Source: Psammoneis japonica (taxonomy: Eukaryota). Taken from it: a DNA stretch of 64,000 nucleotides. Positions 1 to 64,000 of this stretch are shown here, one piece after another. Below the pieces are notes generated by a model. It worked only from the letters and a program-made list of their open reading frames with translations. It ran no database searches and had not been told where the DNA came from. Every line of letters starts with the position of its first letter. Positions within the stretch are counted from its first letter, which is position 1. The position numbers were made by a program, and so were the translations under genes. The DNA lies in the NCBI GenBank assembly GCA_008632985.1, contig QPGO01000135.1:124001-188000 (forward strand), written 5' to 3'.

Positions 1-300
1 GCAGATTTCTACGAGATTTTTTTGACATTTTGTGTCATTTTGTGGCACACTCATTGAGCAATCCGTCCAACTGCTTTTGACATTTTTTGTTGCAGCGCGA
101 TTCTACAATGTCTTAAGAATCATGTGGGGCAGGCACTTTTGCAAAAACATCGAGTGGCAAGAGGCACAATTGTGCCACAAACTTGGCCGTTTGTTTGATG
201 TTGAAGACAAATGTGTCCACTGATTAAATTCTCGCACTGCGGAGCTCACAAGCAGAATTCCACGGGCCCAATCTCACACGGAGTCCCACCCAGGGCTGGA
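1..300 (+). mobile_element. MITE family copy, left end outside the window
   Basis: Matches 1555-1855 and ends in the family right terminus gtcccacccagggctgga. Confidence 0.8.
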
Positions 301-302
301 AG

Positions 303-490
303 GTGCCAGATGAGCACTTGGCTGAAGACAGGTTGCAACTTCTTGATTCAGCAGATGAGCATCTCACTCACTCTGCTCATCTGATGCAAAATTGGTTGGC
401 TGCAGTGAAGCCCATGTTCAAGTCCAGCTTGTGGGAAGCCAAACGGCTGGCCATGAGAAGCACGTGTTCTGTTGCCAGCTGCTTTGGTTT
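303..490 (+). pseudogene. 3' end fragment of a non-LTR (LINE-like) ORF2
   Basis: HLAEDRLQLLDSADEHLTHS...NWLAAVKPMFKSS is homologous to 34457-34600, which continues the LINE fragment at 18935-19877. Confidence 0.6.
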
Positions 491-836
491 GCAGAATTCT
501 GCGTGCGAGCTCCGCAGCACAAGAGTTTGATTGATGGACACATTTGTCTTCAACATCAAATGAACGGCCAAGTTTGTGGTGCAATTGAACCTCTTGCCAC
601 TCAACGTTTTTGCAAATGCGCCTGCCCCATGCGATTCTCAAGACATTGTAGAATCGTGCTGCAACAAAAAATGTCAAAAGTTTTTGGACAGATCACTCAA
701 CAAGTGTGCCGTTAAATGACACAAAATGTCGAAAAAATCACGTGGAAATCTGTGTGCGCGTCATGCGACGTGATTCAAAAAACCGTTGATGTCACAGTTC
801 AGCAGTGCGAGGTCCCACCCAGACCTGGAACGCATC
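491..836 (-). mobile_element. MITE family copy, inverted, one end truncated
   Basis: Reverse complement of 1470-1815; terminus ctggaacgcatc ends at 836. Confidence 0.8.
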
Positions 837-876
837 AGCAGTTCAAAAACACCACCCTTGAAGCCAGCAATGACTC

Positions 877-1323
877 TGCAGCATGCATGCAGACAAAAGG
901 TTATTTTTGTCACGCCCTTTGTGACATTTAAAGGCTGCAACACGTCGCTGTGATGCATTGACTCTCATCAGTGGCTGCATGTTGCACTCCTCCCCATGTG
1001 TCACGCGTCCATGCGGCTCTTTGCCAACGTGTGCTGACACTGCACAGTTTTGGCAGAACAGTGTGGGCACGTGCAAAGGAACACACAGAACTGCACAGAG
1101 TTTCATGCGTTCGACAGTGATCAACGTTGCTGCAGACAACTCCCACTCAGGGTTTCGAACCCCTGGCCTCCTGCCCAATGGTTGCGATGAACCACTCCAC
1201 TGTGAATTCACAATGCAGCATGCATGCAGACAAAAGGTCATTTTTGTCACACCCTTTGTGACATTTAAAGGCTGCAACACTTCGCCGTGATACATTGACT
1301 CTTGTTGGCAGCTGCACTTTGCA
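877..1323 (-). mobile_element. TRIM (miniature LTR element, probably gypsy-derived)
   Basis: 110-bp direct repeats 877-986 and 1214-1323 with TG...CA ends; 4-bp TSD ACTC (873-876, 1324-1327); minus-strand PPT catggggaggag abutting the LTR; empty site with a single actc at about 3724. Confidence 0.8.
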
Positions 1324-1469
1324 ACTCCTCTGTTGTTTCAGACCTGGCGGCTCCTCTCTGAAGTGTCTTCGTTGCTTTGCTTCACTCTCCATCTGCATCT
1401 TTCACAGTGCACTTCATTTCTGCATTTTGTTTCTCTTTCAGTTTTGCAAACATTCGCCAAAGTTTGCTT

Positions 1470-2196
1470 GACGCGTTCCAGGTCTAGGTGGGACCTCGCA
1501 CTGCTGAACTGTGACATCGACAGTTTTTTGAATCACGTCGCATGTCGCGCATGCAGATTTCTGTGTGATTTTTTCAACATTTTGTGTCATTTTACGGTGC
1601 ACTTGTTGAGCAATCCATCCAAAAACTTTTGACATTTGTTGTCACAGCGCGATTCTACAATGTCTTAAGAATCGCGCAGGGCAGGTGCATTTGCAAAAAC
1701 GTCGAGTGGCAAGAGGCACAATTGCACCACAAACTTGGCCGTTTGTTTGATGTTGAAGACAAATGTGTCCATCAATTAAATTCTCGTGCTACGGAGCTCG
1801 CACGCAGAATTCTGCGGGCCCAATGTCACACGGAGTCCCACCTGGGGCTGGAATGCGTCGGTTTTTTGAATCGCGTCGCATGTCGCGCATGTGCATTTCT
1901 ACGTGATTTTGGTGAAATTTTGCATCATTTTATGGTGCAATTATCAGGCGATCCATTCAACAACTTTTAATGGTTTTTTCTTCCACGCCATTCTCGAGTG
2001 TCTCAAGAATGGCGTGGGGCAGGTGCGTTGTCCAAAACTTCGAGTGCGAACAGAGACACATGTGCTGCAAACTTGGCCGTTTGTTTTATGTCGAAGACAA
2101 ACACATCCATCAACCAGAGTGCGAACTGCAGAGCTCGCACGCAGAATTCTACGGGGCAAATGTCACAAAAAGTCCCACCCAGGACTGGAGCCCGTC
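1470..2196 (+). mobile_element. Two adjacent MITE copies (1470-1859 complete; 1860-2196 lacking left end)
   Basis: TIRs gacgcgttccaggtctaggtgggac ... gtcccacctggggctggaatgcgtc; the second copy ends ctggagcccgtc. Confidence 0.8.
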
Positions 2197-2590
2197 GCCC
2201 CGCACTTGGGCTGAGCTCGGCATTTCACCCATTTCCCATTTCCCAAATCCTTTTCCCTTCTTAGCTTCACTTTCCCTTCAGCCTCACCCCCTGGCCTTTG
2301 CCCGCTGTCCACTGCCCGAACCCTGTCAAGTTGACACACAATTTTTTGTTTGGCGGTGTCTGTTTTTTTTGTCAGTTTGTCTGTGGGTGTGTCATTTCCA
2401 TGCTGACCTGACATTGATTTTTGTGCTTGGCAGTGTCATGTTGTCCGTGCTCCCCTTTCCCATTTCCTTTTCCCCGCTTTCATTTGTCATGTGAGGGGAG
2501 GCTTGGTCAGCTGGGCTGCCCGGCTGTTTCAGCACTCAAATGCCAAGCATGCCAGCAGCCATCGAGGCCGGCCACATGATGATCGTCGCT

Positions 2591-2985
2591 GACGTGCTCC
2601 AGCTCTGGGTGGGACCTCGCGCTGCTGAACTGTGACACAATTGTTTTTTGTCACCCGTCGCATGTTTCACACGTACATTTCTGTGTGTTCCATTATAAAA
2701 AATTGTTCCACACTGCCTGTTTTGCGAAGCCAAAGGCTTTCTGTTGTCTACACTTGCGTCAATGAAAATGCGCAGGTGTGTTCTTCAATGTCCAAAGAAC
2801 ACACCCGGGCATGCTGCAAAGAATGTGCTTCAAGTGTGGAGGAGGAGATGCGTTTGCAAAATTGCCTCTTTTTCTGTTGGCGATCATTCACACATCCATT
2901 GCTCAACAATTTTGCTGCGGAGCTCGCACGCAGAATTCTGCAGGCCCAATGTCACAAAAAGTCCCACCTGGGACTGGAACCCGTC
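2591..2985 (+). mobile_element. MITE family copy (second internal subtype)
   Basis: gacgtgctccagctctgggtgggac ... gtcccacctgggactggaacccgtc; interior matches 17028-17825 and 44416-44763. Confidence 0.8.
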
Positions 2986-3687
2986 CATTGCAGCCTCTGC
3001 TGCAGTCAAGCAGCTGCGCCCCGGTGACATTGCAGAAGATCCGGTGCTGATGGTTTGGTTCCTGGACAGAGCGGCCCATCCACATGACTTTCTTGAGTTG
3101 GCAAAAACATGTTGGTCCTCAAGCCCTCCGCGGCATGGAGCACAAGTTCTCTGCTCAAGCGGGCCAACTCATCAAGCCCCGCTCCGTGATCAGACCACTC
3201 GATGGGAACCCGCACTTTTCCTTTGCACTCCCAGCCCCAAGTGTTGTGCCCCCTTGAAAGGAGCAACCTTTTTGTCAGGTGCCGTTCGCAGTGTGGGGTG
3301 GGCAAGAGGTGGTGCGCTGTCCGATCCAGACGCGCCAGCTTCTGTGGCTGCCAGGCTTCTTGGAGTTGTCCATCAGCCGACTGGGCAAGCCAACAGAGCC
3401 AACTCTCATGCAAGGACTCCAACAAACACTGGCAGCTGCAGCAACCACCCACGTGATCACTGTTTTGTTTTGTGCCAAGGCGCCATCGCACTGCACTGCC
3501 CCAGTTGATCCAGGGCAGCAGAGCATCGGAGCTCACTGCCATTCCCGCCCCGGCCTCAATCACTTCCGCCACTTCAGGCTTTTTATCTGCCCAGATGACT
3601 TCATTCCTGTGCTGCTCAGCCAGGGGCACCATGGAGCTCTGGTTTTCTGCTGTCAAGCCCTGAAAATGTTTGGCGACGCCAACAAAC

Positions 3688-4240
3688 AGCAGCTCAACAA
3701 CGCCGCCCTTGAAGCCAGCGATGACTCTTCTGTTGTTTCAGACCTGCCAGCTCCTCTCTGAAGTGCCCTCCTTGCTTTGCTGCACTCTCCATCTGCATCT
3801 TTCACAGCGCACTTCACTTTTGCATTTTGTTTCTCTCTTTCAGTTTTGTGCTTGAGCTGAGTTCTGCACTTTGCCTGTTTCCCATTTCCCATTTCCTTTT
3901 CCCTTCTTGGCTTTGCCTTCCCTTCAGCCTCACCTTTTGGCCTTTGCCTGCTGTCCGCTGCCCAAACCCAGTCAAATTGACACACAATTTTTTGTTTGGT
4001 GGTGTCATGTTTTTTGTCAGTTTGTCTGTGGGTGTGTCATTTCCATGCTGACCTGACATTGATTTTTGTGCTTGGCGGTGTCATGTTGTCCGTGCTCCCC
4101 TTTCCCATTTCGTTTTCCCCGCTCCCATTTGTCATGTGAAGGGAGGCTTGATTGGCTGGGCTGCCTGGTTGTTTCAGCATTCAAGTGCCAAGCATGGCAG
4201 CGGCCGTCAAGGCTGGCCACATGATGGTCATCATTGCTGG
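3688..4240 (+). repeat. Uninterrupted copy of the segment split by TRIM/MITE insertions at 837-2590
   Basis: Matches 837-876, 1324-1446 and about 2205-2590 collinearly. Confidence 0.75.
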
Positions 4241-4869
4241 CGGGGCTTGAGCAAGATTTCAGTTTGTCACACACAATCATGTGTGCTCTTGGCTCCAGGC
4301 TCGTCACATGAACGCAAATTGCTTTTGAGCCACATGGCTCACAAGAACAACAACAGAGGCGCTGACATCACGACACCAGTCTTTCGGCTCCTGCAACAGT
4401 CTCTGCGCGGGATGTGTTTCATCCCAGGTGGGTCGCGCGCACGCGAGGGTGTGACATTTCACCTGTCTGTTTTCCGTCACCGTGCATTTTGTACAAGGAA
4501 ATCTTCTCATGCTTTCCCCCGATTTGTCGAATCTTCTTTCCTCAGATCTGTTCATTTTCAATGATGGGCCGTCTTCTTTGTGCATTGGAGGTTGCGGACA
4601 AGAAGAGAAAGATCTTCCAGCATCATTTTTTTGGCAAGATGCTGACATGCAATGGCGTGCCGTTGTTTTCGCTTCGACTTTGAGCCACAGTTTTGCTTCT
4701 TCTTTAATCGCGCCTGACTCTTTTGAAAGAATGCCCGCATTCTCCATTGTGCGAAGAAAGTCGCCGAAGAAAGAATGAAGTCACAGCTGCTTTTGTTTCA
4801 TGAGAAAATCCGGGTGAACTGACTCGCGTGTCATTTTGTGCGCATGGTGGCTGTTGTGCACTGTTGTGC

Positions 4870-7800
4870 TTGCCATGCCCAAACAGAGCAAGAGAGACAA
4901 GCAAAACAAAGAGCGGAAGGAATTCTTTTGGGCAGCAAGATCTTCAGCCATCTTGATTGGCGACAAGAGCAATCAGAGTGACAGCAGCAGCACCGCAAAA
5001 GCGGCTCCACCCGCCAAGTGTTGCAATGGATTGGCATCAGCACCCAATTTGCCTCCACCGGATGTGCAAAAGGACCCTGGAAACAGATCTTCTAGACCCG
5101 AGGTCCCCCCTGAAGTTAGCTCATTGGGCTTTGTGGATGCCGTCCTTTCAATGAGGGGTTCAATGCAAGAACAAGCGGCTGTGTTGAACAAAAATGTCGT
5201 CACCTTGAATGAAGCACTGAACGACCCAAGGCTTGGTCAGCACATGGCTCTCATTTCTCCTGGTTGGACAAGAATCAGCTCACAGAAGCACAGTCAATGT
5301 GGACAATGCCGCAACCAATGTGCAAATCTGTCAACACCAGGCATGTCCACCCGGTTGACGAGCTTGCACATTTCCACCACAAGCCAGACTGCATGAGTGG
5401 GAAACCGCGGCAGGGAAGCAATGTGCCGTTGGCAGCAAGGAAGGCAAAGAACAGTGCAAAGCAGAACACAGTGGCCGCAGTGCTGGATGCAGGTGACATT
5501 GAGCAGCAAAGACTGGCGTTGCGGGATGCCCTTGCAGATCCAAAAATAAGAACTGTGTCATCATCAATGGGCTTCAATTCTGAGGAGGTAAAAGCCGGTC
5601 TGCAAATGATCCGCAGCACCAGGCAACTCTTGCAAGCTACAAGGGACACAAACAAGAAGAACTGCCGACCAACTGATGACCGACATGCCATTGTCAACAG
5701 TGCTGGACTTGCTGCAGTGAGCACTCCGCCAGAATCCCCAGAAGAAGAAGCAGCACGAGTTGGGAAGGAAAGGATGGGTGTGTCGCACAGAGGATTGAGT
5801 GGCAGCTTGGCCTTCCCCGCTCCGCTGGTGTTCGATTGTTTGCCCAATCGGAAAAGAAGAGGAAGGGAGCAAAGGCTGGGGATGAACAATCGCGCGAACT
5901 GGTGGACAAAAAGAAACCCTGGTCGAAGTGCTCTGATGAGCTTGCAGGCAGCTTGAGAGAATGGATTCTTAAAAACAGATGTGTTCGCGACTCTCCTCTT
6001 AAAAATGACACCATTGGGAAGCGGGGCCACAAAGGTGAGATGCTCTTGTTTGGCTCGGTTTAATGCAAGTGCGACTTGATCAAAAAGCAGAAATCTTTTT
6101 GTACAAACACAGGGGTTGTCGAAAGGAAAGATGATGGCAAGCCCGAGGAAATCCAAAGAAAGCTCCTGACCATGTCACCATGAGAACTCCACAATGAAAT
6201 GACAAGAGAGCCACACAATGGCGGATTTGAAGGAGCTCGTGACAACAGTGGTGACGTGTTCATCACTGAGATGGCCCCAAGAAAATGTGCGCCAAACTGG
6301 GTGACAAGAATGACAAAACGGCACAGGCAAATGTGCGGTTGCAAAGTTTGTGTCATGTGCAATGACATGCAGGAATCGTTGAACCACTGGTGCGGCAGAA
6401 AGGTGAAACGGCTCATGGATGAAGCGGAGTCGATGGACCAAGGTCCAAACAAAAGGACTCAGCTGGAAGAGGTGGCGCAGCACAAGGCTGATGTGTTGCA
6501 CGAAGATGGCACACCTCTTCACAAAAGAGCATGGGATGCTGCCGAAACTGTTGGTTGTGGCAACGTCAAAGGGAAGTCGCATCCTCACTTTGGCTGTGTT
6601 CTAAGAAGATGCCCAAATTGTCCTGCATGCCAAGTCCCCAATGCAGAGGAGGGCTGCAATGAACACATCAGCTGCAATGTGTTCTCGACATTTAAGAAAT
6701 GCAACATCCACAGTGCCGGCCACATTGGCAAGGGAACCAACAAATGCGAGGCACGTGAGCAGATGACCGATGACGAAAAGGCGAAGCTCAAGAAAAGGCC
6801 TGAGGTTGCCTCCAGAAAGTTGAGGGCAAGAGTCACCAAGCTGATGAAGGATTTCGTGGCAAAAAAGGGAACATGTGCCAAGCATCTCGACAAAATGTTT
6901 TGCCACAAGACACACGCAATCATGCTTGGGACCAATGGATGTGTCAAGTCGAGAAAGGAGAAAGCGGATGGGGACGATGGAGTTGTCCTGACAGGGCGCG
7001 ATCAAGCTGAGCACATGATGCCGGCCTGATGGAGAGACAATGTCTGAACGATTCGGAAACGATCGAAACGTGTCAATGGAAGGAGCCACCATCAACTTTA
7101 AGGTCCAAGGCGAGACAGAATGCAAGACAGCACCTCACTCACATTTGTCTGATGAGAAATGGCAGGATGCGCCACCGTGTGTGAGAACATCAAAGCCATG
7201 CTTGAGGATCTTGTTCAAAGGGGTGAAATGACACAAGCAAAAATGAAGAAAATGTTGGACCACGTGGATGGATGCTGTTGCCAGTGCCGAAGTGGCCCGT
7301 TTTGTTCCTTCTCTCGCTGCTGGCCTTCGAGCACAAAATCACACACGACCAAGCAGTGTCCGCTCCTGGGCATGGCAAGGGCATGGTGGACTCACAGAAT
7401 GGAGTGGACAAGACAGAACTGGACAAGTTCTTCACTTGTCTTGTGTCCCCACCCGAGGCTGTAGAAGATGACAAAAAGAACATCAGCATTCATGCCATGG
7501 ATAGAGAAGAGTGTTCTAGCCTGGCTGCTGCAGCTTTTGAGGTCTTGAGTGATCCGGACAGGGCATGCAGAGTCATCAGTCACTCGTGTTGAAGGAAGCG
7601 TCACATGGACAGGAAAATGAAAGAGTGATGATGCATTCTTTGGCCTGAGGATCTCGCGAAGTGGCGCGACCTGAAGATGAAAGCATTGGGATTTGACAAG
7701 GGTGAGTGCAATGGTTTGCTGGCACACCACAATCTGGTTGCGGACTTCATGCTGGGACCGAGCACCACAGTGGTGCAAAGGATTCCTTGCAGCTGCCGGG

Positions 7801-8586
7801 GTGCCAAGAAAGGAAGTCCGCGAGTGGGTGAGTGACGTTGACACAAAGGACCAACCTCGGCATGCAGGGCCTTGCAAAGAATGCATTTTATGGCCAATCT
7901 TCAAGATCGATGACACAAAAGGATGGAATGATTACAAGACATTGACTTTCAGGAGGAACAAGGACTGTGACGAAGAGGACGTAAATGACGCGAATGCTGT
8001 TGCCTTGAGAGGCCTTGGCAAGACTCTGTCGGAGAGCGTGTCGGATGGTGGGCACGGAGCATGTGAAGTTTCCAGAGATGATGATTGTGACTGCCACCTG
8101 GTGAGGTGGGCAGGAACACCATGGAAAGTTGAAGAGGACAGCGACATTACAGTGGGTGAGAATGCAGTTAGGGTGACCAAGGGCGAGTGGGTGTGCAAGG
8201 CAGAGTGGTTTTACAAAGTGCCTGGCACACGGCTCTGGTTTGCACCTTCTACAGAGTGTTGCATTGTTCGCATGCAACAAGTTCTTGCTGCAGATCTCCA
8301 TCTTGTGCCGATGGACAACAGCAATGCATTGCCTGGGCTTCCAAAGCAAACTGCGGTGGAGGCGACAAGGTTGGGAGCCATGCGGGTTCAGGATGAAGAC
8401 CATGACTCGATGATGGATGAAAGAGAGAGGAGGGATGGGGTGGACTTTGAAGAGATTGATGAGGAAGCGGAAGATGATGCAGGTGATGAGCATGGGAGCA
8501 ACGACGAAGCAGATGTTGATGAAGAAGATGGGGCGAGTAAACAAGTGGAACGACTTTTCGCTACAATGCAATGGCCTGCAAGTTAG
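4870..8586 (+). pseudogene. Frameshifted DDD-type DNA transposase (possibly Sola-like) with Cys-rich N-terminal region
   Basis: Consecutive ORF pieces carry RDQAEH (DF/YAE-like), HVDGCCCQCRS (DGCxxQYxS-like) and APGHGKGMVDSQNGVDK (HGKxxxD) motifs. Superfamily assignment is from recall and unverified. Confidence 0.6.
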
Positions 8587-8688
8587 GACAGAAAACAACA
8601 TGACGGACAAAGTGAGAAATGCATCAGGCAAAGAAATGCAATGCCAAACCACAACCAAAACACACAGCAAGCAGCAATGCAATTGAAA

Positions 8689-11600
8689 TGTAAGATGTGT
8701 GACAACAATGCAGCAGAGCAATGGCCTGAAAGACACAGAACAGAAAGACGCAAGGAGAAAAGTGAGCAAAGAATCAGTTGCAAACCACAAACGACAATCA
8801 AGGCTTTCATCACATGACAAACTGACAATGGCGATTGAAATTTTAGACCTTGCACCAATGCTGCAGCAAAGCACCGGCCGACAGATGCAGAAAAAAAAAC
8901 ACTGGGAAAAAAAGTGAGAAAATGCGTCAGCAAGGAGAAGAATCCATTGCAAACCACAAAAGAAAGCACCTCTTTGATTGTAAGACAAAGCTACAACACC
9001 AACGCAATGGCCAAGCAAAAAAAATTGGTGTGGCTAGCCAGTGGAAAAGGCGATTGAACGATGCATCTTGCAGAATCGTTCGGTGCAATCCGATTGCAAA
9101 CAAAAAGACAGCTGTCATGCCTCGTGTCCGAAGCACCTGCAATGTGCCTCAGCACCAACACAAATGCAAAAAGAAACAAGATGAGCAGATCAAGCGTGTT
9201 TGTGTTGGCACATTGCCAAGTTTTTACCTTTGGAGACTCCATGGCTGTTGACTGTGTGACAAAGGAATTCACAGCTCTGGCGGTGTTGTGTCATGTTGCA
9301 TGGGGGCCGATTGTAAGATTTGCAAATGCGAAACACAGAAGTGTGTGTCGACAACTGAGAGCTCGATTTTTCTACACAACTGCAGCATTCAAAGTGCGTC
9401 ACACATAGAAACACGTAGAAAACCTCGTGTTTTGTCCCCGAGTGACCCACCTGGAATGAAAACACATCCAAGGCATTGCGACAGGACCCGGAAAATTTTT
9501 ACTTGTGCGAAGGCTGTTGGAAGGCGAAGGCCTTTGCTGCCTTTGAGAATGCAGCGGATGCACAGAACGCAGAGCCGTTGGCATCTTTCACGCATTGTGT
9601 GGCTGCTGTTCTCAAAAGCACACTCCCGGAAAGGGCTGCACTCACTTAGAAGCACCGCACAAGGCGTTTTGTGAGGGAGCGGTCAACAGTCAAAATTCGT
9701 GAGCATGTTGCTCATGCAATGGAGATGAACGCACATGTCACAAAATTTCCGCCTGTGGAAGATGGTGGAGCTGCACCACAATCGCTGCCAGATGACGAGC
9801 TGACAGATGTGGCTGAACATGGCATCCCACGCTCTTGGCAGCACGAGCTGAAAATCCAAGGATGGAATCCTTTGGCCCGCACCATGGCAGAACTCATGGT
9901 GTTCTGTGAACGTGTCAAGAAGACAGAAGCATCAGAGAAGCCGATCATCACTGACCCTCAGAAAAATGACCCGATCCCACAGAAAAAGCAGGGCAGTCGT
10001 GAACGCCGTCACTCGCACGATTTGACAGCAGAAGCGGAAAAGCAAACCGTGGTGATGTCAGATGGAAAACGTGGTCATGTGTGCATGCTGCATGGTGCAT
10101 GCAACCACACTGCTGATGATTGCTGGTCTTTGAAACGGCAGATCAAGAAACTCAAGACTGCGGGTGCAGATGGATCCGAGCACAGGAATGCATGCAAGCG
10201 CAGCACTGACGTGCGCAAGGAAGAACTCAACATTTGTAAGATGTGCAACAACAATGCAGCAGAGCAACGGCCTGAAAGACACAGAACAGAAAGACGCAAG
10301 GAGAAAAGTGAGCAAAGAATCAGTTGCAAACCACAAACGACAATCAAGGCTTTCATCACATGACAAACTGACAATGGCGATTGAAATTTTAGACCTTGCA
10401 CCAATGCTGCAGCAAAGCACCGGCCCGACAGATGCAGAAAAAAAAAACACTGGGAAAAAAGTGAGAAAATGCGTCAGCAAGGAAAAGAATCCGTTGCAAA
10501 CCGCAAAAGAAAGCACCTCTTTGATTGCAAGACAAAGCTGCAACACCAACGTAATGGCCAAGCAAAAAAAATTGGTGTGGCCAGCCAGTGGAAAAGGCGA
10601 TTGAACGATGCATCTTGCAGAATCGTTCGGTGCAATCCGATTGCAAACAAAAAGACAGCTGTCATGCCTCGTGTCCAAAGCACCCACAATGTGCCTCAGC
10701 ACCAACACAAATGCAAAAAGAAACAAGATGAGCAGATCAAGCGTGTTTGTGTTGGCACATTGCCAAGTTTTTACCTTTGGAGACTCCATGGCTGTTGACT
10801 GTGTGACAAAGGAATTCACAGCTCTGGCGGTGTTGTGTCATGTTGCATGGGGGCCAATTGTAAGATTTGCAAATGCGAAACACAGAAGTGTGTGTCGACA
10901 ACTGAGAGCTCGATTTTTCTACACAACTGCAGCATTCAAAGTGCGTCACATGTAGAAACACGTAGAAAACCTCGTGTTTTGTCCCCGAGTGACCCACCTG
11001 GAATGAAAACACATCCAAGGCATTGCGACAGGACCCGGAAAATTTTTGCTTGTGCGAAGGCTGTTGGAAGGCGAAGGCCTTTGCTGCCTTTGAGAATGCA
11101 GCGGGTGCACAGAACACAGAGCCGTTGGCATCTTTCACGCATTGTGTGGCTGCTGTTCTCAAAAGCACACTCCCGGAAAGGGCTGCACTCACTTAGAAGC
11201 ACCGCACAAGGCGTTTTGTGAGGGAGTGGTCAACAGTCAAAATTCGTGAGCATGTTGCTCATGCAATGGAGATGAACGCGCATGTCACAAAATTTCCGCC
11301 TGTGGAAGATGGTGGAGCTGCACCACAATCGCTGCCAGATGACAAGCTGACAGATGTGGCTGAACATGGCATCCCACGCTCTTGGCAGCACGAGCTGAAA
11401 ATCCAAGGATGGAATCCTTTGGCCCACACCATGGCAGAACTCATGGTGTTCTGTGAACGTGTCAAGAAGACAGAAGCATCAGAGAAGCCGATCATCACTG
11501 ACCCTCAGAAAAATGACCCGATCCCACAGAAAAAGCGGGGCAGTCATGAATGCCATCACTCGCACGATTTGACAGCAGAAGCGGAAAAGCAAACCGTGGT

Positions 11601-11780
11601 GATGTCAGATGGAAAATGTGGTCATGTGTGCATGCTGCATGGTGCATGCAACCACACTGCTGATGATTGCTGGTCTTTGAAACGGCAGATCAAGAAACTC
11701 AAGACTGCGGGTGCAGATGGATCCGAGCACAGGAATGCATGCAAGCGCAGCACTGACGTGCGCAAGGAAGAACTCAACAT
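8689..11780 (+). repeat. Tandem duplication, unit about 1546 bp (8689-10234, 10235-11780)
   Basis: Both units start tgtaagatgtg and end aagaactcaacatt; near-identical throughout. Confidence 0.95.
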
Positions 11781-11874
11781 TGTCGTTGACAAGGCCGTTG
11801 ATGCCGCGTTGAAATGCGAAGCTCAGGACAAAGCAAAGGTGGACGAAGAACTTGAGGATGGGTCACCCAGATGA
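9680..11874 (+). pseudogene. gag: Ty3/gypsy gag C-terminal part, present twice through the duplication (about 9680-10232 and 11227-11874)
   Basis: LPDDELTDVAEHGIPRSWQ...FCERV and zinc-knuckle-like CMLHGACNHTADDC, upstream of a protease. Confidence 0.65.
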
Positions 11875-12484
11875 GGCATTTTTTCAATTGGCTCGTGATT
11901 TGCAATTTCCCTGCACTTCGCCCACGTCATTTTGTGATGCCTCCGAGCACCCTCAAACACATGTGACTGTGTCCAGCCCCCATCAGGGCTGTTGGATCTG
12001 TGTGTGAACCACACACCCCAACCTTCAAATGCCAGTTGTCGGATTTGGTGCAGTTGTTGCATGTGACAAACCGCTGTTTTTCACCAAAATCACACTGCTC
12101 ATGGGAGACAAGCCACAACTTTCCAGGAAAAGCCAACAACTGGCATTTGACTGGCTGTGGACATGTCTGCAGTCGTCAAGCTAAAGACCGCGCATGGTCA
12201 CAACCATCACCAACACATTCTGTGATGTCTTTCAAAGGGACAAAGTTCAGCCCATTGCTGAAAATGTTTTGTTGGCGAGTGCGCACATCCAGCACAAAAA
12301 ATCCGGGTTTCTTCCAAAAAAATGCAAGCTCGTGCACAAACAGACCTCATCTTGATGATCCATCCTCAATGCCTTCAAAAATTTATCCCTCTCTGAGGAC
12401 TCAGATGCTGACACCAATGACGTGAAAGCAAGTCACATCTGAAGTGCCGGCCGACATGGCAGTGATCTGCACAACTTTGGCAGC

Positions 12485-13158
12485 TTGGACGAATGTCTCA
12501 ATGCTCAAGTGCAGCATTCACGCAGCCATGTTGTGGGCCAATCACGCAAACGCTCTAAGTTGGAGCACTTGTGTCCCATGCTGTTTGTCTCTCTGAATGC
12601 CAGACACGGTGAAGAGGATGGACAAATTGCAAAGGCTCTTTTGGACAGTGGTGCCAGTGGCACCTTGGTGTCCTCCAAGCATGCAAAAAGACCGAGACAC
12701 AAAGAGTCACCCCAAAAGACTTGGGGCACTGCCGCTGGCACATTTTCCATGTCGGCGGGCTGCAGAATGGACATGACATTTCCTGAACTGTCATCTGTGG
12801 CGGAAACCAGACAAATGGCACATGTGCGTGAAGGAGACCCAGGATGGTGTGATGTGATCATTGGAAGTGACATGCTTGAACCTCTGGGTGCAGACATTGT
12901 GTTCTCCAAACAGGCTGTTGAATGGCCCAGAGTCAATGCTGACATTCCCATGAGGAGCGTGGACTCTGCCATTGAAACATCATTTCACATCAAGGACTCT
13001 CCGGAGCTTCGCAGTGAAAGTGACCGTGTGGCGACCATGCCAGCCGCCAAGTGCAAAAAGGCCAATCTCACTGAGATTGCACATGAAACGAAAGGCCTTG
13101 ATGACATGCAGCAGAAGGAGCTGCGCGCTCTTTTGCTCAAGTGCGAAGCGCTGTTCGA
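12485..13158 (+). pseudogene. pol: Ty3/gypsy aspartic protease region
   Basis: KALLDSGAS and DVIIGSDML motifs; ends at LLKCEALFDG where an insertion begins. Confidence 0.85.
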
Positions 13159-16100
13159 TGGAAAGACTCAAGCACAAGTCTTTTGTGACACTTGTTGACA
13201 CTCATGCAGAGCCAATTCGCAGGCTCATGCTCGGCACTGCGCACATCTCACACAGACCCTTCACACGAGGTGAGTCACGTGCGCGATGGCCAGTCACACC
13301 GGTCTCAGTCGCATGGGTCACTCCTGCAGCCCATTGCAGGTCTCGCACTGGGAGTCGTGTTTTCTGCAGCCCTTCGTGGGTCTCGCACTGAGAGTTGCGT
13401 TTCCCAATGCGCGCTTCTGCAGGATCAGCGTCGCTGCGGACAGCCTGCAGATGCAGGAAAGTGGCATCATCGGCGGCCACGGCAGGGATGCCCACTGCAC
13501 TTGCCCCCATGACAAGGTCGTGCGAGTGACAGAAGGGTCCTGCTGCTGGAAAAAGGACATTTTTTGGTGTGTCCAAAAAAACCAGTGTGCACACCTTCTC
13601 ATGCACGAAGGATGTTATTTTCATTGACTTGAACAACTGCAGCTGGCCCTGCACAATGGTCGTCGGTGCCACCATTTGTCCGTTGTTCATGCTCAATTCT
13701 CACGCTTGTCAGTCAAGCGGAATGTTTTCTGATTTCTGTCCAAGACATGCCTCCGCTCATTGCAAATGGCAATGGATGACATTGCGTCACGTCTGAAGAC
13801 CAACTGCATCGGAGTTGCCTTGGCAGTGGTGTGTGCAGTTGCACGCACAGCAAAGGTCATGGCAGAAAGTTTCAGTCCAAGGGTCGTCTTCATCTGGCTC
13901 CATGTCTTGTGCTCGGAGCACTGTGTCAAGAACGCATGTGTGGTGGCATCAAGTTTCCAATCATCTGATGTGCCGTTCCACCACAGAGTTCGACCCAGGT
14001 GAAAAAAAGAAGAAAATAAAGGTGGCGCATCGACATGTGTGCAGAGTTGATCAGGCTCCACTCTTTGTCATGGCAACACCCGTTCTGTCTTTGACAGGCA
14101 AAGCAAAATTTTTGCTGATGTCACATTCTTTCACCTTCACGAAAGAACGCATCAAATTCGTGTTTGAACGGCGGGCTTTTCGTCACAAAGCTCTTTTTAC
14201 GCCAGCTCAGGTTGTTTTTTGAAGTTTGTGTGCCTTTTTTGACATTTTTGCCTTTTTCCGGGCATTTTTATAACTTTTACAATTTTGTAGCCGAAGTGTC
14301 ACATCCTCATGTTCGGTGTTTAAAAACGGCATTCTTTCTTTCCGTTTGTTGAGTTCGTTAAAGTCAATTAAACCAAATGGTCTGCAGCCCATGAGCAGTT
14401 GAGTGCTCTCATTTTTTAGAGCATGTTGACTCTTGCGCGTGTGTTTTGTCACATGTTGGGGTGTTCCGTTTCACCCTTTGAGCTTTTCGTCACACAACGT
14501 CTCGTTCAGTGCTTCTCACACAAAGGTGACATGCAGCAGAGGAGAGCACACACACTCCTGTGTGCATGCTTTTCTCGCACAATGGGTTTTCCATTGAACC
14601 CTTCAAGCACCACATCAACAAACGTCTCGCATCCAAATGTCAGCACATGCAGTCATTCTTGCTGTGCATCATTCTTTGTGTGTGTGCAGGCCTTTCGTCT
14701 GACGTGCTGTTCGGCCTTTTTCTTTTAATGTGGCAGCCAGCATCTTTGCTGCTGCATGGTCATTCTCACATTTGGGTGCAAACAAATGACGTGTGCATGA
14801 TGACAGTGCGCATGGAATCAATCACATCATGCAGCATGACATGAGCATTGGCTCCGAGGCTGTTTGTGGGCCTTGCAGAAATGTCATGTCTGTTCTACGT
14901 CCCAGAGATGTGGAAAACACACCACAGGCAATGTCGTGGGTCATTTTCTGTTGGCACTTTGTCTTGGGCCTTTTGGCACATCTGAGCTGCTGTTCTCATG
15001 TGGTTTGCAGTGCTGCCTTCTTGGCAGTCATCGGTGTCAGTGTCTTTCTCACCGGAGCTGAATAAATTTAGAACAAGATTCTCAAATTGCTCACGAAACG
15101 CGACATCTGTGGTTTTTTTGTGTCAAGCGTGTTGAATCTTGGAGTTCTCATCTCGTGCTGACATGCGCAGAGAGAGCCATTTTTGACGAGATTGCTTCTC
15201 TCATCATTCGGCAGTGCTTGCAGCACATCACCGCCATTGTCAATTGCTGAAAGTTCTGAAAAACACTCGCATGACACATTCTTGCCGCACGATCACCACT
15301 TTTGACGATTTTTTTGCTTTCTGCTGTCCTCTTAACTTTTTCCGCACCCACGCGGTTTCACGCGATTGCCGCACTTAAACAAAATTTTCAATTGTGAAGA
15401 GTGCCAACACAAATGACAAAACTTTTCTATTCAAATAAATGCAAACAAATGTGTGCTGTTTCGACCGTGACAGTTCTGTCAAATGGCATTGCAAGCCCCA
15501 GGACAGACTTTGGACCTGCAGTTTGGACAATTGTGAAGAGATCCGTGCCATGCACAAAACCGGATGACACATCTGAACAGACCAGGGCAACAGGGCGCAA
15601 AAAAGTGATGGACAGATGCCTGCATGCTGGGGACGCATGCAGACACCATGGAAGAGTGACTTTTGGCGACAATTTCCGAAATCTTTGGCCCCATTCAAAG
15701 TTTTGCATTGTGCGTGGGTTTTGTCAGCAGGGCTGTGCACCCTGCTTCACAAGTGTCTAAACCAAATGTCTGTGGGTCGACATGTGTTGAGCCGAGTCAT
15801 TCTTCTGAAGTTGCTGCCAAAGAGGAAAGGCAACATTTTCCATTCAAACAACACAACATCAGGAAACATGTGATTAAACACACAAATGACAATGAAATGA
15901 CATTTGCACTTTAGTTGAATAGAGAAAACACCGGGACAAAAAATTTTGTCCCACGGGCACGGAAAAAGTTAAGGAAATGGTCACAGAGAACAGGAAAATG
16001 ACATTCTGTTGCATCCCACTCTTCTCTGCAGAACGGCTGACAGTCATGGTTAGTTAAATGAAGGGCATTCTTGCACTTGCTGGGAGCAATGTCACTGTGA

Positions 16101-16568
16101 CCTGTGCAGAAATGGGGAACAAGCACTCAAACGGTAGAGACAGAGATTTTCTGGGTGTGTAAAAATCATGAGATCATTTTAGTTAGAGTGCAAACACGCG
16201 ATGGTGTCTTTTTCCAAGAAACAAGAATTCTTGTCATACAACAAGTCATTGGAAAGACTCAAGCACAAGTCTTTTGTGACACTTGTTGACACTCATGCGG
16301 AGCCAATTCGCAGGCTCACACTCGGCACTGCGCACATCCCACGCAGACCCTTCATCCTGCGAAGACCCTTCATGCGAGGTGAGTCATGTGCGCGATGGCC
16401 AGTCACACCAGTCTCAGTTGCATGGGTCACTCCTGCAGCCCATAGCAGGTCTCGCACTGGGAGTCGTGTTTTCTGCAACACGCTTCTGCAGGATCAGCGT
16501 CGCTGCGGACAGCCTGCAGACGCAGGAAAGTGGCATCATCGGCGGCCACGGTGGGGATGCCTGCTGCA
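13159..16568 (-). mobile_element. Internally deleted gypsy element nested in the plus-strand gypsy pol
   Basis: Direct repeats 13159-13499 and 16250-16568 with TG/CA ends; minus-strand PPT catgggggcaag; integrase C-terminal remnant AVRATAHTTAKATPMQLVF at about 13690-14000. No TSD visible. Confidence 0.7.
15000..16200. repeat. Unclassified repeat family, inverted homolog at about 57600-58190
   Basis: 15000-15335 matches the reverse complement of 57860-58190, and 16055-16200 matches the reverse complement of 57630-57785. Confidence 0.6.
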
Positions 16569-18410
16569 AAAACCCTGCCATGCACAACTTGGGGAAGGAG
16601 TGAAACCATGTCATGCTCGTCCACATGCAGTGCCCAAGAGGCATGAAAGACCAGTGCGTGATGAAGTCAACAGACTCTGCAAGATTGGAGTTCTCAAGAA
16701 GGTCAATCGATCGGAATGGGCTGCACCTTCTTTCATGATGCCAAAAACAGATCAGATGATTTGGTTTGTGAACGACTTCAGAGAACTGAGTGAATGCATG
16801 GTGCGAATGCCGCATCCTCTGCCGAATGCACAAGACATGTTGCTTCGGCTCGAGAACTTCATGTGGGCTGCATCTCTGGATCTGAACATGGGACACTGCC
16901 GCGTGCAACTCGATGCAAGTTCTGGACAACTCTGTGCTCTCATTCTTCCCTGGGGCAAATGTGAGATGCAAAGCTTGCCCACGCGACTCTGAAACAGTCC
17001 AGATGTCTTTCAAGAGAAGATGTCAGAGATGCGTTCCAGCTCCAGGTGGGACCTCGTGCTGCTGCACTGTGACTTCAATGGTTTTTTGGATCGCGTCGCA
17101 TGTCGCGCACGCACATTTCCACGTGCAGCATTCTACGAAATTGTTTCACAGTCCCTGTTTTGCGAAGCCAAAGGCTTTCTGTTTTCAACATTTGTGAGAA
17201 TAAAAATGTGCTGGGCATGTTCTTTAATGTCTGTGGAATGCACCCGGGCAAGCTGTCAATGATGCACTCCAAGCATGAAGGAGGAGATGCGTTCACAAAA
17301 TTGCCTCTTTTTCTGTTGGCGATCACCCACATTTTCGTTGCAGCACAAATTCACTGCAGAGCTTGCACGCAGAATTCTGTGGGCCCAATGTCACATGGAG
17401 TCCCAGGTGGGACTGGAGATGCGTTCCAGCTCCAGGTGGGACCTCGCACTGCTGAACTGTGACATCAACAGTTTTTTGGATCGCGTCGCATGTCGCACAC
17501 GTGCATTTCTACGTGTGACATTCTACGAAATTGTTTCATGCTCCCTGTTTTATGAAGCCAAAGGCTTTCCATTTTCAACATTTGTGAGAATGAAAATGCA
17601 CTGGGCACATTCTTTAATGTCTGAAGAACACACCCGGGCAAACTGTCAATGATGTGCTCCAAGTGTGAAGGAGGAGATACGTTCATGAAATTGCCTCTTT
17701 TTCTGTTGGCGATCATTTGTGTTTTCATTGCAGCACAAATTTGCTGCAGAGCTCGCACACAGAATTCCACAGGCCCAATGTCACACGGAGTCCCACCTGG
17801 GGCTGGAACCCATCTGGAGCCCGTCCAGACCTCTTTGCAGATCTGTGGCATGTGAGGACCTGCGCTGATGATTTGCTCACAATCACAAAGGGCACCTTTG
17901 AGGACCACCTGGAAAAGTTGGACAAAGTCTTGGAAAGGCTTAAAAAGGCTGGTCTGAAGGTCAATGCATGGAAGTCTGACTTCTGCCAGACCCAAATGGA
18001 GTGCTTGGGCCACCTGGCAAACAGAGAAGGCATCAAGCCAACTCCCAAGAAAGTTGCAGCAATTCAAAAGCTTGCTGCTCCCAAGACCAAGAAGCAACTC
18101 AGAAGCTTCATTGGCCTTGTAAACTGCCACAGGGATGTCTGGATGCAAAGATCAGACATCCTGGCACACGGGCTTGCAGGCAAGAACAGCAAGTGGGAAT
18201 GGACCTCAGTTGAAGAGGATGCGCTTCAAACTGTAAAAAAGGTGGTGGCAGATCAAGTGCTTCTGGTCCACCCTGACTTCTCCAAACCTTTTGAGGCTCA
18301 TGCTGATGCTTCCAAGCATCAGTTGGGAGCAGCAATGTCTCAAGAGAACAAGCCAATGGCGTTCCACAGTCGCAAACTGATGAACGCTCAGCTCAACTGC
18401 ACCACGACTG
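16569..18410 (+). pseudogene. pol: Ty3/gypsy reverse transcriptase and RNase H, interrupted by MITEs at 17028-17825
   Basis: KPCHARPHAVP, SEWAAPSF, SLDLNMGHC, PDVFQEKMS|DLFADL..RTCADDLL (YxDD decayed), ADASKHQLGA, NCTTTER. Confidence 0.9.
17028..17825 (+). mobile_element. Head-to-tail MITE dimer (17028-17417, 17418-17825) with 4-bp TSD CAGA
   Basis: caga at 17024-17027 and 17826-17829; removing the insert restores the RT frame (KMSDLFAD). Confidence 0.9.
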
Positions 18411-18934
18411 AACGTGGCCATCTGGTGGGGCAATGATCTGAGATGCGAGCCAGCATGGCAAAATTTCCGTCACTGCAGAAAGTCGGATTTGTCCTGCGTT
18501 GTTGGTTGCCTGATGCCAACTCTGCACGCCGGCATGCAGACAACTGATGTTGTCACATGCACATTCACAATCATGTGTCATTTGTGTGTCAATCGCACCA
18601 CAGTTGTGGATGTGCACAAAGGACAGAACGATCACACAGAGTTGATCGGATGTCGAAAATTGCAAATACGATCGATTGACGATGTTGACATCTCACGTGT
18701 CAATGGCAATGGCATCCAGACAATCTGTTGTCATGAACACATTCTTCGAAAGGCCTTTTGTTTGTAGAAACAGTGCAGAAGCTTTGGGCCATTGAGAACT
18801 CGTTCGGAGAAACCAAAAATCACAGAGCAAAATTTAATCTCATAATTTTCACTTTTCATGCTTGATTCTACTTTCATTTGTGCTGGTTCGTTGAGCACAG
18901 TGCACTCTCTGCAGAACCAACATGCACTCAAGTT

Positions 18935-19877
18935 GATTTAAATTGGATCAAGGGACACCAGGATGACAATGCCCATCACGATTCCTTGTCTCTTCCAGCA
19001 CAGATGAATGTCCGTGCTGATTGAATTGCAGGCCAATGTCAAGGGAAATTTCCCAGGAGTGCTTCAGTTGTCCCTCACGTGCCACTCTGTTCCACCAATC
19101 TCATTGTCCAAGAGTCCTTGGTGCATTCCAAGTTCAAGCCCATCCTCCAATGCAAAGCTTCAAGCCCTGCCCTGGTTCAACACATGAAGGAGAAGTGCGG
19201 CTGGACTGATGAGGTTTTCCAACTTGCAGATTGGCCAGTCCACTTCAAACTCCTGTCTCACAACATTTGCAGGAAAGTGAGCACTGTCAAGCTGGTTCAA
19301 GACTTGTTGCCTGCTGATGAGATTGTCTGCAGGTGCAATCCTGTTCAACCTGATTGCTGCATTTGTTGTCAACATCCGATGGAGGACAGGTGGGACCACA
19401 TCCTGCGGTGTCCTCACAATGAAGCATGGTGATGCACTTTTCTTCAAGGATTGCACAAGAAATGTGATGACGTTGACACATCTCCTCCCATGCACAATTT
19501 CCTGTTGTTGGCCCCAGAATCATGGTTCAATGGAGGCCTGCTTTGTGTGGATGAACTTCACCACAGCATTCTGGAGATGTTTCATCCTCAAGAGCAGATT
19601 GGTTGGAGGCACCTTTTTGCTTGTTGTTTTTCCTCGTGTTGGAATGAGGCACACCTTGATCACTTGAAGACGGTTGCCAATTTGGATTGCGATGCATCCA
19701 GAGTGGATTGGGCAGCTGCTGTCAGCAGCCATGTGTGGAGCCAATGGTGGGAATTGTGGGACCAACACAACGATGCTGTCCATGGCCGCAACTCGGAGAC
19801 CAGCAAATCAGTGCAGCATTGGGACACCAAGGCAGAGGTCAAGGCTGTGTGCTCTTGTTCCAGCAATCACTTGGCTG
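18935..19877 (+). pseudogene. Non-LTR retrotransposon ORF2 C-terminal remnant (RNase H end, zinc finger); continues at 34457-34600
   Basis: WIKGHQD...AQMNVRAD, CICCQHPMEDRWDHILRC, QEQIGWRHLF, WELWDQHNDAVHG. Confidence 0.75.
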
Positions 19878-20634
19878 TGAATGAATCCAGCTGCCAAACA
19901 GCTCAGCCATGCACAGCACTGGCAGGATGCGATGCAACAATCAATGGAATGCTTCAACAGGCCTGTCACAACTTAATCATGCAACAAGTGACTGCAATGA
20001 GCTCATGGAGAACCACAGAAAAGTTTCCCTCTGACAACACATCACTGATGACCAATGACTGGTGACAGCTGGTGCAGTGCACCAATCCATAAAACACAGT
20101 GCAGCACTGCCACTTTTATTTGGTCCCCTTGAAATGTTTCTAGCAAGCCACAATCTAGCTGGAGAGAGACAAAATTCAATCAATGTGAAATAAAACCCGA
20201 CCCTTGGACATGGTGTCAACCCACACTGGGGAAAAACATCGCCACCGCCCAGGGCACACTCACAAGCAACTGTCAAACCACCAAATCAACAAGTGAACTT
20301 GTCCAACAAGAAATTTTGCCAAACATTTGTCATGATCTTGGTGAACAGGTCAGAGAGGTTCGTCTCCATGTGATCCTTTGCAATCCAGACTGTCCCAGCT
20401 GCCACTGCCTTGCAGTGGCAATGATGTGCAATTGAATGGTGCTTCTTCTTCAGGGTTGATTTGGGAGTGGAACAATTCTTGCACACAGCCTCGTCATCAA
20501 AGAAAATGTTCGTGGGGCCTTCGATTGGAACCCCCAACATCCAAAGCTTGCACCTCAAAGCCTCAATCAGCTCAATGACAGTCTTGAGGGCCACTGTCTC
20601 AGCACCAAATGTGCTAGCCTCCACCACATTCTGA

Positions 20635-23600
20635 TGAACAAACACTGCCATGACAGCTGAGAATTGGGCACAAGACAAGACAGAGTGTTGAACAGCATCA
20701 ACAGGTTCTAGAATTGTGAGATGTTGTGCTGCTGGGACCACTGAACAAGCAACAGTGGACCAATCGCCAATGGCACATAAACTGCCTGTGTTCGTGACAG
20801 CACATCAGCATTTGTTCAGTCCCCTCAAACTGACACTGGCTCCACTTGGGCCAGATCGACAGACAAATGCAACCTGATGCTGCCCTGTTCCAGGGCAGTG
20901 TCATCATTTTGGGGGTGGGAAAAGCCGCACCTACACGGCAAACCCATTTGGTTTGTCCCCTTTTGGGACTCACCATAAAATGTGACTTGTAATTTCCCGG
21001 AGCTTCCGTCCAGGCAATGACTTGGTCAGTGCATCCACTAAATTTGTGCACCCGTCTTCCCAAGCAATGCACACTGTTCCAGCGGCTTGTGCCTTGCCAG
21101 TCCTGTGACAGGCAATCGCATTGTGCTTTTTCTTCAAAGTAGACTCTGGTTTAGTTGAGTTCTTGAAGACAGCCTCATTGTCGCAGAAGACATCAGTGGC
21201 CCCATCCATGGGGATTCCGAGCATTCAAAGCTTGTGACGCAAGGCTTCAATTTGCTCCACTGCAGTCTTCATCACCACGAACTCCGATCCAAAAGCAGAG
21301 GACTCTACGGTTTTCTGCCATTTAGAGTGGCACAAGATGGGTGCTCGTTGAATGAATGTCAGGATCCCAGTGTGGGACCTGCTCATCACACGGCATCCGG
21401 TGTGATCAGCATCGACAAAGCAAGCAGTGGTCACGCCATTCCCACATGCTTCCAGCATGTTCAGCGGCATTGGTTCAGCTGTGCCAGGGTGGTGTTCTTT
21501 CCAATTGCACTTGGTAAAACAACTCTTGTCAAAGACAGGCTCAGTGTCATCGAACACTGGCACAGACTTAGAGTGAGCCTTCAAGCATGCCAAGACATGG
21601 AGCACCTCGTCCAGGTGTCCAACTCGTGGTGATGCCAAGTGGGAGGACATGAGCGAGACAGTGACAAAAATGTCCACTCGCCCTAGTTCAACTGCCCATC
21701 GTAGCACACCAACAAGGCCTTGGCAGCAGTTGGCCGTTTTGGCATTAAACTCGGGTGAACCATCCAGTTCAGGCCCATGTCCCGAGCTCAAGGGCGTCGA
21801 CGCCTTCGTCGGAAGGCGCCTGTCGGTTTTCTTAAGCTCTAATTCAACATCAGCTAATGCCCTTTTGGCACAAAGGTCAGAGGACATGGCCCAGCGTGTC
21901 TTGCCATCCGAGTCAGACAACTGGCACTTTCTGATCTGGGTGCCCAAGCACTCTTCCGGCTCGCAGACACTTCCGTCCTTGAGCATGCACCTAGAGCTCA
22001 TATAATCCATGACCTTCTGAGGTTCATGGGAGACGCACAACAAGTCGTCCACGTAAACAAGCACATGTTCCCAGTGCTTGAAGCCATCCCGCTTAACTGC
22101 AGCTTGCGTCCAAACGTCCAGGTCAGCCTTGCAAGACTCAAACCCAGCATCACGCAAAGTGGCTGCCATGTGTTCCCTAAATCTTGCACCTGAAGACTTG
22201 AGACCACACAAGGCTCAGACAATTGTCATGCTTCCCAAATTCCAGGCCAGCAGCAGCATGGCACTTCTCTTTAGTGTGTGCATTCAAGCAGGCATTCTGA
22301 ATGTCAGCACTCAGGACCTCCAGGTCATTCAGAGCTGCTGTGGTGAATGCCATCCTGTCGCTGTCACACGACACCATGCTGGAATGAGTCGATTCCTTGG
22401 GTGGATTGGTTTGATGGCCTCCGGCCACAAACCTCGCTTTACATTGGAGGGTGCTCTTGATGTCAAAGATCACATTGCAATCAACATGTTTGCACCCGAC
22501 CGGCACAGTGTCGTCATCATGGAATTCAAATGCAGGCATGATGTCACACATGTCCTTCTTGACAGCCTTGAACCAAAAGTCAGACCCCATTCTGTTGTCC
22601 AACTCCATGGCTTCCTCAACAGATTTTGGGAGTTCAATTCCAAACTCATGCGTGCATTTCCAGTTACGCGACTTGACTTTCTTCAGGATCCTTGACCTGT
22701 GACGCAAGACATCTTGGACCCACCAGTTAAAAGCTGGTTCACTGGCTGCCTTGTTCGCCACAGTGCACTCAGCAACCTCGACTGGATTGGATTCCTTCAA
22801 ATCCTTGAGGGGAACCCAGGATGCAGTCCCATCCTTCCATTTGACTTGCAGGTCCCAGCCTGCAGTTGTCCTCCTGGGAGCACGCCTGCCAGTCTCAGTC
22901 GTCATGCACCCATCATCAGCCATGACATCGGTGATCGACTGTCTCCTTCATAATCTGGCAGGCATTCCCTTCAGAGTCTATCTGAGCAAACAGGTTCTCT
23001 GCAATTACGTTAGCAGCACAGGAATCAGTGGATCCATCAGGAAACTCCACATCGTGTGTCCTCGAGTCTGGGACAGGGTTGTCGTTCCCAGTGCCAATGG
23101 GAACCCCATCGCCATCTAGTTTGCATGCAACAACCTCAGCATGAGTCAGCTCGCCTCCATGTGGTGACATGACTTGAGCTGTGAGGCATTCATGTGGCCC
23201 CTCCGGGGTGTGCTCATCAGCTTCTGGTTTGGAAGCGTTGGGTTCCACGGGTTCGACAGCATTGTCCCATTCATCCATGAAGTCATCAGGGAGTTGATGG
23301 AAGTCAGCATTGGCACCCTGTTCTGGGATGTTAAGTCGTTCGATCAAAGTCTGATCGACTGATGCTAGATCCAATTGGATTGCTGGAGTTTTAAAAGGTC
23401 ATCCTCCGGCATGGCCCATGCATCTTTCCGAATGATGGGTCTGCCTGATTCGGGCAGAATGACAAATGCCATGTCGTCAGTGCAGTTGTCGGCTGCTCCG
23501 AGCCAACAGCCGATGCACTTCTTCTTGTGTGGGAACTCCACCACAGGCATGTAATGGCAGACAGGTTGACACCAATCAAAGAGAGAGAGGGACGAAATGT

Positions 23601-26600
23601 CAGGTGTTGAACCTGTCACCTCTTCTTCTGGGACTCGTCCTCCCACATCTGACATGCCAGTCGCAATCATGCATCGGACATCACACATCTATTTGGCACT
23701 GCAGGACCAAAGTTGCCTGTGAGCGCCTCAACAGATTTCGGGAGTTCAATTCCGAACTCATGCATGCGTTTCCAGCAATGCGACTTGACTTTCTTCAGGA
23801 TCCTTGACCTGCGATGCAAGACGTCTCGGACCCACCAGCTAAAAGCTGGTTCACTGGCTACCTCATTTGCCACAGCACACTCAGCAACCTCGACTGGATT
23901 GGATTCCTTCAAATCCTTGAGGGGAACCCAGGATGTGGTCCCATCCTTCCATTCAACTTGCAGGTCCCAGACTGTGGTTGTCCTCCCAGGAGCACGCCTG
24001 CCAGTCTTAGTTGTCATGCACCCGTCATCAGCCACAACATCGGTGATCAACTGTCTCCTTCACAATCTGGCAGGCATTCCCTTCAGAGTCTATCTGAGTG
24101 AACAGGTTCTCTGCAATTACGTTGGCAGCACAGGAATCAGTGGATCCATCAGGAAACTCCACATCATGTGTCCTCGAGTCTGTGACAGAGTTGTCATTCC
24201 TGGTGCCAATGGGAACCCCGTCGCTGTCTTGTTTGCATGCAATGACCCTAGCATGAGTCAGCTCACCTCCATGTGGTGACATGACTTGAGCTGTGAGGCA
24301 TTCATCTGGCTCCTCCGGGGTGTGCTCATCAGTTTCTGGTTTGGAAGCATTGGGTTCCACGGGTTCCACAGCATTGTCCCATTAGTCCATGAAGTCGTCA
24401 GGGAGTTCAGGGAAGTCAGCATTGGCATCCTGTTCTGGGATGTTAAGTCATTCAATCAAAGCCTGATTGACTGATGCTAGATCCGTTTGGATCGCCGGAG
24501 TTTTAAGGTCATCCTCCGGCATGGCCCACACATCTTTCCAAATGATGGGTCTGCCTGATTCGGGCAGGATGATAAATGCCATGTCATCAGTGCAGTTGTC
24601 GGCTGCTCCGAGCCAATGGCGGATGCACGTCTTCTTGTGTGGGAACTCTGCCACAGGCATGTAACAGCAGACAGGTTGACACCAATCAAAGAGAGAGAGG
24701 GATGAGATGTCAGGTGTTGAACCTGTCACCTCTTCCTATGGGACTCGTCCTCCCACATCCGACATGCTAGTCGCAATCATGCGACGGACATCACATGTCC
24801 ATTTGGCACTGTAGGACCAAAGTCGCCTGTGAGCGCCAGTCTGGCATAGAGTCACGCGGACTCTCTTCTTCAACTCACGAATGGATGCCTTGGCTGGGTT
24901 CTGCCAGGGGCTGCACGGGGTGGACACCTCCTGGTGCATCCTGCATTCCTTGCAAATCTTCTTGGTCTGGCCCTCCGCCATTTCCGGTGTGCCATCCGAC
25001 ACAAGGACTTGTGGTGTGCCAACGTCATGCACAAATGACATGATGGCATTCGGGTGGTCCTGTTTCCTCTTCCAAGGATGGAACCTGTCACACCCTCTTC
25101 CGTTGGTAAACACACTTCCTCCTGTCTCGCCATGCATCGATTTAACCTTCGAAAACTTCTGGTCAGAGTAGAAGCATCCCTTGACAGCAGGGAACTTAAG
25201 CCAAGGGGCTTTCTTCCGGACTTTCCGTTCGGATGGTGTGCAGACATTGTGGACCCCTGCCTGGGTCGTCACTCTAAGGGTGTTCTTAGCAGCTGTCAGA
25301 CCAATGTTCCACCTCTCAGAGAGTGTCTCGAGTGTGACAGTCGATGCACAACTCAAGGTCGACAGTGCATGCACCCGTTTCCGCTCAGCACAATCCGGGT
25401 GGACATCTGGGTCACACCAGTCGTGTAGCCCGTCTCCCTCAATGTCGTTGTGGGAGACATTCACCTGAGCAACTAGGCGGTGATACAGAGAATCATCGTC
25501 ATCAGTGTCCATGATGACATTCTCATCGTGACAAGACGTTTGATGTGAATGAATTGATGCGACACACCTGGTCGCATTCATCATCATCGCCTGTCCATCA
25601 GACTTTGCTGATCCTTGGCGTGTGCCAGCACATGCATGCGCTTCCTCCTTTTGCGCCATGGCATCAGCAGAAGGCTCCCATCTCAGGGGTGATGTGAGTT
25701 CCAGCCGGGGAAGGTTCTCCAGATCCTCCTTTGTCGGCTTGTGTGAGTCAAAAACTGAAGCAACACCTCACATGCGCAATGGGATCCTGATTTTCGAGTT
25801 AGGGAAAGCAACAGAGTGTGTGCTGTTGGGATCAAACTGGCGAGGGGTGTCGTGGACAGTCAGTCCATTAGCTCGCAGTTGGTTGGGGCACAGCAGGGTG
25901 TCAGTCATCCTGTCCCCAAAAAACATGGCCTCATGGACTAACAGCAGGCATGGTTGTCCATCAGTTGGATCAACCCACACAGCAGCAGCCGTGCAAATGG
26001 AACATTTCGCATTGGTGCATGCTCTTCGGAGCAAGGATGTACTACAACAGTGCCGTTGACATCAGAGCACATGATAAAATTGGACCCAACAGCACATGTG
26101 TCAGAGTGTGAGTCCAAATCATTGGTCGCTTCACCATCTGAATGTCCAGCAGATGACAAAGAGACATGTGTGTCCTTTAGGAATTGCCCAGATAAATGCA
26201 CAGTGCCAGCAGGTGTAGTGACAGTCGGTTCCATGCCTTTCAGTGCTGGCGCAACTGTTCATTCCTCTTTCTGAGGTTTCTCATGGGTGCCACGTCCGAA
26301 CTGCGTGCCTGCATTGGCAGCAGGCTTGGCCGACTCTTCGGAGTCCTTTTGTTCATCAGCAGTTTTAGGCTCAGGCTCGGCAACAGCCACTTTCTTAACA
26401 GCGCGAGTTTCGGCATCGACCAACTCAGCCTCCAAGGATGCAGCTGCTGCTTTGCATTTCTTCTTGGCTTTCTTGGCCTCATGGAGCTTCTTAACTTGCT
26501 CTTGCTCAGGACCGTCAAGAGCACTCCACTCTTCAATGGGACAATGGCCTGCCCTGATCCTGGGCTTGTCCTTTTTAGGTTGGTGCTTGCCGCCAGGGTT

Positions 26601-28312
26601 TCCGCGCCGGTTGTTGCGGCGTTGGATGGATGGGATGCCGTGAATGTCGGCGTTGTGGTTCTTGGCATTCTCCACCAGAGTTTTCACATGCTGCTGGCAT
26701 GCTTTGAAATCCGCTGGCTTCGTCAGGTCTCTGTCCACTGCACTCTTGCCAGTCTCCAACCTGGTGTCAGAGATGCCCTTGAGAAAGTCAGAGACCTTCT
26801 TGGTCTCGGCTGCTGGTTCATCCAGCTCCGACAAGTTCCAGTGTACTTCGCGGCAGCAATCTGTGCATGGGCACGGTTCTTTTGGGTGGTGGCAGCAGCC
26901 GATCCTTCTGCCTGCCTCTTGAGTGCAAAGAAGGCAGCACGACCATCGCGATTGCAATTGGAAGGTTTGACAACAGCCCATCCGGCCCCCCTGTCACCAA
27001 CTTCTTCAAGAGATCATGCAGGTGTTGCCTTTCCTGTGTGTGCTGAGCTCCTGCAAGTTGGGTGGCAGCAATGAGGTCTTCGTCAATGGTGGAGCAAGCA
27101 GCAGCCAACATTTTGGCGGTGACCTCTTCATGCTCCCCAACTGGGCAGATGAGGGGTGCACCAGCAACGGCACTGCGGTGGTGGTGCAGTTCAGTCTCCA
27201 GTGACTCTTGGAAGGTGGGTCAGTCATGCAGATTCTTGAGTTCCATGGCCGTCTTGGCAGCGGATTCATCATCCGAGTCCACTGACTTGAATTGTTCCAA
27301 TTCTGTGAGATGTGCCATCCATGTCCCAATGACATCACCAGCAAGGAGACCAGCAGTCGGCTGTTGGTTCCGGGCCCTGCGGCAGTCAATCCATGCGCGC
27401 AGCACCTTGAACTTGCGATTCGCCAGGTGTGGGAAGCGGACTTGGGGGTTGGCGGCGGCATCCACGCTCTTCACAATGCCCTTGGTCATGGCAGCAATTT
27501 CTGCCAAAGGGACCTGTTCCAAGTCCTGAATGGTGGCAAAGCCTTGACCGGCTGTGCAGGCACGCGTCTGTGCATTGCATCCACAATGTGCAAGACAAGC
27601 AGCAAAGGCTGCAGCAGTGGTCATGGTGTGTCAGCAGTCATTTGTGTTTCGACGCATGAGCATCCACTTGTGTGAGTGGAGAAAAGTGAGAAAAACGTGT
27701 GGTTCTCATGCTGATTTGGTGGTTTCTACTTGGCGAACTTGCAAGCAGGCGAGGTTACACTTGAGCAACAATTTCCAACAGACATGCATCTACATGTGCA
27801 GTGTCTAAGCAGTTTGACAACATGTTTTGATTAATCAAATGCATGTGATCAAGCAACAGACCTCAACACATAAATCGTTGTGTTGTCTTCATCACGAATG
27901 TGTGTGTTTCTTAGCCAACACATTCCATCCACATGATCAAACATTCTGTCCACTAACGTCATGTCCAACCGATCACAGCTCTGGTCTCCAAGAGCACATC
28001 ATTCACATCCATGAACATTGACACATGTGAAGGACTCAGCAATTACGTGAGCAACCATGGGACCAACATGGCGCTTGCCGCAAAAATCTCCAGGCGATAA
28101 ACATCACAGCACATTGGCTCTGACAAAGTGAACAAATGCTGCCATGACAGCTGAGAATTGGGCACAAGACAAGACAGAGTGTTGAACAGCATCAACAGGT
28201 TCTAGAATTGTGAGATGTCATGCCACTGGGACCACTGAACAAGCGACAGTGGACCAATCGCCAACAGCACATAAACTGCCTGTGTTCGTGACAGCACACC
28301 AGCATTTGTTCA
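20635..28312 (-). mobile_element. Decayed full-length Ty1/copia element (family B, minus copy)
   Basis: 184-bp LTRs 20635-20818 and 28129-28312 (TG...CA); TSD ctga; PPT gagggga; gag-PR-IN-RT(YVDD)-RH order. Confidence 0.92.
22616..24837. repeat. Internal tandem duplication of about 1.11 kb in copia B minus (22616-23727, 23728-24837)
   Basis: Constant offset of 1110-1112 between matching strings; junction gagcgcc|tcaacag. Confidence 0.9.
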
Positions 28313-31300
28313 CTGACGCTTCGAACACCAGACAATTGGAGCCCAACACAAGAAGATCAAAGTGCCTGCCTGGCTGTGACAGTCTGCAACATTTCCGGCA
28401 TGGTTGGCATTGGCAAAACAATGCATGGACACACATTTACCTCAAGGAGGTGGCGCATTTGGTGGGACACCCTCCTTTGCATCCCGATGGAAATCACACC
28501 AGTTGCACATGACAAATGGACGGTCATCAATCACCAGATGGGTTGGATGAAAGGCCATTTGCCATTTTGGAACCTGTTTGAGACACACAAACATGTGCAG
28601 CACCTGTTCCAGATGGCCAATCCATGGCAACGTGAGGTGAGCAGACATCAAAAATGCTTCCAGATGAACATCAACCCTGCCAAGTTCCACAGCCCAAATG
28701 AGTGTGCCAACCAGCTCTTGGCAGTGATTGAGCCCTGCTGCGCCCAATTCTCCAGCCTCCTTTGCATCCCGATGGAAATCACACCAGTCACACTTAATGA
28801 ATCAACGGCCATCAATCACTGGATGGGTTGGATGATCAAAATGCCTGCATGGCTGTGATGGTCTGCAACATTTCCGGCATGGTTGGCATCGGCAAAACAA
28901 TGCATGGACACACATTTGCATCAAGGTGGCGGTGCATTTGGTGGGACAGCCTCCTTTGCATCCCGATGGAAATCACACCAGTTGCACTCAACGAATTGAT
29001 GGTCATCAATCACCAGATGGGTTGGATCAAAGGCCATTTGCCATTTTGGAACCTGTTTGAGACATGTGAACATGTGCAGCACCTGTTCCAGATGGCCAAT
29101 CCATGGCAATGCAAGGAGAGCAGATGTCAAGAATGCTTCCAGATGAACATCAACCCTGCCAAGTTCCACAGCCCAAATGAGTGTGCCAACCAGCTCTTGG
29201 CAGTGATTGAGCCCTGCTGCATCCAATTCTCTGGAAGTGTCCAACTCTGGTTTGTAGCCACTGCTCAAAGGCATGCAAGCCTTTCCGGGCAACCGCTTTC
29301 CCTCCTTGGCCAGTTTGTCTTCGACATTCTGGACAGCAGCCTTGCAGCACTTCTTGGCAAACACAGTCCAACACGTGGCACTGTCAGCTGCATCCATCTC
29401 AGACAATGCAGCACCAAGGCAGGAGTCTGGTTTGGCTGCTTTGTCATCCTTGAGCTTGAACTTGAGCTTGATTCCATCCATGGTCTTCATCGGTTCATGG
29501 CTAATCAACAGTAAATCATCGATGTAAACCAACACACACTCGCAGCATTCAAGCCCATCGGATTTGACCGCAGGTCTCATCCATGCATCTGGATCAGCCT
29601 CACTCAGTTTGCACCCTAGATTGTAAAGCGTCTCTGCTGGGAAAGCCCTGGGTGCCACTCCTGAACTCTCTAATCTGTAGAGAGCTCTGACTGCAAGCAT
29701 GATGCAACCTTGTTCCTTGCCAAATTCTCAACCAGCTTTTGGGTCTAGATCCTTTCTCTGCATGGAGCAGTGAGGCAGGCATTCTGGATGTCACAGGTGA
29801 ACACTTGCAAGTCATTGAGCACAGCAGGAGTCAGAGCAATCCTTGCCAAATCTCTGGAGACAACGGAAGAACAAGCAATGGTGGCTGGGGTCTCAGTCAT
29901 GTGACCACCTGCCACCATCCTTGCCATGCAACGAAAGTTCTCCCCAAGTTTGACATCAAAGATAAAGTGACACTTGATCTCTTGGCAGCCTGGGGCGACA
30001 TCCGTTTCTTCTCTGTCAAACTTTTCAAACACAACTTGAATGTTCTTCATCTCCTTGCAGATGGAATCCCACCACAAGGTGTCCCCATTCATGCAGTCAA
30101 GTTCTAAAGCCTCCTTGACGCTCCTTGGCTTCCTGATTCCAAATTCACAGGTCCTCAACCAATGCTTTGACTTCACTTTTGCCATGGATTGCTTGCGAGT
30201 TTGCAACACATGTGGAGCCAAATGCTGCTTCTTTGGAGATCTTGTGTTGGATGGCAAACTCAGCAACTTGGACAGGGAAGCTTTCCTTCAAGTCCTTCAA
30301 ATCCACCCAAGTTGTGCTGCCATCCTTCCACTGAAAAAAAGCTCCCATCCCTTGGTTGTCTTGCGTTTTCTGTCATTGCCTTGCTCAGTCTCAAAGAAGG
30401 TGGTCTCCGGCACGTCCCCATTTGTCCAAAAGTCAACTGCATCATCGAATGAGACGTGCCAATTCCCATCCTTGTCGATCTGTGCAAACATGTTCATGGC
30501 AATGGAGTCAGGGGACAATGCGGCAGCATGCCCATCAGGGTGCTCTACCTCATGCATTTGTGCATCTAGAATGGGGTTGTCATTGGCAGTCCCAATTGGA
30601 ATGCCATTGGCATCCTGCAGCCTCTTTGTAATGCGTGCAAATGTGGGGCCATTGTCGTCTCATGGGAAAGTGACCTCCATGTTCAAATGGCCCCAATCTG
30701 CAGCCTCCGGTGAGGCTTCCTCATCTTTTTCATCATCATCATCATTCAACACCTCTTCTGTGCTAATGACATGGTTGCACTTGTCGAGGAATTCATCATC
30801 ATGTCCAAGGCAGTCCTTCCAGTCTTTGGGACTGATCCGCCATTCTTCATCTTTTGGGAAGTCTTGTTCCCTTGGCCGGCATTGGACCTCCCCATCAAAT
30901 GTGTTGAACCTGTCTTGATCAGCTTGCACATAGACTCAAGGTTGGTGACTTGTTGCACAGACGTTCTTGACATGACATGACCTGTCTGTGTCAAGATGCA
31001 ATGTGACATGAGGCTCCCAGTGCGATGGGACACACCGAGCCACCCACCAAGTTTCTGGTCTCTGAGACCTGCATTCTCCCGACACCATGCCCAGTTGTAG
31101 AAACCAAAATCCAGGTGCTCAGAGATGTCAATCATCTCGCCAAGCATTTCTTCTAGAGGTGCTTTGGCATCTAGATGGTGAGCATGAACGAATGTGCGTG
31201 AAATTGTCTTGCAACACCAAACTGCCCCACAATCCCAAAGACGTGGTGGAACCTGCTTCTTGACCATGCAGTGGAACCACTTGTGCCAAATCTCACAGAT

Positions 31301-34300
31301 CACACCTTCCACTGGATTCTGATTGTGCCTCTCTGGTTCGATGCACACTTGTTGCCCTCCAATGACACCACCTTGCCGTCCATCACATTGGTCACCCATT
31401 CGCCTCACAGTCTTGGCTCTTGGCGAGCATCCGATCCACCTTGCAATGCCTGGCCAAATGCATTGGCACCAACCTGACTAATTTCTGAGTGGTCTGCTTG
31501 AGTGTGGTTGCCACTTGCTTCAAACCAATGCCCCAGCATTTACTCAAGTCTGCAGCAGCAACCAAGCTGTGCCTCTCCTTTGACATGAAAGTCTTTGGCT
31601 AAGGTGCATCTTCGGGCTTGTCCCTGATGGTCTTGATGGCAGATGCTTTTGAATCCACTTTGACTTGAACCACCACTGTCAACCTTGATTGAACTTGGTC
31701 TGCACCACAAATGAATCTTCTTCCAGCACAGTCCCCGTCTTGAGGGTTTCTGTGTGTAGGATCATTGCTGAATGCATGGCCCAGGGCTGGTCTGGACACT
31801 TGCAACTGACCACATCAATTCCATTTCCTCCTCCACAGAGCGTCAAGTTCCTGCTTGTTTGAACTGGATGTCATGTGGATCCCATGGCAATTGGGAGGTC
31901 TTCTGGATGTGTGGGCACTCCTGGAGTTCCCATTCTGCAGGAGTCCGAGTCCGCGCAATGACACTGGTTCCCATGACCTCAAGTGGTGGCATGAACCCAT
32001 CATCCTCCGTGAGGATGTAAAGTGGTGATGTGGGGCAAGGGTCATCTTGAACCATGACACCGAAATGCCACACTTGGTTGGGGTTCACAAGGGAGTGATT
32101 CATGGAATCAGCCATCCACAGTCCCACGTGAAAGACCAAGATGCACATTGCACCCATCGTTGGTGATGTCCACACCATAGCCACAGAAACAACAGGCACA
32201 CTCTCAATCGCTTCGCACTTGTCAGCATGGGGCGATGCGTTGCAGTTGCGTCCAGAACAACCCAAGAGGGAAAAATTCCAACCAAAAACAGCAGTGTCAG
32301 CATGCAAATCCAATTCTAATCGTCCATGCTTTGCCTGGTCGTTCCGATGTGTGTGGGTGTCTCGTTGTCTTGTGCATGCACTGAGACATGCATGGGTGAA
32401 GTGGTGATCTCCCCAATGCATCGGCAAGCATGTTGGCAATGCTGGCCCCCCGCCCCATTGCACTGTCCATGAGACATGCTGAATGAGACTAGAGAGCAGG
32501 GCCCAGCATGCCAGTCAGTTGCGACCACCACCGTGCCTGTCCTGTTGTTCACTGCATCCCCCAAACACATTCCAAGCATTGTTTCCTCCACCATCACCTT
32601 GGTCCTGACTGTCAGCCCCATCGTTGTCCTCACCAGAACCAGAGCCGGTTGGATTGGCACTGAGAGCTGCAATTTTACGGTTTGCTTGAGTCAGCTGTGA
32701 CCACAGCTTCTGGTTCTTCTTCTCAAGCCACCCAGGTTTCTTCTTGAGACCCAGGCGCGTGCGCTTGTCTGTCACATTTTTCTTGTCCTCTGCACTCAAG
32801 TTGTTAGAACTCATGTGGAACCCAGTGTCAATGGAGCCATCAGGGTTGTGGATGCTGGGATCACCGCCTTCACCAGAGGCAACTGATGAAATTGCATGAC
32901 GGTGCACTGTCATCTCTGGCAGGGTTGCAACCTCAGCAGCAAGATGGTCAGCCACGGTCATGAACGTGATGCCTCCTCCAAACTCGTTTTGTGCCTTGAG
33001 GGTCTCAACAGTTGCCTGAAGTTGTTGGTGCTGTGTCTTCTCCAACAAGATGCACAACTTCTGAGCATTGGTCTTGGGTTCATCATTCTGCTCAAAAGTG
33101 TTGAACATTTCTTGGAGTTTGTTGATGAACACCTTGAAAGTCATGGAATGTTTGTTGTGATAGAAGAAAGCAGCTTCCAAACGCTCGGCTTCTGAGATGC
33201 AATGGGTGGTGTTGCCCTTGCCCTGGCTATGGTCCTCCAGATTGCAACAGTCGACACCACCATTTTGGAGGAGACGATCCTCCTTGATCCACTGCTTGCT
33301 GGCCATTCCTTTCTTGAAGGAGACAATCAACTGATTAACAGCATGAACATCAGCTTTGAAAACTGGACCCTGCAGAGGAGCACAAGCAATGCACTTCTGT
33401 GCAAAAGTTGCGTGTCCCTCAGGGTCTGGGTTGTTGTTGTCTCGAATCACATGAATCAGTGGCACATTGTTCATGCCTGGCATGGCACCCTGCAAGTTCT
33501 TGAGGGCAGTGCTCCACTCAGGCCACTGTTTCTTGTTTTCCAAGAGTCCAGGAGATGCCTCCCAAGCCAGAGAATTGGTCTGCTCTTTCTGCTGGGCACA
33601 AATCTTGGCCCGACTGAGAGCCACTTGCAGTGCATCATGAAAAGATGCTTGATCCAAATCCGCAAGGGTTGGATGCTCGCCAACACACCAGAAGTCTTGG
33701 ACCCAATGGATCAGTGCCTTGAGATGACCGATGCGGGCTAATCCAAAACAGAGGTGCCCTTTGGCTGCCATCCTTCTTGCACACAAGGATGCAATGGAAT
33801 CAGTGTTGCTCTCCTTGAGATCAACAACATCATCAAAAGATGACAAATTGGTCATGATTGATGCCTGCTGAGCAGGCACCACAAAACCAATCCACTCAAG
33901 TGCAGTTTTGATGGGGTTCAGAGGAGCAGCCGCCATGGTGACACCTGTGTCATGTGAGCACAAGGAGTCAAGAAAGTTGTGTTAGAAAGGCCGTGTTGGC
34001 AGCAACACAAGGCCTTGTGAGCATGGGAAGGGGCCTTGTCCCCCACTGTCTCTGCATGCACTGATGCCAGGTGATGAAACATCATCGTGCACCCTTCAGT
34101 TTGATTGGCATGTGTTGCCATCCATGCCAATTGATCAAACCATTTGACAAAGTTGTTGAACGTCACTTTTTGACTCACCACACGTGAGTGAGGACTGTGG
34201 TTCTGACAAAGCAAATGAGCCCAGCTGCCAAATGGCTCAGCTGCTCACAGTGCCAGTGGGATGCAATGCAACAATCAACAGAATGCTTCATTGGGCTTGT

Positions 34301-34630
34301 TGCAACTCAATCATGCAACAAGTGACCGCAACCAGCTCATGGAGAACCACAGAAAAGTTTCCCTCCAAATGACACATCACCAATGACCGATGACTGGCAA
34401 TGGCTGGTGCAGCACACCAATCCACAAAACATGGCACAGCACTGCCATTTTATTTGGTTGAGAATTGAGCAGAACTTTTTGATTCAGCTAATGAGCACCT
34501 TGCTCACTCCACCCACAGGCTCCAAACCTGGTTGGCAATCATCAGACCCATGTTTAAGTCCAGCATCTGTGAGGCAGAATGGTTTTGGCAATGCTGTTTC
34601 AGGCTGATCACTGTTCACCCGTGTTGCATG

Positions 34631-35425
34631 TTAAGTGTGCTGGGGATGTGGGTTAGTTTGTTGCTGGAGTTGTGGGGCAGAATCACAGCAGCACCTTAAA
34701 AACAGATTTTGGGTTTTGTTTTTGGCTCCCTGAAGCATGCTTCCACAGTGGTGTGTGGTGGTTGGCAGCAGCAATTTCTTGGTGCAGAATTGTTCCTGCT
34801 CTGCCACCGTGGGTGTGAGGTTTCCCAAGAGAGCAAGGTCACATTGTTCAGTGCACACCTGGACATTCAAACCTTGGTTGCTCAAGAAAAATCCACAGGT
34901 GAGTGGGGAGATGCCCACTGTCAAGTCATTGACCTGGTGCACGTGTGATCCAACCTTGCCTTGGAACACCAACTTGTGGAGCTCTTTGGAGATGACAGGT
35001 GCCATTCAAAACACAGTGTCCAGCTCTTGTGCATGGGCCTCCGGCACACACAATGCCCCATTGTCCGGCACACTAGATGGCAGCAGCCCGACAGGTGCAG
35101 TTTGCGGGAAAGCCTCCACCAGAGTTTTTGGGGCCACTGCTGTGGAAGCTGCTGCAGTGCAAGTGGCTTTGGCTCTGGCTGCATTGGCTTGAACAATGTT
35201 GGCAAAGGCTGGAACTTGGTCCATGTTGTTGACCACTGCAGCATCCAGTGCAGGCAGGTCTTGGAGCAATGGTCTTGGAGCCCTGCATTGACAGCCAGGG
35301 GTGGCAAGACAGTGGCATGCCCCCCCAAACAGTGCACTGGGTCCAGATTGGTGGCGGCATGCACAGCAAGGGCAGGGAGTTGCCTCAGAGTTGTTGAAAC
35401 TGTGACTCAAATTGAAATGCTTCAT
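34631..35425 (-). pseudogene. Probable ORF1 (gag-like) remnant of a tyrosine-recombinase retroelement
   Basis: APVISKEL...NDLTVGISPL resembles DIRS/Ngaro ORF1 segments; recall only. Confidence 0.35.
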
Positions 35426-35614
35426 TCTTGGATGAAATCACAGGAAATTGCAATGTCTGCATTATGATGCCAATCACACCTTGGACAGTAAAAAATTCAG
35501 TCTGTTGCCCTTTGCACTTGTTGGCAACAAATTGTTCCAGACAAATGAGTGTGTTCAAGCATGTCCAGATTTGAAGCTTTTGACAACAAGAAAGTCATTG
35601 CAGTGTTTGTCACC

Positions 35615-35730
35615 AAACAACTTTCAACAACTTTTTGTTGAAAGTCACAACTTTCAACACCTTTTTGTCAAAAGTCGCAACTTTCAACAAATTTTGCATT
35701 GAAAGACGTAACTTTCAACAATTTTCAACC
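35615..35730. repeat. About four 30-bp tandem units, each an imperfect palindrome
   Basis: aactttcaacaactttttgttgaaagtcac-type units. Confidence 0.8.
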
Positions 35731-36554
35731 CATCCACTCTAGACATCACAAGGAATGGCAGAACAACACACCAACCATCTCTGGATGCTTGCATCTCAAC
35801 AGCCACTGCTCACACAGAGCTGTCCAGCAGCATTTTGTGAATGACTTTGCATGCTCTGTGTTGATCTGCAGTGTGAAAAAGTGGTGCAAGTGCATTCCAA
35901 GAAAGACATTTGGCAAGAGACAACTTGAAAATCTGCTGTTGTTTCTCCTGAAATCAATGAGAGTTGTCTGTTTGTGTTGTTGTGTGCTTTGCCCCCCCAT
36001 GACACCTGCTTCTGACATTCACCACTTGCATTTTGCATGACGTGATGCATGATGCCCTTGGTGTGGCTGAAACTTTGGGTTGCAACTGATGTCTGGAAAA
36101 GCTGCAAGCAGGGAAAATTTCCTTTTCACCATGGTCAATCGGCCACACAAGCACAATCAACAAATGGCAAAAGTGTGAAGGTGTGTGAGATGGGCCATCA
36201 CCTGGCTCATGTGACAGAGGTTTTTGATGGGCAATTGCCGTTGGCCACACTTGGCACTTCAGATGGCATTGCAGAGAAGTTCCATTGTGAAGGTGTCAAG
36301 AAAGGGATTTGCTCAGTGTGGCTGATGGAGTTGCTCATGGCTTGGTGCTTGGCTCCAAGGATGAAACTGTCAAAGACGCAGCATGCTGGGACTCAGACTT
36401 GGAGCTGCAGGTGGATTGCCAGGCTGAGAGAATCAAGCCACTGACAGTTTGCCACTGGGATTCTCACTCAGAACTGCAGATGGCACTGACAACATGCCGC
36501 TGGGGGAATCGCTGGGTGAGATGGATGGCACCAGCAGATCACTGCCTGGCAGGA

Positions 36555-36810
36555 CCTTTGAGCAATCTGTCCAACAACTTTTGACATTTTTTGTTGCAGC
36601 ACCATTCTACAATGTCTTGGGAATCGCGCAGGGCAGGTGCATTTGCAAAAACGTCGAGTGGCAAGAGGCTCAATTGCACCACAAACTTGGCCGTTTATTT
36701 GATGTGGAAGACAAACACACCCATCAATTAAAATCTTGTGCTACGGAGCTAACACGTGGAATTCTGTGGGCCCAATGTCACATGGAGTCCCACCCAGCTA
36801 GAGGGCTGGA
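36555..36810 (+). mobile_element. MITE family partial copy (right part)
   Basis: Matches 1605-1850 and ends gagtcccacccagctagagggctgga. Confidence 0.75.
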
Positions 36811-37364
36811 GCACTTCTTGTGAGCATCGGACTCACATTTTTCTTCTAACGTCAGCACAGCAATGGTCCATCACCTTGTGGCATCTGTGAGGACTCCATA
36901 AAAATGCATGTCACATTAAAGTGACAAGGTGTTGGCATTTTTGGCAATTTCTTCCGAGGCCCACTTGAGTGCGACATGAGTCAAAACCATGTTGGCAGCC
37001 TTCTGTGCGCGCATTTTCCAAATCGCAAATCACTGCCGCCCATCTGCAGACACATGTGAGCATGTTGGAAAATGGAATGAGAGGCAACGCAACAATTCAA
37101 TTGTGAATTTTATCTTCATTTCATTTTGCCTTGTCACTCATGAGAGCAACCCACTCGGCAACCCAAAAAAACAAGGTCGAACTGGTTCCATCTGCCGTGC
37201 ACTTGTTGACACTTGTGGCTTTGAACATGTCTTGTGGCAGGTGTGAAGGTGTTGACAAAAGGTGTTGGATGTGCTGCAGTCTACAGAATGAAAGCCCTCA
37301 GGAGCTGTCTTTTGCTGCATCATCAGAGCATCAAACAATTCGATGTTGAACGGCATCGATGACA

Positions 37365-37480
37365 ACACAAACAGATTTTTTGTTGAAAGCACAAGTTTTA
37401 ACATGTTTTTTGTTGAAAGAACAACTTTCAACAGATTTTTGTTGAAAAATCTAACTTTCAACAACTTTTTGTTGAAAGCA
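37365..37480. repeat. Second array of about four 30-bp palindromic units
   Basis: aactttcaacagatttttgttgaaa-type units, same family as 35615-35730. Confidence 0.8.
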
Positions 37481-37506
37481 GGGTGTCCGTTGAGTTTTGA
37501 CCCAAA

Positions 37507-40500
37507 GACGTGTTCGAGCTCTGCCAGGTGGGACCTCACACCACTGCACTGTGACATCAATGGTTTTGAATGAATGCTGACATGCTGTCATGAATGTAGG
37601 CAGTTTATGCACTGTTGGCGATTGGTCCACTGTCACTTGTTCAGTGGTCCCAGTGGCGCAACATCTCACAATTCTAGAACCTGTTGATGCTGTTCAACAC
37701 TCTGTCTTATCTCACACCCAATTCTTGGCCATTGTGGCAGTGTTCACTCACTTTGTCAGAGCCAATGCACTGTGATGTTCATCGCCTGGAATGGGCATCA
37801 TGAACGGCATGATGACATCGTTGCGATTGATCGATTTTTGCTGCAAGCGCCATGTTGGTCCCATGGTTCCTTGCACAATCGCTGAGTCCTTTGTGTGCAT
37901 CAATGTTCATGGACATGAACGACATGCACTTGGAGACCAGAGCTGTGATCCATTGAACATGACGTCAGTGGACCGAATGTTTGGTCATGTGGACAGAACA
38001 TGTTGGCTAAGACACACAAACATTCGTGATGAAGACAACACAATGATTTGTGTGTTGAGGTCTGTCATTTGATCATGTGCATTTGATTAATCAAAATGCA
38101 TTGTCAAACTGCTCAGACACTGTGCATGTGGACACATGTCTGATGGAAATTGTTGCTCAGGAGCAACACCGCCTGCTCGCGGGTTCGCCAAGTAGAAACC
38201 ACCAAATCGGCACAAGAACCACACATTTTTCTCACTTTTCTCCACTCACACAAGTGGATGCTCACGCGTCAACATGCAAACAACTGCTGACACACCATGG
38301 CCGCTGCCACAGCCTTCACCGCTTGTCTTGCGCATTGTGGATGCAATGCGCAGATGCGTGCCTGCATGGCCGGTCAAGACTTCACTGCTGTTCAGGACTT
38401 GGAACAAGTCCCTTTGGCAGAACTTGCTGCTGTGACTGAGGGCATTGTGAAGAGCATGGACACTGCCGCCAACCCCCAAGTCCGCTTCCCACACCTGGCA
38501 AATCGCAAGTTCAAGGCACTGCGTGCATGGATTGACTGCCGCAGGGCCCGGAATCAACAGCCGACTGCTGCTCTCTTCACTGGTGACATTGTTGGGACAT
38601 GGATGGCACGTCTCATGGAACTGGAGCAATTCAAGTCAGTGGACTCGGACGATGAATTGGCTGCCAAGACAGCCGTGGAACTCAAGAATCCATGTGACTG
38701 GCCCACCTTCCAAGAGTTGCTGGAGACTGAACTGCGCCACCACCGCAGTGCCGTTGCCAGCACACCCCTCATCTACCCAACTGGGGAGCATGAAGATGTC
38801 ATCGCCGAAATGTTGGCTGCTGCCTGCACTGCCATTGACAAAGACCTTGTTGCTGCCACCCGACTTGCAGGAGCTCAGCATGCACAGGACAGACAACACC
38901 TGCATGTTCTCTTGAAGAAGCTGGTGACAGGGGGGCCCGGATGGGCTTTTGTCAAACCTTCCAATCGCAATCGCGATGGTCGCACTGCCTTCTTTGCAGT
39001 TGAGAGGCAGGCGGAAGGATCGGCTGATCACGATGGTTGCACTGCCTTCTTTGCACTTAAGAGGCAGGCAGAAGGATCGGCTGCCACCACTGCCCGCAAG
39101 AACCGTGCCTGTGCACAGATTGCCATGGCAAAGCACACCGGATGGCGTCCATTCACTTTTGACCAGTGCACTCAATGCCATCAGAAAGCTCACAACGACT
39201 TGTCGGAGCTTGATGAACCGGCAGCCAAGACCAAGAAGGTCTCTGACTTTCTCAAGGGCATCTCCGACACCAGGTTGGAGACTGGCAAGAGTGCAGTGGA
39301 TGGAGACCCAACAAAACCAGCGGATTTCGAAGCATGCTAGCAGCATGTGAAAACTCTGGTGGAGAATGCCAAGAACCACAACACTGACATTCACGGCATC
39401 GCATCCATCCAACAACCGGCGTGGAAACCCTGGCGGCAAGCACCAACCTAAAAAGGACAAGCCCAGGATCAGGGCAGGCCATTGTCCCATTGAAGAGTGG
39501 AGTGCTCTTGACGGTCCTGAGCAAGAGCAAGTTAAGAAGCTTCACAAGGCCAAGAAAGCCGAGAAGAAATGCAAAGCAGCAGCTGCATCCTTGGAGGCTG
39601 AGTCGGTCGATGCCAAAACTCGTGCTGTTAAAAAGGTGGCTGTTGCCAAGCCTGAACCTAAACCCACTGATGAACAAAAGGACTCCGAAGAGTCGGGTGA
39701 ACCTGCTGCCAATGCAGGCACGCAGTTCAGACGCAGCGCACACAAGAAACCTCAGAAAGAGGAATGAACAGTTGTGCCAGCACTAAAAGGCACAGAACTG
39801 ACTGTCACTAAACCTGCTGGCACTGTGCATTTATCCAGGCAATTCTTAAAGGATGTGCATGTCTCTTTGTCATCTGCTGGACATTCAGATGGTGAGGCAA
39901 CCAATGACTTGGACTCACATGTTGATGCGTGTGCTGTTGGGTCCAATTTTGTATAAAGCACTCTGATGTCGACCGCACTGCTGTGGCACATCCTTACTCC
40001 GAAGAGCATGCACCAATGAAAAACATTCCCATTTGCATGGCTGCTGCCGTGTGGGTTGATCCAACTGATGGACAACCATGCCTGCTGTCAGTCCATGAGG
40101 CTGTGTTTTTTGGGGACAGGATGACCAACACCCTGCTGTGTCCCAACCAACTGCGAGCAAATGGACTGACTGTCCACGACACCCCTTGCCAGTTTGATCC
40201 CAACAGCACACACTCTGTTGCTTTCCCTGACTCGAAGATGAGGATGCCATTGCGCACACGAGGTGTTGCTTCGGTTTTTGACTCACACAAGCTGACTAAG
40301 GAGGATCTGGAGAACCTTCCCCGGCTGGAACTCACATCACCCCTGAGATGGGAGCCTTCTGCTGATGCCATGGCGCAAAAGGAGGAAGCGCATGCATGTG
40401 CCAGTGTACGCCAAGGATCAGTAAAGTCTGACGGACAGGCGACGATGATGAATGCGACCAGGTGTGTCGCTTCAATTCATTCGCATCAAACGTCTTGTCA

Positions 40501-43500
40501 CGACGAGAATGTCATCATGGACACCAATGATGACGATTCTCTGTATCACCGCCTAGTTGCTCAGGTGAATGTCTCCCACAACGACATTGAGGGAGATGGG
40601 ATGCACCACCGGTACGACCCAGATGTCCACCCGGATTGTGCCAAGCGGAAACCGGTGCATGCACTGTCGACCTCGAGTCGTGCATCGACCATCACACCCA
40701 AGATGCTCTCTAAGAGGTGGAACATTGGTCTGACGGCCGCTAAGAACACCCTTAGAGTGACGACCCAGGCAGGGGTTCGCAATGTCTGCACACCATCTGA
40801 ATGGAAAATCCAGAAGAAAGCCCCGTGGCTTAAGTTCCCTGCTGTCAAGGGACGCTTCTACTCTGACCAGATGTTTTCGAAGGTTAAATTGACACATGGC
40901 AAGACAGGAGGAAGCGCATTCACCAACGAAAGAGGGCATGATGGGTTCTGTCCTTGGAAGAGGAAACAGGACCACCCGAATGCCGTCATGTCATTTGTGC
41001 ATGACGTTGGCACACCGCAAGTCCTTGTGTCGGATGGCACGCTGGAAATGGCGGAAGGCAAGACCAAGGAGATTTGCAAGGAATGCAGAACACACCAGGA
41101 GGTGTCCACCCCACACAGCCCCTGGCAGAACCTGGCTGAGGCATCCATTCGTGAGTTGAAGAAAAGAGTCCGCGTGACTCTGCGCCGGACTGGAGCTCAC
41201 AGGCGACTTTGGTCCTATAGTGCCAAATGGATGTGTGATGTCCGATGCATGATTGCGACTGGCATGTCGGATGTGGGAGGACAAGTCCCAGAAGAAGAGG
41301 TGACAGGTTCAACACCTGACATCTCGTCCCTCTCTCTCTTTGATTGGTGTCAACCTGTCTGCCATTGCATGCCTGTGGTGGAGTTCCCACACGAGAAGAA
41401 GTGCATTGGCCGTTGGCTCGGAGCAGCCGACAACTGCACTGATGACATGGCATTTGTCATTCTGCCCGAATCAGGCAGACCCATCATTTGGAAAGATGTG
41501 TGGGCCATGCCGGAGGATGACCTTAAAACTCTGGCAATCCAAACAGATCTAGCATCAGTTGATCAGGCTTTGATCGAACGACTTAACATCCCCGAACGGG
41601 ATGCCAATGCTGACTTCCCTGAACTCCCTGATGACTTCATGGACGAATGGGACGATGCTGTCAAACCCATGGAACCCAACGCTTTCAAACCAGAAGCTGA
41701 TGAGCACACCCCAGAGGGGCCAGATGAATGCCCCACAGCTCAAGTCATGTTACCACGTGGAGGCGAGCTGACTCATGCCAGGGTTGTTGCATGCAAACGA
41801 GACAGCAATGGGGTTCCTGTTGGCACTGGGAATGACAACCCTGTCCCAGACTTGAGGACACATGATGTGGAGTTTCCTGATGGATCCACTGATTCCTGTG
41901 CTGCCAACGTAATTTCAGAGAACCCATTCGCTCAGATAGACTCTGAAGGGAATGCCTGCCAGATTATGAAGGAGACAGTCGATCACCGATGTGATGCCCG
42001 TGCCGTGACGGCTGATGATGGGCACACAATGACTGAGACTGGCAGGCGCGCTCCTGGGAGGACGACTGTGCCTGCCAGATTATGGAGACAGTCGATCACC
42101 GATGTTGTGGCTGATGATGGGTGCATGACGACTAAGACTGGCAGGTGTGCTCCCAGGAGGACAACCACAGGCTGGGACCTGCAAGTCAAATGGAAGGATG
42201 GGACTACATCCTGGGTTCCCCTCAAGGATTTGAAGGAATCTAACTCAGTCGAGGTTGCTGAGCACGCTGCAGCGAACAAGGCAGCTAGTGAACCAGCTTT
42301 TAACTGGTGGGTCCGAGACGTCTTGCGTTGCAGGTCAAGGATCTTGAAGAAAGCCAAGTCGCGTCACTGGAAACGCACGCACAAGTTCCCAATTGAACTC
42401 CCGAAATCTGTTGAGGAAGCTGTGGAGATGGATGACAGAGTGGGGACTGACTTCTGGTTCAAGGCTGTCGAGAAGGAAATGCGCAACGTCATGCCTGCAT
42501 TCGAATTCCACGATGACGATGCTGTGCCAGTCGGGTGCAAACACGTTGATTGTCATGTGATCTTTGACATCAAGAGCACCGTCCAACGTGAAGCGAGGTT
42601 CGTGGCCGGAGGCCATCAAACCGATCCACCCAAGGAATCGACTTATTCCAGCATGGCATCGCGTGACAGCGTTAGGATGGCATTCACCACAGCAGCTCTG
42701 AATGACCTGGAGGTCCTGAGTGCCGACGTTCAGAGTGCCTGTTTGAATGCACACACCAAGGAGAAGTGTCACACCACTGCTGGCCTGGAATTTGGGAAGC
42801 ATGATGAAGGAAGGCCGGCAATTGTTGCCCGAGCCTTGCATGGTCTCAAGTCTTCAGGTGCAAGATTTAGGGAACACATGGCAGCCACTTTGCTTGATGC
42901 TGGGTTCGAGTCTTGTAAGGCTGACCCAGATGTCTGGATGCAAGCTGCGGTTAAGCCGGATGGCTTCAAGCACTGGGAACATGTGCACTTGTTTATGTGG
43001 ATGACTTGTTGTGCATCTCCCATGAACCTCAGAAGGTCATGGATTGTGTGAGCTCTGGGTGCACGCTCAAGGACGGAAGTGTCTGCAAGCCGGAAGAGCA
43101 CTCAGGCGCCCAGATCAGAAAGTGCCAGTTGTCTGACTCGGACGGTGGGACACACTGGGCCATGTCCTCTGACCTTTGTGTCAAAAGAACATTAGCTGAT
43201 GTTGAATTGGAGCTTAAGAAAACTGATGGGTGCCTTCCGAAGAAGGCGTTGACGCCCTTGAGCTCGGGACACAGGCCTGAACTGGATGGCTCACCTGAGT
43301 TGACATGCCAAAACGGCCAACTGCTGCCAAGGCCTTGTTGGTGTGCTACGATGGGTGGTTGAACTAGGGCGAGTGGACATTTTTGTCGCTGTCTTGCTCA
43401 TGTCCTCCTGCTTGGCAGCACCACAAGTTGGACACCTGGACGAGGTGCTCCACATCTTCGTGCACTTGAAGGCTCGCTCTAAGTCTGCGCCAGTGTTCGA

Positions 43501-44763
43501 CGACACTGAGCCTGTCTTTGACGAGAGTCGTTTTACCAAGTGCGATTGGGAAGAACATTGCCCTGGTGCAGCTGAACCAATGCTGCCGAATGTGCCAGAA
43601 GCATGTGGGAACAGCATGACCACCACTTGCTTTGTCGATGCTGATCACGCTGGATGCCGTGTGACGTGCAGGTCCCACACTGGGATCCTGACATTCATTC
43701 AACGAGCGCCCATCTTGTGCTGCTCTAAATGGCAGAACACCGTAGAGTCATCCACTTTTGGGTTGGAGTTCGTGGTGATGAAGACCACAGTGGAGCAAAT
43801 TGAAGCCTTGCGTTGCAAGCTTCGAATGCTCGGAATCCCCATGGATGGGGCCACCAATGTTTTCTGCGACAATGAGGCTGTCTTCATTAACTCAACCAAG
43901 CTGGAGTCTACGTTGAAGAAGAAGCACAATGCGATTGCCCATCACAGGACTTGTGAGGCACAAGCCGCTGGAACAGTGTGCATTGCTTGGGAAGACGCAC
44001 GCACAAATTTAGCGGACGCACTAACTAAGTTGTTGCCTGGACTGAAGCTCCGGGAAATCACAAGTCACATCCTGTGGTGAGTCCCAAAAGGGGACAAACC
44101 GAACAGGTTTGCCGTGCAGGTGTGGCTTTTCCCATCCCCAACATGAAAATGCCACCCTGGAATGGGGCAGCATCAGGTGGCATTTGTCTGTCAATCTGGC
44201 CCGAGCGGAGCTAGTGTCAGTTCGAGGGGACTGAACAAATGCTGATGTGCTGTCACGAACATGGGCAGTTTATGTGCCATTGGCTGTCAGTCCACTTTCA
44301 CTTATTCAGTGGTCCCAGTGGCGAAACATCTCACAATTCTAGAACCTGTTGATGCTGTTCAACAGTCTGTCTTGTCTTACACCCAATTCTTAGCCATCAT
44401 GGTGGCATTTATTCAGTTTTTCGGATCGCGTCGTATGTCGCGCACGTGCATTTCTACGTGTGACATTCTACGAAATTGTTTCTACTCCCTGTTTTGCGAA
44501 GCCAAAGGCTTTCTATTTTCAACATTTATGAGAGTGAAAATGCGCTGGGGTACATTCTTTAATGTCTGTAGAATGCACCCGGGCAAACTGTCAATGACGC
44601 ACGTCAAGCATGAAGGAGGAGATGTGTTCGTAAAATTGCCTCTTTTTCTGTTGGCGATCATTTGTATTTTCATTGCAGCACAAATTTACTGCAGAGCTCG
44701 CACGTAGAATTCTACGGGCCCCAATGTCACACGGAGTCCCACCTGCTGGGACTGGAACCCGTC
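37507..44763 (+). mobile_element. MITE split by the copia B plus insertion (37507-37566 and 44416-44763)
   Basis: Left terminus gacgtgttcgagc at 37507, right terminus ctggaacccgtc at 44763; TSD caaa at 37503-37506 and 44764-44767. Confidence 0.88.
37567..44415 (+). mobile_element. Decayed full-length Ty1/copia element (family B, plus copy)
   Basis: 184-bp LTRs 37567-37750 and 44232-44415; TSD gttt; gag from 38297, PR DLDSHVDAC, IN-RT ORF 39929-43051, RH ending 44080; PPT gagggga. Confidence 0.92.
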
Positions 44764-45040
44764 CAAAGCTGGAAATGTGACATCGGTTTCTGAACAATTT
44801 AATCTGATGAAAAGGCATGACAGAAATTGAAGGCAAATGGCAAGAATTCAAACAATAACTCCTTACTGCTGTCTAAATAGCAGATGAGTCTCCGCTCAGA
44901 GACCGTTGCAGGAGCCGAAAGACGTGTAAGTCGGTATAATCGGGCTACTGTCATTATTCTTGTGAGCCTTGTGGCTCGAAAGCAAACTACATCGCGCGTG
45001 AACGCGCGGAACTAAAGCACACAAAACTGTGCACGGTAAA

Positions 45041-47614
45041 CTAAACAGCGCGCGATGCTTCGCGCGCACCTAAATCCTGTTCAAATCCTGTCACTCCCCA
45101 GTTTGCTTGAGGAGCCACAGAAACAGATTCGACTTCGGATGGAATGAAGTTCCAGAACATGAGGGGGCGGAGAAGGTCCCAGATTTGGGAGTAACCCCAA
45201 TGCTTGCTGAGAATGTCAGCAGGGTTGCGGGAGCCTTCGATGAAGTGGAACTCAAGGTAACCAGAGGCAATTGCCTCACGCACACGGTGGAACGATAGTG
45301 CGGTGTGTCGCTTGTGTAACTTGGAGTGCGGGATGGTGGCACTGTCTACAACCGACTTGTTGTCACCGAACATGTAACTAACGTTACGGATCGGGACGCC
45401 AAGGTGGCGCAGGGTGATGCGCAGGTCGACAATCTGCTCAACACAAGTCCTTGCGGCAACAAATTCAGACCCGTAGGTCGCAGTCTCCATGGTGGCTTGT
45501 TTCTTAGAGAACCAATCAGCCGGGAATTTGTTGAGGAAGTGGAGCATTCCCATGACAGAGCGTCCGGTGAGCATGCAATGGTACAAGTTTGCATCGACGT
45601 AGTGGGTGGTAGTGACGAACTTGCCAAGGGGCGGTGGAGCGTCCTTCGGGATCATCTCTTCTGCTTCACCATGCACGGAATGCATCCATTCACAGGCCGG
45701 AGCAGGGAGATCCGAATAGTCGGGCTCTTCCGTGCGAACGCGGAGAGCACCGTGTCGCATCTTGGAGAGGTGCCCACAGACGCGTTTGGCACGATCCAAG
45801 TGGCCTTGACGAGGCGCAGCTCGGAAGCTAGAGAGTGACATGACGGCCGTGGCAATGTCAATTCGACCAAGGGACACTGCCCATTGGAGTGAACCAACAA
45901 GAGACTGGAACTTGTGAATGCCATCGGGTCCCAGCAGTTCGGAAGTGTCCAGTTCGGGGTGGTCACCCTTCTCTAGAGGTGACAGGGCGTTGGTGGTAGG
46001 TTTCTCCCCAAACAGTCGGGCACAGCTGTCGACCATGCGCTCGATGTACTTGCGCGGAGACAGGCACAAGGTTCCGTCGGGTTCCCGGGAAAAGTCGCAA
46101 CCCAGATGGAACTCAATGGGTCCCGTGCCCTTGAGCTTGAACTTGTGCTTTTCCGTGAGAGTGTCGACGAAAGATTGAGGGTCCTTCATGGCAATGGCGA
46201 GGTCATCCACATAAACGGCAATGTATTCACAGTGGTCGCCGTTCCTGCGCATCCAAATGTCGGGTTCGGCGCGGCAGGGGAAGAAGCCTTCAGCTCGCAG
46301 GCAGTCAGCGAAGCGCTCGTGCCAGCGGAGACCGGAGCTGCGCAGTCCATGCAGTGCCTTGTGGATGACAAGGATGTGTCCTTCGAGTTTGCCGAACTCG
46401 GGTCCAGCCACAATGTAAAGCTTCTCCTTGGTGGTGGCTTCAAGGCAGGCATTGCCAATGTCGGTGGCCCATGTCTCCAGCTCGTTGAGTTCGGCCAGGA
46501 AAATCATCAGCCGAAGGCCACGGAGGGAGACTACTCCGGAGCAGACACTGTCGACAGGTACGTCCGTGAGGTGCCCGTCGGCTACGAGTCGTGCCTTGTG
46601 GCGACCGTCGTGTTTCACGTCGCACACTGGGTGCACTCGGATCTTCTTGTGTCCCGCAGGAGGAGTGGAAGACTTGAAGGGCCCGCAGTCATGGAAGACT
46701 TCGTATTCGTCGAGTTGGTCCATCTCGAGATTGGTTGCGTCTCCCCACTTGCGGTTGCCGTTGCGTTCGTCTAGTGACATGGCGTGTTTGTAGTTCCGGG
46801 GAACTTCGCACCCACACTTGTAGCGAGGTGCAGTGCGGAAGGAGCGAAGCTTGGCTTGGTTGGCCATGCGAAATAGCTTCTTTTGGCGCCTCGCGATGGT
46901 GCGGAACCGCTTCCAGCCATCCGTGTCGAGGAGTCCGTTCTCTCGTGCATAGATGGCACAGGTGACGGGGTCGTCCTTGGCGATGATGGCAAGAGGCTCG
47001 GACGTGATCTCCCCACTTTCCCATTCAAGCATGATGTTGTAGCTGGAGCCTTTCCAGGTTGGGTCATGAGGCTTCAGAGGTCCTTCGTGTGACACGATGC
47101 GTCGAAATTTCCAAACAGTGGTGTCTTCGTCTTCTTGCTCAATGTGATTCATGATGTCATTGCAGGCAAGGACTTCCTCGTATTCGTCATTGTTGACAGA
47201 GCAGACGAACTTAGTGAGCTCGGGATTGCCGTTCACTTTCCATTCGTGGTCTTCGACGGCCTTGACGATGCGAGCTCTGTGGCGTTGTCCGTCCTCTTGT
47301 GGCTGCATGAGGAAGGTGCGTCCAATGATGTCTTGCGGATCGAAAACTGGCATCTTGGGTGTCCTGATCTCCCCATCAGGAGAGTCGACGGGGTTGTCGT
47401 CATGGCGAGATTTGATGATGGGTTCAGGTGGCTCCCCATCAGGAGGATCAAGACGCAGGTTTCGAACGGCAGGATCGGGGGTAGCGGAGCGGACGTTGGA
47501 CCGGCAGAGGATCTTCTGAGTCTCGTCAGATAGAATCTTGAAGGTCATCTGGTGGCCGACGTGCTCAGCAATGCCAACGAAGCGTCCACGCAACTCACGG
47601 GATTCAGAGGCCAA
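45041..47614 (-). CDS. pol: pol C-terminal part: integrase tail, reverse transcriptase (YVDD) and RNase H
   Basis: 857-aa frame with HKARLVADG, DIGNACLEA, YIAVYVDDL, YVDANL, GDNKSV, NPADILSK; joined to the upstream ORF by a 1-nt frameshift near 47608. Confidence 0.9.
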   Translation of the reverse strand: MASESRELRGRFVGIAEHVGHQMTFKILSDETQKILCRSNVRSATPDPAVRNLRLDPPDGEPPEPIIKSRHDDNPVDSPDGEIRTPKMPVFDPQDIIGRTFLMQPQEDGQRHRARIVKAVEDHEWKVNGNPELTKFVCSVNNDEYEEVLACNDIMNHIEQEDEDTTVWKFRRIVSHEGPLKPHDPTWKGSSYNIMLEWESGEITSEPLAIIAKDDPVTCAIYARENGLLDTDGWKRFRTIARRQKKLFRMANQAKLRSFRTAPRYKCGCEVPRNYKHAMSLDERNGNRKWGDATNLEMDQLDEYEVFHDCGPFKSSTPPAGHKKIRVHPVCDVKHDGRHKARLVADGHLTDVPVDSVCSGVVSLRGLRLMIFLAELNELETWATDIGNACLEATTKEKLYIVAGPEFGKLEGHILVIHKALHGLRSSGLRWHERFADCLRAEGFFPCRAEPDIWMRRNGDHCEYIAVYVDDLAIAMKDPQSFVDTLTEKHKFKLKGTGPIEFHLGCDFSREPDGTLCLSPRKYIERMVDSCARLFGEKPTTNALSPLEKGDHPELDTSELLGPDGIHKFQSLVGSLQWAVSLGRIDIATAVMSLSSFRAAPRQGHLDRAKRVCGHLSKMRHGALRVRTEEPDYSDLPAPACEWMHSVHGEAEEMIPKDAPPPLGKFVTTTHYVDANLYHCMLTGRSVMGMLHFLNKFPADWFSKKQATMETATYGSEFVAARTCVEQIVDLRITLRHLGVPIRNVSYMFGDNKSVVDSATIPHSKLHKRHTALSFHRVREAIASGYLEFHFIEGSRNPADILSKHWGYSQIWDLLRPLMFWNFIPSEVESVSVAPQANWGVTGFEQDLGAREASRAV

Positions 47615-50600
47615 TCGGAGTCATCGAGGTGGAAGTACACGGGTTCCCACCAGTGAAAGCGAAGCAATGGGCTGATGTCCGGGGTGGAGCCAGTGAGAGT
47701 CTCGAGGGGCGTGCGCCAGTGGAGACGTGGGGACGCTGTATGGTTGAGCATGAAGCACACGTACATGAGCGCCAGCAGCCATGTATGGGCGGGCGAACCA
47801 AAACGATCCATGACAGTGTTCGCCATGCGCTTCACGGTCTGGTGTCGACGCTCGGCAAAGTTTTGGTGTTGCTGGTGAGGCTCACTTTGCCAGCTAGAGA
47901 TGAAGAGGGCGCGCAGGATCCCGAGCACTTTGTTGCTGATCTCAACTTGAGCACGGTCGCTAATGAGTTTGGATGGGGCACCACGTTCACGGATCTGATC
48001 CTCGAGTGTGTTGACAAACTCTTTGTCCGTCTTAGTGCCGTAGACGTCAGTGACGGTAGACTCGGTGCCAACAAACAGTTGGGCGCTGGTGCAACCAGAG
48101 TCGACGGCCGGGGTGTCGGCATAAACGGTGTCAGTGGCGACAGGCTCGTTGCGGCGGTGCACATTAAGGGCGGGGTTGGGTGATTTGTAGGCCTTGCGAA
48201 GGTGTGTACCGGCGGGCATGCGGGCGTACTGCGTGGTGCAGTCAAAAGTACGACGGACCGTATCGGCAGGCAGGAAGCCAAAGCAAGGCCGAAGAGACTC
48301 GAAGGGGGGGTCCTTGGGCTGTACAGTGCGCTCCGGAGGTGGAACGTCATCGCCCTGGGGGCCAATCGCATGCAGATGACACTCGTAGAACACGTCGTCG
48401 TTCGGAATGAGGTGATCATCGAGGGCGGACGCGTGATCGGCAGACAAGGAAGCGGACATGATGGTCTCGTTGACAACGACACGATGACGGTAGTTGCCGT
48501 ATTCGTCAAATAGGTTGGCAGTGGGATCGTCCTGTAGGTCAGAGATCGCGTCGTACCACTGGTCGTCGTCAGTGACAGAGTGATCGAGGACGGAAGGGTC
48601 CCATGTGTCATCACCGGTGAGGATGACATGGGGCAGGGTGTCCCATTCGGCGTCATTGTAAGGTCGCATGGCAACATAGGGCAGGCCAGCCTTGATGTCA
48701 ATGGGGATGACATAGCCATCAGGAGTGGCAATACGTTGCAAGCCGTTGGGCACCTTGACAGAGCGATCGTTGACATCCTGTTTGTACCATTCGAGCTGGC
48801 CGCAGGAATGGATGGTCTTGCCCTTGCCCGTGTATGCGCACTGATGGAGGATGGCGATGACGGGACCACGCTGGGTCTCAATAACGGCACCAGCGGTGAC
48901 AATGGGGATGTCCACCAATTGATGATCGTCAATGCCCTGAACGTCGACTTGGCGAGAGGTGCGTGCAATGACGCGAACGTCGTCGCCAGCAATGCCGCCG
49001 TTGGCCCCACGATCGACTAGAGCGCCAGTGCGTGTGGAGCGATGAGCAGAGGCAGAGTAAATGACATTGTGGTTGTCAACGCGGCGGCAAGTGCGGCCGT
49101 TAAGTTCCATGTCATCTGCAGAAGCTGGCGGGGTAGAGGAAGCGGCGGATGGCCCCGGTCGACTGGCATTGGGGGCTTGGTTAGGAGACAACAGACGTTG
49201 CAGATCACCGGGTGGCAGTGGCTTGCGCTTGGTGAGGTGCGCCAGGATGGGATTATCCGAAGTGGCGTCCACATGTGGAGCGGAGTCACCAGAGTCAGCA
49301 GGAGTCGTGTTGGACAAGTTGACATCACCGTCACTCCCAAGGCGTTGGTCGTGAAGGTTGGCCGTAACAGACTCATGGTAGTTGCTGGCTCGCGGGTTGC
49401 GGGGAGGTGGACGAGAATGCTCAAGGATGATCGCCTTGGAGGAATCGGGCAACGAATCCCAGAGCCGTTGGTGGTCGGGAGGGAGACGTCTCCATTGGAC
49501 ACCGGTGAGGCTGGGACCGCGGGTGCAGGCAGCATTGGCTTGGAGGACGTCAACGTCGCTGTCAATGTCGTAGAACACATCGTCGGACGGTTCCTCGGAG
49601 TAGACGTCGTGTGCGCATATGGCGCGTCGGGGAGCTCGAGGTGTCGTCTTGGGTTGAAACGTGCTGTCGCACTGAGCTGCCGCGGAGAGGAGCAAGCCAC
49701 AGCATTGATCGTATGTGAGGCTCTTGCCACTCTGCGTACGATGCTGATCAGCTTGGTTCTTGACAGCACGGAGTTCCTCGACAGGGTGCACGGCATTCTC
49801 GAGCATGACGCGCTTCTGTCCTTCAGAGAAGTGGTCACTGGCCGGGATGAGTGCCTCGCACTTGCGCAACTGATCTTGCCAATGAAGGATGAACCCGTGG
49901 GTCGGACCTTTCCAAGTGCCATCACCAAGACGCGCGGTGGTGAGGTACGTGAGCAGGGTGGAGGACTCGATAGATGCGCGGGTGGAGGCAAGCGCGCACT
50001 CAGACAAGGAGCGGCAGACGGTCTGTGCGTCAGAAGACCCCACATTTTCGCGAATGAGAGCCTTGCCCTTGTCGGTGAGAAGGATGCGTTCGAAGACGGC
50101 GAACATGTACTTTTGCTGTTCAGCAAAGAGCAGTTTGTCTTCGGGGCTGGTCGGTTTGTACGACGAGTCTAGAATGCACTCGACGTCTTGGGCACGGGCT
50201 TGTGCCACAAGTGAGGTGTGCCAAGTGTGCCACTGCTTGTCGGATTTGAGAGCCGTGAAAGCGGTGGGATCACGCTTGATGCCTCGCTTGAAGTCCCGCA
50301 CCGGGTCGCGTGCCTTGGTCGGGTTGGTGACATGTGGAGGTGCAAGGGGTGAGCTGCCGATGGACACAGAAGACATGTAGTCGGGGCTGAGGCGGCAGGC
50401 AAGGAACTCGTCATGCGTGAACAAAGAGGAGTCGTTGGCAACGTCAAGACCTTTGTGTGCTTTGACAATGTACAGACTGACTAGTGCTGCTAACATGTTC
50501 TTATAACCACGGGGCAAAGGGATTACATTAGTGCCGTTGTCGTACTCAAGCGAGTCGATTTGGGACGGTATGAACGTGAATAGTTCCTGATGCGAGTCCG

Positions 50601-50709
50601 TGCCGTCTTGGGCCAAAGCCAAACGAAGAGGACTCCCAGCACCTTGGGCAAGCACGGTTCCAACCACGTGCTCGAAACCATCGGTTTGTTGCTGACGAGT
50701 GAGAACCAT
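47545..50709 (-). CDS. gag-pol: gag-protease-integrase polyprotein part
   Basis: ATG at 50709 (MVLTRQQQ); FKRGIKRD gag motif, LVDRGANGG protease, ATDTVY/LISDRAQ/QNFAER integrase. Confidence 0.9.
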   Translation of the reverse strand: MVLTRQQQTDGFEHVVGTVLAQGAGSPLRLALAQDGTDSHQELFTFIPSQIDSLEYDNGTNVIPLPRGYKNMLAALVSLYIVKAHKGLDVANDSSLFTHDEFLACRLSPDYMSSVSIGSSPLAPPHVTNPTKARDPVRDFKRGIKRDPTAFTALKSDKQWHTWHTSLVAQARAQDVECILDSSYKPTSPEDKLLFAEQQKYMFAVFERILLTDKGKALIRENVGSSDAQTVCRSLSECALASTRASIESSTLLTYLTTARLGDGTWKGPTHGFILHWQDQLRKCEALIPASDHFSEGQKRVMLENAVHPVEELRAVKNQADQHRTQSGKSLTYDQCCGLLLSAAAQCDSTFQPKTTPRAPRRAICAHDVYSEEPSDDVFYDIDSDVDVLQANAACTRGPSLTGVQWRRLPPDHQRLWDSLPDSSKAIILEHSRPPPRNPRASNYHESVTANLHDQRLGSDGDVNLSNTTPADSGDSAPHVDATSDNPILAHLTKRKPLPPGDLQRLLSPNQAPNASRPGPSAASSTPPASADDMELNGRTCRRVDNHNVIYSASAHRSTRTGALVDRGANGGIAGDDVRVIARTSRQVDVQGIDDHQLVDIPIVTAGAVIETQRGPVIAILHQCAYTGKGKTIHSCGQLEWYKQDVNDRSVKVPNGLQRIATPDGYVIPIDIKAGLPYVAMRPYNDAEWDTLPHVILTGDDTWDPSVLDHSVTDDDQWYDAISDLQDDPTANLFDEYGNYRHRVVVNETIMSASLSADHASALDDHLIPNDDVFYECHLHAIGPQGDDVPPPERTVQPKDPPFESLRPCFGFLPADTVRRTFDCTTQYARMPAGTHLRKAYKSPNPALNVHRRNEPVATDTVYADTPAVDSGCTSAQLFVGTESTVTDVYGTKTDKEFVNTLEDQIRERGAPSKLISDRAQVEISNKVLGILRALFISSWQSEPHQQHQNFAERRHQTVKRMANTVMDRFGSPAHTWLLALMYVCFMLNHTASPRLHWRTPLETLTGSTPDISPLLRFHWWEPVYFHLDDSDWPLNPVSCVDASLALLSTSATR

Positions 50710-51630
50710 GGTAGACAAAAGTGGTGTCAGGACAATCAATTCTGGTTGGGAAGCGAAGGTAGACTCGAAACTTGGGTGAGAACAGACTTGACTTGAAACA
50801 GACTTGACTTGAAATCTTGAACTATCTTAAAATCAGAAGTCGCCGGGCTTTGTCATCCCGTTCGTTGTTAAGTGCTAAACTTCCTATCCGGTCCGTAGAG
50901 TTGTGCCGGCACGTCCGAACCCGCAGCTAGTGGCGCTTTGGGTTGCTTATGAGCGGAGTAGCGGGTTGTAAACCCCTGCAGGTAAGCTGACTAGAGGTGG
51001 ACAAGACCCCCGAACCGTTCTTATTTTATATCGGTTGGATTTCCCGATCAGGCTGGCCAGTTGACGTAGGCGTTAGGCGCTGTGGACGAACGAACAAACG
51101 CGGGAAAGCACCCTCGCCCCAACGTAGGCTGTAATCACGGCTGCTTGCTCTCACAGTCGTCCTCGTGGACCTAGTAGAACTGTAGAGCACCAGTAGTCCG
51201 GGGTAGATCAGGTACAATGGACTCGGTGTGCTTGTAGAGTGGTAGCAAAACCGTAGTCCGAAGAGTGGGTACAGGTTCTTGGCCGTGAAGATATGTATAT
51301 ATATATGTCTTCAGCGACGAAGATCCCCTGAATATGTAGGGTTCTTGACCGTTAACCGATGAATAGGTATATCAAGGGATGAGGATCAAGGATAGACTTG
51401 GATATGACCGTTGAATGTATGTCTTCAGCGATCAAAGGTAGTATAATCAATCCAGATATCCAGCGGTAAGGAGACTTGACGGTGACGTTAACTTCCTGCC
51501 GATGCCCTGGTATTGAATGCGCGTAGACTTGCTGATGTATGTAGAATATATACGGAGGTCCACGTAGAATTGAAATAGCGTCGTTGGTAAATCAACGACG
51601 ACGATGGCGGTTGCTCAATGGGTTGACAAT

Positions 51631-51647
51631 GCGCAAGACTGTTAATC
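51631..51647 (-). promoter_or_regulatory. Primer binding site, probably for a 5' half tRNA-Asn(GTT)
   Basis: Directly inside the 5' LTR; the plus strand reads gcg caaga ct GTT aa tc, an anticodon arm. Confidence 0.65.
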
Positions 51648-51929
51648 TGACAGAAATTGAAGGCAAATGGCAAGAATTCAAACAATAACTCCTTACTGCT
51701 GTCTAAATGGCAGATGAGTCTCCGCTCAGAGACCGTTACAGGAGCCGAAAGACGTGTAAGTCGGTATAATCGGGCTACTGTTATTATTCTTGTGAGCCTT
51801 GTGGCTCGAAAGCAAACTACATCGCGCGTGAACGCGTGGAACTAAAGCACACAAAACTGTGCACGGTAAACTAAACAGCGCGCGACACTTCGCGCGCACC
51901 TAAATCCTGTTCAAATCCTGTCAAGGCAA

Positions 51930-52850
51930 CTGCAATGTGCTCAACCAACATGTGTTGTGGGGGATGAAAAGGTCCATTTCACCAGAGTCGGCAGTGGGAA
52001 TCAGATGTGCCATGCCTGCACACACGAGCATGATGGGACAGCTTTGACTTTCAACAGATTTGAGGTGACTCCCAGCTCAAAGCCAATCAACTGGGGGGCC
52101 CAGGTTGCCAGAGCATGCCCATCATTCTGGATCATGCCTCTTGGTTCCCGCCATGCCTGCAATGGCGTGAGATCTCTAGAGGACACCAGATGAACACATG
52201 CGTGGGGCACCTGGATCAGGTGCTGAATGTTTGTGCCATCTGTCTGCAGTGGAATGAGGTCATTCTCATCAGCTGGTTGTTGGCTGCAGCGGGTGCTGCT
52301 TGGGGCCCAGCCAGGTTGAATGGGGCACTGGGCAATTCCAAAATGTTGAAGTTGCCTGGCAACACACACCCCTGGGAATGAAACACACATCCATCCCATG
52401 GTGAGATGGCAACGGGGTCACAAATGTGCACTGATGGCATGCAAGCAACCCTGCATCCTGTCATGGTTCACCAAGGCCAAGAAAACCCTGGGTGCCACGT
52501 TGCCAAGGTCGACAATGTGCTTGGGCAATGTGGCAGAGGGCACTGGAGTGGCTCCATTGGTGAAGTGGTGGTTGAGGAGGTCTGCGCACTTGCCTTCCAA
52601 ATGGCACCTTTGGCCATCCATTTCTAGTGGCGGGTCTTGGGTGGTGCTAGCAGCGCACCTCTGGCAGCAACTGGGGGGACAGCAGCCACAACAACATGGC
52701 ACATGTTGCTCTCTTGGCATCAAATTGCAGCTGCTGCTGCAGCCTTGGCAGGCAGCAATGAGTTGCATCGAAGAATGCCATTGGCACTCCAATCTGTTCA
52801 AGGGTGTGGGTGACATGGAGAGCATCTGTCCCTCCCTCTCGCAGCTGAAA
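51930..52850 (-). pseudogene. Probable ORF1 remnant of a tyrosine-recombinase retroelement
   Basis: VPHACVHLVSSRDLTPLQAWREPRGMIQNDG resembles DIRS/Ngaro ORF1; recall only. Confidence 0.4.
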
Positions 52851-53240
52851 TGAGCCCTCAGAAATTTTCTTGGTTTACTTGGGAGGAAGATGTCAAGACA
52901 ATTGTTCATGCAGCATGTGCACATCTCTTGATGTGCGTTCAAGAAGATGCACATGTGACTCTGTCTGTCATTCTCTGTTGTTCTTTTGACATCTGCTGTT
53001 CTCTGGTCATGAGCACAATGTGACATGCACCTCCTCCAAAGAATCACATCAGGGAGAGAAAGGAATGAGATGCCGCGCATTTGTGGTCTCAAGGCAGCTT
53101 CCTTTTTGGATGATGACAGTGCCATTGGACTTTGTTTCATGCATTTCACGTGAGCCAAGTTGGTGCAAGGTGAGTTTGGATCAATGAGGGTTGTCATCAT
53201 GGAGAGAAACAAGGTCTCCTACTTTGGAGTCATGGTTGAG

Positions 53241-54199
53241 TCACCAAGAGTTCTCACATGCATCATCTGCTTGAGCTTGTTGTTGGTGGCAAGCACAGAT
53301 GGTTGGCCAGTGGATGTTGCATTGTGAGGGAAGGATCATGTCACATCCAAAAGCAAGTTGGCCAGCAGAGGCTTGCATGACAGTGTGCACCATCGAATTT
53401 GCTGCCCAAGTTGCCAAGGCTGTTGTGGCATTCCACGGATTCAGTTGATTGAACGCATCAGGATCATCAACTTGTTGGGCCTGTGTGCAGCTCCACAAAA
53501 CATTGTGGGTCCATTCAAGCAGTGAATTTGATTGTGGGTTCTGTGCTGTCACAGGCTTGGACTTGTTCCCATGAGAAACCAGTGGTTCTTGAAATTCAAC
53601 GCCTGCAAATTCCGCACTGTTGCCATGTGTGAAACAGACCAGGTGCAGAAAATTGCATGACCATGCTTGGTTGAATGCTCTGGCTGTTTCCAGAGCTGAA
53701 ACTGTGGAAATTTGTTCCGCTCCAAAACAGCAAGCAGCCATGTCCACCATTGCAAGGGCAGTCAGTGCCAAACTTTGGTGGTTGGCACTGGAGCCAGCAG
53801 CAAAGGCAATTGTTCTAATGGTGTGGACTGCTGCCTGTGACCTGGGGTCAATCTGAACGGCTTGCATGTCCTTGAGAGGTGTCTTTCCACACACTCTGTG
53901 GCTCTCTTTTGACCTCAGACAGGTCTGGCATTGACCCATCTTGGTCTTGACATCTCGGGTCAAACCCTGCCAAGAATGGCAGTGCTGTCTGAAGGTCTTT
54001 TCCATCCGTTGGATGCCTGGATGGCACAAATTGACATGACACCAATTTAACAAAGGTGCTTGTAGAGCTGCAGGAATGACAATCTTGTCCTTAAAAGGGC
54101 TGAACAAAGTTGTCCATCCTGCACCATGCAACTGCAGTCGGACAATTTCTTCCAACTCAGGTCGGTTTGAGCAAGTTGCAACACTTCTTTTGTGCACAG
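53241..54199 (-). pseudogene. Ty3/gypsy integrase remnant
   Basis: IVIP...WCHVNLCHPG...CQTC zinc finger, GNSAEF, NPQSNSLLE, VHTVMQASAGQLAFG. Confidence 0.85.
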
Positions 54200-57100
54200 T
54201 GACAGAAATTGAAGATGACTGGGTGGAAGAAAACAACAACTCCTTGCTGCTGTCTAAATGGCAGATGAGTCTCCATGCAGAGACTGTTGCAGGAGCCGAA
54301 AGACTGGTGTCGTTGATGTCGGCACTGCTGTCATCATTCTTGTGAGCTGTGTGGCTCAAAAGCAAACCACATTGCGCAACGAGCACGGAACCAAGAGCAC
54401 ACACAATTGCATGTGACAAACTAAAATCTTGTTCACATCCTGTCACTCCCCAGTTTGCTTGAGGGGTCAACAGCAACAGATGCAAGGTCAGATTGGTTGA
54501 AAGCCTCGGGATCGAAGTTCCAAAACATCAGAGGATGAAGGAGGTTCCAGACTTGGGAGTAACCCCAATGCTTGCTGAGGATGTCAGCTGGGTTGCAGGA
54601 ACCTTTGATGAAATGAAACTCAAGGAAACCGGAAGCAATCGCCTCACACACATGATGGAATGAGAGGGCAGTGTAACTTGGATTGTGGGATGGCAGCACT
54701 GTCCACAACTGACTTGTTGTCCCCAAACATGCAACATGTTTCACGAATGGGGATGCCAAGGTAATGCAAAGCAATGCATGGATCAATGATCTGCTCAACG
54801 CATGTCCTTGTGGCAACAAACTCAGATCCATGCGCAGCAGTCTTGACTGTTGCTTGTTTCTTGGAGAACCAATCAGCTGGGAACTTGTTGAGAAAATGGA
54901 GGATGCCAGTGACAGAGCATCCAGTGAGCATGCAATGGAACAAGTTTGTGTCAATGTAGTGTGTTGTGGTGATGAACTTGCCAAGCAGCTCTTCTGCCTC
55001 CCATGCACCGATTGGGCCCAGTCATGCACGGGCTTGGGAAGGTCTGAATGGTCGGGCTCTTTGGTGTGCACTTGGAGGGCACCATGATGCATCTTGGAGA
55101 GGAATCCGCAGATGCATTTGGCATGGTCTGGGTGGCCTTGATGGGGTGCTGCATGGAAGCCAGACAGAGACATGACAGCCAAAGTGGTGTCAATGCAATC
55201 AATGGATGCGGCCCATTGCAGGGAACCAACAAAGGATTGGAATTGGTGGATGCCCTCCAGTTTGAGTAATTTGGAGGTGTTGAGCTCAGGGTGGTCTCCC
55301 TTGTCAAGGGGGGAAAGCACATCAGTGCAGGGCTTTTCCCCAAAGAGGCATGCACAGCTGTCAACCATGCGCTCAATGTGCTTGTGAGGAGCAAGGCACA
55401 GGGTGCCGTCTGGATCATGGGTGAAGTCACAACCAAGATGGAACTGCAATGGTCCAGTGCCCTTGAGCATGAACTTGTGCTTCTCCATGAGAGTGTCTGC
55501 AAAAGCCTGGGGTTCCTTCATGGCAAAGGCCAGGTCGTCCACATGCACTGCCATGCACTCGCAGTGGTCACCATTCCCACACAGCCAGATGTCGGGTTTG
55601 GCTTTGCACGGGAAAAAACTTCAGCATGCAAGCAATTGGCAAAGTGTTCATGTCATCTGAGGCCAGAGCTGCGGAGTCCGTGTGAGGCCTTGTGGATGAC
55701 AAGGGTGTGTCCTTCCAGCTCGCCAAGTTCAGGGCCTGCTGCAATGTGCAGCTTCTCCTTGATCACAGCTTTGAGACAGGCGTTCCCAATGTCGGCAGCC
55801 CAAGTCTCTAGTTTGTTGAGTTTGGCCAGGAAGATCATCATTCGCAGGCCACAGAGAGACACTGCTCCAGAATGGACACTGTCGACAGGTGCATCTGTGA
55901 GGTGTCCATTGGCAACAAGCCTTGCTTTGTGCCGTTCGTCATGTTTGACGTCACAGACGAGATGCTCCCAAATCTTCTTGTGTCCTGGTGGAGCACTGGA
56001 ATCCTTGCAATGTCCACAGTTGTGGAAGACCTTTTGCTCATCAAGCTGAGTCATCTTGAGGTCCGTTGCATCTCCCCACTTGCGGTTGCCGTTGCGCTCA
56101 TTGAGGGCCAAGGCATGCTTGCAGTCCTGGGGCACTTCACACCCGCACTTGCAGCGTGGTGCAGTGCAAAAGGAGCCCAACTTGGCTTGATTGGCCATGC
56201 GAAACAGCTTCTTCTGATGCAGAGCTATCTTGCGGAAGCATTTCCAGCTGTCGGTCTTGAGCAAACCGTGTTTGCGTGCGCAAATGGCACATGTGACCAC
56301 ATGTGATGGGGTCGTCCTTGGCAATGATGGCAAGGGGTTCAGATGTGATCTCCCCATTCTCCCATTCAAGCATGACGTTGTAGCTTGAGCTTTTCCAAGA
56401 GGGATCATGGGGTCACAGTGGTCCTTCATGCGATGCGATGCATCGGAACTTTCAGAGGGCAGTGTCTTTGTCTTCTTGCTTGATGTGGTGCATGATGTCA
56501 TTGTGGGCCAGGACTTTCTCATGTTCATCATTGTTGATGGAGCAAATGAACTTGACCAGTTTGGGTTTGTCTCTGATTTTCCAGTCATGGTCCTCAATGG
56601 CTTTGATGATGCAAGCTCTGTGGCATTGTCTGTCTTCTTGTGGCTTCATGAGGAAGGTGTGTCCGATGATGTCCTTGGGTTAAAGACTGGCATTTTGGGC
56701 ATCCTGATTGCCTCCCCCTCTGATGAATCCGGTGAATCCTCGGAGTTGTGTCAGGATTTGATGATGGGTTCAGCAAATTCCTTTTCTGGAGGATCAAGAT
56801 GCAGGTTGGGAGTGGATGTTTCACAGGCGGAATGCACGTTCAAGCGGCAGAGAATCTTCTGAGTGTCATCAAAAAGAATCTTGAATGTCATGTGATGACC
56901 AACGTGTTTGGCAACACCAAGGAAGCCACCATGCAACTCGCGTGATTCAGATGGCCAGTCAGAGTCATTGAGGTGGCAGCACATGGGTTCCCACCATTGA
57001 AAGTGCAGGAGCAGGCTGATGTTGTGGGTAGAGCCGGACAGCACCTTGGTGGGGTTACACCAGCGAAGCTTGGCAGACGCTGTGTGGTTGAGCACAAACA

Positions 57101-57380
57101 CATGCACATCATGGCCAGCAGCCATGTGCAGCCTGGAGATCCAAAGCAATCCATGATGGTGTTGGCCATGGTCTTCACAGTTTGGTGGCAGTGTTCAGCA
57201 AAATTCTGGTGCTGTTGGTGGGGCTCGCTTTGCCAACTGGAGATGAAGAGGGCACGAAGGATGCCGAGAACTTTGTTGCTGATCTCAATCTGAGCACGGT
57301 GGCTGATGAGCTTGGACGGGGCACCATGATTGCGGACAATGTTGTCTTCGAGCATGTTGACAAATTCCTTGTCAATTTTG
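54200..57380 (-). mobile_element. Old 5'-truncated relative of copia family A (IN-RT-RH and 3' LTR 54200-54445)
   Basis: Collinear with 45094-48020; same PPT; RT motif decayed to AVHVDDL. Confidence 0.9.
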
Positions 57381-58269
57381 GTTCTGTTGGGAAGTGCAAT
57401 GCCTCTCATGGAGCTGCTTGAGGAAATGAAGCACAGAGGCTTTCCAGTGTGCACGACTCCTCAAGCACAAGACCCATGATGTGCTCCAGGAGATCCACGC
57501 AACTGAGACCATCACAACTGGCCATCAAGCAAGTGACTCACCTTGTGCAAAGGGTCTGCACAGGATGTGTGCAGCACTGAGAGTGAACAGTTCCACGTGA
57601 GGACTCAAGCTCTCTGTTTCTCACTGTTGCGCATGCACCTGCTCTGTGCAAAACAGTCTCAAAATTTTTCACACAACACAGAAAATCTCTGTCTCCACAA
57701 TCCAGGTGCTTGTGTCTTGTTCCTGCACAGGTCACAGCAACATTGCTCCCAGCAAGTGCAAGAACACCCTTCAATTGACCAACCAAAACTGTCAGCTGTG
57801 CTGCTGAGAAGAATGGATGCAACAAAATGTCATTTTCCTGCTCTCCATGGCTGTTTGGTTAAGAGGGCAGCAGAAAGCAAAGAACATGAAAATGTTGCTG
57901 GTGCAGCAAAGAATGTGTGCAAACACTTTGCAGAACTTTTGCTGCCCCTCAACAATGGCAGTGATGAACCACAAGTGCTGCCAAAGAATGAGAGAATTGA
58001 TCTCCTTGACTGCAGCATGCCACATGCTTCTCAGTTCAAGAATGGAACTCCAACATTCAACCCGCTTGACACAAATGCTGCAGATGTCACGTTTCATGAG
58101 CAATTCAAGAATTTTGTTCTAAAATTCATTCATTGCAGATGAGAGAGAAACTGACACTGATGACTGCCAAGATGGCAGCCAACTGCACAATTCTTGCGCT
58201 GTTTAGATGCGCGCCAAATGGCCAAGACAAAAGTGTCACATGAAAAGACTTGAGACAGCTTGCATCTGG

Positions 58270-59250
58270 GTGGCCACTTGTGAAAGGTGGAGCTTGAGAA
58301 TGGAGTCAAGGCATGGGGTTTAAGGTCTTCTTAGCACACCCAGGTGGTGGTCAAGAACATGAAAACTTGCTTGGCGTCAAGGGGTGAGAAGCTGCCAGCC
58401 AAGGCCCCAACTCCTCTCAGCAGCTTGCATCATCCTGAACTTGACATGGGAACTGTCACCATTGGATGCAGCCCACTGCCAGTTGCTCATTGGCATCCCA
58501 CATTGGATGGTTGAGCTTGGTCAACATCTGTCTTGAAGCCTCAATGATGTCCTTGCACTTGGCATCACCACAAGAGAGACACCTCGAACAGGTGCACCAT
58601 GTCTTTGCACACCTCAAAAAGTGACACAACACAGAGATGGCATTTGATCCCAGCAACCCTGTTGTTGACAAAGCATTGTTTGTGCAACAGGACTGGACAA
58701 CCTCCAAGTTTGGCCTTGCTGTGTGGGATGAGATGTCTGCCAACATGCCTCAAGCTAGAGGTCTTGGTGTGACTGTGCAAGCCTTTGTGGATGCAAACCA
58801 TGCAGGCGACTCATGGTTTCCTTGAGTGTCTTAACTCTTCCCCTGTGCACTGGATGAGAAGCAGACAAGTGTCAAGACAAGCTCGTTTGGGTCCAAGTTC
58901 ACCAGCATGAAGCAATGCATGGAGTGCATTCACGGGCTTTGGTGCAAGCTCTGGATGATGGGAATTCTGGTCATTGGATCGGCTTGTGTCATGGGGGATG
59001 ACCAGTCTGTCCTGGCAAACACCTCTGTCCCTGACTCAACGTTGAAGAAGAAATTCCATGGTCTGGCACACCACTTTGTCTGTGAGGGTGGAGCACATGT
59101 TGAGTGGGAGACGGCGCATGTCAATGTGCACCTGACTCCCAGCAATCTGCTGACCAAGATGCTTCCATCTGGAGAAAAATGCAATCAGTTCATGGGAATG
59201 TTTCTGCACCATCTTGGTGGGAAGGTGGAGCGGGCTGTGGCTGGCTGAAC
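58270..59250 (+). pseudogene. Copia RT/RNase H remnant (family D)
   Basis: AFVDANHAGD, LWCKLWMMGI, GDDQSVLAN, TLKKK, SNLLTK. Confidence 0.8.
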
Positions 59251-59614
59251 CACCTTCCAAAGCAGAGGGTTTCATCTGGAGAGTTCCCTGCCAGAGATGT
59301 GGGTTTTTGTTTGGACTTTCTCATTTGGTGGATGTGTTTGTTTGAAATTTACCATCAAATGATGTTGATGAGTCCCTTTGTTGGCAATCTAGCTTGACAA
59401 TGTAGCCAAGTCTAGATGGAGGGGAGTGTTTTAGTTTTTCCATTGTTGGATGGACAAAGTGACTGATGCATTTGTTGGCTCGGTTCTTGGAAAGTGAGAC
59501 TTTGTGACAATGTCTTTTACATTTTTTGAGAACATTGGTGGCAGACCGAGAGCTCCACTTGAGGATTGTCTCACAATTTGAACAGATCACGTTACATTGC
59601 TGATTTGTTCTGTC

Positions 59615-61043
59615 AATGCACTTTCAGCAGGAGACCACCCTGAGCTTGACACCAGCAAACTGCTTGGCCTTGATTGCATTTGTCAACTCCAGTCCTTGGT
59701 TGGTTCTCTGCAATGAGCTGCATTGCTCAGTCACATCAACATCACTGTGGCTGTCATGTTTTTCTCTGGCTTCCACATGGCACCCTGTCAAGGCCACCTG
59801 GATTGCACCAAACTTGTCTGCAGATGCTTGTTCAAGACACAACATGGTGCCCTGTGTGTGTGTGTGCCAAGGAACCTGACTGTTCAGACCTTCCCAAGCT
59901 CATGTGCAACTGGGCTCACACCACATGTGGTGAATTGGGAAAACTGATTCCCAAAGATGCACCCATGCCTCTTGGCCAGTTCATCACCATGACTCACTGT
60001 GTTGATGTGAACTTGTTTCATTGCATGCTTGCTGGTCACTCAGTGACAGGATTTGAACAGGATTTAGGTGCACGCGAAATGTCGCGCGCTGTTTAGTTTA
60101 CCGTGCACAGTTTTGTGTGCTTTAGTTCCGCGCGTTCGCGCGCGATGTAGTTTGCTTTCGAGCCACAAGGCTCACAAGAATAACAACAGCAGCCAGATTA
60201 TACCGACTTACACGTCTTTCGGCTCCTGTGACGGTCTCTGAGTGGAGACTCATCTGCTGTTTAGACAGCAGTGAGGAGTTGTTGTTTGAATTCTTGCCAT
60301 TTGCCTTCAATTTCTGTCACTCAGTCACAGGCATCATTCCTTTCCTTGATGAGTTCCCAGCTGATTGGTTCTCCAAGAAACAAGCCACAGTCCAGACTGC
60401 AACTTGTGGATCCAAGTTTGTTGCCATCAGGATGTGCTAGATCATTGATCTGCCCACCACATTGAGTCACCTCAGCATCCTGATTGTTGACACCTGTTGC
60501 ATCTTTGGGGACAACAAGTTGGATGTGGACAGTGCCACTGTCTCCCACACTCCAAGTTGCACAAGTGACACACTGCCCTCTTGTTCCATGGTGTGCCTGT
60601 GAGGTGATTGCCTCAAGGTCCCTTGAGTGTCACTTCATTGAAGGTTCCTGCAATCCCACTGACATTTTCAGCAAGCACTGGGGTTGCTCACAGATTTGGA
60701 CCCTCCTCCGTCCTCTCACATTTTGGAACTTTGATCCCAAGGCCTTTGGCCAATCTGATCTCCAATCTGTCTCTGTGGCTTCCTCAAGAAAACTGGGAAG
60801 TGACAGGATTTGAACAAGATTTTAGTTTGTTGCACACAGTTGTGTGTGCTCTCAGTTCTGCTCATGACTGGTGATGCAGTTTGTTCTTGGGCCAGATGGC
60901 TCACAAGAACACAACAGCAGTGCAAATGTCATGACGCATGTCTTTCAGCTCATGCAACTGTCTCTGCACAGAGAATCATCTGCCATTCAGCAGTGAGGAG
61001 TCATCATTTTCTTCCACCCATTTCCCCTTCATTTTCTCTGTCA
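59615..61043 (+). mobile_element. Old family A relative: RT end, RNase H and 3' LTR (60801-61043)
   Basis: CVDVNLFHCMLAGHSVTG, FPADWFSKKQATV, NPTDIFSKHWG; PPT aactgggaag followed by tgacaggattt. Confidence 0.85.
60044..60319 (+). mobile_element. Solo LTR of the young family A element
   Basis: 276 bp, reverse complement of 51648-51923; perfect TSD CTCAG (60039-60043, 60320-60324); removing it restores the host RNase H frame. Confidence 0.95.
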
Positions 61044-61574
61044 TTTTGTTGCTTTGTGTTCTGCAGCAACAAAGAAACATGTAACTGGCTCAAATCAATG
61101 CTGTCTCAATGGGTGGATTTGCCCAGTTTCACAAATGCCAACCTGGCCAGCTCTTGCAGATCACTTTGCATGGTGCACACCATGAATTTGTCACATGCAA
61201 GCAGAGCACCTTCTGCCCTTTAGAAGCAGCACAAGACAACACACAAATGGCGCCATGAAGCACAGCTTCCAATTGCCAAGGTCAAAGCCACTTGCACAAT
61301 GGAAAAGAAACAACAGGTGTGGGTGTGCACATCAGTAAAAAAACACAAATTTCAAGTGCTGGATGCAAGCTGATTCAAAAGCATGCCATTGTTGGTGAGG
61401 AGGAGGAAAAGAAAATTCAAACTCAAGGCTCCCTCTCTCTTGTGTGCTGTCAAACATCATCCAATGTGCCCCCTTTCCTGCAGTGCTGAGTTTTCCACCC
61501 TGGCCAGGCTTTGTGAAAAGAAGCAAAGGGGTGGCAATCAATGGGTTGATTGCCCTCTGTTGCTCTCTTGCTCT

Positions 61575-62056
61575 GCTTCCTCTGGTGACTGATGCACTCT
61601 TGGTTGAGCTCTCAGGTGGGTTGTGGCACTGGCCATGAACACCAGACCTCAAGCTGGAGACCAAAATCTGGGAACCCGGATTTGGAACTCTAGCCAGAGA
61701 GCTGCAAAGGGTGGGTGGCATGGGCTGCAAGCAAAAAACTTGCTCTCTTGTCTCATCAATGTGCAGTGCAACATTGATGAAAAAGAGGAGTGAGCTTGAT
61801 GCAGCTCGGATGGTCTTGGCAGACTCATGCACTGCTTCCACAACACATGCTGCATGGCAGAAGCAGATTGTGAAAACAACCCCCTGCTTGCACAAGGGGG
61901 AGGCACAGACCACTGTCTCTCATTGGTCTCTGACTCTGTTTCCTCCAGTGACTTGTGCACTCTTGGTTGAGATCTCTGGTGGGTTGTGGCACAGGCCACA
62001 AACACCAGACCTGAAGCCAGAGACCCAAATCCAGGAACCCGGATTTGGAGCTCTAG
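61575..62056 (+). repeat. About 120-bp direct repeat pair (61575-61695, 61938-62056)
   Basis: gcactcttggttgag...ggaacccggatttgga.ctctag occurs twice. Confidence 0.75.
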
Positions 62057-62399
62057 AGCCACCACTCCACAGGGAGACAAGAGGCCACACACAAGAGAGA
62101 GGGAGAAAGTCAAGGAGAAGCAAGAAGAGAGGCAAGGTGAAGGAGGAAAGGCAAGTGGAAGTGGCCAAAGCATGTGGCACTGTGAGAGCGGCAACACTTG
62201 GCCTGGAGACCGGGCCAGGGAGAGAAGAAAATGAGTCAGGTGTGAATGCCAAGCAAGGGGAAGAAGCATGTTGTGAAGCCACACTGGCAGGGCTGAGAGA
62301 CAGTCCATGGGATTGGGCGACAGACCCCACCAGTTGCTCTGAAGACATGCCAACTGCCCAATGACCGCAAAGGTAAAAGAAAAACCAAGGCTGAGTGTC

Positions 62400-64000
62400 A
62401 AGGAGTGCACCAATCATGGTTTGCACCATTGGGGAGCTGACAGTGCAGAAACAGTCATGCAAAGTAAAACTTGACAGCATCTGAGTTCCAGTGGAGACAA
62501 CAGGCCGCATCTTTGATGGGGCCCCCAGCATTGAAGAGAGCAACAGCTGCTGTTGCATGGTTGGGGTGGGAAACCAGGCATTTGATGTGCTGACGCAAGC
62601 AGTGGGAGGGATCCAGATGTGCTGCTTTGCAGGCATTGCACAAGAAGCTGACACATGTTTGCTTTGAAGGAAGGTGTGCAAGCCTGATGGCGAGTTCTGA
62701 AAGGCTCCTGGGGGCTCATCCAGTGGGATTCTGAGTCTCCAAGTGTGACCAATGATGGCTTGTGTGGCTTTCACGGGGCAGAAAAAACCATCAAGGCAGC
62801 GGCAACATCAAATTGTGAAGTTCTCCTTGCTCTTGTCATGGCAAAAGAGAAGGTGGAGTTCTGTGGCTTCTTCAGTGAGCTTGTGATGGGGAGGCAGGGC
62901 TGTGAGATTGGAGGTGTAGAATGTGAAGTCCAATGTGATGATTGCAAAGGGCACTCTTCCATTCCCTGGCTTCAGGGTTCCAAGGGAGCATGGCAAACAC
63001 TTGACCTTTTGGGATCTTGCTCTGAGCACGCTCTGCAAGGCAGAAACTGGTGAAAAGGGAAAAATTCCCAATCTGTGATGGCAGCAAAAAGATCCAGAAA
63101 AGTGGCTTCTTGTGAGGCCAGCTGGGCTTGGCACTTGAGTTCCATGTGCCCATGCATCTCCCCAGAGATGGAATGTTTTTTGTCATGCTTTTTTCACCAG
63201 GTCCAGTGCTGGTGGATGATTTCACCAAAGAAGGGAAGCAACTGTGACTTCCCATTGAGTTCTTGGCAGATTGGAGCATCGATGCCAAAGTGATGCTTCA
63301 ACCAGGTGCCTGCAATGTTGAGACAGCTGACAAGGGAGTCTTTGGCCAGGATGGTTGCATTGTGGAGGGACTCACCCTCAGCAAGGCTGAGCAGGTGACA
63401 GCTGAGAATGGGGATGGTCTGGGTGGCCATTGGTTTTGCAAGACTGATGCTCAAGCCAGCACGCAAAGTGACCAGCGTGAGACTCAAAAGTTGTGTCATT
63501 TGCACTGCGGACATGTCCTTGGTCAAGTCTTGTCCAACAAGCAATGAAATCACATTGCCAAGCTCAGAGGGGACATGGCATGCTTGCACTGTTGAGAGCC
63601 AGAAGCATTGCTCTGCAATGGATGCCCAAGTTGGGTGGTCCGCTGGGTGCAAGAGAGTGTCCGCCTCATCATTGGTGAGGCCAGCTGTGAGGCTTGCTGG
63701 TCGGGGATCCCTGAAAATCAGTGGCAAACAGAAGAGCATTGAGAAAGTGAGCAAGGCACTGGAGAATGGGGCGGTGTGTACAACTTGTGCATTCAACCAT
63801 GAGAGCGTGCTTGTGTTGTCCAAGCAAGCATGCAGCATCTGTCCACCAACTCACACCGCACCATGCTGCCAGAAAATCAGGGCCATGCAGAGGTTGATGA
63901 TGATTGCAATGAACTCCAGCACGTTGATGTGGAGCCCCTTTTTGTCAATGAGGGGCTCCTGCATGCTCCTTCATTGGGAAGCCCCATTTCACAAGGTTGG
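62400..64000 (-). pseudogene. DIRS/Ngaro-like retroelement remnant: RNase H followed by probable tyrosine recombinase
   Basis: HINVLEF...DNTSTLSW...GLTNDEAD RNase H pattern; downstream LFCHDKSKEN and PVKA segments resemble the YR core. Confidence 0.55.

Follow-up and report, generated by a model that had tools for sequence, protein, structure and literature searches.

In a 64-kb stretch of the Psammoneis japonica genome the dinucleotide TpA is almost missing, which raises the question of what removes it, in which direction, and at what stage in the life of the mobile elements found there. The window, by which we mean the whole stretch analyzed (64,000 nucleotides of contig QPGO01000135.1, positions 124,001 to 188,000), is a retrotransposon graveyard. 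A TpA-only signature is rare and, going by the available part of the source, was first reported in a 2026 preprint on the alga Bigelowiella natans, which describes A:T->G:C hypermutation confined to TpA in integrated viral DNA (Mettrop et al., bioRxiv 10.64898/2026.01.13.699255). An earlier note on the window had put forward TpA->TpG/CpA hypermutation as a candidate new process, a novelty that does not survive its de novo measurement in B. natans. We consider it probable that the mobile elements of the window underwent transition hypermutation at TpA after their integration, with the same signature as in B. natans.

A retrotransposon graveyard almost without TpA

TA occurs 616 times in the 64 kb, with an observed/expected ratio (O/E) of 0.158, against a mean of 3907 (sd 44, minimum 3791) in 200 mononucleotide shuffles; CA and TG stand at 1.654 and 1.615, and CG at 0.506. 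The near-absence of TpA alongside abundant TG and CA is thus confirmed as a genuine observation. All 1-kb bins outside 44001-52000 have a TA O/E of 0.02-0.25, versus 0.22-0.95 inside. The statement that every decayed element is TA-poor is borne out, the exception being a young copia element (44818-51923) that retains many TAs and beside whose 5' LTR, at 51924, the sequence switches abruptly to TA-free DNA. The older part of the window comprises:

1..44817, no strand: old decayed retrotransposon mosaic, nearly TpA-free and also CpG-depleted (composition; TA O/E 0.13 over 1-44700)
12443..13195, plus strand: decayed gag-type aspartyl protease remnant, gypsy-like (Pfam PF13975, E 7.1e-05)
16603..18433, plus strand: decayed gypsy-type RT/RNase H (Pfam on 17669-18433: RT_RNaseH_2 E 7.1e-17, RVT_1 E 5.9e-07)
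about 20337-22878 (minus), 23431-25287 (minus), 28307-32313 (minus) and 41009-44029 (plus): copia fragments (tblastn)
39926..44029, plus strand: old copia copy with a 1041-aa stop-free frame (RVT_2 E 2e-07; tblastn 41009-41488, 42152-42997, 43328-44029)
51924..64000, no strand: old TA-free, CpG-poor retrotransposon DNA (TA O/E 0.02-0.18 per kb)
53244-54527: Integrase_H2C2 (Pfam E 2.3e-08)
54523-57379 (minus) and 58487-60723 (plus): copia fragments within 51924..64000 (tblastn)
54200..57373, minus strand: older member of the young element's copia family, 74% identical to it in DNA
60044..60319, minus strand: solo LTR from the young element's family, sharing about 95% identity with its two LTRs, with a 5-bp duplication, CTCAG, on both sides

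The 1041-aa frame is open because TAA and TAG were lost. In the older copy at 54200..57373 most TAs have become TG or CA and the majority of CpGs have likewise disappeared, and the solo LTR has TA->CA/TG changes of its own. Pfam searches (E<=0.001), covering 140 of 162 stop-to-stop ORFs with a length of at least 120 aa, returned RVT_2, RVT_1/RT_RNaseH, Integrase_H2C2 and gag-type aspartyl protease families only. The LINE, DNA-transposase and tyrosine-recombinase remnants listed by the earlier note were not found in this search, in which heavy decay may mask families. The 64-kb window yielded no recognizable host gene, no tRNA and no Rfam family.

The depletion is specific to one dinucleotide: in old DNA, TA stands at about 0.12, and AA, TT, AT and TC at 1.16, 1.15, 0.92 and 1.04. 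These values bear on error-prone repair synthesis in heterochromatin by a polymerase of the eta type, which makes A->G changes at WA motifs, TA among them. Its combined TpA and ApA signature is ruled out by the undepleted AA and TT, and the observed change is confined to TA and nearly complete; we give this explanation very little credence.

TpA is converted to TpG and CpA on both strands

The direction of change can be read from codons. We defined conserved Tyr sites as those with Tyr in at least 80% of at least 10 outgroup copia proteins. At 97 such sites the old copies read TGY 34 times, CAY 19 times and TAY only 7 times, while control residues survived far more often, at 44/80 for Phe, 50/97 for His, 36/59 for Asn and 81/152 for Asp. 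Among 80 related metagenome loci, conserved Tyr sites (n=1769) hold 1600 Tyr, 11 Cys and 19 His, and two loci, L058 and L070, contribute 21 of these 30 Cys/His; the other 78 environmental loci have Cys/His at just 9 of 1731 sites. All Tyr->Cys/His motifs cited in the earlier note were located by six-frame translation:

46442-46453, 22285-22296, 55773-55784 and 29772-29783: NACL
46343-46354 and 42836-42847: LHGL
22200-22211: LCGL
55534-55545: HVDD
17861-17872: CADD of a gypsy-type RT, at a former Tyr position
16603-16626: KPCHARPH of a gypsy-type element, at former Tyr positions
18395-18412: NCTTTE of a gypsy-type element, at a former Tyr position

The same translation shows YVDD intact at three places (42994, 46202 and 22044). 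Alignment of the young copia with older copies gives 46 TA->TG and 41 TA->CA changes, 87 in total versus 5 in the opposite sense, and variable sites in four aligned LTR copies hold TA, TG and CA together. The direction is TA->TG/CA, as proposed from the outset, and the two strands are struck about equally.

The change follows integration and outpaces CpG decay

The young copia element is flanked by a 5-bp target-site duplication, AGGCA, at 44813-44817 and 51924-51928. Its parts are:

44818..45093, minus strand: 3' LTR, 276 nt, TG...CA ends (LTR-pair alignment)
45044..47620, minus strand: RT/RNase H frame, 859 aa (RVT_2 E 6.7e-26; homologs 51-72% identical)
47548..50826, minus strand: upstream frame, 1093 aa, gag-protease-integrase part (similarity to outgroup polyproteins)
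51648..51923, minus strand: 5' LTR (LTR-pair alignment)

The upstream frame matched no Pfam family at E<=0.001; residues 8-322 and 433-675 of P0021 align to it by tblastn, at 49302-47608. The two LTRs differ at six bases, five of them at four TA sites and the sixth a CpG->TpG change. Events thus affected 5 of 34 TA site-copies, 1 of 40 CpG site-copies and none of 404 other base-copies (Fisher p 5e-6). A difference at TA sites between the LTRs of a single insert places the change after integration, on DNA.

CpG also decays in old elements, where young CG became old TG/CA in 202 cases against 24 in reverse, and Arg CGN codons decayed to CAY, TGY, CAA or TGG. This is a separate and slower process, because the young copy has kept 46 of 48 conserved Arg codons as CGN while 9 of 26 conserved Tyr codons were lost to Cys/His; Phe was kept at 23 of 25 sites and His at 22 of 22. 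In the young element the TpA process therefore far outpaces both CpG decay and background substitution. Deamination of 5-methylcytosine at CpG yields the same products, TpG and CpA, but is incapable of removing TpA, so the earlier note was right to dismiss it.

A bias acting across the whole genome, under which TpA->TpG/CpA is fast everywhere and old transposons have merely reached equilibrium, would account for the fall of TA O/E with age, from 1.04 in the young LTR and leader to 0.29-0.41 in young coding sequence and 0.13 in old DNA (1-44700). It would also explain why everything in the window except the young element is poor in TA, including DNA with no recognizable transposon domain. However, with about 15% of TA site-copies hit and 0 of 404 other bases, such a rate would impose a heavy load on the Tyr codons and TAA/TAG stops of genes. 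In B. natans, moreover, the preprint text available gives a rate 1000 times higher in two viral regions and near-normal TpA genome-wide. We regard a general bias as improbable.

Artefact and RNA editing

If TA were a modified site, a TA-specific miscall in a long-read assembly would be conceivable. Yet in the single-copy stretches that lack TA, k-mer contigs from a public run (depth 40-77) agree with the window at all but 2-6 positions per 165-838 bases, and the adjoining young LTR has normal TA. As the contigs reproduce the TA-poor sequence, a base-calling artefact is unlikely; the library type of the run is unrecorded and it may come from the assembly's own sample, so it falls short of a fully independent check on the base calls. 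Of 469 variant places in run X1, from the contigs of a single public study, 284 are A>G or T>C. The mutated form accounts for 52-71% of summed contig depth, a share that does not equal a copy count, at one conserved Val codon and four Tyr codons (three outgroup-conserved, the fourth a Tyr/Phe site).

Editing of RNA by an ADAR-type enzyme, fixed by reverse transcription, would agree with the 5' U that ADAR prefers. ADAR also favors a 3' G, and the TAG and TAA contexts that it favors survive best in the window; together with the equal treatment of both strands and the differences between LTRs of one insert, this speaks against ADAR-type hyperediting. An artefact or RNA-level origin is already largely refuted, and we assign the two together almost no weight.

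Flanking bases and candidate chemistry

The 427 TAs that survive in old DNA are mostly YTAR, and RTAY is almost eliminated. Relative to the young copia, survivors are enriched in TTAA (4.1-fold), CTAA (2.1-fold) and CTAG (1.8-fold) and depleted in ATAT (to 0.03), ATAC (0.21) and GTAC (0.20). This pairing of YTAR survival with RTAY loss suggests a preference for mutating A where a pyrimidine follows on the 3' side (TAY). Contig differences point the same way: 16 of the best-supported 40 of 473, not a random sample, have TA in the window and CA/TG elsewhere, and in 15 of these 16 the mutated strand reads TAY (expected 55%, p 0.0015). In the polarized alignment of young and old sequence, already close to saturation, the preference did not reach significance (20/51 favored strand-sites versus 15/49, p 0.41), and the TAR strand takes about one third of events in a by-eye reading of the LTR alignment.

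Such a context would suit adenine deamination by a TadA/ADAT2-like enzyme, which may be the underlying chemistry. TadA/ADAT2 and TadA-derived base editors act on an A that follows a pyrimidine and turn it into I, which is read as G. DNA-editing TadA variants are described, in the part of the source available, with YAC and YAY>YAR preferences (PMC12528748), which resemble the putative TAY bias. Natural TadA/ADAT2 enzymes act on tRNA, and the resemblance to the window is one of sequence context alone. The B. natans preprint likewise proposes an ADAT2-type adenine deaminase (10.64898/2026.01.13.699255, available text).

The target could instead be thymine, with a TET/JBP-type dioxygenase making 5-hydroxymethyluracil (5hmU), or a further oxidized form, at TpA in silenced transposons. 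The modified base would mispair with G at replication, giving T->C, seen as TA->CA and TA->TG. Such a route depends on 5hmU or 5fU being mutagenic at such a rate. The resulting pattern is identical: T->C at RTA exactly complements A->G at TAY, so the sequence accommodates thymine and adenine chemistry alike. Dinoflagellates offer a parallel in the source passages available, where transposable elements carry most of the 5hmU and are silenced by it, and replacement of T in one species, C. cohnii, is reported to favor TA and TC (PMC11572971); in B. minutum repeats, copia among them, show 5hmU enrichment (PMC11071213). However, TC, expected to be affected too, is undepleted in old DNA (O/E 1.04) while TA is depleted, and a base-resolution map of B. 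minutum gave no sequence motif (PMC11071213). The dinoflagellate modification is described as an epigenetic silencing mark, and passages of PMC11572971 and PMC11071213 matching term searches describe no mutational outcome. We consider a thymine target unlikely.

Relation to Bigelowiella natans and to RIP

For mutation-accumulation lines, the available text of the B. natans preprint (10.64898/2026.01.13.699255) counts 231 mutations in two viral regions, of which 230 were A->G or T->C and these lay at TpA without exception; the rate there was about 6e-7 per site per generation versus 3.5e-10 elsewhere. Reverse transcriptase and DDE domains are overrepresented among its TpA-poor coding sequences, and its callable genome left out sites above twice the average depth. 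The window shares the near-exclusive A:T->G:C transitions, their confinement to TpA with TpG or CpA produced according to strand, and the long-term trace of TpA depletion with CpA+TpG enrichment. Under the preprint's thresholds (Rho_TpA no higher than 0.43 with Rho_CpA+TpG of at least 1.52, clusters of at least three 1-kb windows), 56 of the 64 1-kb bins pass both values.

The two cases also differ. Direct evidence in B. natans concerns two inserts, one from a giant virus and present as a single copy, the other from a virophage. In the window the targets are LTR retrotransposons, one of them apparently high-copy. Over about 57 kb of the window decay is close to saturation, whereas the B. natans NCLDV region stands at Rho 0.45. 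CpG decay accompanies TpA decay in the window and, with other changes, overlies the TpA transitions of old copies. RTAY is lost and YTAR kept here, while the B. natans text, as available, states the motif as a dinucleotide and mentions no such effect of flanking bases.

Repeat-induced point mutation (RIP) of ascomycete fungi is similar in that integrated repeats suffer transition hypermutation in a dinucleotide context, on both strands, with destruction of reading frames. It nevertheless runs the opposite way, as the earlier note held: RIP changes C to T mainly at CpA and therefore creates TpA and lowers GC, whereas here TpA is destroyed and GC rises, and the composition of the window (TA 0.158, CA 1.654, TG 1.615) rejects it. 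Dependence on duplication or a sexual stage typifies RIP, and the B. natans process, in the available text, strikes a single-copy region.

In the process that we propose, mobile elements would integrate and the chromosomal copy would then enter transition hypermutation at TpA, the A:T pair becoming G:C on either strand to yield TpG or CpA. The end state would be a TA O/E of about 0.02-0.2, Tyr codons turned to Cys/His, and loss of TAA/TAG stops. The process may serve as a defence directed against mobile or silenced DNA. More tentatively, a RIP-like but chemically opposite defence could exist in more than one protist lineage, in which a guided TadA/ADAT2-type deaminase would act on 5'-TAY-3' on either strand of integrated mobile DNA.

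The window adds the saturated decay of LTR retrotransposons to the TpA hypermutation known from B. natans. If the proposal is true, transposons and proviruses would lose their Tyr codons and TA-containing signals soon after insertion, and the window would be the first view of such a defence at saturation on LTR retrotransposons. The Tyr->Cys/His pattern also appears in four further public sequences (L058, L070, P0096 and P0100), which would then hint that the process is widespread in nature.

TpA depletion and its effect on reading frames

TpA dinucleotides number 616 in the 64-kb window, an observed/expected ratio (O/E) of 0.158, although GC content is about 50% and base composition is balanced. 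Across 200 mononucleotide shuffles of the window the count is 3907±44, with a minimum of 3791, so that the TpA loss reported in the earlier note is confirmed. The O/E values of CpA, TpG and CpG are 1.654, 1.615 and 0.506, respectively. In 1-kb bins, TA O/E stays between 0.02 and 0.25 throughout, save at 44001-52000, with TA values of 0.22-0.95 and CpG back at about 1. Both thresholds used for hypermutated windows in the main text of a preprint on TpA hypermutation of integrated viral DNA in Bigelowiella natans (bioRxiv 10.64898/2026.01.13.699255) are passed by 56 of the 64 bins.

As TAA (220 triplets) and TAG (197) are nearly lost, against 1503 TGA, the window is rich in long stop-free frames: 162 of at least 120 aa and 33 of at least 250 aa, on both strands and often overlapping. 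These are not genes. TpA-depleted DNA yields long spurious frames because TGA is the sole stop left, and a gene finder would predict many false genes across the window.

Retrotransposon content

By Pfam and tblastn, the recognisable content of the window consists of retrotransposon remains only:

Within the window: copia reverse transcriptase (RVT_2), Pfam
Within the window: gypsy-type reverse transcriptase/RNase H, Pfam
Within the window: integrase zinc-binding domain, Pfam
Within the window: gag-type protease, Pfam
Both strands: many copia fragments, tblastn
44818-51923: complete copia element (the young copia), minus strand carrying two long frames, 276-nt LTRs with TG...CA ends
54200-57373: older copy of the young copia's family, 74% identity
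60044-60319, minus strand: solo LTR of the same family, about 95% identity to the LTRs of the young copia

No tRNA, no Rfam family at gathering score and no host protein or other non-transposon Pfam domain was found in the window. The LINE, DNA-transposase and tyrosine-recombinase remnants listed in the earlier note were not recovered by Pfam at E<=0.001, which decay may explain: domains decayed in this way mostly escape standard domain models. The young copia is flanked by a 5-bp target-site duplication (AGGCA) and surrounded by TA-free DNA, with an abrupt transition at 51923/51924. The solo LTR has its own 5-bp duplication (CTCAG) and its own TA->CA/TG changes.

Several other features deserve mention. 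The upstream frame of the young copia (47548-50826, minus strand, 1093 aa) matches outgroup copia polyproteins by tblastn and has no Pfam family, integrase core included, at E<=0.001. Identity of the family to the 120 listed proteins nowhere exceeds 72%, a ceiling which hints that the genome's own proteins are absent from that database. At 44001-44817, immediately left of the young copia, TA O/E is intermediate (0.50), and reads reach a higher summed depth over 44005-44671; this segment could belong to a further repeat of intermediate age. A 30-nt unit forms two short arrays, about 1.75 kb apart (35617-35725 and 37370-37478), whose units seem to be reverse complements of one another; they could mark the termini of an element of no assigned class. 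Finally, purines strongly predominate on the plus strand of 6001-12000, where GC skew reaches +0.15, AT skew is +0.21 to +0.23 and TG exceeds CA; the domain search recognised nothing there, and a retroelement in decay may have its sense strand here.

Direction of change

The window was compared with 60 of 120 outgroup copia proteins (51-72% identity), at codons aligned to at least 10 outgroups of which at least 80% agree on the residue. Conserved tyrosines in the old copies have mostly become something else, with cysteine and histidine prominent:

Fate of conserved residues in old copies and in the young copia
Tyr, old copies (n=97): TAY kept 7; Cys (TGY) 34; His (CAY) 19; other 37
Tyr, young copy (n=26): TAY kept 14; Cys (TGY) 5; His (CAY) 4; other 3
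Phe kept: old 44/80; young 23/25
His kept: old 50/97; young 22/22
Asn kept: old 36/59; young 15/16
Asp kept: old 81/152; young 40/47
Arg as CGN: old, mostly gone to CAY/TGY/CAA/TGG; young 46/48

At the corresponding sites of 80 related metagenome copia loci used as a control, Tyr is present in 1600 of 1769 cases, Cys in 11 and His in 19, and 21 of these 30 replacements come from two loci, L058 and L070. DNA comparison points the same way: TA in the young copia stands opposite TG in old DNA 46 times and opposite CA 41 times, against 5 cases in the reverse sense, in a tally that pools overlapping matches and counts the LTRs twice. Variable sites in an alignment of four LTR copies show TA, TG and CA side by side; since no CG occurs at these sites, TA is their only single-step ancestor.

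The Tyr codons, the 87 against 5 DNA pairs and the LTR sites thus bear out the direction proposed in the earlier note, TA->TG/CA, and every motif substitution it cited is found in the window. Its claim that both strands are affected is likewise right, and the near equality of TG and CA (46:41) argues against an origin on the RNA strand or a transcription strand. RIP and 5mC deamination, which the note held unable to explain the TpA loss, are both excluded as its cause; 5mC decay is at work besides it.

Timing and speed

At insertion, an element has identical LTRs. Six bases now separate those of the young copia: at three sites TA in one LTR faces TG or CA in the other, at a further site two neighbouring bases differ (TG in one LTR, CA in the other), and one difference is CG/TG. 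Counted as events, these affect 5 of 34 TA site-copies, 1 of 40 CpG and 0 of 404 other bases (Fisher p 5e-6). The TpA change therefore occurred on DNA, after integration. In the coding part of the element TA O/E is 0.29-0.41, compared with a median of 0.72 among 80 relatives (5th-95th percentile 0.51-1.00, minimum 0.31). Together with the CGN arginine codons kept at 46 of 48 sites, the LTR counts and this low coding O/E place TpA loss well ahead of both CpG decay and background change, a statement on speed that applies to the young copia.

Two tandem duplications lie in old DNA, at 28355-29231 (period 479, 92% matches) and 17026-17807 (period 390, 85%). Their copies differ, respectively, by 15 and 40 transitions outside TA and CpG, 8 and 6 transversions, and 1 and 4 TA-type changes; the scarcity of the last fits TA having already been exhausted.

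Support from reads and other copies

The stretch is contained in one public read study, whose library is unrecorded and which may be the assembly's own sample; no RNA run was listed for 38001-48000, which does not bear on expression. Read contigs at depth 40-77 match parts that are TA-free and seemingly single-copy, differing 2-6 times per 165-838 bases. The young copia exceeds this depth hundreds- to thousands-fold when depth is summed, which suggests a high-copy family, summed depth being no copy number. In the main run, 284 of 469 variant places are A>G or T>C, and among the best-supported 40 of 473 differences the window has TA where other copies have CA or TG in 16 cases, the reverse in 3. 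At four Tyr codons of the window (three with Tyr conserved in the outgroups, the fourth a Tyr/Phe site there) and at a conserved Val codon, TGY or GCA makes up 52-71% of summed depth: other copies are thus mutated where the window copy is unchanged.

The same pattern appears in other copia lineages, with 58-65% identity to the window reverse transcriptase. At conserved Tyr sites, the metagenome loci L058 and L070 have Tyr/Cys/His counts of 6/3/9 (of 18) and 11/6/3 (of 20), and the database proteins P0100 and P0096 have 9/6/3 (of 19) and 8/5/5 (of 22), while Cys or His occupies 9 of 1731 cells in the other 78 loci and 23 of 2469 in the other 118 proteins. Among the 80 loci, TA O/E is lowest in L070 (0.31) and L058 (0.33). 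Public data thus show the process outside the window as well.

Flanking bases

The 427 TAs surviving in old DNA are non-random in context:

Surviving TA by context (old DNA:young copia, and ratio relative to the young copia)
TTAA: 70:7, x4.1
CTAA/TTAG: 89:18, x2.1
CTAG: 44:10, x1.8
ATAT: 1:13, x0.03
ATAC/GTAT: 10:20, x0.21
GTAC: 9:19, x0.20

Read on one strand, this suggests that the A of TAY is more readily lost than the A of TAR. Of the 16 polymorphic TA sites listed, 15 agree with TAY, where 55% would be expected (p 0.0015); these rows were selected by support and are hence non-random. A polarised test against the older, 74%-identical copy gave no significant difference (20/51 versus 15/49, p 0.41), that comparison being near saturation and of little power. 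In the LTR alignment, by our reading, the TAR strand takes about one third of the events. The base before Tyr->His sites, a purine in 11 and a pyrimidine in 8 (n=19), is uninformative. Overall, the data hint at a preference for TAY, roughly threefold, and not a rule. Cys exceeds His at former tyrosines because Tyr codons are themselves TAY; for this reason, and given 46:41 at the DNA level, a transcription bias read from the sense-strand Cys:His ratio of 34:19 was rejected.

Candidate mechanisms

Integrated DNA undergoes A:T->G:C change specific to TpA, with near-equal outcomes on the two strands and faster than other decay. We infer that mobile or silenced DNA is its target, and likewise its chemistry, for which there are several candidates. 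The route we rank first is a TadA/ADAT2-like enzyme, which would deaminate adenine to inosine: the pyrimidine before the A and the apparent preference for one after it resemble DNA-editing TadA variants, with reported preferences for YAC and for YAY>YAR (PMC12528748, in part). The B. natans authors name the same candidate, an ADAT2-type adenine deaminase, in their main text (bioRxiv 10.64898/2026.01.13.699255). Thymine oxidation at TpA to 5hmU ranks below adenine deamination, from which it is indistinguishable by sequence; 5hmU is present on dinoflagellate transposons (PMC11572971 and PMC11071213, in part), but TC is unaffected in the window. Polymerase-eta-type errors fit poorly, as ApA is not depleted.

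Precedent and significance

In the literature searched, we found no description of TA->TG/CA hypermutation besides the main text of the B. natans preprint; the other papers on transposon mutation among the hits listed concerned RIP, APOBEC or ADAR. In an integrated giant-virus region and a virophage region of B. natans, 230 of 231 mutations consist of A->G or T->C changes, each of the 230 at TpA, with a rate of about 6e-7 per site and generation versus 3.5e-10 elsewhere; TpA-poor coding sequences are enriched in reverse transcriptase and DDE domains, and the callable genome excluded sites above twice the average depth (bioRxiv 10.64898/2026.01.13.699255, main text). Direction and two-strandedness thus survive from the earlier note's interpretation, and its claim of an undescribed process has been overtaken: as the preprint came first, the window is a further case of a just-described kind, not a new kind. 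To the B. natans case it adds retrotransposon families at saturation, LTR proof of post-integration change, a comparison of its speed with that of CpG decay in a young element, and the flanking-base bias.

The locus sets sharp constraints on mechanism, and the flanking-base bias is a first hint of what any candidate enzyme must reproduce. Whole retrotransposon families can reach near-total TpA loss by this process. To our knowledge, hypermutation defence against mobile DNA has so far been known as cytosine chemistry, as in fungal RIP and animal APOBEC. If true, a defence system specific to TpA and to A:T->G:C would add a second route of distinct chemistry, with an enzyme that would be a naturally occurring editor of adenine (or thymine) in DNA.

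Follow-up and report, generated by a model that had tools for sequence, protein, structure and literature searches.

Two copies of one retrotransposon lie in opposite orientations in a 64-kb window of Psammoneis japonica DNA (the whole stretch of 64,000 nucleotides that was analysed). At many of their tyrosine codons, one copy now encodes cysteine and the other histidine. What kind of change leads from one codon to either of two others, and did it act before or after the elements were inserted?

Two dead copies of one copia-type element

Self and cross BLAST, global alignment, LTR ends, target duplications and tblastn were used to delimit the two elements. Copy A, a degenerate element of 7678 nt, lies on the minus strand at 20635..28312, with its 5′ LTR at 28129..28312 and its 3′ LTR at 20635..20818. 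Copy B is the same element, 6849 nt long, on the plus strand at 37567..44415, between a 5′ LTR at 37567..37750 and a 3′ LTR at 44232..44415. The limits given in the initial annotation fit the LTR ends of both copies exactly. The LTRs are 184 nt in length with the ends TGAAC...GTTCA in both copies, and each copy is flanked by its own 4-bp target duplication, TCAG at A and GTTT at B. The traits of an LTR retrotransposon are thus present: direct LTRs ending in TG...CA, a short target duplication, and a polypurine tract (GAGGGGAC) just ahead of the 3′ LTR, as seen in copy A. BLAST also revealed a tandem duplication inside copy A (22614..24837), whose two arms of ~1.1 kb are 91% identical to each other and 91-92% identical to copy B; because the sites are saturated, majority-rule polarity is unreliable for these arms.

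Copy B has an open frame of 1040 codons (39929..43051, plus strand) extending from the putative integrase to the reverse transcriptase region. A Pfam scan of this frame found RVT_2 at residues 866-1003 (E 2e-07, 31.3 bits), marginally below the cut-off of 31.6, as expected for a decayed copy. The homologues of the frame are ~50% identical and all have RVT_2, PF07727 is found in 70 of the 83 homologues listed, and tblastn with 60 homologues covered both copies. The Pfam scan gave no integrase match in the decayed frame, while a conserved P-Y-S-P-W-Q-N...E block near residue 395, upstream of the RVT_2 match, is presumably the integrase core. Protein-cluster matches were to RVT_2 only, and one cluster gave a weak hint of diatoms (the phylum being known for two members). 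Judging from its sequence, the frame does not look functional even though it is open, with 24 of 28 conserved Tyr residues replaced. Both insertions belong to a single Ty1/copia-type LTR retrotransposon, and both are dead. No host genes were found within the 64-kb window, and an Rfam scan of it gave 0 matches. A metagenome scan returned one distant relative and no further copies of the family. Since this relative (42% amino-acid identity) has an observed/expected ratio (o/e) of 0.79 for TpA and 0.94 for CpG, the element family is not intrinsically TA-poor.

Cysteine and histidine at ancestral tyrosines

The six peptide pairs quoted in the initial annotation are all present in the sequence. They are ALCGLK in A (TGT; 22197-22214, minus strand) and ALHGLK in B (CAT; 42833-42850, plus strand), LRHKL (A, 21228-21242) and LRCKL (B, 43808-43822), AIACHR (A, 21102-21119) and AIAHHR (B, 43931-43948), STPCSPWQN (A, 24898-24924) and STPHSPWQN (B, 41105-41131), VAEC (A, 22765-22776 and 23877-23888) and VAEH (B, 42254-42265), and ESTHSS (CAT; A, 22378-22395) and ESTYSS (TAT; B, 42635-42652). 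In the first pair, the CAT codon (His) of B at 42839..42841 (plus strand) faces TGT (Cys) of A at 22206-22208, and Tyr occupies this column in 60 of 60 homologues. In the last pair, TAT (Tyr) at 42644..42646 (plus strand) is kept in B, while A has CAT (His), a single TA→CA step away.

Is Tyr really the ancestral residue? Alignment of 36-60 intact homologues gives Tyr as the most frequent residue for 13 of the 15 Cys/His codon pairs, and at several of these columns every aligned homologue has Tyr. One Cys/His pair, at 42329, faces K/R in the homologues. The alternative that the pairs descend from ancestral Arg codons (CGY) through CpG decay was ruled out by the Tyr in the homologue columns. At 34 conserved Tyr columns copy A has Cys 18 times, His 12 times, Tyr three times and Asn once, and at 28 such columns copy B shows 12 His, 11 Cys and 4 Tyr, along with a single Phe. 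Thus, each copy holds both outcomes, as the initial annotation had stated, and its exclusion of codon reassignment passed the tests. Other conserved residues are largely kept in both copies (W 19/21, F 20/21, K 21/23, D 33/35 and H 12/13). When A and B are compared at 28 conserved Tyr columns, Tyr remains in both at 3, Cys is found in both at 7, His in both at 5, and one copy has Cys and the other His at 10. The 22 columns with Cys or His in both copies therefore have the same outcome in 12 cases and different outcomes in 10, as predicted for independent 50:50 hits, and the claim that each copy was hit independently holds.

The effect is not specific to Tyr codons. TpA is struck everywhere: Ile ATA has become ATG or ACA, Leu CTA has become CTG or CCA, and similar changes are found in non-coding DNA and in other element families. 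The global alignment of A and B (89% identity) contains 720 mismatches over 6657 aligned bases. Transitions account for 635 of them, in near-equal numbers for the four directions (148-173 each), and 544 of these transitions are interchanges among CG, TG, CA and TA. Double differences at adjacent bases, with TG in one copy and CA in the other, number 153 (84 + 69), while 7.2 + 5.3 would be expected if neighbouring substitutions were independent, and 1000 shuffles gave a mean of 12.5 and a maximum of 25. In addition, 180 differences are of the CG↔TG/CA type. On the other hand, 43 TA and 122 CG sites are conserved across both copies, so a single-rate model misfits and site heterogeneity must be assumed.

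Timing, direction and sequence context of the changes

The two LTRs of an element are identical at integration and can date the changes relative to it. Those of copies A and B now differ mostly by swaps, chiefly TG↔CA as the initial annotation had described, and its placing of the hits after insertion is borne out. The LTR pair of copy A shows 4 TG/CA swaps, 1 CG/TG difference and 1 other transition, and that of copy B shows 9 TG/CA, 6 TA/TG or TA/CA, 1 CG/TG and 6 other differences. A young copia-type element of another family (44818..51923, minus strand), with 276-nt LTRs that are 98% identical, served as an internal control; its LTR pair shows 3 differences between TA and another dinucleotide, 1 CG/TG, 1 TG/CA and no other, exclusively at YpR dinucleotides. 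Events at YpR steps are thus 5 of 6 in A, 16 of 22 in B and 5 of 5 in the young element. The 3′ LTR of copy B retains TA at three sites (alignment columns 147, 159-160 and 178-179) where its 5′ LTR and both LTRs of copy A carry TG or CA. In a trio of LTRs of the young family, TA, TG and CA are all found together at three sites. The same swaps thus distinguish LTRs that belong to a single element, so the changes arose in integrated chromosomal DNA and not in a replication intermediate.

The window was also compared with the contigs of a sequencing run, X1 (141 Mb in total, word depth ~50), which may stem from the window's own sample. These contigs agree with the window at ~99.5% over unique spacer and contain 78% of its 31-mers. 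Depth in this run suggests that the family of A and B has tens of copies. Among the 40 differences listed of 48, 21 are CG↔TG/CA and 6 are TA↔TG/CA, despite the rarity of TA and CG there. Of the 21 CG-type differences listed, 12 have CG in X1 where the window reads TG or CA, while the TA-type differences run both ways (3 and 3). Copies A and B were hit independently of each other, as were the two LTRs of a given element and the window relative to the X1 contigs.

An old relative of the young element (54424..57373, plus strand; 75% identical) was aligned with it to polarise the changes. Where the young element has TA (40 sites), the old relative has TA at 4, TG at 16, CA at 11 and something else at 9; where it has CG (201 sites), the old relative has CG at 34, TG at 56 and CA at 71. 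The reverse change from TG or CA to TA was found only 5 times, against 27 changes from TA to TG or CA. The composition is in line with this direction. Over the whole window, o/e is 0.16 for TpA, 1.6 for TpG/CpA, 0.51 for CpG, 1.06 for TC and 1.03 for GA. The TpA-depleted tract at 1..44700, consisting of nested debris of old LTR elements, has TpA o/e of 0.08-0.20 and CpG o/e of 0.23-0.62, and depletion resumes at 52000-64000 (TpA 0.07-0.08, CpG 0.18-0.25). TpA is low in every old part of the window regardless of the element family. In the young element, CpG is near-normal (o/e ~1.0) and the loss of TpA is only mild (0.4-0.64); its lowish TpA could be early damage or an adaptation of the lineage. 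The Tyr-column control is not clean for this element, whose family the homologue set suits poorly.

Are both strands affected equally? The initial annotation had excluded RNA editing confined to the sense strand, which would leave an excess of A→G over T→C. The strand symmetry test revealed no A→G excess: TG and CA outcomes are about equal (152 and 137 in A, 124 and 131 in B), so that exclusion is sustained, and at Tyr codons Cys (29) and His (24) likewise show no strand bias. The outcomes are not clustered (runs tests, z = 1.52 and 0.70). In old DNA, o/e is 0.05 for TAT, 0.09 for TAC, 0.15 for TAG and 0.20 for TAA, while the young element has 0.49, 0.63, 0.50 and 0.44, respectively. Among tetranucleotides, ATAT, ATAC and GTAC are almost absent and TTAA survives best, and 26 of the 42 listed TA sites common to A and B are YTAR. 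Where the top-strand A is followed by a pyrimidine and the bottom-strand A by a purine, the outcome is TG in 52 and CA in 28 cases; with these 3′ contexts reversed, it is TG in 26 and CA in 48 (Fisher p = 3.5e-4, the pairs being not fully independent). Copies A and B alone follow the same trend (TG/CA 15/5 versus 3/7). TA before a pyrimidine is preferred, T-A-Y being R-T-A on the opposite strand. A lesion on the T of R-T-A would fit the motif equally well, and adenine deamination and a modified thymine are therefore not told apart by it.

Decay of CpG to TpG or CpA runs in parallel and accounts for about a quarter of the resolvable TG/CA swaps: 28 of 38 fit a TA ancestor and 10 fit a CG ancestor. 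Conserved Arg columns show changes from R to C, Q, W, H or stop. I read this decay as a separate and slower process, which may be unrelated to the TpA changes, with an estimated loss per copy of ~0.45 for CG against ~0.78 for TA, the TpA process running at about 2-3 times the rate of CpG decay. From the composition, it would be the decay expected from cytosine methylation.

Mechanism, alternatives and known systems

After integration, the copies have very probably been degraded by two processes, each specific to one dinucleotide and each ending in TpG or CpA, with TpA-specific hypermutation dominant. In the dominant step, the A of a TpA on either strand would be read as G, and the resulting A:T→G:C change would appear on the top strand as TG or CA at random. 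The second step would be ordinary decay of CpG to TpG or CpA in the chromosome. The natural target of TadA/ADAT2-like enzymes, A34 of tRNA, is likewise preceded by U. There is perhaps a little under an even chance that the enzymatic step is deamination of adenine on DNA by such a TadA/ADAT2-like deaminase. From its signature, the host process may be the same as the TpA hypermutation that affects viral DNA integrated in the genome of the marine alga Bigelowiella natans, and silenced foreign or mobile DNA may be its target. In B. natans, the process was seen live in mutation-accumulation lines: the preprint text reports that 231 of 302 new mutations fell within two integrated viral regions, that all but one of these were A→G or T→C, and that all of those were on TpA (Mettrop et al. 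2026; bioRxiv 10.64898/2026.01.13.699255). An ADAT2-like deaminase was proposed there, and reverse-transcriptase and DDE Pfam families are over-represented among the TpA-depleted CDS of B. natans (Mettrop et al. 2026).

Could the Cys/His pairs have come from CpG decay alone, with methylated CpG in Arg CGY codons deaminated on either strand to TGY or CAY? CpG is depleted in the window, CG-type differences between A and B are numerous, the Arg columns are altered as described, 10 of the 38 swaps fit a CG ancestor, and the pair at 42329 faces K/R. Such an origin is nevertheless highly improbable: Arg makes up 0-8% of the homologues at the 13 pairs with Tyr, TA persists as a third state in the LTRs, most swaps fit a TA ancestor, and the TpA deficit cannot be explained by CpG decay. 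CpG decay is thus refuted as the sole cause and remains a parallel contributor. A-to-I editing of the transcript by an ADAR- or ADAT-like enzyme before reverse transcription, by which the copies would be born mutated, would agree with retroelements as targets and with the 5′ U preference typical of ADAR (bioRxiv 10.64898/2026.01.13.699255). It has very little chance of being right, since editing of the sense strand yields A→G only, whereas TG and CA are equal here; changes of the same type separate the LTRs of one element, and the window from X1 at the same locus; and the B. natans process strikes a single-copy integrated DNA virus (Mettrop et al. 2026).

The same pattern could also result from another chemistry, namely base modification at the palindromic TpA (thymine oxidised to 5-hydroxymethyluracil or 5-formyluracil, or N6-methyladenine), which would render this step mutable much as 5mC does CpG, with no dedicated mutator deaminase. 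5-Formyluracil mispairs with G. The strand-symmetric, unclustered, site-by-site pattern mirrors that of CpG decay, which proceeds alongside in the same DNA, and 5-hydroxymethyluracil of a dinoflagellate is reported to take the place of T with a preference for TA and TC contexts and to be enriched over repeats (PMC11071213). However, TpC is undepleted in the window, and the B. natans mutations came in bursts, in 11 of 15 lines, which suggests a regulated activity (Mettrop et al. 2026). I consider base modification unlikely. That the TpA deficit reflects a genome-wide compositional or mutational bias, with the copies drifting to the genome equilibrium and mobile DNA not being aimed at, would suit the depletion of all old parts of the window whatever the element family; it is quite improbable because the window also contains the young element, which retains much of its TpA and its CpG, and functional sequence carries TA. 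The idea that modified bases misled the assembly or the base calling deserves almost no weight. Miscalls at methylated CpG could yield the 12 differences with CG in X1 and not in the window, but the X1 contigs agree closely with the window, the TA-type differences are bidirectional, the changes respect protein homology (Tyr to Cys or His only), and the young element of the same contig is unaffected.

If TpA-specific hypermutation is the dominant process, it might be a standing, long-term genome defence that outpaces CpG methylation decay in wearing down every LTR retrotransposon of this genome, through a TadA/ADAT2-like deaminase acting on duplex chromatin DNA; the T-A-pyrimidine motif, the equal use of both strands and the lack of clustering would point to such an adenine deaminase of the anticodon-loop type. 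This remains a tentative and rather doubtful idea, under which the species could be the second such organism besides B. natans, and the system could then be a lineage-wide, RIP-like one of opposite polarity. The window represents an evolutionary end-state beyond the reach of mutation-accumulation lines, with LTR retrotransposons that have lost ~80-90% of their TpA. It constrains the mechanism by the 3′ pyrimidine preference, the strand symmetry, the absence of processive clusters and the rate relative to CpG decay. Since TAA and TAG are removed and never created, open frames of kilobase length persist on both strands of dead elements. Such elements appear intact to gene finders, and "proteins" devoid of Tyr and rich in Cys and His are diagnostic of them. 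A natural mutator that turns adenine into guanine in DNA at a defined motif would be of interest for base editing as well.

How does this compare with known systems? A literature search for A:T→G:C dinucleotide-specific chromosomal hypermutation gave no report beyond the B. natans preprint, the main text of which mentions neither CpG nor LTR, retrotransposon or trinucleotide (Mettrop et al. 2026), and a term search of a paper on diatom copia elements found no discussion of point-mutation patterns (Maumus 2009; PMC2806351). New here are LTR retrotransposons as saturated targets, the T-A-pyrimidine preference, the concurrent CpG decay, the LTR-pair proof of change in situ and the runs test. RIP of ascomycete fungi resembles the present case in making transitions at one dinucleotide, on both strands, in repeated mobile DNA, and in inactivating copies after integration. 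RIP changes C to T at CpA and thereby creates TpA, as the RIPCAL abstract also has it; here, in contrast, TpA is destroyed (o/e 0.16, with TpG/CpA at 1.6) and G+C is gained. Repetition is probably not the trigger, judging by the single-copy region hit in B. natans. The decay of 5-methylcytosine at CpG is also similar, being symmetric and independent from site to site at a palindromic dinucleotide and giving TG or CA according to the strand, but the main process here starts from TpA and goes from A:T to G:C. Comparable spontaneous chemistry is not known to be established for such a change at TpA. APOBEC3 and ADAR of animals likewise inactivate retroelements by deaminase-type transitions, and ADAR too prefers a 5′ U; their substrates are cDNA or RNA in the course of replication, and the resulting changes are strand-asymmetric and often clustered, whereas the changes here are post-integrational, symmetric and unclustered. 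The closest likeness is to B. natans, in the TpA→TpG/CpA change directed toward GC, in chromosomal DNA of foreign origin, and in the long-term footprint, where TpA is low and TpG+CpA high. According to the preprint text, the targets in B. natans are a giant virus and a virophage, both integrated, TpA is mildly lowered (Rho 0.45 in the giant-virus region) and the hypermutable regions have no C→T excess (Mettrop et al. 2026), whereas the LTR retrotransposons of the window preserve a fossil record that is near saturation, with TpA o/e of 0.07-0.2 and strong decay of CpG to TpG or CpA.

Two copia-type copies and their surroundings

The window consists of nested LTR-retrotransposon debris. Among the 26 long ORFs tested against Pfam, only copia-type (RVT_2) and gypsy-type (RVT_1/RNase H, Integrase_H2C2, aspartyl protease) fragments were matched, and no host gene was found. 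One copia-type family is present as two full-length copies in opposite orientation, A (20635-28312, minus strand) and B (37567-44415, plus strand). Both have 184-nt LTRs with TGAAC...GTTCA ends and a polypurine tract. Since each has its own 4-bp target-site duplication (TCAG for A and GTTT for B), they are separate insertions. Copy A contains an internal tandem duplication of ~1.1 kb (22614-24837, minus strand), whose arms are 91% identical to each other and 91-92% identical to B. Thus, either the duplication is old or saturated TA/CG sites dominate the divergence. In copy B, a frame of 1040 codons is still open and matches RVT_2 marginally. The 83 relatives retrieved by a database search are mostly RVT_2 polyproteins of 1100-1430 aa, with identity of up to 53%. 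The composition is ordinary in a metagenome relative (42% amino-acid identity), with an observed/expected ratio (o/e) of 0.79 for TpA and 0.94 for CpG. Thus, the copia family of A and B is not intrinsically TA-poor.

A second copia-type family is represented by a young element (44818-51923, minus strand), whose 276-nt LTRs have 6 differences (98% identical). Its two long frames (45041-47614, 857 codons; 47545-50739, 1064 codons) overlap, an RVT_2 match is present (E 6.7e-26), and the element may be recently active. A solo LTR of this family, 95% identical, lies at 60042-60319. A short repeat family is found at several places (1-4232, 17026-17814, 36470-36804, and 44361-44759) and borders the copia copies. 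Its units are ~200-300 nt in length and 66-91% identical, with spacings of 338, 390, and ~1550-1650 nt. The depth of X1, a public sequencing run, rises to ~7400 at 36432-37098, indicating that this repeat family is very high-copy in the genome. A direct repeat of ~490 nt (8689-9177 and 10235-10724; 95-98% identity at a distance of 1546 nt) may represent a tandem duplication or the LTRs of a small or truncated element. The spacer between A and B (28428-36431) is single-depth in X1 (~50), and depletion is strongest there (TpA o/e 0.09-0.11, CpG 0.23-0.29). Its 482-codon ORF (32515-33963) has no family match. The spacer probably represents element debris so old that mutation has made it unrecognisable.

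Ancestry of the TG/CA differences

The initial annotation had claimed that the same Tyr became Cys in one copy and His in the other, and all of its six quoted peptide pairs were found in A and B. In a global alignment of the copies (6657 aligned bases, 89.2% identity), 635 of the 720 mismatches are transitions, with 148-173 in each of the four directions. Exchanges among the pyrimidine-purine dinucleotides (YpR: CG, TG, CA, and TA) account for 544 of these transitions. They comprise 153 swaps, or adjacent TG<->CA double differences (306 positions), 180 CG<->TG/CA exchanges, and 58 TA<->TG/CA exchanges, while no CG<->TA exchange occurs in the alignment. Only ~12.5 swaps are expected if neighbouring substitutions are independent, and in 1000 shuffles the number averaged 12.5 and never exceeded 25. 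The TG<->CA pattern is genuine, far exceeding what chance would give.

What was the ancestral dinucleotide? I mapped 60 intact homologues codon by codon onto B. Tyr is the commonest homologue residue at 13 of the 15 Cys/His codon pairs, and at several of them it is found in every aligned homologue. Thus, the ancestral Tyr was borne out, and the textbook explanation, methyl-CpG deamination of Arg CGY codons to TGY or CAY, was rejected for most sites. Tyr is conserved (in at least 70% of the homologues) in 28 columns, and both copies keep it in only 3. The others are Cys in both copies (7), His in both (5), Cys in one and His in the other (10), or N/H, H/Y, and F/F (one each). Other conserved residues are mostly kept in both copies (Trp 19/21, Phe 20/21, Lys 21/23, Asp 33/35, and His 12/13). 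In B, 24 of the 28 conserved tyrosines are gone, with the frame still open. A conserved Ile at 41090 is ATG in A and ACA in B, the products expected of ATA, and a conserved Leu at 41132 is CCA in A and CTG in B, the products expected of CTA. Thus, the effect is not confined to tyrosine as such.

Homologues cover the codons of 70 of the 153 swaps, 83 lying outside. The covered swaps fit a TA ancestor in 28 cases, a CG ancestor in 10, and neither in 12, and 20 are ambiguous. Thus, about three quarters of the resolvable swaps came from TpA and a quarter from CpG. Comparisons using DNA only agree with the protein-based ancestry. In the old relative of the young element (54424-57373, plus strand), the 40 TA sites of the young element appear as TA (4), TG (16), or CA (11), while only 5 sites show the reverse direction, from TG/CA to TA; the 201 CG sites appear as CG (34), TG (56), or CA (71). 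The LTR trio of the young element's family has TA, TG, and CA side by side at three sites. At three sites, the 3′ LTR of B retains TA, while all three remaining LTRs of the A/B family carry TG or CA.

Timing, strand symmetry, and sequence context

The two LTRs of one element are identical at integration. Now, the LTR pair of A differs by 4 TG/CA, no TA/TG or TA/CA, 1 CG/TG, and 1 other difference, that of B by 9, 6, 1, and 6, and that of the young element by 1, 3, 1, and 0, respectively. Since the differences are almost only at YpR dinucleotides, the changes arose in the chromosome after insertion, as had been proposed. The proposed independence of the hits was also upheld: in the conserved-Tyr columns with Cys or His in each copy, the outcome is the same in 12 and different in 10, in line with the 1:1 ratio predicted for hits that are almost all independent. 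The contigs of X1, which may come from the window's own sample, cover the window and agree with it at ~99.5% in the single-depth spacer. Among the 40 differences listed (of 48), 21 are CG<->TG/CA and 6 are TA<->TG/CA. CG and TA are both rare in the compared DNA, and their variability per site is estimated at about two orders of magnitude above that of other positions. This concentration argues against an assembly artefact.

Could the changes have been made in RNA before reverse transcription? A TG outcome is a change on the sense strand of the element, and a CA outcome is one on the antisense strand. TG and CA outcomes number 152 and 137 in A and 124 and 131 in B, and Cys and His at Tyr codons number 29 and 24. 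Thus, the strand-symmetry check suggested at the outset gave no sense-strand excess of A->G, and RNA editing before reverse transcription is excluded. In both copies, TG and CA outcomes follow each other at random (runs test, z = 1.52 and 0.70), and no strand-coordinated clusters, as left by processive single-strand deaminases, were found along A or B.

Over the whole window, the o/e is 0.16 for TpA, 0.51 for CpG, 1.62 for TpG, and 1.65 for CpA. TpA falls to 0.07-0.11 in the old parts, while the young element has a CpG o/e of ~1.0 and a TpA o/e of 0.4-0.64. The two depletions are loosely coupled (TpA 0.1 and CpG 0.6 at 1-16 kb; 0.07 and 0.2 at 52-64 kb). From the A/B dinucleotide matrix and the 28:10 split, assuming equal TG and CA outcomes, the 6.7 kb of A/B would have had ~330 TA and ~380 CG sites. 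The per-copy loss is estimated at ~0.78 for TA and ~0.45 for CG, which makes the decay of TpA some 2-3 times as fast as that of CpG. Gypsy-type remnants (gag aspartyl protease, RVT_1 with RNase H, and integrase zinc-binding; 12485-13198, 17717-18436, and 53241-54485) lie in equally TpA-depleted DNA, so the process is not copia-specific.

TA survival depends strongly on context, a feature that is new in this analysis. The o/e in old DNA and in the young element is 0.05 and 0.49 for TAT, 0.09 and 0.63 for TAC, 0.15 and 0.50 for TAG, and 0.20 and 0.44 for TAA, respectively. ATAT (0.00), ATAC/GTAT (0.02), and GTAC (0.04) are nearly absent, and TTAA (0.32) survives best. Among the listed TA sites retained by both A and B, 26 of 42 are in a YTAR context. 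When each A is assumed to be hit, on its own strand, according to the base 3′ of it (T > C >> G > A), the tetranucleotide order is reproduced, and such a per-strand model also predicts which product appears. In all repeat pairs of the window, sites with a 3′ pyrimidine for the top-strand A and a 3′ purine for the bottom-strand A gave 52 TG and 28 CA, while the mirror class gave 26 and 48 (Fisher p = 3.5e-4, on repeat pairs that are not fully independent). For A versus B alone, the TG/CA counts are 15/5 and 3/7.

The process eliminates TAA and TAG (o/e of 0.20 and 0.15, versus 1.52 for TGA) and cannot create them, so both strands of the dead elements retain very long open frames. Many long ORFs without a family match overlap on both strands, such as 26196-27074 (plus) over 26259-26981 (minus), which fits the loss of these stop codons rather than real genes.

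Candidate mechanisms and known systems

TA changes to TG or CA in chromosomal DNA, independently per site and copy, strand-symmetrically and context-dependently, with concurrent CpG decay. The initial observation was confirmed and its interpretation supported. A host activity, putatively directed at silenced mobile or foreign DNA, may be responsible, and adenine deamination to inosine is a candidate chemistry. Both the T-A motif and the preference for a pyrimidine are reminiscent of the anticodon-loop target of TadA/ADAT2, U33-A34. By complementarity, a T-A-Y rule is equally an R-T-A rule with the lesion on T, so it leaves the attacked base undecided. A modified-base route, through oxidised thymine or N6-methyladenine, is a live alternative to adenine deamination. 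A dinoflagellate study located oxidised thymine at TA and TC (PMC11071213), but TpC is not depleted in the window.

The phenomenon is rare and was described elsewhere only recently; a full-text search for the TA->TG/CA signature found one report (Mettrop et al., bioRxiv 10.64898/2026.01.13.699255). According to its main text, mutation-accumulation lines of Bigelowiella natans, a chlorarachniophyte, yielded 302 new mutations, 231 of them in an integrated giant virus and a virophage. With a single exception, these viral-region mutations were A->G or T->C, all of those on TpA, at ~6e-7 per site per generation and in only some lines. The same text describes TpA-depleted CDS enriched for reverse-transcriptase and DDE domains and 124 clusters of TpA-poor windows, and proposes an ADAT2-like adenine deaminase; the words CpG, LTR, retrotransposon, and trinucleotide are absent from it. 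The signature is the same, and the window shows its saturated, fossil form on LTR retrotransposons. Copies A and B are a new, unusually clean instance and add mechanistic constraints. The nearest functional analogue is fungal RIP, although its polarity is opposite, since RIP creates TpA. APOBEC and ADAR editing of retroelements is strand-asymmetric and precedes integration, whereas the changes in the window are strand-symmetric and arose after insertion.

Follow-up and report, generated by a model that had tools for sequence, protein, structure and literature searches.

Transposon DNA of this genome has very probably undergone, after its integration, transitions targeted to TpA. In the mechanism proposed, the A of TpA would be converted to G on either strand, turning TA into TG or CA; sister copies starting as TA would end as TA, TG and CA at one and the same place, and TpA loss would continue until the dinucleotide is nearly gone. 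CpG to TpG/CpA decay would run in parallel as a separate process, with both processes supplying the CpA/TpG pool. The evidence was drawn from a stretch of 64,000 nucleotides, referred to below as the window.

The young Ty1/copia element and its LTRs

A repeat search combined with blastn identified three LTR copies in the window, each of 276 bp. Two are direct repeats of 97.8% identity on the reverse strand, corresponding to the 3' LTR (44818-45093, with TG..CA ends and a purine-rich tract ahead of it in element orientation) and the 5' LTR (51648-51923) of one element, which is flanked by copies of the target-site duplication AGGCA (+ strand; 44813-44817 and 51924-51928). An ORF on the reverse strand encodes a copia-type reverse transcriptase (45041-47614; RVT_2, E 6.7e-26), with Cys or His already present at 10 of 22 outgroup-conserved Tyr positions. 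In a different frame upstream lies a 1064-aa ORF (47545-50739, reverse strand) in which gag, protease and integrase are expected; a Pfam scan of this ORF returned zero families at E<=0.001, and RVT_2 is also the sole family listed for the metagenome relatives. The best protein relatives are 51-70% identical. With TG..CA LTRs, a 5-bp duplication and a copia-type reverse transcriptase, the element is a Ty1/copia LTR retrotransposon. The third copy (60044-60319, + strand) belongs to the same family, is inverted relative to the pair, with identities of 95.3% and 94.6%, and sits inside the remnant of an older copia element. It is a true solo LTR because its own 5-bp duplication, CTCAG, is present on both flanks (60039-60043 and 60320-60324).

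The three LTRs align without gaps over 276 columns, and a sequence-only reading of this DNA had claimed that TA, CA and TG occur in different copies at the same three positions. In element orientation this is exactly what the alignment shows: TA (44878-44879), CA (51708-51709) and TG (60258-60259) at columns 215-216; CA (44907-44908), TA (51737-51738) and TG (60229-60230) at columns 186-187; and TG (44952-44953), TA (51782-51783) and CA (60184-60185) at columns 141-142. Two further differences reported for the pair, CG versus CA at column 87 and CA versus TG at columns 37-38, are also present. At the latter columns CA (45056-45057, reverse strand) is found in the 3' LTR and TG in the two other copies (51886-51887 and 60080-60081). 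This step probably began as TA flanked by G_T, which is the hottest class, and the TA has since been lost in all three LTRs, a former CG being the other possibility.

The paired LTRs differ at six nucleotides. Each of these differences is a transition at a TA, CG or CA/TG step, and in the trio 15 of 17 variable columns lie at such steps. The same reading had placed the remaining pair differences in one dinucleotide set; this holds for their location, although those involving CG are the work of CpG decay, a second process that is absent from the metagenome relatives. TA-step positions make up 11.6% of the LTR, yet 9 of the 17 variable columns of the trio (binomial P = 3.8e-5) and three of the six pair differences (P = 0.024) fall within TA steps, the latter rising to five of six (P = 1.5e-4) when a former TA is assumed at columns 37-38. 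All three sites at which the pair has lost TA are among the six of 16 TA sites lost in the solo LTR (P = 0.036 against random choice), so that some TA sites are hotter than others. Four columns (29, 87, 95 and 200) vary between CG and CA/TG, and 16 of about 20 LTR CpG sites are unchanged in all three copies.

Since the two LTRs of one retrotransposon are identical at insertion, the differences between them arose in chromosomal DNA. A tandem duplicate of 1.55 kb (8689-11781, + strand; copies 98% alike) likewise records change at the DNA level, with 5 TA versus CA/TG, 3 CA versus TG and 15 CG versus CA/TG differences and 3 other transitions. The claim that change followed insertion is thereby borne out, and the target is integrated chromosomal DNA rather than a replication intermediate. 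Each copy of this duplicate retains only 9-12 TA, and the 3 other transitions lie off TA, CG and CA/TG steps; from this pair, TA steps are estimated to mutate approximately 65-fold more per nucleotide than positions off those steps.

TpA depletion across the window

The window (1-64000) is a transposon graveyard in which 56 of 64 1-kb sub-windows have a TpA observed/expected ratio (o/e) of at most 0.43 and a mean CpA/TpG o/e of at least 1.52; the eight that fail these thresholds correspond to the young element together with its left flank. In the 55.7 kb of old DNA outside this element TpA o/e is 0.11, CpG 0.43, CpA 1.70 and TpG 1.69, with ApT (0.92) and AA/TT (1.15) not depleted, and in the young element TpA o/e is 0.52 and CpG 0.99. 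Individual old repeats range from 0.02 to 0.25, and TpA depletion grades with element age. An older related copia (54200-57460, reverse strand; approximately 78% DNA identity, LTR remnant at 54200-54377) has a TpA o/e of 0.04-0.13, and at its 28 conserved Tyr positions carries Cys at nine and His at nine. The elements hit are LTR retrotransposons of copia and gypsy type. Transposon domains were found in five of the 96 ORFs scanned and no domain in the other 91; no host gene was found among these ORFs, nor any marker gene, rRNA or tRNA in the window.

Polarity of the changes

Polarity was assessed at 22 columns where Tyr (TAY) is conserved, its share among 40 outgroup copia proteins being at least 80%. 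In the old copies the 84 residues at these columns include 27 Cys, 13 His, 13 Phe and only 6 Tyr. Cys or His thus stands in place of Tyr in 40 of 84 cases, against a single change to Tyr among 99 conserved His/Cys residues. The young copy has 10 Tyr, 6 Cys and 4 His, and of 98 columns conserved for His, Cys, Phe, Trp, Arg or Gln it retains 97. Conserved Arg has become His or Cys at 35 of 145 residues in the old copies. Alignments of repeats within the window at 85% identity or more contain 127 TA versus CA/TG and 209 CA versus TG steps, and none of CG versus TA.

That TA was the source state had been proposed on parsimony. Support comes from the fall in TpA o/e from young to old DNA, the Tyr polarity, the absence of CG versus TA steps and the absence of CG at the three sites in all four LTRs compared (the trio and the older LTR at 54200-54377) though most LTR CpG are intact. 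TA is therefore supported as the source and CA/TG as the sinks. Some observations count against this polarity. At the three sites the older LTR reads CA, CA and TG, and a majority rule applied to two three-copy families gives 7 and 7 apparent TA gains versus 3 and 1 losses. As apparent CG gains are as many as losses by the same rule, the excess of TA gains is read as saturation, and the rule has no support value for TA loss. CA/CG/TG three-state sites number 6 and 2 in the two families. The direction of change is A>G/T>C (AT to GC), and changes fall on TpA, yielding TpG or CpA, with a separate CpG component.

Other copies in reads and metagenomes

Reads were compared for one sample, possibly the source of the assembly. 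Over the whole stretch compared, run X1 yielded 263 places with T>C or A>G and 138 with C>T or G>A, besides 33 transversions. Of 441 variable places 40 were listed, none of the 40 in an LTR, and among the 29 listed inside the element 17 have TA in the window copy and CA/TG in other copies. At three of the places listed (45296, 48883 and 51067) CA or TG accounts for 96-100% of read depth where the window copy has TA. Pure TA loss at these positions would need most copies to descend from an already mutated master, and gain of TA in the window copy is the simpler local reading.

A TpA-poor signature was present in three of 57 related metagenome loci (L035, L029 and L014; TpA o/e 0.13-0.31), with Tyr replaced by Cys or His at 12 of 15, 14 of 16 and 10 of 20 conserved columns, respectively, and at most one such replacement in each of the remaining 54. 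Loci L029 and L035 (94.5% alike) differ by 25 TA versus CA/TG and 20 CA versus TG steps, with 8 CpG step differences among approximately 102 CpG. These CA versus TG differences at one step, common also in other repeat pairs, agree with the proposal that different copies were hit on opposite strands. Arg to His/Cys replacements number 0-1 at 25-27 conserved Arg columns of the TpA-poor loci. CpG decay is thus a second process, separable from TpA loss and absent in the metagenome relatives.

Flank preference

The residual ratio TA/(CA+TG) in old DNA is 0.001 for ATAT, 0.004 for ATAC/GTAT, 0.010 for GTAC, 0.070 for CTAG and 0.089 for TTAA, showing that TA loss is fastest in RTAY and slowest in YTAR. 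The same flank order was looked for in the young element and not seen; all four LTR TTAG sites are intact across the three copies. R_Y flanks are over-represented at the sites where both L029 and L035 have been hit (Fisher P 0.007). The RTAY preference fits an edited A with a 3' pyrimidine and a changed T with a 5' purine equally well. Among the 40 of 441 variable places listed from reads, nine of nine [A/G]TAG sites change at T. Among repeat pairs the flank preference forecast the strand correctly in only 51 of 79 cases; for the LTR trio the figure is 5 of 9 and for the metagenome pair 5 of 8, and these counts weigh against the proposed mechanism.

Alternative explanations

Like TA, CG is one step from both CA and TG, so the three sites could descend from CpG, with methyl-CpG deamination giving TG or CA on either strand and a second hit giving TA. 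CpG decay is indeed active here, as seen from the CpG o/e of old DNA, the four LTR columns varying between CG and CA/TG, and the loss of conserved Arg. Methyl-CpG decay resembles the observed pattern in taking its source dinucleotide to TpG/CpA on either strand, producing three-state sites and inflating LTR ages, but it explains only CG versus CA/TG differences and can neither make nor use up TA. As the source of the three sites it was rejected, TA being present and CG never, and it fits only columns 29, 87, 95 and 200. The absence of CG versus TA steps indicates that TA was not reached from CG, its formation from TG/CA would be a TA-creating change, rare by composition and by the Tyr test, and the CA versus TG sites of L029/L035 far outnumber their CpG differences; a CpG ancestor is accordingly very unlikely. 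Just as unlikely is a reversed polarity, in which RIP-like or other cytosine deamination converts CpA/TpG to TpA and TA is derived in each LTR. The read depths at 45296, 48883 and 51067, the majority-rule gains and the states of the older LTR would all suit it, but it predicts TA-rich old repeats where 0.02-0.25 is observed and runs counter to the Tyr test, and CA versus TG at one step requires a TA or CG intermediate regardless. Fungal RIP itself also ruins repeated or foreign DNA by DNA-level, dinucleotide-specific transitions on either strand and inflates copy divergence. It is described, however, as converting CpA to TpA and leaving repeats TA-rich and AT-rich (PMC2621366), whereas here TpA is destroyed and G+C rises; RIP is contradicted by the TpA o/e of 0.11 in old repeats and by the Tyr test.

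Less credible still is a sequencing or assembly artefact, in which misreading of a modified base at TpA leaves the consensus to pick TA, CA or TG at random. Base modifications can give strand-specific miscalls in some long-read methods, and the read runs come from one sample, perhaps that of the assembly. Against this, the word-based contigs that run X1 gives at depth 31-44 agree letter for letter with TA-poor old DNA over 330-918 bp, the depletion follows element age and is visible as Tyr to Cys/His in reading frames, and the signature recurs in separately assembled metagenome contigs. ADAR-like A-to-I editing of RNA (5' U preference) before reverse transcription, with copies differing from birth, agrees in neighbour preference with ADAR as presented in the Discussion of a preprint on the marine alga Bigelowiella natans (10.64898/2026.01.13.699255) and could account for differences between solo LTR and full element or between copy and family. 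Yet both LTRs are copied from the same template stretches and still differ at 3-4 TA steps, the tandem duplicate and old non-transcribed debris carry the same pattern, and the B. natans mutations are reported to have arisen in single-copy, transcriptionally silent chromosomal DNA during mutation accumulation (10.64898/2026.01.13.699255), so that RNA editing is as improbable as a CpG ancestor. APOBEC enzymes too leave deaminase-type hypermutation in LTR elements, but are described as acting C to U on cDNA during reverse transcription, with G>A/C>T present from insertion on (PMC4866542), unlike the post-insertion A>G/T>C at TpA seen here. Selection against TpA (stop codons, UpA-sensitive RNA decay or TATA-like signals) in place of mutation is the least probable of these readings. 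TpA is described as mildly under-represented in most genomes (PMC3829696), but the depletion here is 5-50 fold, the depleted DNA is dead transposon debris by its ORF content, the differences between the young paired LTRs are mutation events, and loss of conserved Tyr is opposite to protein-level selection.

Relation to Bigelowiella natans and proposed mechanism

Post-insertion, TpA-directed mutation is the preferred reading. DNA-level TpA hypermutation has one report so far, the B. natans preprint. Two integrated viral regions are described there as having acquired 231 new mutations, of which 230 were A>G/T>C and every one of these on TpA; the process is given as confined to foreign regions, at approximately 1000-fold above the rest of the genome, and as episodic, being active in some lines only (10.64898/2026.01.13.699255). 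The TpA target, the products TpG and CpA and the location in chromosomal DNA of foreign origin are shared with the present case, as is long-term TpA depletion with CpA/TpG enrichment, the 56 sub-windows here passing thresholds similar to those described there. In contrast, LTR retrotransposons (copia and gypsy) are hit here, where in the preprint TpA-poor CDS showed only an enrichment of reverse-transcriptase and DDE domains. TpA has been erased far more completely here (o/e 0.11 over 55.7 kb versus 0.45 in its NCLDV region, with 124 clusters of at least 3 kb given for the whole B. natans assembly). Parallel CpG decay is a further difference, and a tetranucleotide flank preference is seen here, the terms trinucleotide, downstream and flanking being absent from the preprint's main text. 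New relative to that report are the LTR retrotransposon targets, the post-insertion timing, the near-complete erasure and the flank preference.

The chemistry is most plausibly enzymatic deamination of adenine to inosine, as proposed for B. natans; thymine modification leading to mispairing with G would be an alternative. The process may serve as a defence against foreign or repeated DNA, and since the window holds no host gene, such targeting and a genome-wide bias look alike here. Tentatively, and with doubt slightly outweighing belief, we propose a programmed defence mirroring RIP, in which an adenine-directed or thymine-modifying DNA editor would act at TpA (best RTAY) in integrated retrotransposons, erasing Tyr codons and TAA/TAG stops independently of CpG methylation. 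Its occurrence in several eukaryotes beyond one alga is suggested by the TA-poor metagenome copia elements. If this is true, the rate of editing could be read from paired LTRs as built-in clocks, and the flank rule would offer a way towards the enzyme.

LTR dating

TpA loss distorts age estimates of such elements. For the young element the raw LTR divergence is 6/276, with no difference off the hypermutable steps, and its LTR-based age is inflated as had been anticipated.

Variable sites in the young element and the solo LTR

The young Ty1/copia element extends over 7.1 kb on the minus strand from LTR to LTR (44818-51923), with a 3' LTR at 44818-45093 and a 5' LTR at 51648-51923, both minus-strand, 276 bp in length and 97.8% alike. 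These LTRs have TG..CA termini and a 5-bp duplication is present on both sides of the element. An LTR at 60044-60319, in the opposite orientation to the element and 94.6-95.3% alike the element LTRs, lies within the remnant of an older copia and has its own 5-bp duplication; it is a genuine solo LTR. Aligned without gaps, the three LTRs showed 17 variable columns corresponding to 12 sites. The sequence-only reading had reported three dinucleotides that read TA, CA or TG depending on the copy, and these were present at the coordinates it gave (alignment columns 215-216, 186-187 and 141-142), in all three orders. At three further sites the solo LTR carried CA or TG and both paired LTRs carried TA, one site read CA / TG / TG, and at four sites CG was set against CA or TG, the remaining variation consisting of one transversion site and one other transition site. 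TA steps accounted for 9 of the 17 variable columns and for 11.6% of LTR positions (P = 3.8e-5). The paired LTRs differed at 6 nucleotides, all six at TA, CG or CA/TG steps and none at other positions.

Internally, the element contains an ORF with a copia-type reverse transcriptase (45041-47614, minus strand; RVT_2, E 6.7e-26) and, in a different frame, an upstream ORF of 1064 aa (47545-50739, minus strand). The latter matched no Pfam family at E<=0.001, including gag, protease and integrase, and its best match (E 0.006) was to an unrelated family. RVT_2 was likewise the only domain listed for the metagenome relatives, and this copia-like lineage may therefore have very divergent upstream domains. 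As the two ORFs occupy different frames, the polyprotein frame is broken once, within their overlap (window 47545-47614); most read contigs derived from other copies have an indel relative to the window here, so this break seems private to the window copy or to the assembly. In read contigs from one public sample, summed depth over the element was 70,000-130,000 versus ~35-57 in unique parts, which as a rough guide indicates on the order of a thousand copies of this copia family, or more. An exact-pattern scan for a TA- and CG-free LTR end produced 0 matches in genome contigs and 0 in viral contigs.

Direction of change

The TA, CA and TG states alone are silent on which came first, making a protein-based polarity test the crux of the analysis. 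The young reverse transcriptase was aligned with 40 metagenome proteins of normal Tyr content (P0002-P0041 among the 120 matches listed, the closest of which were 51-70% identical), and 22 columns were identified with Tyr, encoded by TAY, in at least 80% of the 40 proteins. Among 84 aligned residues at these columns, six old copia remnants had Cys at 27, His at 13, Phe at 13 and Tyr at only 6, a loss to Cys or His of 40/84, versus a change of conserved His or Cys to Tyr in 1/99 (Fisher P about 1e-15). In the young copy, 10 of these 22 columns already read Cys or His, and conserved His, Cys, Phe, Trp, Arg and Gln columns were kept in 97/98. With Tyr columns lost to Cys and His and the reverse nearly absent, the direction of change read from these alignments is TA to TG and CA, in support of the earlier proposal that TA was the ancestral state at the variable sites.

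A second process was also evident in the old copies, as conserved Arg was replaced by His or Cys in 35/145 residues, a hallmark of CpG decay. Alignments of repeats with an identity of 85% or higher contained 127 steps of TA vs CA/TG, 305 of CG vs CA/TG and 209 of CA vs TG, with none of CG vs TA; judged by these counts, TA and CG are separate sources, both draining into the CA/TG pool. An origin of the three reported LTR sites from CG would require at least 4 hits per site, against 2 for a TA ancestor, and 16 of about 20 CpG sites of the LTR were unchanged in all three copies. Majority-rule polarity in three-copy families was set aside as uninformative because the source states are close to saturation.

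Timing relative to insertion

It is established for LTR elements that both LTRs of a copy are synthesised from one template and match exactly when the element inserts. The 3-4 TA-step differences of the paired LTRs therefore arose in the chromosome, as the sequence-only reading had held in placing these changes in genomic DNA after insertion. A head-to-tail duplicate of 1.55 kb (8689-11781; 98% alike, no recognised domain) agrees with this timing. Its copies, each with 9-12 TA, differed at 5 TA vs CA/TG steps, at 3 CA vs TG steps, at 15 of about 60 CpG and by 3 further transitions, giving an estimate of ~40-65x more change per nucleotide at TA and CG steps than at other positions. This duplicate provides a second internal clock for both decay processes. 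Raw divergence of the paired LTRs was 2.2%, with 0 differences outside hypermutable steps, so LTR-divergence dating is inflated here, as predicted.

Composition of the window

The window consists of transposon debris throughout. Transposon domains were recognised in 5 of the 96 long ORFs beyond the young element, and no domain in the other 91; the window contains no marker gene, and a search of it for Rfam families and tRNAs gave no match. In the 55.7 kb of old DNA outside the young element the observed/expected ratio (o/e) was 0.11 for TpA, 0.43 for CpG, 1.70 for CpA and 1.69 for TpG, with ordinary values for ApT (0.92) and AA/TT (1.15). TpA o/e per 1-kb step was 0.02-0.25, and the young element had a TpA o/e of 0.52 and a CpG o/e of 0.99. 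Stop triplets in 1-64000 comprised 1503 TGA, 220 TAA and 197 TAG, the latter two each ~7x rarer, and this scarcity results in extended stretches without a stop (107 of them 140 codons or longer) across all six frames, which would mislead ORF-based gene calling. An old Ty3/gypsy-type remnant on the plus strand (12443-18433; aspartic protease, RVT_1 and RNase H) was equally TpA-poor, so the process is not copia-specific.

A ~340-bp repeat is located immediately left of the young element (44414-44760) and also at 17081-17417, 17469-17811 and 2656-2987. Its summed read depth reached ~190,000, above that of copia, and three window copies contained 6 CA/TA/TG three-state sites in 348 columns. A contig of another copy (loose end at 44687, public read runs X2 and X4) runs into A+T-rich sequence, in which 5 TpA were seen within 30 letters. 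TA-rich DNA is therefore present in the same sample, which hints that TpA depletion is regional, although organelle or foreign DNA could explain this continuation too.

Flanking-base preference

The TA/(CA+TG) ratio of old DNA varied strongly with the neighbouring bases. It was 0.001 for ATAT, 0.004 for ATAC/GTAT and 0.010 for GTAC, lay at 0.013-0.042 where either a purine preceded or a pyrimidine followed but not both, and reached 0.059-0.089 for CTAA/TTAG, CTAG and TTAA; this neighbour ordering was absent from the young element. Among the three LTRs, TTAG sites were intact in all copies (4/4) and one-sided sites were variable in 6/11. Differing TA sites in window repeat pairs fell by class from 64% to 58% to 43%, these being small numbers from overlapping, non-independent alignments. 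These contexts suggest a flank rule favouring RTAY over YTAR for TA loss, which can be read equally as an edited A with a 3' pyrimidine or a changed T with a 5' purine, the data fitting both alike. Former Tyr codons gave Cys more often than His (27 vs 13, P 0.04), which fits an edited A preceding a pyrimidine. The strand predicted from the rule was correct in 9/9 [A/G]TAG read-contig rows (among 40 places listed of 441), 51/79 repeat-pair cases, 5/9 cases in the three LTRs and 5/8 in a metagenome pair; flank-based assignment of the edited strand was rejected given the weak agreement in the last three sets.

Other copies in reads and metagenomes

A read-contig comparison in one sample listed 40 of 441 variable places, none of these 40 in LTRs. 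Among the 29 listed within the element, 17 were places where the window had TA and 34-100% of the read depth had CA or TG; others were CA vs TA (1), CA vs TG (2, both on the same contigs), CA/TG vs CG (3), CG vs TG (1) and other changes (3). At three listed places CA or TG made up 96-100% of depth with TA in the window copy, which sits uneasily with a model of TA loss alone, unless the majority of copies derive from a later master.

TpA o/e was at least 0.51 in 60 of 63 related metagenome loci and 0.13-0.31 in three (L029, L035 and L014). In the 57 loci that spanned six or more conserved Tyr columns, Tyr to Cys/His changes were numerous in just these three (L035 12/15, L029 14/16, L014 10/20), the other 54 having at most 1. 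The three had 0-1 Arg to His/Cys changes and near normal CpG (0.74-0.80), indicating that TpA loss happens without CpG decay. L029 and L035, two copies 94.5% alike, differed by 25 steps of TA vs CA/TG, 20 of CA vs TG and only 8 CpG steps, and flanks with a purine before and a pyrimidine after were enriched at their double-hit sites (P 0.007). Their CA vs TG steps reproduce, in a separate data set, the opposite-strand hits on TA originally proposed from the LTRs. The signature in these three loci, which derive from other assemblies, argues against a single-assembly artefact. On this sequence evidence the process is present in uncultured organisms, uncoupled from CpG decay, and is detectable in metagenome contigs via a simple conserved-Tyr test.

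Relationship to a described process

A full-text literature search for the signature found a sole description, a preprint on Bigelowiella natans (10.64898/2026.01.13.699255), and a search on B. natans repeats gave nothing useful. According to the available text of the preprint, of 231 mutations newly arisen in two viral regions integrated in the genome of mutation-accumulation lines, 230 were A>G or T>C changes, each of them on TpA, at ~6e-7 per site per generation and with 11/15 lines affected; reverse-transcriptase and DDE domains were over-represented among coding sequences poor in TpA, and an ADAT2-like adenine deaminase was put forward by its authors. A dinoflagellate source with 5-hydroxymethyluracil was dropped as an explanation: run X1 comprises just 141 Mb of contigs at a unique depth of about 35-57, and in the available text of the paper that mapped this base in Breviolum it has no reported sequence motif (PMC11071213). 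The window locus fits the same process as far as the preprint text describes it. The kind of process is already in print, in one preprint, and a dinucleotide-specific AT-to-GC mutator on chromosomal DNA was first reported only very recently. Relative to that text the window locus adds LTR retrotransposons as substrates, post-insertion timing established from paired LTRs, the flank rule and a far deeper end state, in which TpA o/e is down to 0.02-0.25 across tens of kilobases, Cys/His stand in place of Tyr and TGA is the sole common stop triplet. The original observation is confirmed and its interpretation supported, and such genomes mislead LTR-divergence dating, ORF calling and repeat classification alike.

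Follow-up and report, generated by a model that had tools for sequence, protein, structure and literature searches.

A young copia element and its older relatives point to a TpA to TpG/CpA mutation process acting on integrated mobile DNA in Psammoneis japonica

The 64-kb window of the P. japonica genome (the whole stretch of DNA analysed here) contains a full-length Ty1/copia element on the minus strand at 44818-51923, nested in older transposon remains. Its two LTRs are direct repeats that end in TG..CA and agree at 270 of 276 positions, and the element is bounded on either side by TGCCT, a target duplication of 5 bp without mismatch, as the sequence-only reading of this DNA had claimed. The coordinates given in that reading, 45041-50709, cover the reading frames alone, from the ATG to the final stop. 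The features of the element and of two relatives in the window are listed in Table 1.

Table 1. Position and composition of the young copia element and its relatives in the window (o/e, observed over expected).
Feature	Position	Strand	Remarks
Target-site duplication, upstream copy	51924-51928	-	TGCCT on the element's strand
5' LTR	51648-51923	-	276 nt, TG..CA ends; TpA o/e 0.79, CpG o/e 1.26
Untranslated leader	50710-51647	-	5' LTR to ATG; ATAT-rich run intact near 51300
Frame 1	47545-50709	-	gag, protease, integrase-like part; ATG at 50709; TpA o/e 0.41, CpG o/e 0.99
Overlap of frames 1 and 2	47545-47620	-	76 nt; site of the frame change in the young copia
Frame 2	45041-47620	-	reverse transcriptase and RNase H; TpA o/e 0.30, CpG o/e 0.92; stop at 45041
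Purine-rich tract	45094-45108	-	abuts 3' LTR upstream; putative polypurine tract by position, read from the sequence
3' LTR	44818-45093	-	276 nt; TpA o/e 0.76, CpG o/e 1.29
Target-site duplication, downstream copy	44813-44817	-	
Old truncated relative	54200-57373	-	corresponds to element positions 3897-7106 at 74% identity; 3' LTR at 54200-54409
Solo LTR, same family	60044-60319	+	95% identical; own 5-bp duplication CTCAG

The open frames noted earlier are real, but there are two of them instead of one, and all the peptides quoted from them were found in these two minus-strand frames. Frame 2 matches the Pfam family RVT_2, the copia-type reverse transcriptase (E 6.7e-26; score 91.8 bits, cut-off 31.6), which the element has in common with diatom-type Ty1/copia. 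Frame 1, open from stop to stop over 47545-50826, gave no match to rve or any other integrase family in the Pfam search at E <= 0.01, and its putative integrase part was assigned because the frame aligns with full-length homologues in their N-terminal portions. The young copia is also frameshifted, since most other copies of the family have one base more in the frame overlap, at place 47608. This extra base accounts for a depth of 9767.7 of 10314.9 in run X1 and is present in X2-X4 too, the four runs coming from one sample that is possibly the assembly's own. The protein is 65-71% identical to many metagenome and ENA homologues, and the closest Atlas clusters that have a taxon label belong to Bacillariophyta, the label being based on two members per cluster.

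To describe the state of the coding region, we aligned it with 35 homologues, chosen by hand from the best 120 of 2770 matches, and treated as conserved the 21 columns with tyrosine in at least 80% of the 35. The young copia has tyrosine at 10 of these columns, cysteine at 5, histidine at 4 and phenylalanine at 2, and the codons at the lost tyrosines are TGY or CAY. Change to Cys or His at 9 of 21 columns contrasts with 24 changes at the 400 other conserved columns, where 376 residues are kept (Fisher p = 6e-6). All 34 conserved arginines are retained, 32 of them in CGN codons, and the difference between the tyrosine loss and the loss of CGN arginine (0/32) has p = 7e-5. Thus the statement that many conserved tyrosines are changed stands for these nine, while three residues quoted in its support do not lie at tyrosine columns: the homologue majority has Phe at the positions of the Cys in GCEVP and in VCDVK, and the His in ERRHQTV falls in a column without any conserved residue. 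The Leu to Pro change pointed out in the same reading is present as a CCA codon at residue 331. Sixty-three metagenome loci of this family were compared, of which 62 have at most one Cys or His at the tyrosine columns, and only decay of the CpG type was seen in 62 of these 63 related loci from other hosts; one of the loci keeps 18/18 tyrosines, yet 12 of its 30 arginine columns are changed (L042). The TpA o/e of the related loci has a median of 0.71, against 0.30 in the young copia.

Analysis of the dinucleotide composition indicates that the young element stands out from its surroundings. Its internal part has a TpA o/e of 0.49 and a CpG o/e of 0.97 and its LTRs have a TpA o/e of 0.76-0.79 and a CpG o/e of about 1.27, in agreement with the abundant CpG reported before. 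The remaining 57 kb of the window has a TpA o/e of 0.12 with TG/CA at about 1.6; in the bins from 1 to 18 kb TpA falls to 0.03-0.15 and CpG stands at 0.53-0.73, and the flank at 43313-44812 is intermediate (TpA 0.35, CpG 0.68). The old relative (measured over 54200-57380) has indeed lost nearly all TpA and most CpG, the o/e values being 0.07 and 0.35, and at the 21 tyrosine columns it shows 1 Tyr, 7 Cys and 5 His. Of the young copy's 219 CG sites, 39 are kept and 134 appear as TG or CA in the old copy, and CpG o/e drops further to 0.13 in the lowest bin of the window. Comparison of duplicated segments of old DNA gave 219 differences, of which 134 are exchanges between TA, CG, TG and CA, including 59 doubles of TG against CA.

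The LTRs provide a comparison in which the direction of change can be read. The six differing positions of the young LTR pair comprise three sites at which TA faces TG or CA, an adjacent pair with TG facing CA, and one CG facing CA; the TG-against-CA site could have descended from CG instead of TA. We used as outgroup the solo LTR, which sits within an older copia remnant (59630-61037). At all three TA sites it has the third state, so that TA, TG and CA are all present among the three copies, and TA is therefore taken as ancestral. Scored against the three-copy majority LTR, the two young LTRs lost TA at 3/32, CG at 1/40 and changed at 0/264 other sites, small counts with 3-5 events between them, and the solo LTR lost TA at 6/16, CG at 2-3/20 and changed at 1/131 other sites. 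When the three copies are pooled, TA loss (9/48) exceeds CG loss (3-4/60) with p = 0.03-0.08 and change at other sites (1/395) with p = 9e-9. Losses are far advanced in two old LTRs, at 54200-54409 (TA 12/14, CG 11/14) and near 61k (TA 11/12, CG 14/14). Nearly every difference among the LTRs is a change of TA or CG to TG/CA, from which it follows that the process acts after integration, on chromosomal DNA and on both strands. Two claims of the sequence-only reading are thereby upheld: both dinucleotides end as TG/CA, and TpA is lost faster than CpG, as seen in the LTR counts, in the tyrosine and arginine codons and in the 1-18 kb bins. Per site, TpA is lost at roughly 2-4 times the rate at which CpG decays. 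CpG decay is a second, slower process in the window, with CG changing to TG/CA with age as would be expected if the DNA were methylated. Both strands are affected in similar proportion, as shown by Cys 5 and His 4 in the young copia, CA 21 and TG 15 in the alignment of the young with the old copy, and T>C 106 and A>G 88 across the family.

Loss of TpA is uneven along the young element. The o/e is 0.30-0.41 in the coding region, 1.14 in the leader (50827-51647, 821 nt) and about 0.77 in the LTRs, which a uniform process after insertion does not predict, and loss of tyrosine codons exceeds the loss of LTR TA since insertion (9/21 against 3/32, p = 0.007). Both contrasts would suit editing of a retrotransposition intermediate, by an ADAR-like enzyme on RNA or a deaminase on single-stranded minus-strand cDNA, fixed at integration; APOBEC editing of retroviral cDNA likewise spares LTR-proximal parts. 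APOBEC and ADAR enzymes make deaminase-type transitions with a neighbour preference, 5' U for ADAR, and cripple retroelements. They act, however, on a single strand, be it RNA or cDNA, giving one sense-strand product and leaving the LTRs identical, whereas the young copia carries both products, and its LTRs, which share one template and must match at integration, differ at TpA sites. Accumulation of the same changes in place is also seen in the solo LTR and in duplicated old DNA, and the leader belongs to the RNA, yet it is spared. Editing before integration, of either the ADAR or the APOBEC type, is therefore very unlikely and was rejected.

Much of the TpA loss in the coding region was probably inherited from the source lineage instead, because the LTRs have lost only 3/32 TA, the leader is nearly untouched, the family majority shares the Cys at codon 360 and TpA is depleted at codon junctions. 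At synonymous codon junctions of the young copia TpA o/e is 0.20, against 0.41 in tyrosine codons, with baselines in relatives of 0.75 and 0.71. The unevenness may then be explained by this inheritance together with selection on cis-acting parts, the codon-position test behind this account being marginal (8 of 26, p = 0.05). Accordingly, the description of the element as caught mid-conversion is appropriate for some TA loss after insertion, seen in the LTRs, and less so for the coding region.

Variation within the family was examined in the four runs, where A>G or T>C occurs at 194 of 286 variant places in X1. Among the 40 variant rows listed of 294, there are 21 in which the window has TA and other copies have CA or TG, 5 show the reverse, and only 1 is a CG of the window lost elsewhere; 21 of the 27 listed A>G or T>C rows lie in TA. 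The sequence-only reading had asked whether other copies share the Cys and His residues, which could be read at 2 of the 9 codons: codon 360 is Cys in about 72% of the family depth, with A as second base in about 28%, and codon 739 is a tyrosine codon in about 49%. The Cys majority at codon 360 and the great abundance of the family (3613 of 14324 pieces in X1 are at least 99% alike) could mean that Cys and His are the normal functional state of the family in this host, and that the copy is intact and active with nothing converted. Nevertheless, part of the family keeps the tyrosine codon at 739 and A as second base of codon 360, three of the lost tyrosines are invariant in 35/35 homologues, the young copy is frameshifted while most copies are not, and the old copy is down to 1 of 21 tyrosines at the same columns, all of which makes a functional role of these residues highly improbable.

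Nanopore assemblies can contain systematic miscalls at modified bases, and the library type of runs X1-X4 is not on record, so that errors of assembly or base calling at modified TpA in long reads might be thought to produce TG/CA. The 186 TpA of the young element are nevertheless called normally beside depleted flanks, TA, TG and CA variants occur at the same places in contigs of four runs with high word depth, CpG decay co-varies with apparent age, and an unrelated metagenome contig (L018) has the same Tyr to His/Cys pattern with its arginines intact. In addition, the comparable mutations in Bigelowiella natans were identified with Illumina data (Mettrop et al., bioRxiv 10.64898/2026.01.13.699255). 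Miscalling is thus hardly conceivable as the source of the pattern.

The best explanation as a whole, to which we give a probability of about three in four, is that this is a young copy of a very high-copy copia family in a host with a TpA to TpG/CpA mutation process. In this process TpA in integrated mobile DNA becomes TpG or CpA by A:T to G:C transitions. The sequence comparisons show directly that its substrate is double-stranded chromosomal DNA after integration, with both strands treated alike and at a rate far above that of all other sites except CpG, and that old DNA is left nearly TpA-free and rich in TG/CA. The young copia is already defective, through its frameshift and the loss of nine conserved tyrosines; a minority of the tyrosine changes probably arose after insertion, and the remainder would come from a still-transposing source lineage under the same pressure, which intact copies may have complemented in trans.

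A process with this signature was described in mutation-accumulation lines of B. natans, in which integrated viral DNA undergoes TpA-only hypermutation (Mettrop et al., bioRxiv 10.64898/2026.01.13.699255). According to the main text of that preprint, 230 of 231 mutations in two integrated viral regions are A>G or T>C, all of them on TpA, at a de novo rate about 1000 times the background, one target being single-copy, and the spectrum outside these regions is the normal AT-biased one. The young copia resembles this system in the change of TpA to TpG/CpA on both strands of integrated foreign DNA, in low TpA with high CpA and TpG, and in that changes fall mostly on TpA (9 TA, 3-4 CG and 1 other event in the LTRs). 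Reverse transcriptase and DDE endonuclease domains are also over-represented among the TpA-depleted coding sequences of B. natans. The two cases differ in that the preprint follows de novo mutations in two viral insertions and finds depletion in 124 clusters of at least three consecutive 1-kb windows, while our data come from LTR pairs, copy ages and family variation and show a whole 57-kb stretch depleted. The terms LTR, copia, retrotransposon, CpG, context and flanking do not occur in its main text, to which the supplements may add, so that this text does not cover how the rate compares with CpG decay, which flanks are preferred or what follows for stop codons. The process in the window appears to be of the same kind, a kinship read solely from the mutation signature. 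The only earlier report of such hypermutation is this preprint of 2026, on two viral insertions in one alga; the window offers an independent sequence-level case in which the same process would erode LTR retrotransposons, with the LTR pair and the solo LTR as a built-in clock that places the changes after integration and ahead of CpG decay.

The extent of the depletion bears on whether mobile DNA is targeted. If TpA to TG/CA were the dominant neutral mutation genome-wide, the copia would stand out only as newly inserted, and this fits the depletion of all 57 kb outside the element, including stretches without a recognisable transposon domain, as well as the sharp TpA step at the element's right end (0.06 in the flank against 0.96 in LTR plus leader), as if depletion tracked residence time. 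No host gene was recognised anywhere in the 64-kb window, which therefore cannot decide between targeting and a genome-wide bias. In B. natans, on the other hand, the process is confined to the two integrated viral regions (10.64898/2026.01.13.699255), and we consider an untargeted process unlikely.

The chemistry could alternatively start from thymine. If silenced transposons carried 5-hydroxymethyluracil (5hmU), or a further oxidised or glycosylated form, in place of thymine at TpA, this base might mispair with G at replication and cause the transitions, much as 5-methylcytosine underlies the decay of CpG, and because TpA is self-complementary, a T-directed lesion fits the symmetric TG/CA equally well. 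However, most assays find normal pairing of 5hmU with A. Dinoflagellate transposons show enrichment of 5hmU, which contributes to their silencing (PMC11572971), and the same paper cites an old report that in Crypthecodinium cohnii the T of TA and TC is replaced preferentially. A base-resolution 5hmU map of Breviolum minutum is reported to show no sequence motif (PMC11071213), and a preference for TA and TC predicts loss of TpC, whereas TC here has an o/e of 1.06. The element's closest relatives with a taxon label are diatom-type, and no dinoflagellate spliced-leader motif was found in the window, a weak test in a window without genes. Taken together, a modified thymine seems quite unlikely.

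For the preferred TpA to TpG/CpA process, the likeliest enzyme, at slightly less than even odds, would be a DNA adenine deaminase preferring a 5' T. ADAT2/TadA enzymes have such a 5' T(U) preference, acting at U33-A34 of tRNA. The surviving NTAN sites in old DNA, which also reflect newly made TpA and the starting composition, have o/e values of 0.32 for TTAA, 0.20 for CTAG, 0.04 for GTAC, 0.02 for ATAC and 0.00 for ATAT, and this suggests that RTAY is the most susceptible context and YTAR the least. Together with the strand symmetry and with hot sites at which three LTR copies were changed independently of one another, this preference provides leads to the enzyme.

Repeat-induced point mutation (RIP) of fungi changes C to T, mostly at CpA, creating TpA and lowering GC. 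Both RIP and the TpA process consist of dinucleotide-specific transitions that ruin transposon copies in place and reshape dinucleotide content, but they run in opposite directions, since here TpA is destroyed and GC raised. RIP was rejected as the cause in the window, where old DNA has a TpA o/e of 0.12 and TA changes to CA/TG. CpG decay through deamination of 5-methylcytosine has the same TG/CA end products and the same age dependence, but starts from CG and not from TA. We tentatively suggest that the TpA process could be a defence opposite to RIP, in which an enzyme would recognise integrated mobile DNA, convert TpA to TpG/CpA on both strands with RTAY preference and faster than methyl-CpG decay, and clear TpA from entire regions rich in transposons. 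It might exist in more than one lineage (the P. japonica genome of the window, B. natans and the host of L018), with high-copy retrotransposon lineages surviving by rapid turnover and trans-complementation, and long false frames as a by-product.

In such genomes, LTR-divergence dating overestimates age unless TA and CG sites are masked, and Tyr to Cys/His "substitutions" in transposon proteins represent decay and not adaptation. The same holds for reading frames. Because TpA loss never turns a sense codon into a stop, dead copies keep long open frames, and the open frames that had been taken as a sign of youth are weak evidence of it. Nor do such frames show that genes are intact, since TAA and TAG are depleted: the window contains 1503 TGA, 220 TAA and 197 TAG codons, and 51 frames of at least 200 amino acids in 64 kb.

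The element that the sequence-only reading had placed at 45041-50709 is only the coding part of a larger minus-strand Ty1/copia element, with the 5 bases TGCCT in the flanking DNA at either end. The coding span, the target-site duplication and the LTRs stood, and the element proved to be wider, with two frames and a frameshift between them, offset in phase by exactly 1 base. Most other copies of the family have an extra base in the 76-nt frame overlap (9767.7 of 10314.9 of the word depth of family pieces in sequence run X1, and likewise in runs X2-X4, all contig sets from one sample of one study), which indicates that a single gag-pol frame is normal for the family and that the young element is frameshifted. 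The 630-residue C-terminal part of frame 2 has 2770 database relatives; among the matches listed, the best ones at full coverage reach 65-71% identity and belong to metagenome and ENA contigs. Diatom-type copia make up the labelled Atlas clusters closest to the young element, and a protein-level search of the phage collection gave no match.

Outside the young element the window consists of transposon debris, and no host gene was recognised within its 64 kb. Of 24 further long frames analysed with Pfam, 3 had domains, all of transposon type (protease, RT/RNase H, RVT_2), and 21 had none. Across the window, TG and CA are over-represented (o/e about 1.6). The nearly complete TpA loss and extensive CpG loss claimed for the old truncated relative were confirmed by its composition. 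The 211-nt direct repeats around the second copia may be its LTRs, and the young element was inserted just past the right-hand one. The solo LTR interrupts an older copia remnant (59630-61037) within its RNase H region. The gypsy-type remnants lie in TpA-depleted DNA and their translations are rich in Cys, His and Trp. The tandem duplications also lie in old TpA-depleted DNA, and the differences between their copies are rich in TG-versus-CA doubles.

Features of the window and their dinucleotide composition (o/e, observed/expected)
Feature	Position (strand)	Description	TpA o/e	CpG o/e
Whole window			0.16	0.51
Window minus young element			0.12	0.43
Young element, LTRs only	44818-45093, 51648-51923 (-)	276 nt each, TG start, CA end	0.76-0.79	about 1.27
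Young element, leader	inside LTR pair	821 nt and short upstream stretch		
Young element, LTR + leader			0.96	1.10
Young element, frame 1	ATG at 50709 to 47545 (-)			
Young element, frame 2	47620 to 45041 (-)	RVT_2, E 6.7e-26		
Young element, coding frames			0.30 and 0.41	0.92 and 0.99
Left flank	43313-44812		0.35	0.68
Right flank	51929-53428		0.06	0.19
Old truncated copy	54200-57373 (-)	same family, 74% identical; o/e over 54200-57380	0.07	0.35
Solo LTR	60044-60319 (+)	same family as young element, 95% identical; CTCAG duplication at 60039-60043 and 60320-60324		
Second copia family	39926-43048 (+)	blastn: no match to young element	0.21	0.58
Direct repeats flanking second copia	37550-37760, 44215-44425	211 nt, 80% identical, 6665 nt apart		
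Gypsy-type remnants	17669-18433 (+), 53241-54527 (-), 12443-13195 (+)	RT_RNaseH_2 E 7e-17, Integrase_H2C2 E 2e-8, gag aspartyl protease E 7e-5		
Tandem or near-tandem duplications	8689-10724, 22614-24804, 17026-17814, 28352-29130, 1-1852	periods about 1546, 1110, 390, 479, 1552 nt; identity 86-98%		

Both LTRs of one element are identical when it integrates. Those of the young element now differ at 6 positions: three differences are TA versus TG or CA, a further two adjacent positions read TG versus CA and may descend from TA or CG, and one is CG versus CA. With the solo LTR as outgroup, the third state was found at all 3 unambiguous TA sites, and since each of these sites thereby shows TA, TG and CA among the LTRs, the ancestor can only have been TA. 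That the solo LTR's 6 hits among 16 sites cover all three, with a chance of about 0.04 by simple arithmetic, hints at hot sites. Changes were then scored against the three-copy majority.

Sites lost or changed in LTR copies of the family
Copy	TA lost	CG lost	Changes at other sites
Two young LTRs	3/32	1/40	0/264
Solo LTR	6/16	2-3/20	1/131
Old LTR 54200-54409	12/14	11/14	12/109
Old LTR near 61k	11/12	14/14	16/105

Pooling the three younger copies, TA was lost at 9/48 sites versus 3-4/60 for CG (p = 0.03-0.08) and 1/395 for other sites (p = 9e-9). Old duplicated segments were compared in 11 pairs: exchanges among TA, CG, TG and CA make up 134 of the 219 differences, 59 of them TG-versus-CA doubles, the trace left when a single site decays separately in each copy. 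The alignment of the young element with the old copy showed 5 of 53 TA sites retained (36 now TG or CA), and 39 of 219 CG sites retained (134 now TG or CA). With so few aligned TA sites left, the old copy was dropped as an outgroup for the coding region. These comparisons show a TpA-specific process that acts on chromosomal DNA after integration, in addition to the usual CpG decay. Where TpA in window bins is down to 0.03-0.15, CpG is still 0.53-0.73, which agrees with a TpA-first order, as does the intermediate composition of the left flank. Together with the LTR counts, these data support the earlier proposal that TpA declines faster than CpG and that both end as TG/CA; the ratio of the two log-declines is roughly 2-4. 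At about 1.1e-5 per TpA per generation, derived for Bigelowiella natans from 211 mutations, 6169 TpA and 3132 generations, a TA loss of 3/32 would correspond to about 9000 generations, an illustration only, as the rate is borrowed across organisms.

The two products occur in similar numbers on the sense strand: Cys 5 versus His 4 at the altered tyrosines of the window copy, CA 21 versus TG 15 in the young-old alignment, and T>C 106 versus A>G 88 among family variants. Along with the LTR differences, this argues against editing of RNA or single-stranded cDNA as the main source, and ADAR/APOBEC editing of intermediates thus fails both the strand test and the LTR test. GC-biased gene conversion was ruled out because other A:T sites are static (0/264 and 1/131 other sites changed in the young and solo LTRs), and selection against UpA in RNA because it cannot give the o/e values of 0.00-0.04 that some NTAN classes have in dead non-coding DNA. 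Thymine modification is possible but less likely: 5hmU is described on dinoflagellate transposons (PMC11572971), but no 5hmU motif was found in Breviolum (PMC11071213), and TpC is not depleted in the window (TC o/e 1.06). The dinoflagellate spliced-leader motif had 0 matches at up to 3 mismatches, which is uninformative in a gene-free window.

To the coding region we aligned 35 homologues, chosen among the 120 matches listed. The 21 conserved tyrosine columns read Tyr 10, Cys 5, His 4 and Phe 2 in the window copy, the altered codons now being TGY and CAY, whereas 376 of 400 other conserved columns are intact (p = 6e-6 for the excess). The tyrosine loss reported from the sequence is thus borne out overall and, judged from this alignment, goes far beyond what chance would give. 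The same type of change also produced one Leu to Pro (CCA), one Ile to Met (ATG) and, behind codons with a final T, two Ile to Val. Conserved arginines are intact at 34/34 columns, 32 of them CGN, so that 9 of 21 tyrosines were lost versus 0 of 32 CGN arginines hit by CpG decay (p = 7e-5).

The family of the young element is very abundant and has young members: run X1 alone has 14324 family pieces, 3613 of them at least 99% alike. Among the 286 variant places in X1, A>G or T>C accounts for 194, C>T or G>A for 70 and transversions for 22. Contexts were tallied on 40 of 294 variant rows: the window has TA versus CA/TG elsewhere in 21, CA/TG versus TA in 5, CA/TG versus CG in 6 and CG versus CA in 1, with other contexts in 7. 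From these same rows, 2 of the 9 Tyr-loss codons were readable in other copies, and 2 of the 5 reverse rows (window CA/TG, TA elsewhere) fall on them. At 45406 (codon 739, base 1) the Tyr codon is present at 49% of depth; at 46542 (codon 360, base 2) the A-restoring letter is at 28% and the Cys state at about 72%. Tyrosine is therefore retained in other copies and the losses are polymorphic, and at least one loss is widespread and not private to the young element. At 45296, 45997, 48122, 48500, 48883 and 49379 the window has TA where CA or TG stands in 90-100% of the depth of the family. The young element seems to belong to a minor, less eroded subfamily; alternatively, TpA losses may become fixed in the masters behind most copies.

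The young LTRs lost 3/32 of their TA sites versus 9/21 Tyr codons (p = 0.007), and the leader keeps a TpA o/e of 1.14. An ATAT-rich, microsatellite-like run at about 51290-51330 (-) in the leader is intact, although no class has been removed more completely from old DNA than ATAT (o/e 0.00); the young element and other copies differ there by a TA unit at 51295. Since LTRs and leader show no matching loss, the coding-region loss is probably not all post-insertion, and the proposed "mid-conversion" state finds only partial support. Against a coding TpA baseline in relatives of median 0.71 (range 0.24-1.13, 63 loci), the RT frame of the window copy has 0.41 for Tyr-type TA at codon positions 1-2 (relatives' median 0.71), 0.33 for NTA at positions 2-3 (0.69) and 0.20 for TA that spans two codons, with T at position 3 and A at position 1 (0.75). 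This junction TA, where changes are mostly silent, is the most depleted class, although the difference is marginal (8/26, p = 0.05). We infer that the source lineage was under TpA pressure for many transposition cycles, that silent TpA would have been purged first, that some Tyr losses would have been carried along, perhaps with trans help from intact copies, and that a small private layer of changes may have been added after insertion. As an alternative to inheritance, it is possible that the coding part of the element is specifically targeted.

Surviving NTAN in 57 kb of old DNA differ in o/e by class: TTAA 0.32, CTAA 0.20, CTAG 0.20, GTAA 0.15, CTAC 0.15, ATAA 0.12, ATAG 0.04, GTAC 0.04 and ATAC 0.02; the range over all classes in the young element is 0.36-0.79. 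By simple arithmetic, a multiplicative model with one weight per 5' flank fits most classes, with susceptibility falling in the order A, G, C, T and ATAA about 3x above its prediction. This preference gives a lead but falls short of a measured specificity, as these are survivor data in which the bases before T and after A are inseparable. Checked at all three codon positions, TA to TG/CA never turns a sense codon into a stop, and CpG decay does so only via CGA to TGA. Window stops are TGA 1503, TAA 220 and TAG 197, and 51 stop-free frames of at least 200 aa were counted on all strands, among them a 1041-aa frame in the second copia despite its decay. These frames often overlap on opposite strands. 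Open frames in the window consequently say little about integrity, and gene finders would overcall here.

RIP papers aside, our literature search for the same process elsewhere matched only bioRxiv 10.64898/2026.01.13.699255. According to its main text, 231 of 302 nuclear mutations in mutation-accumulation lines of B. natans fall inside two integrated viral regions, 230 of these 231 are A>G or T>C, all stated to be on TpA, and the rate is about 6e-7 per site per generation, in some lines only. The same text reports reverse transcriptase and DDE domains enriched among TpA-depleted coding sequences, proposes an ADAT2-like adenine deaminase and has no mention of LTR, copia, retrotransposon, CpG or sequence context. 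The signature is of the same kind as in the window, whereas fungal RIP runs in the opposite direction. The window is a new case of a phenomenon with a single, very recent description, and adds proof from LTRs that the process acts on retrotransposons after integration, the TpA-versus-CpG rate order, the flank preference and the stop-codon effect.

Our study also adds a second, environmental instance. As a control from other hosts, 62 of 63 related metagenome loci carry no more than one Cys or His among the Tyr columns, and several show plain CpG decay in place of Tyr loss; one of these (L042) retains Tyr at 18/18 columns, and at 12 of its 30 Arg columns Cys, His, Gln or Trp has replaced Arg. 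Only locus L018 resembles the window copy, with Tyr 11, Cys 1 and His 5 at 20 columns and Arg retained at 27/29. This relative, on a 2561-nt contig (match 2-1975, 67% protein identity), has the same signature, with TpA o/e 0.31, CpG 0.82 and codon-junction TA 0.19. A further locus, L029, is close to it in composition (TpA 0.24, CpG 0.82), yet retains Tyr at 12/14 columns.
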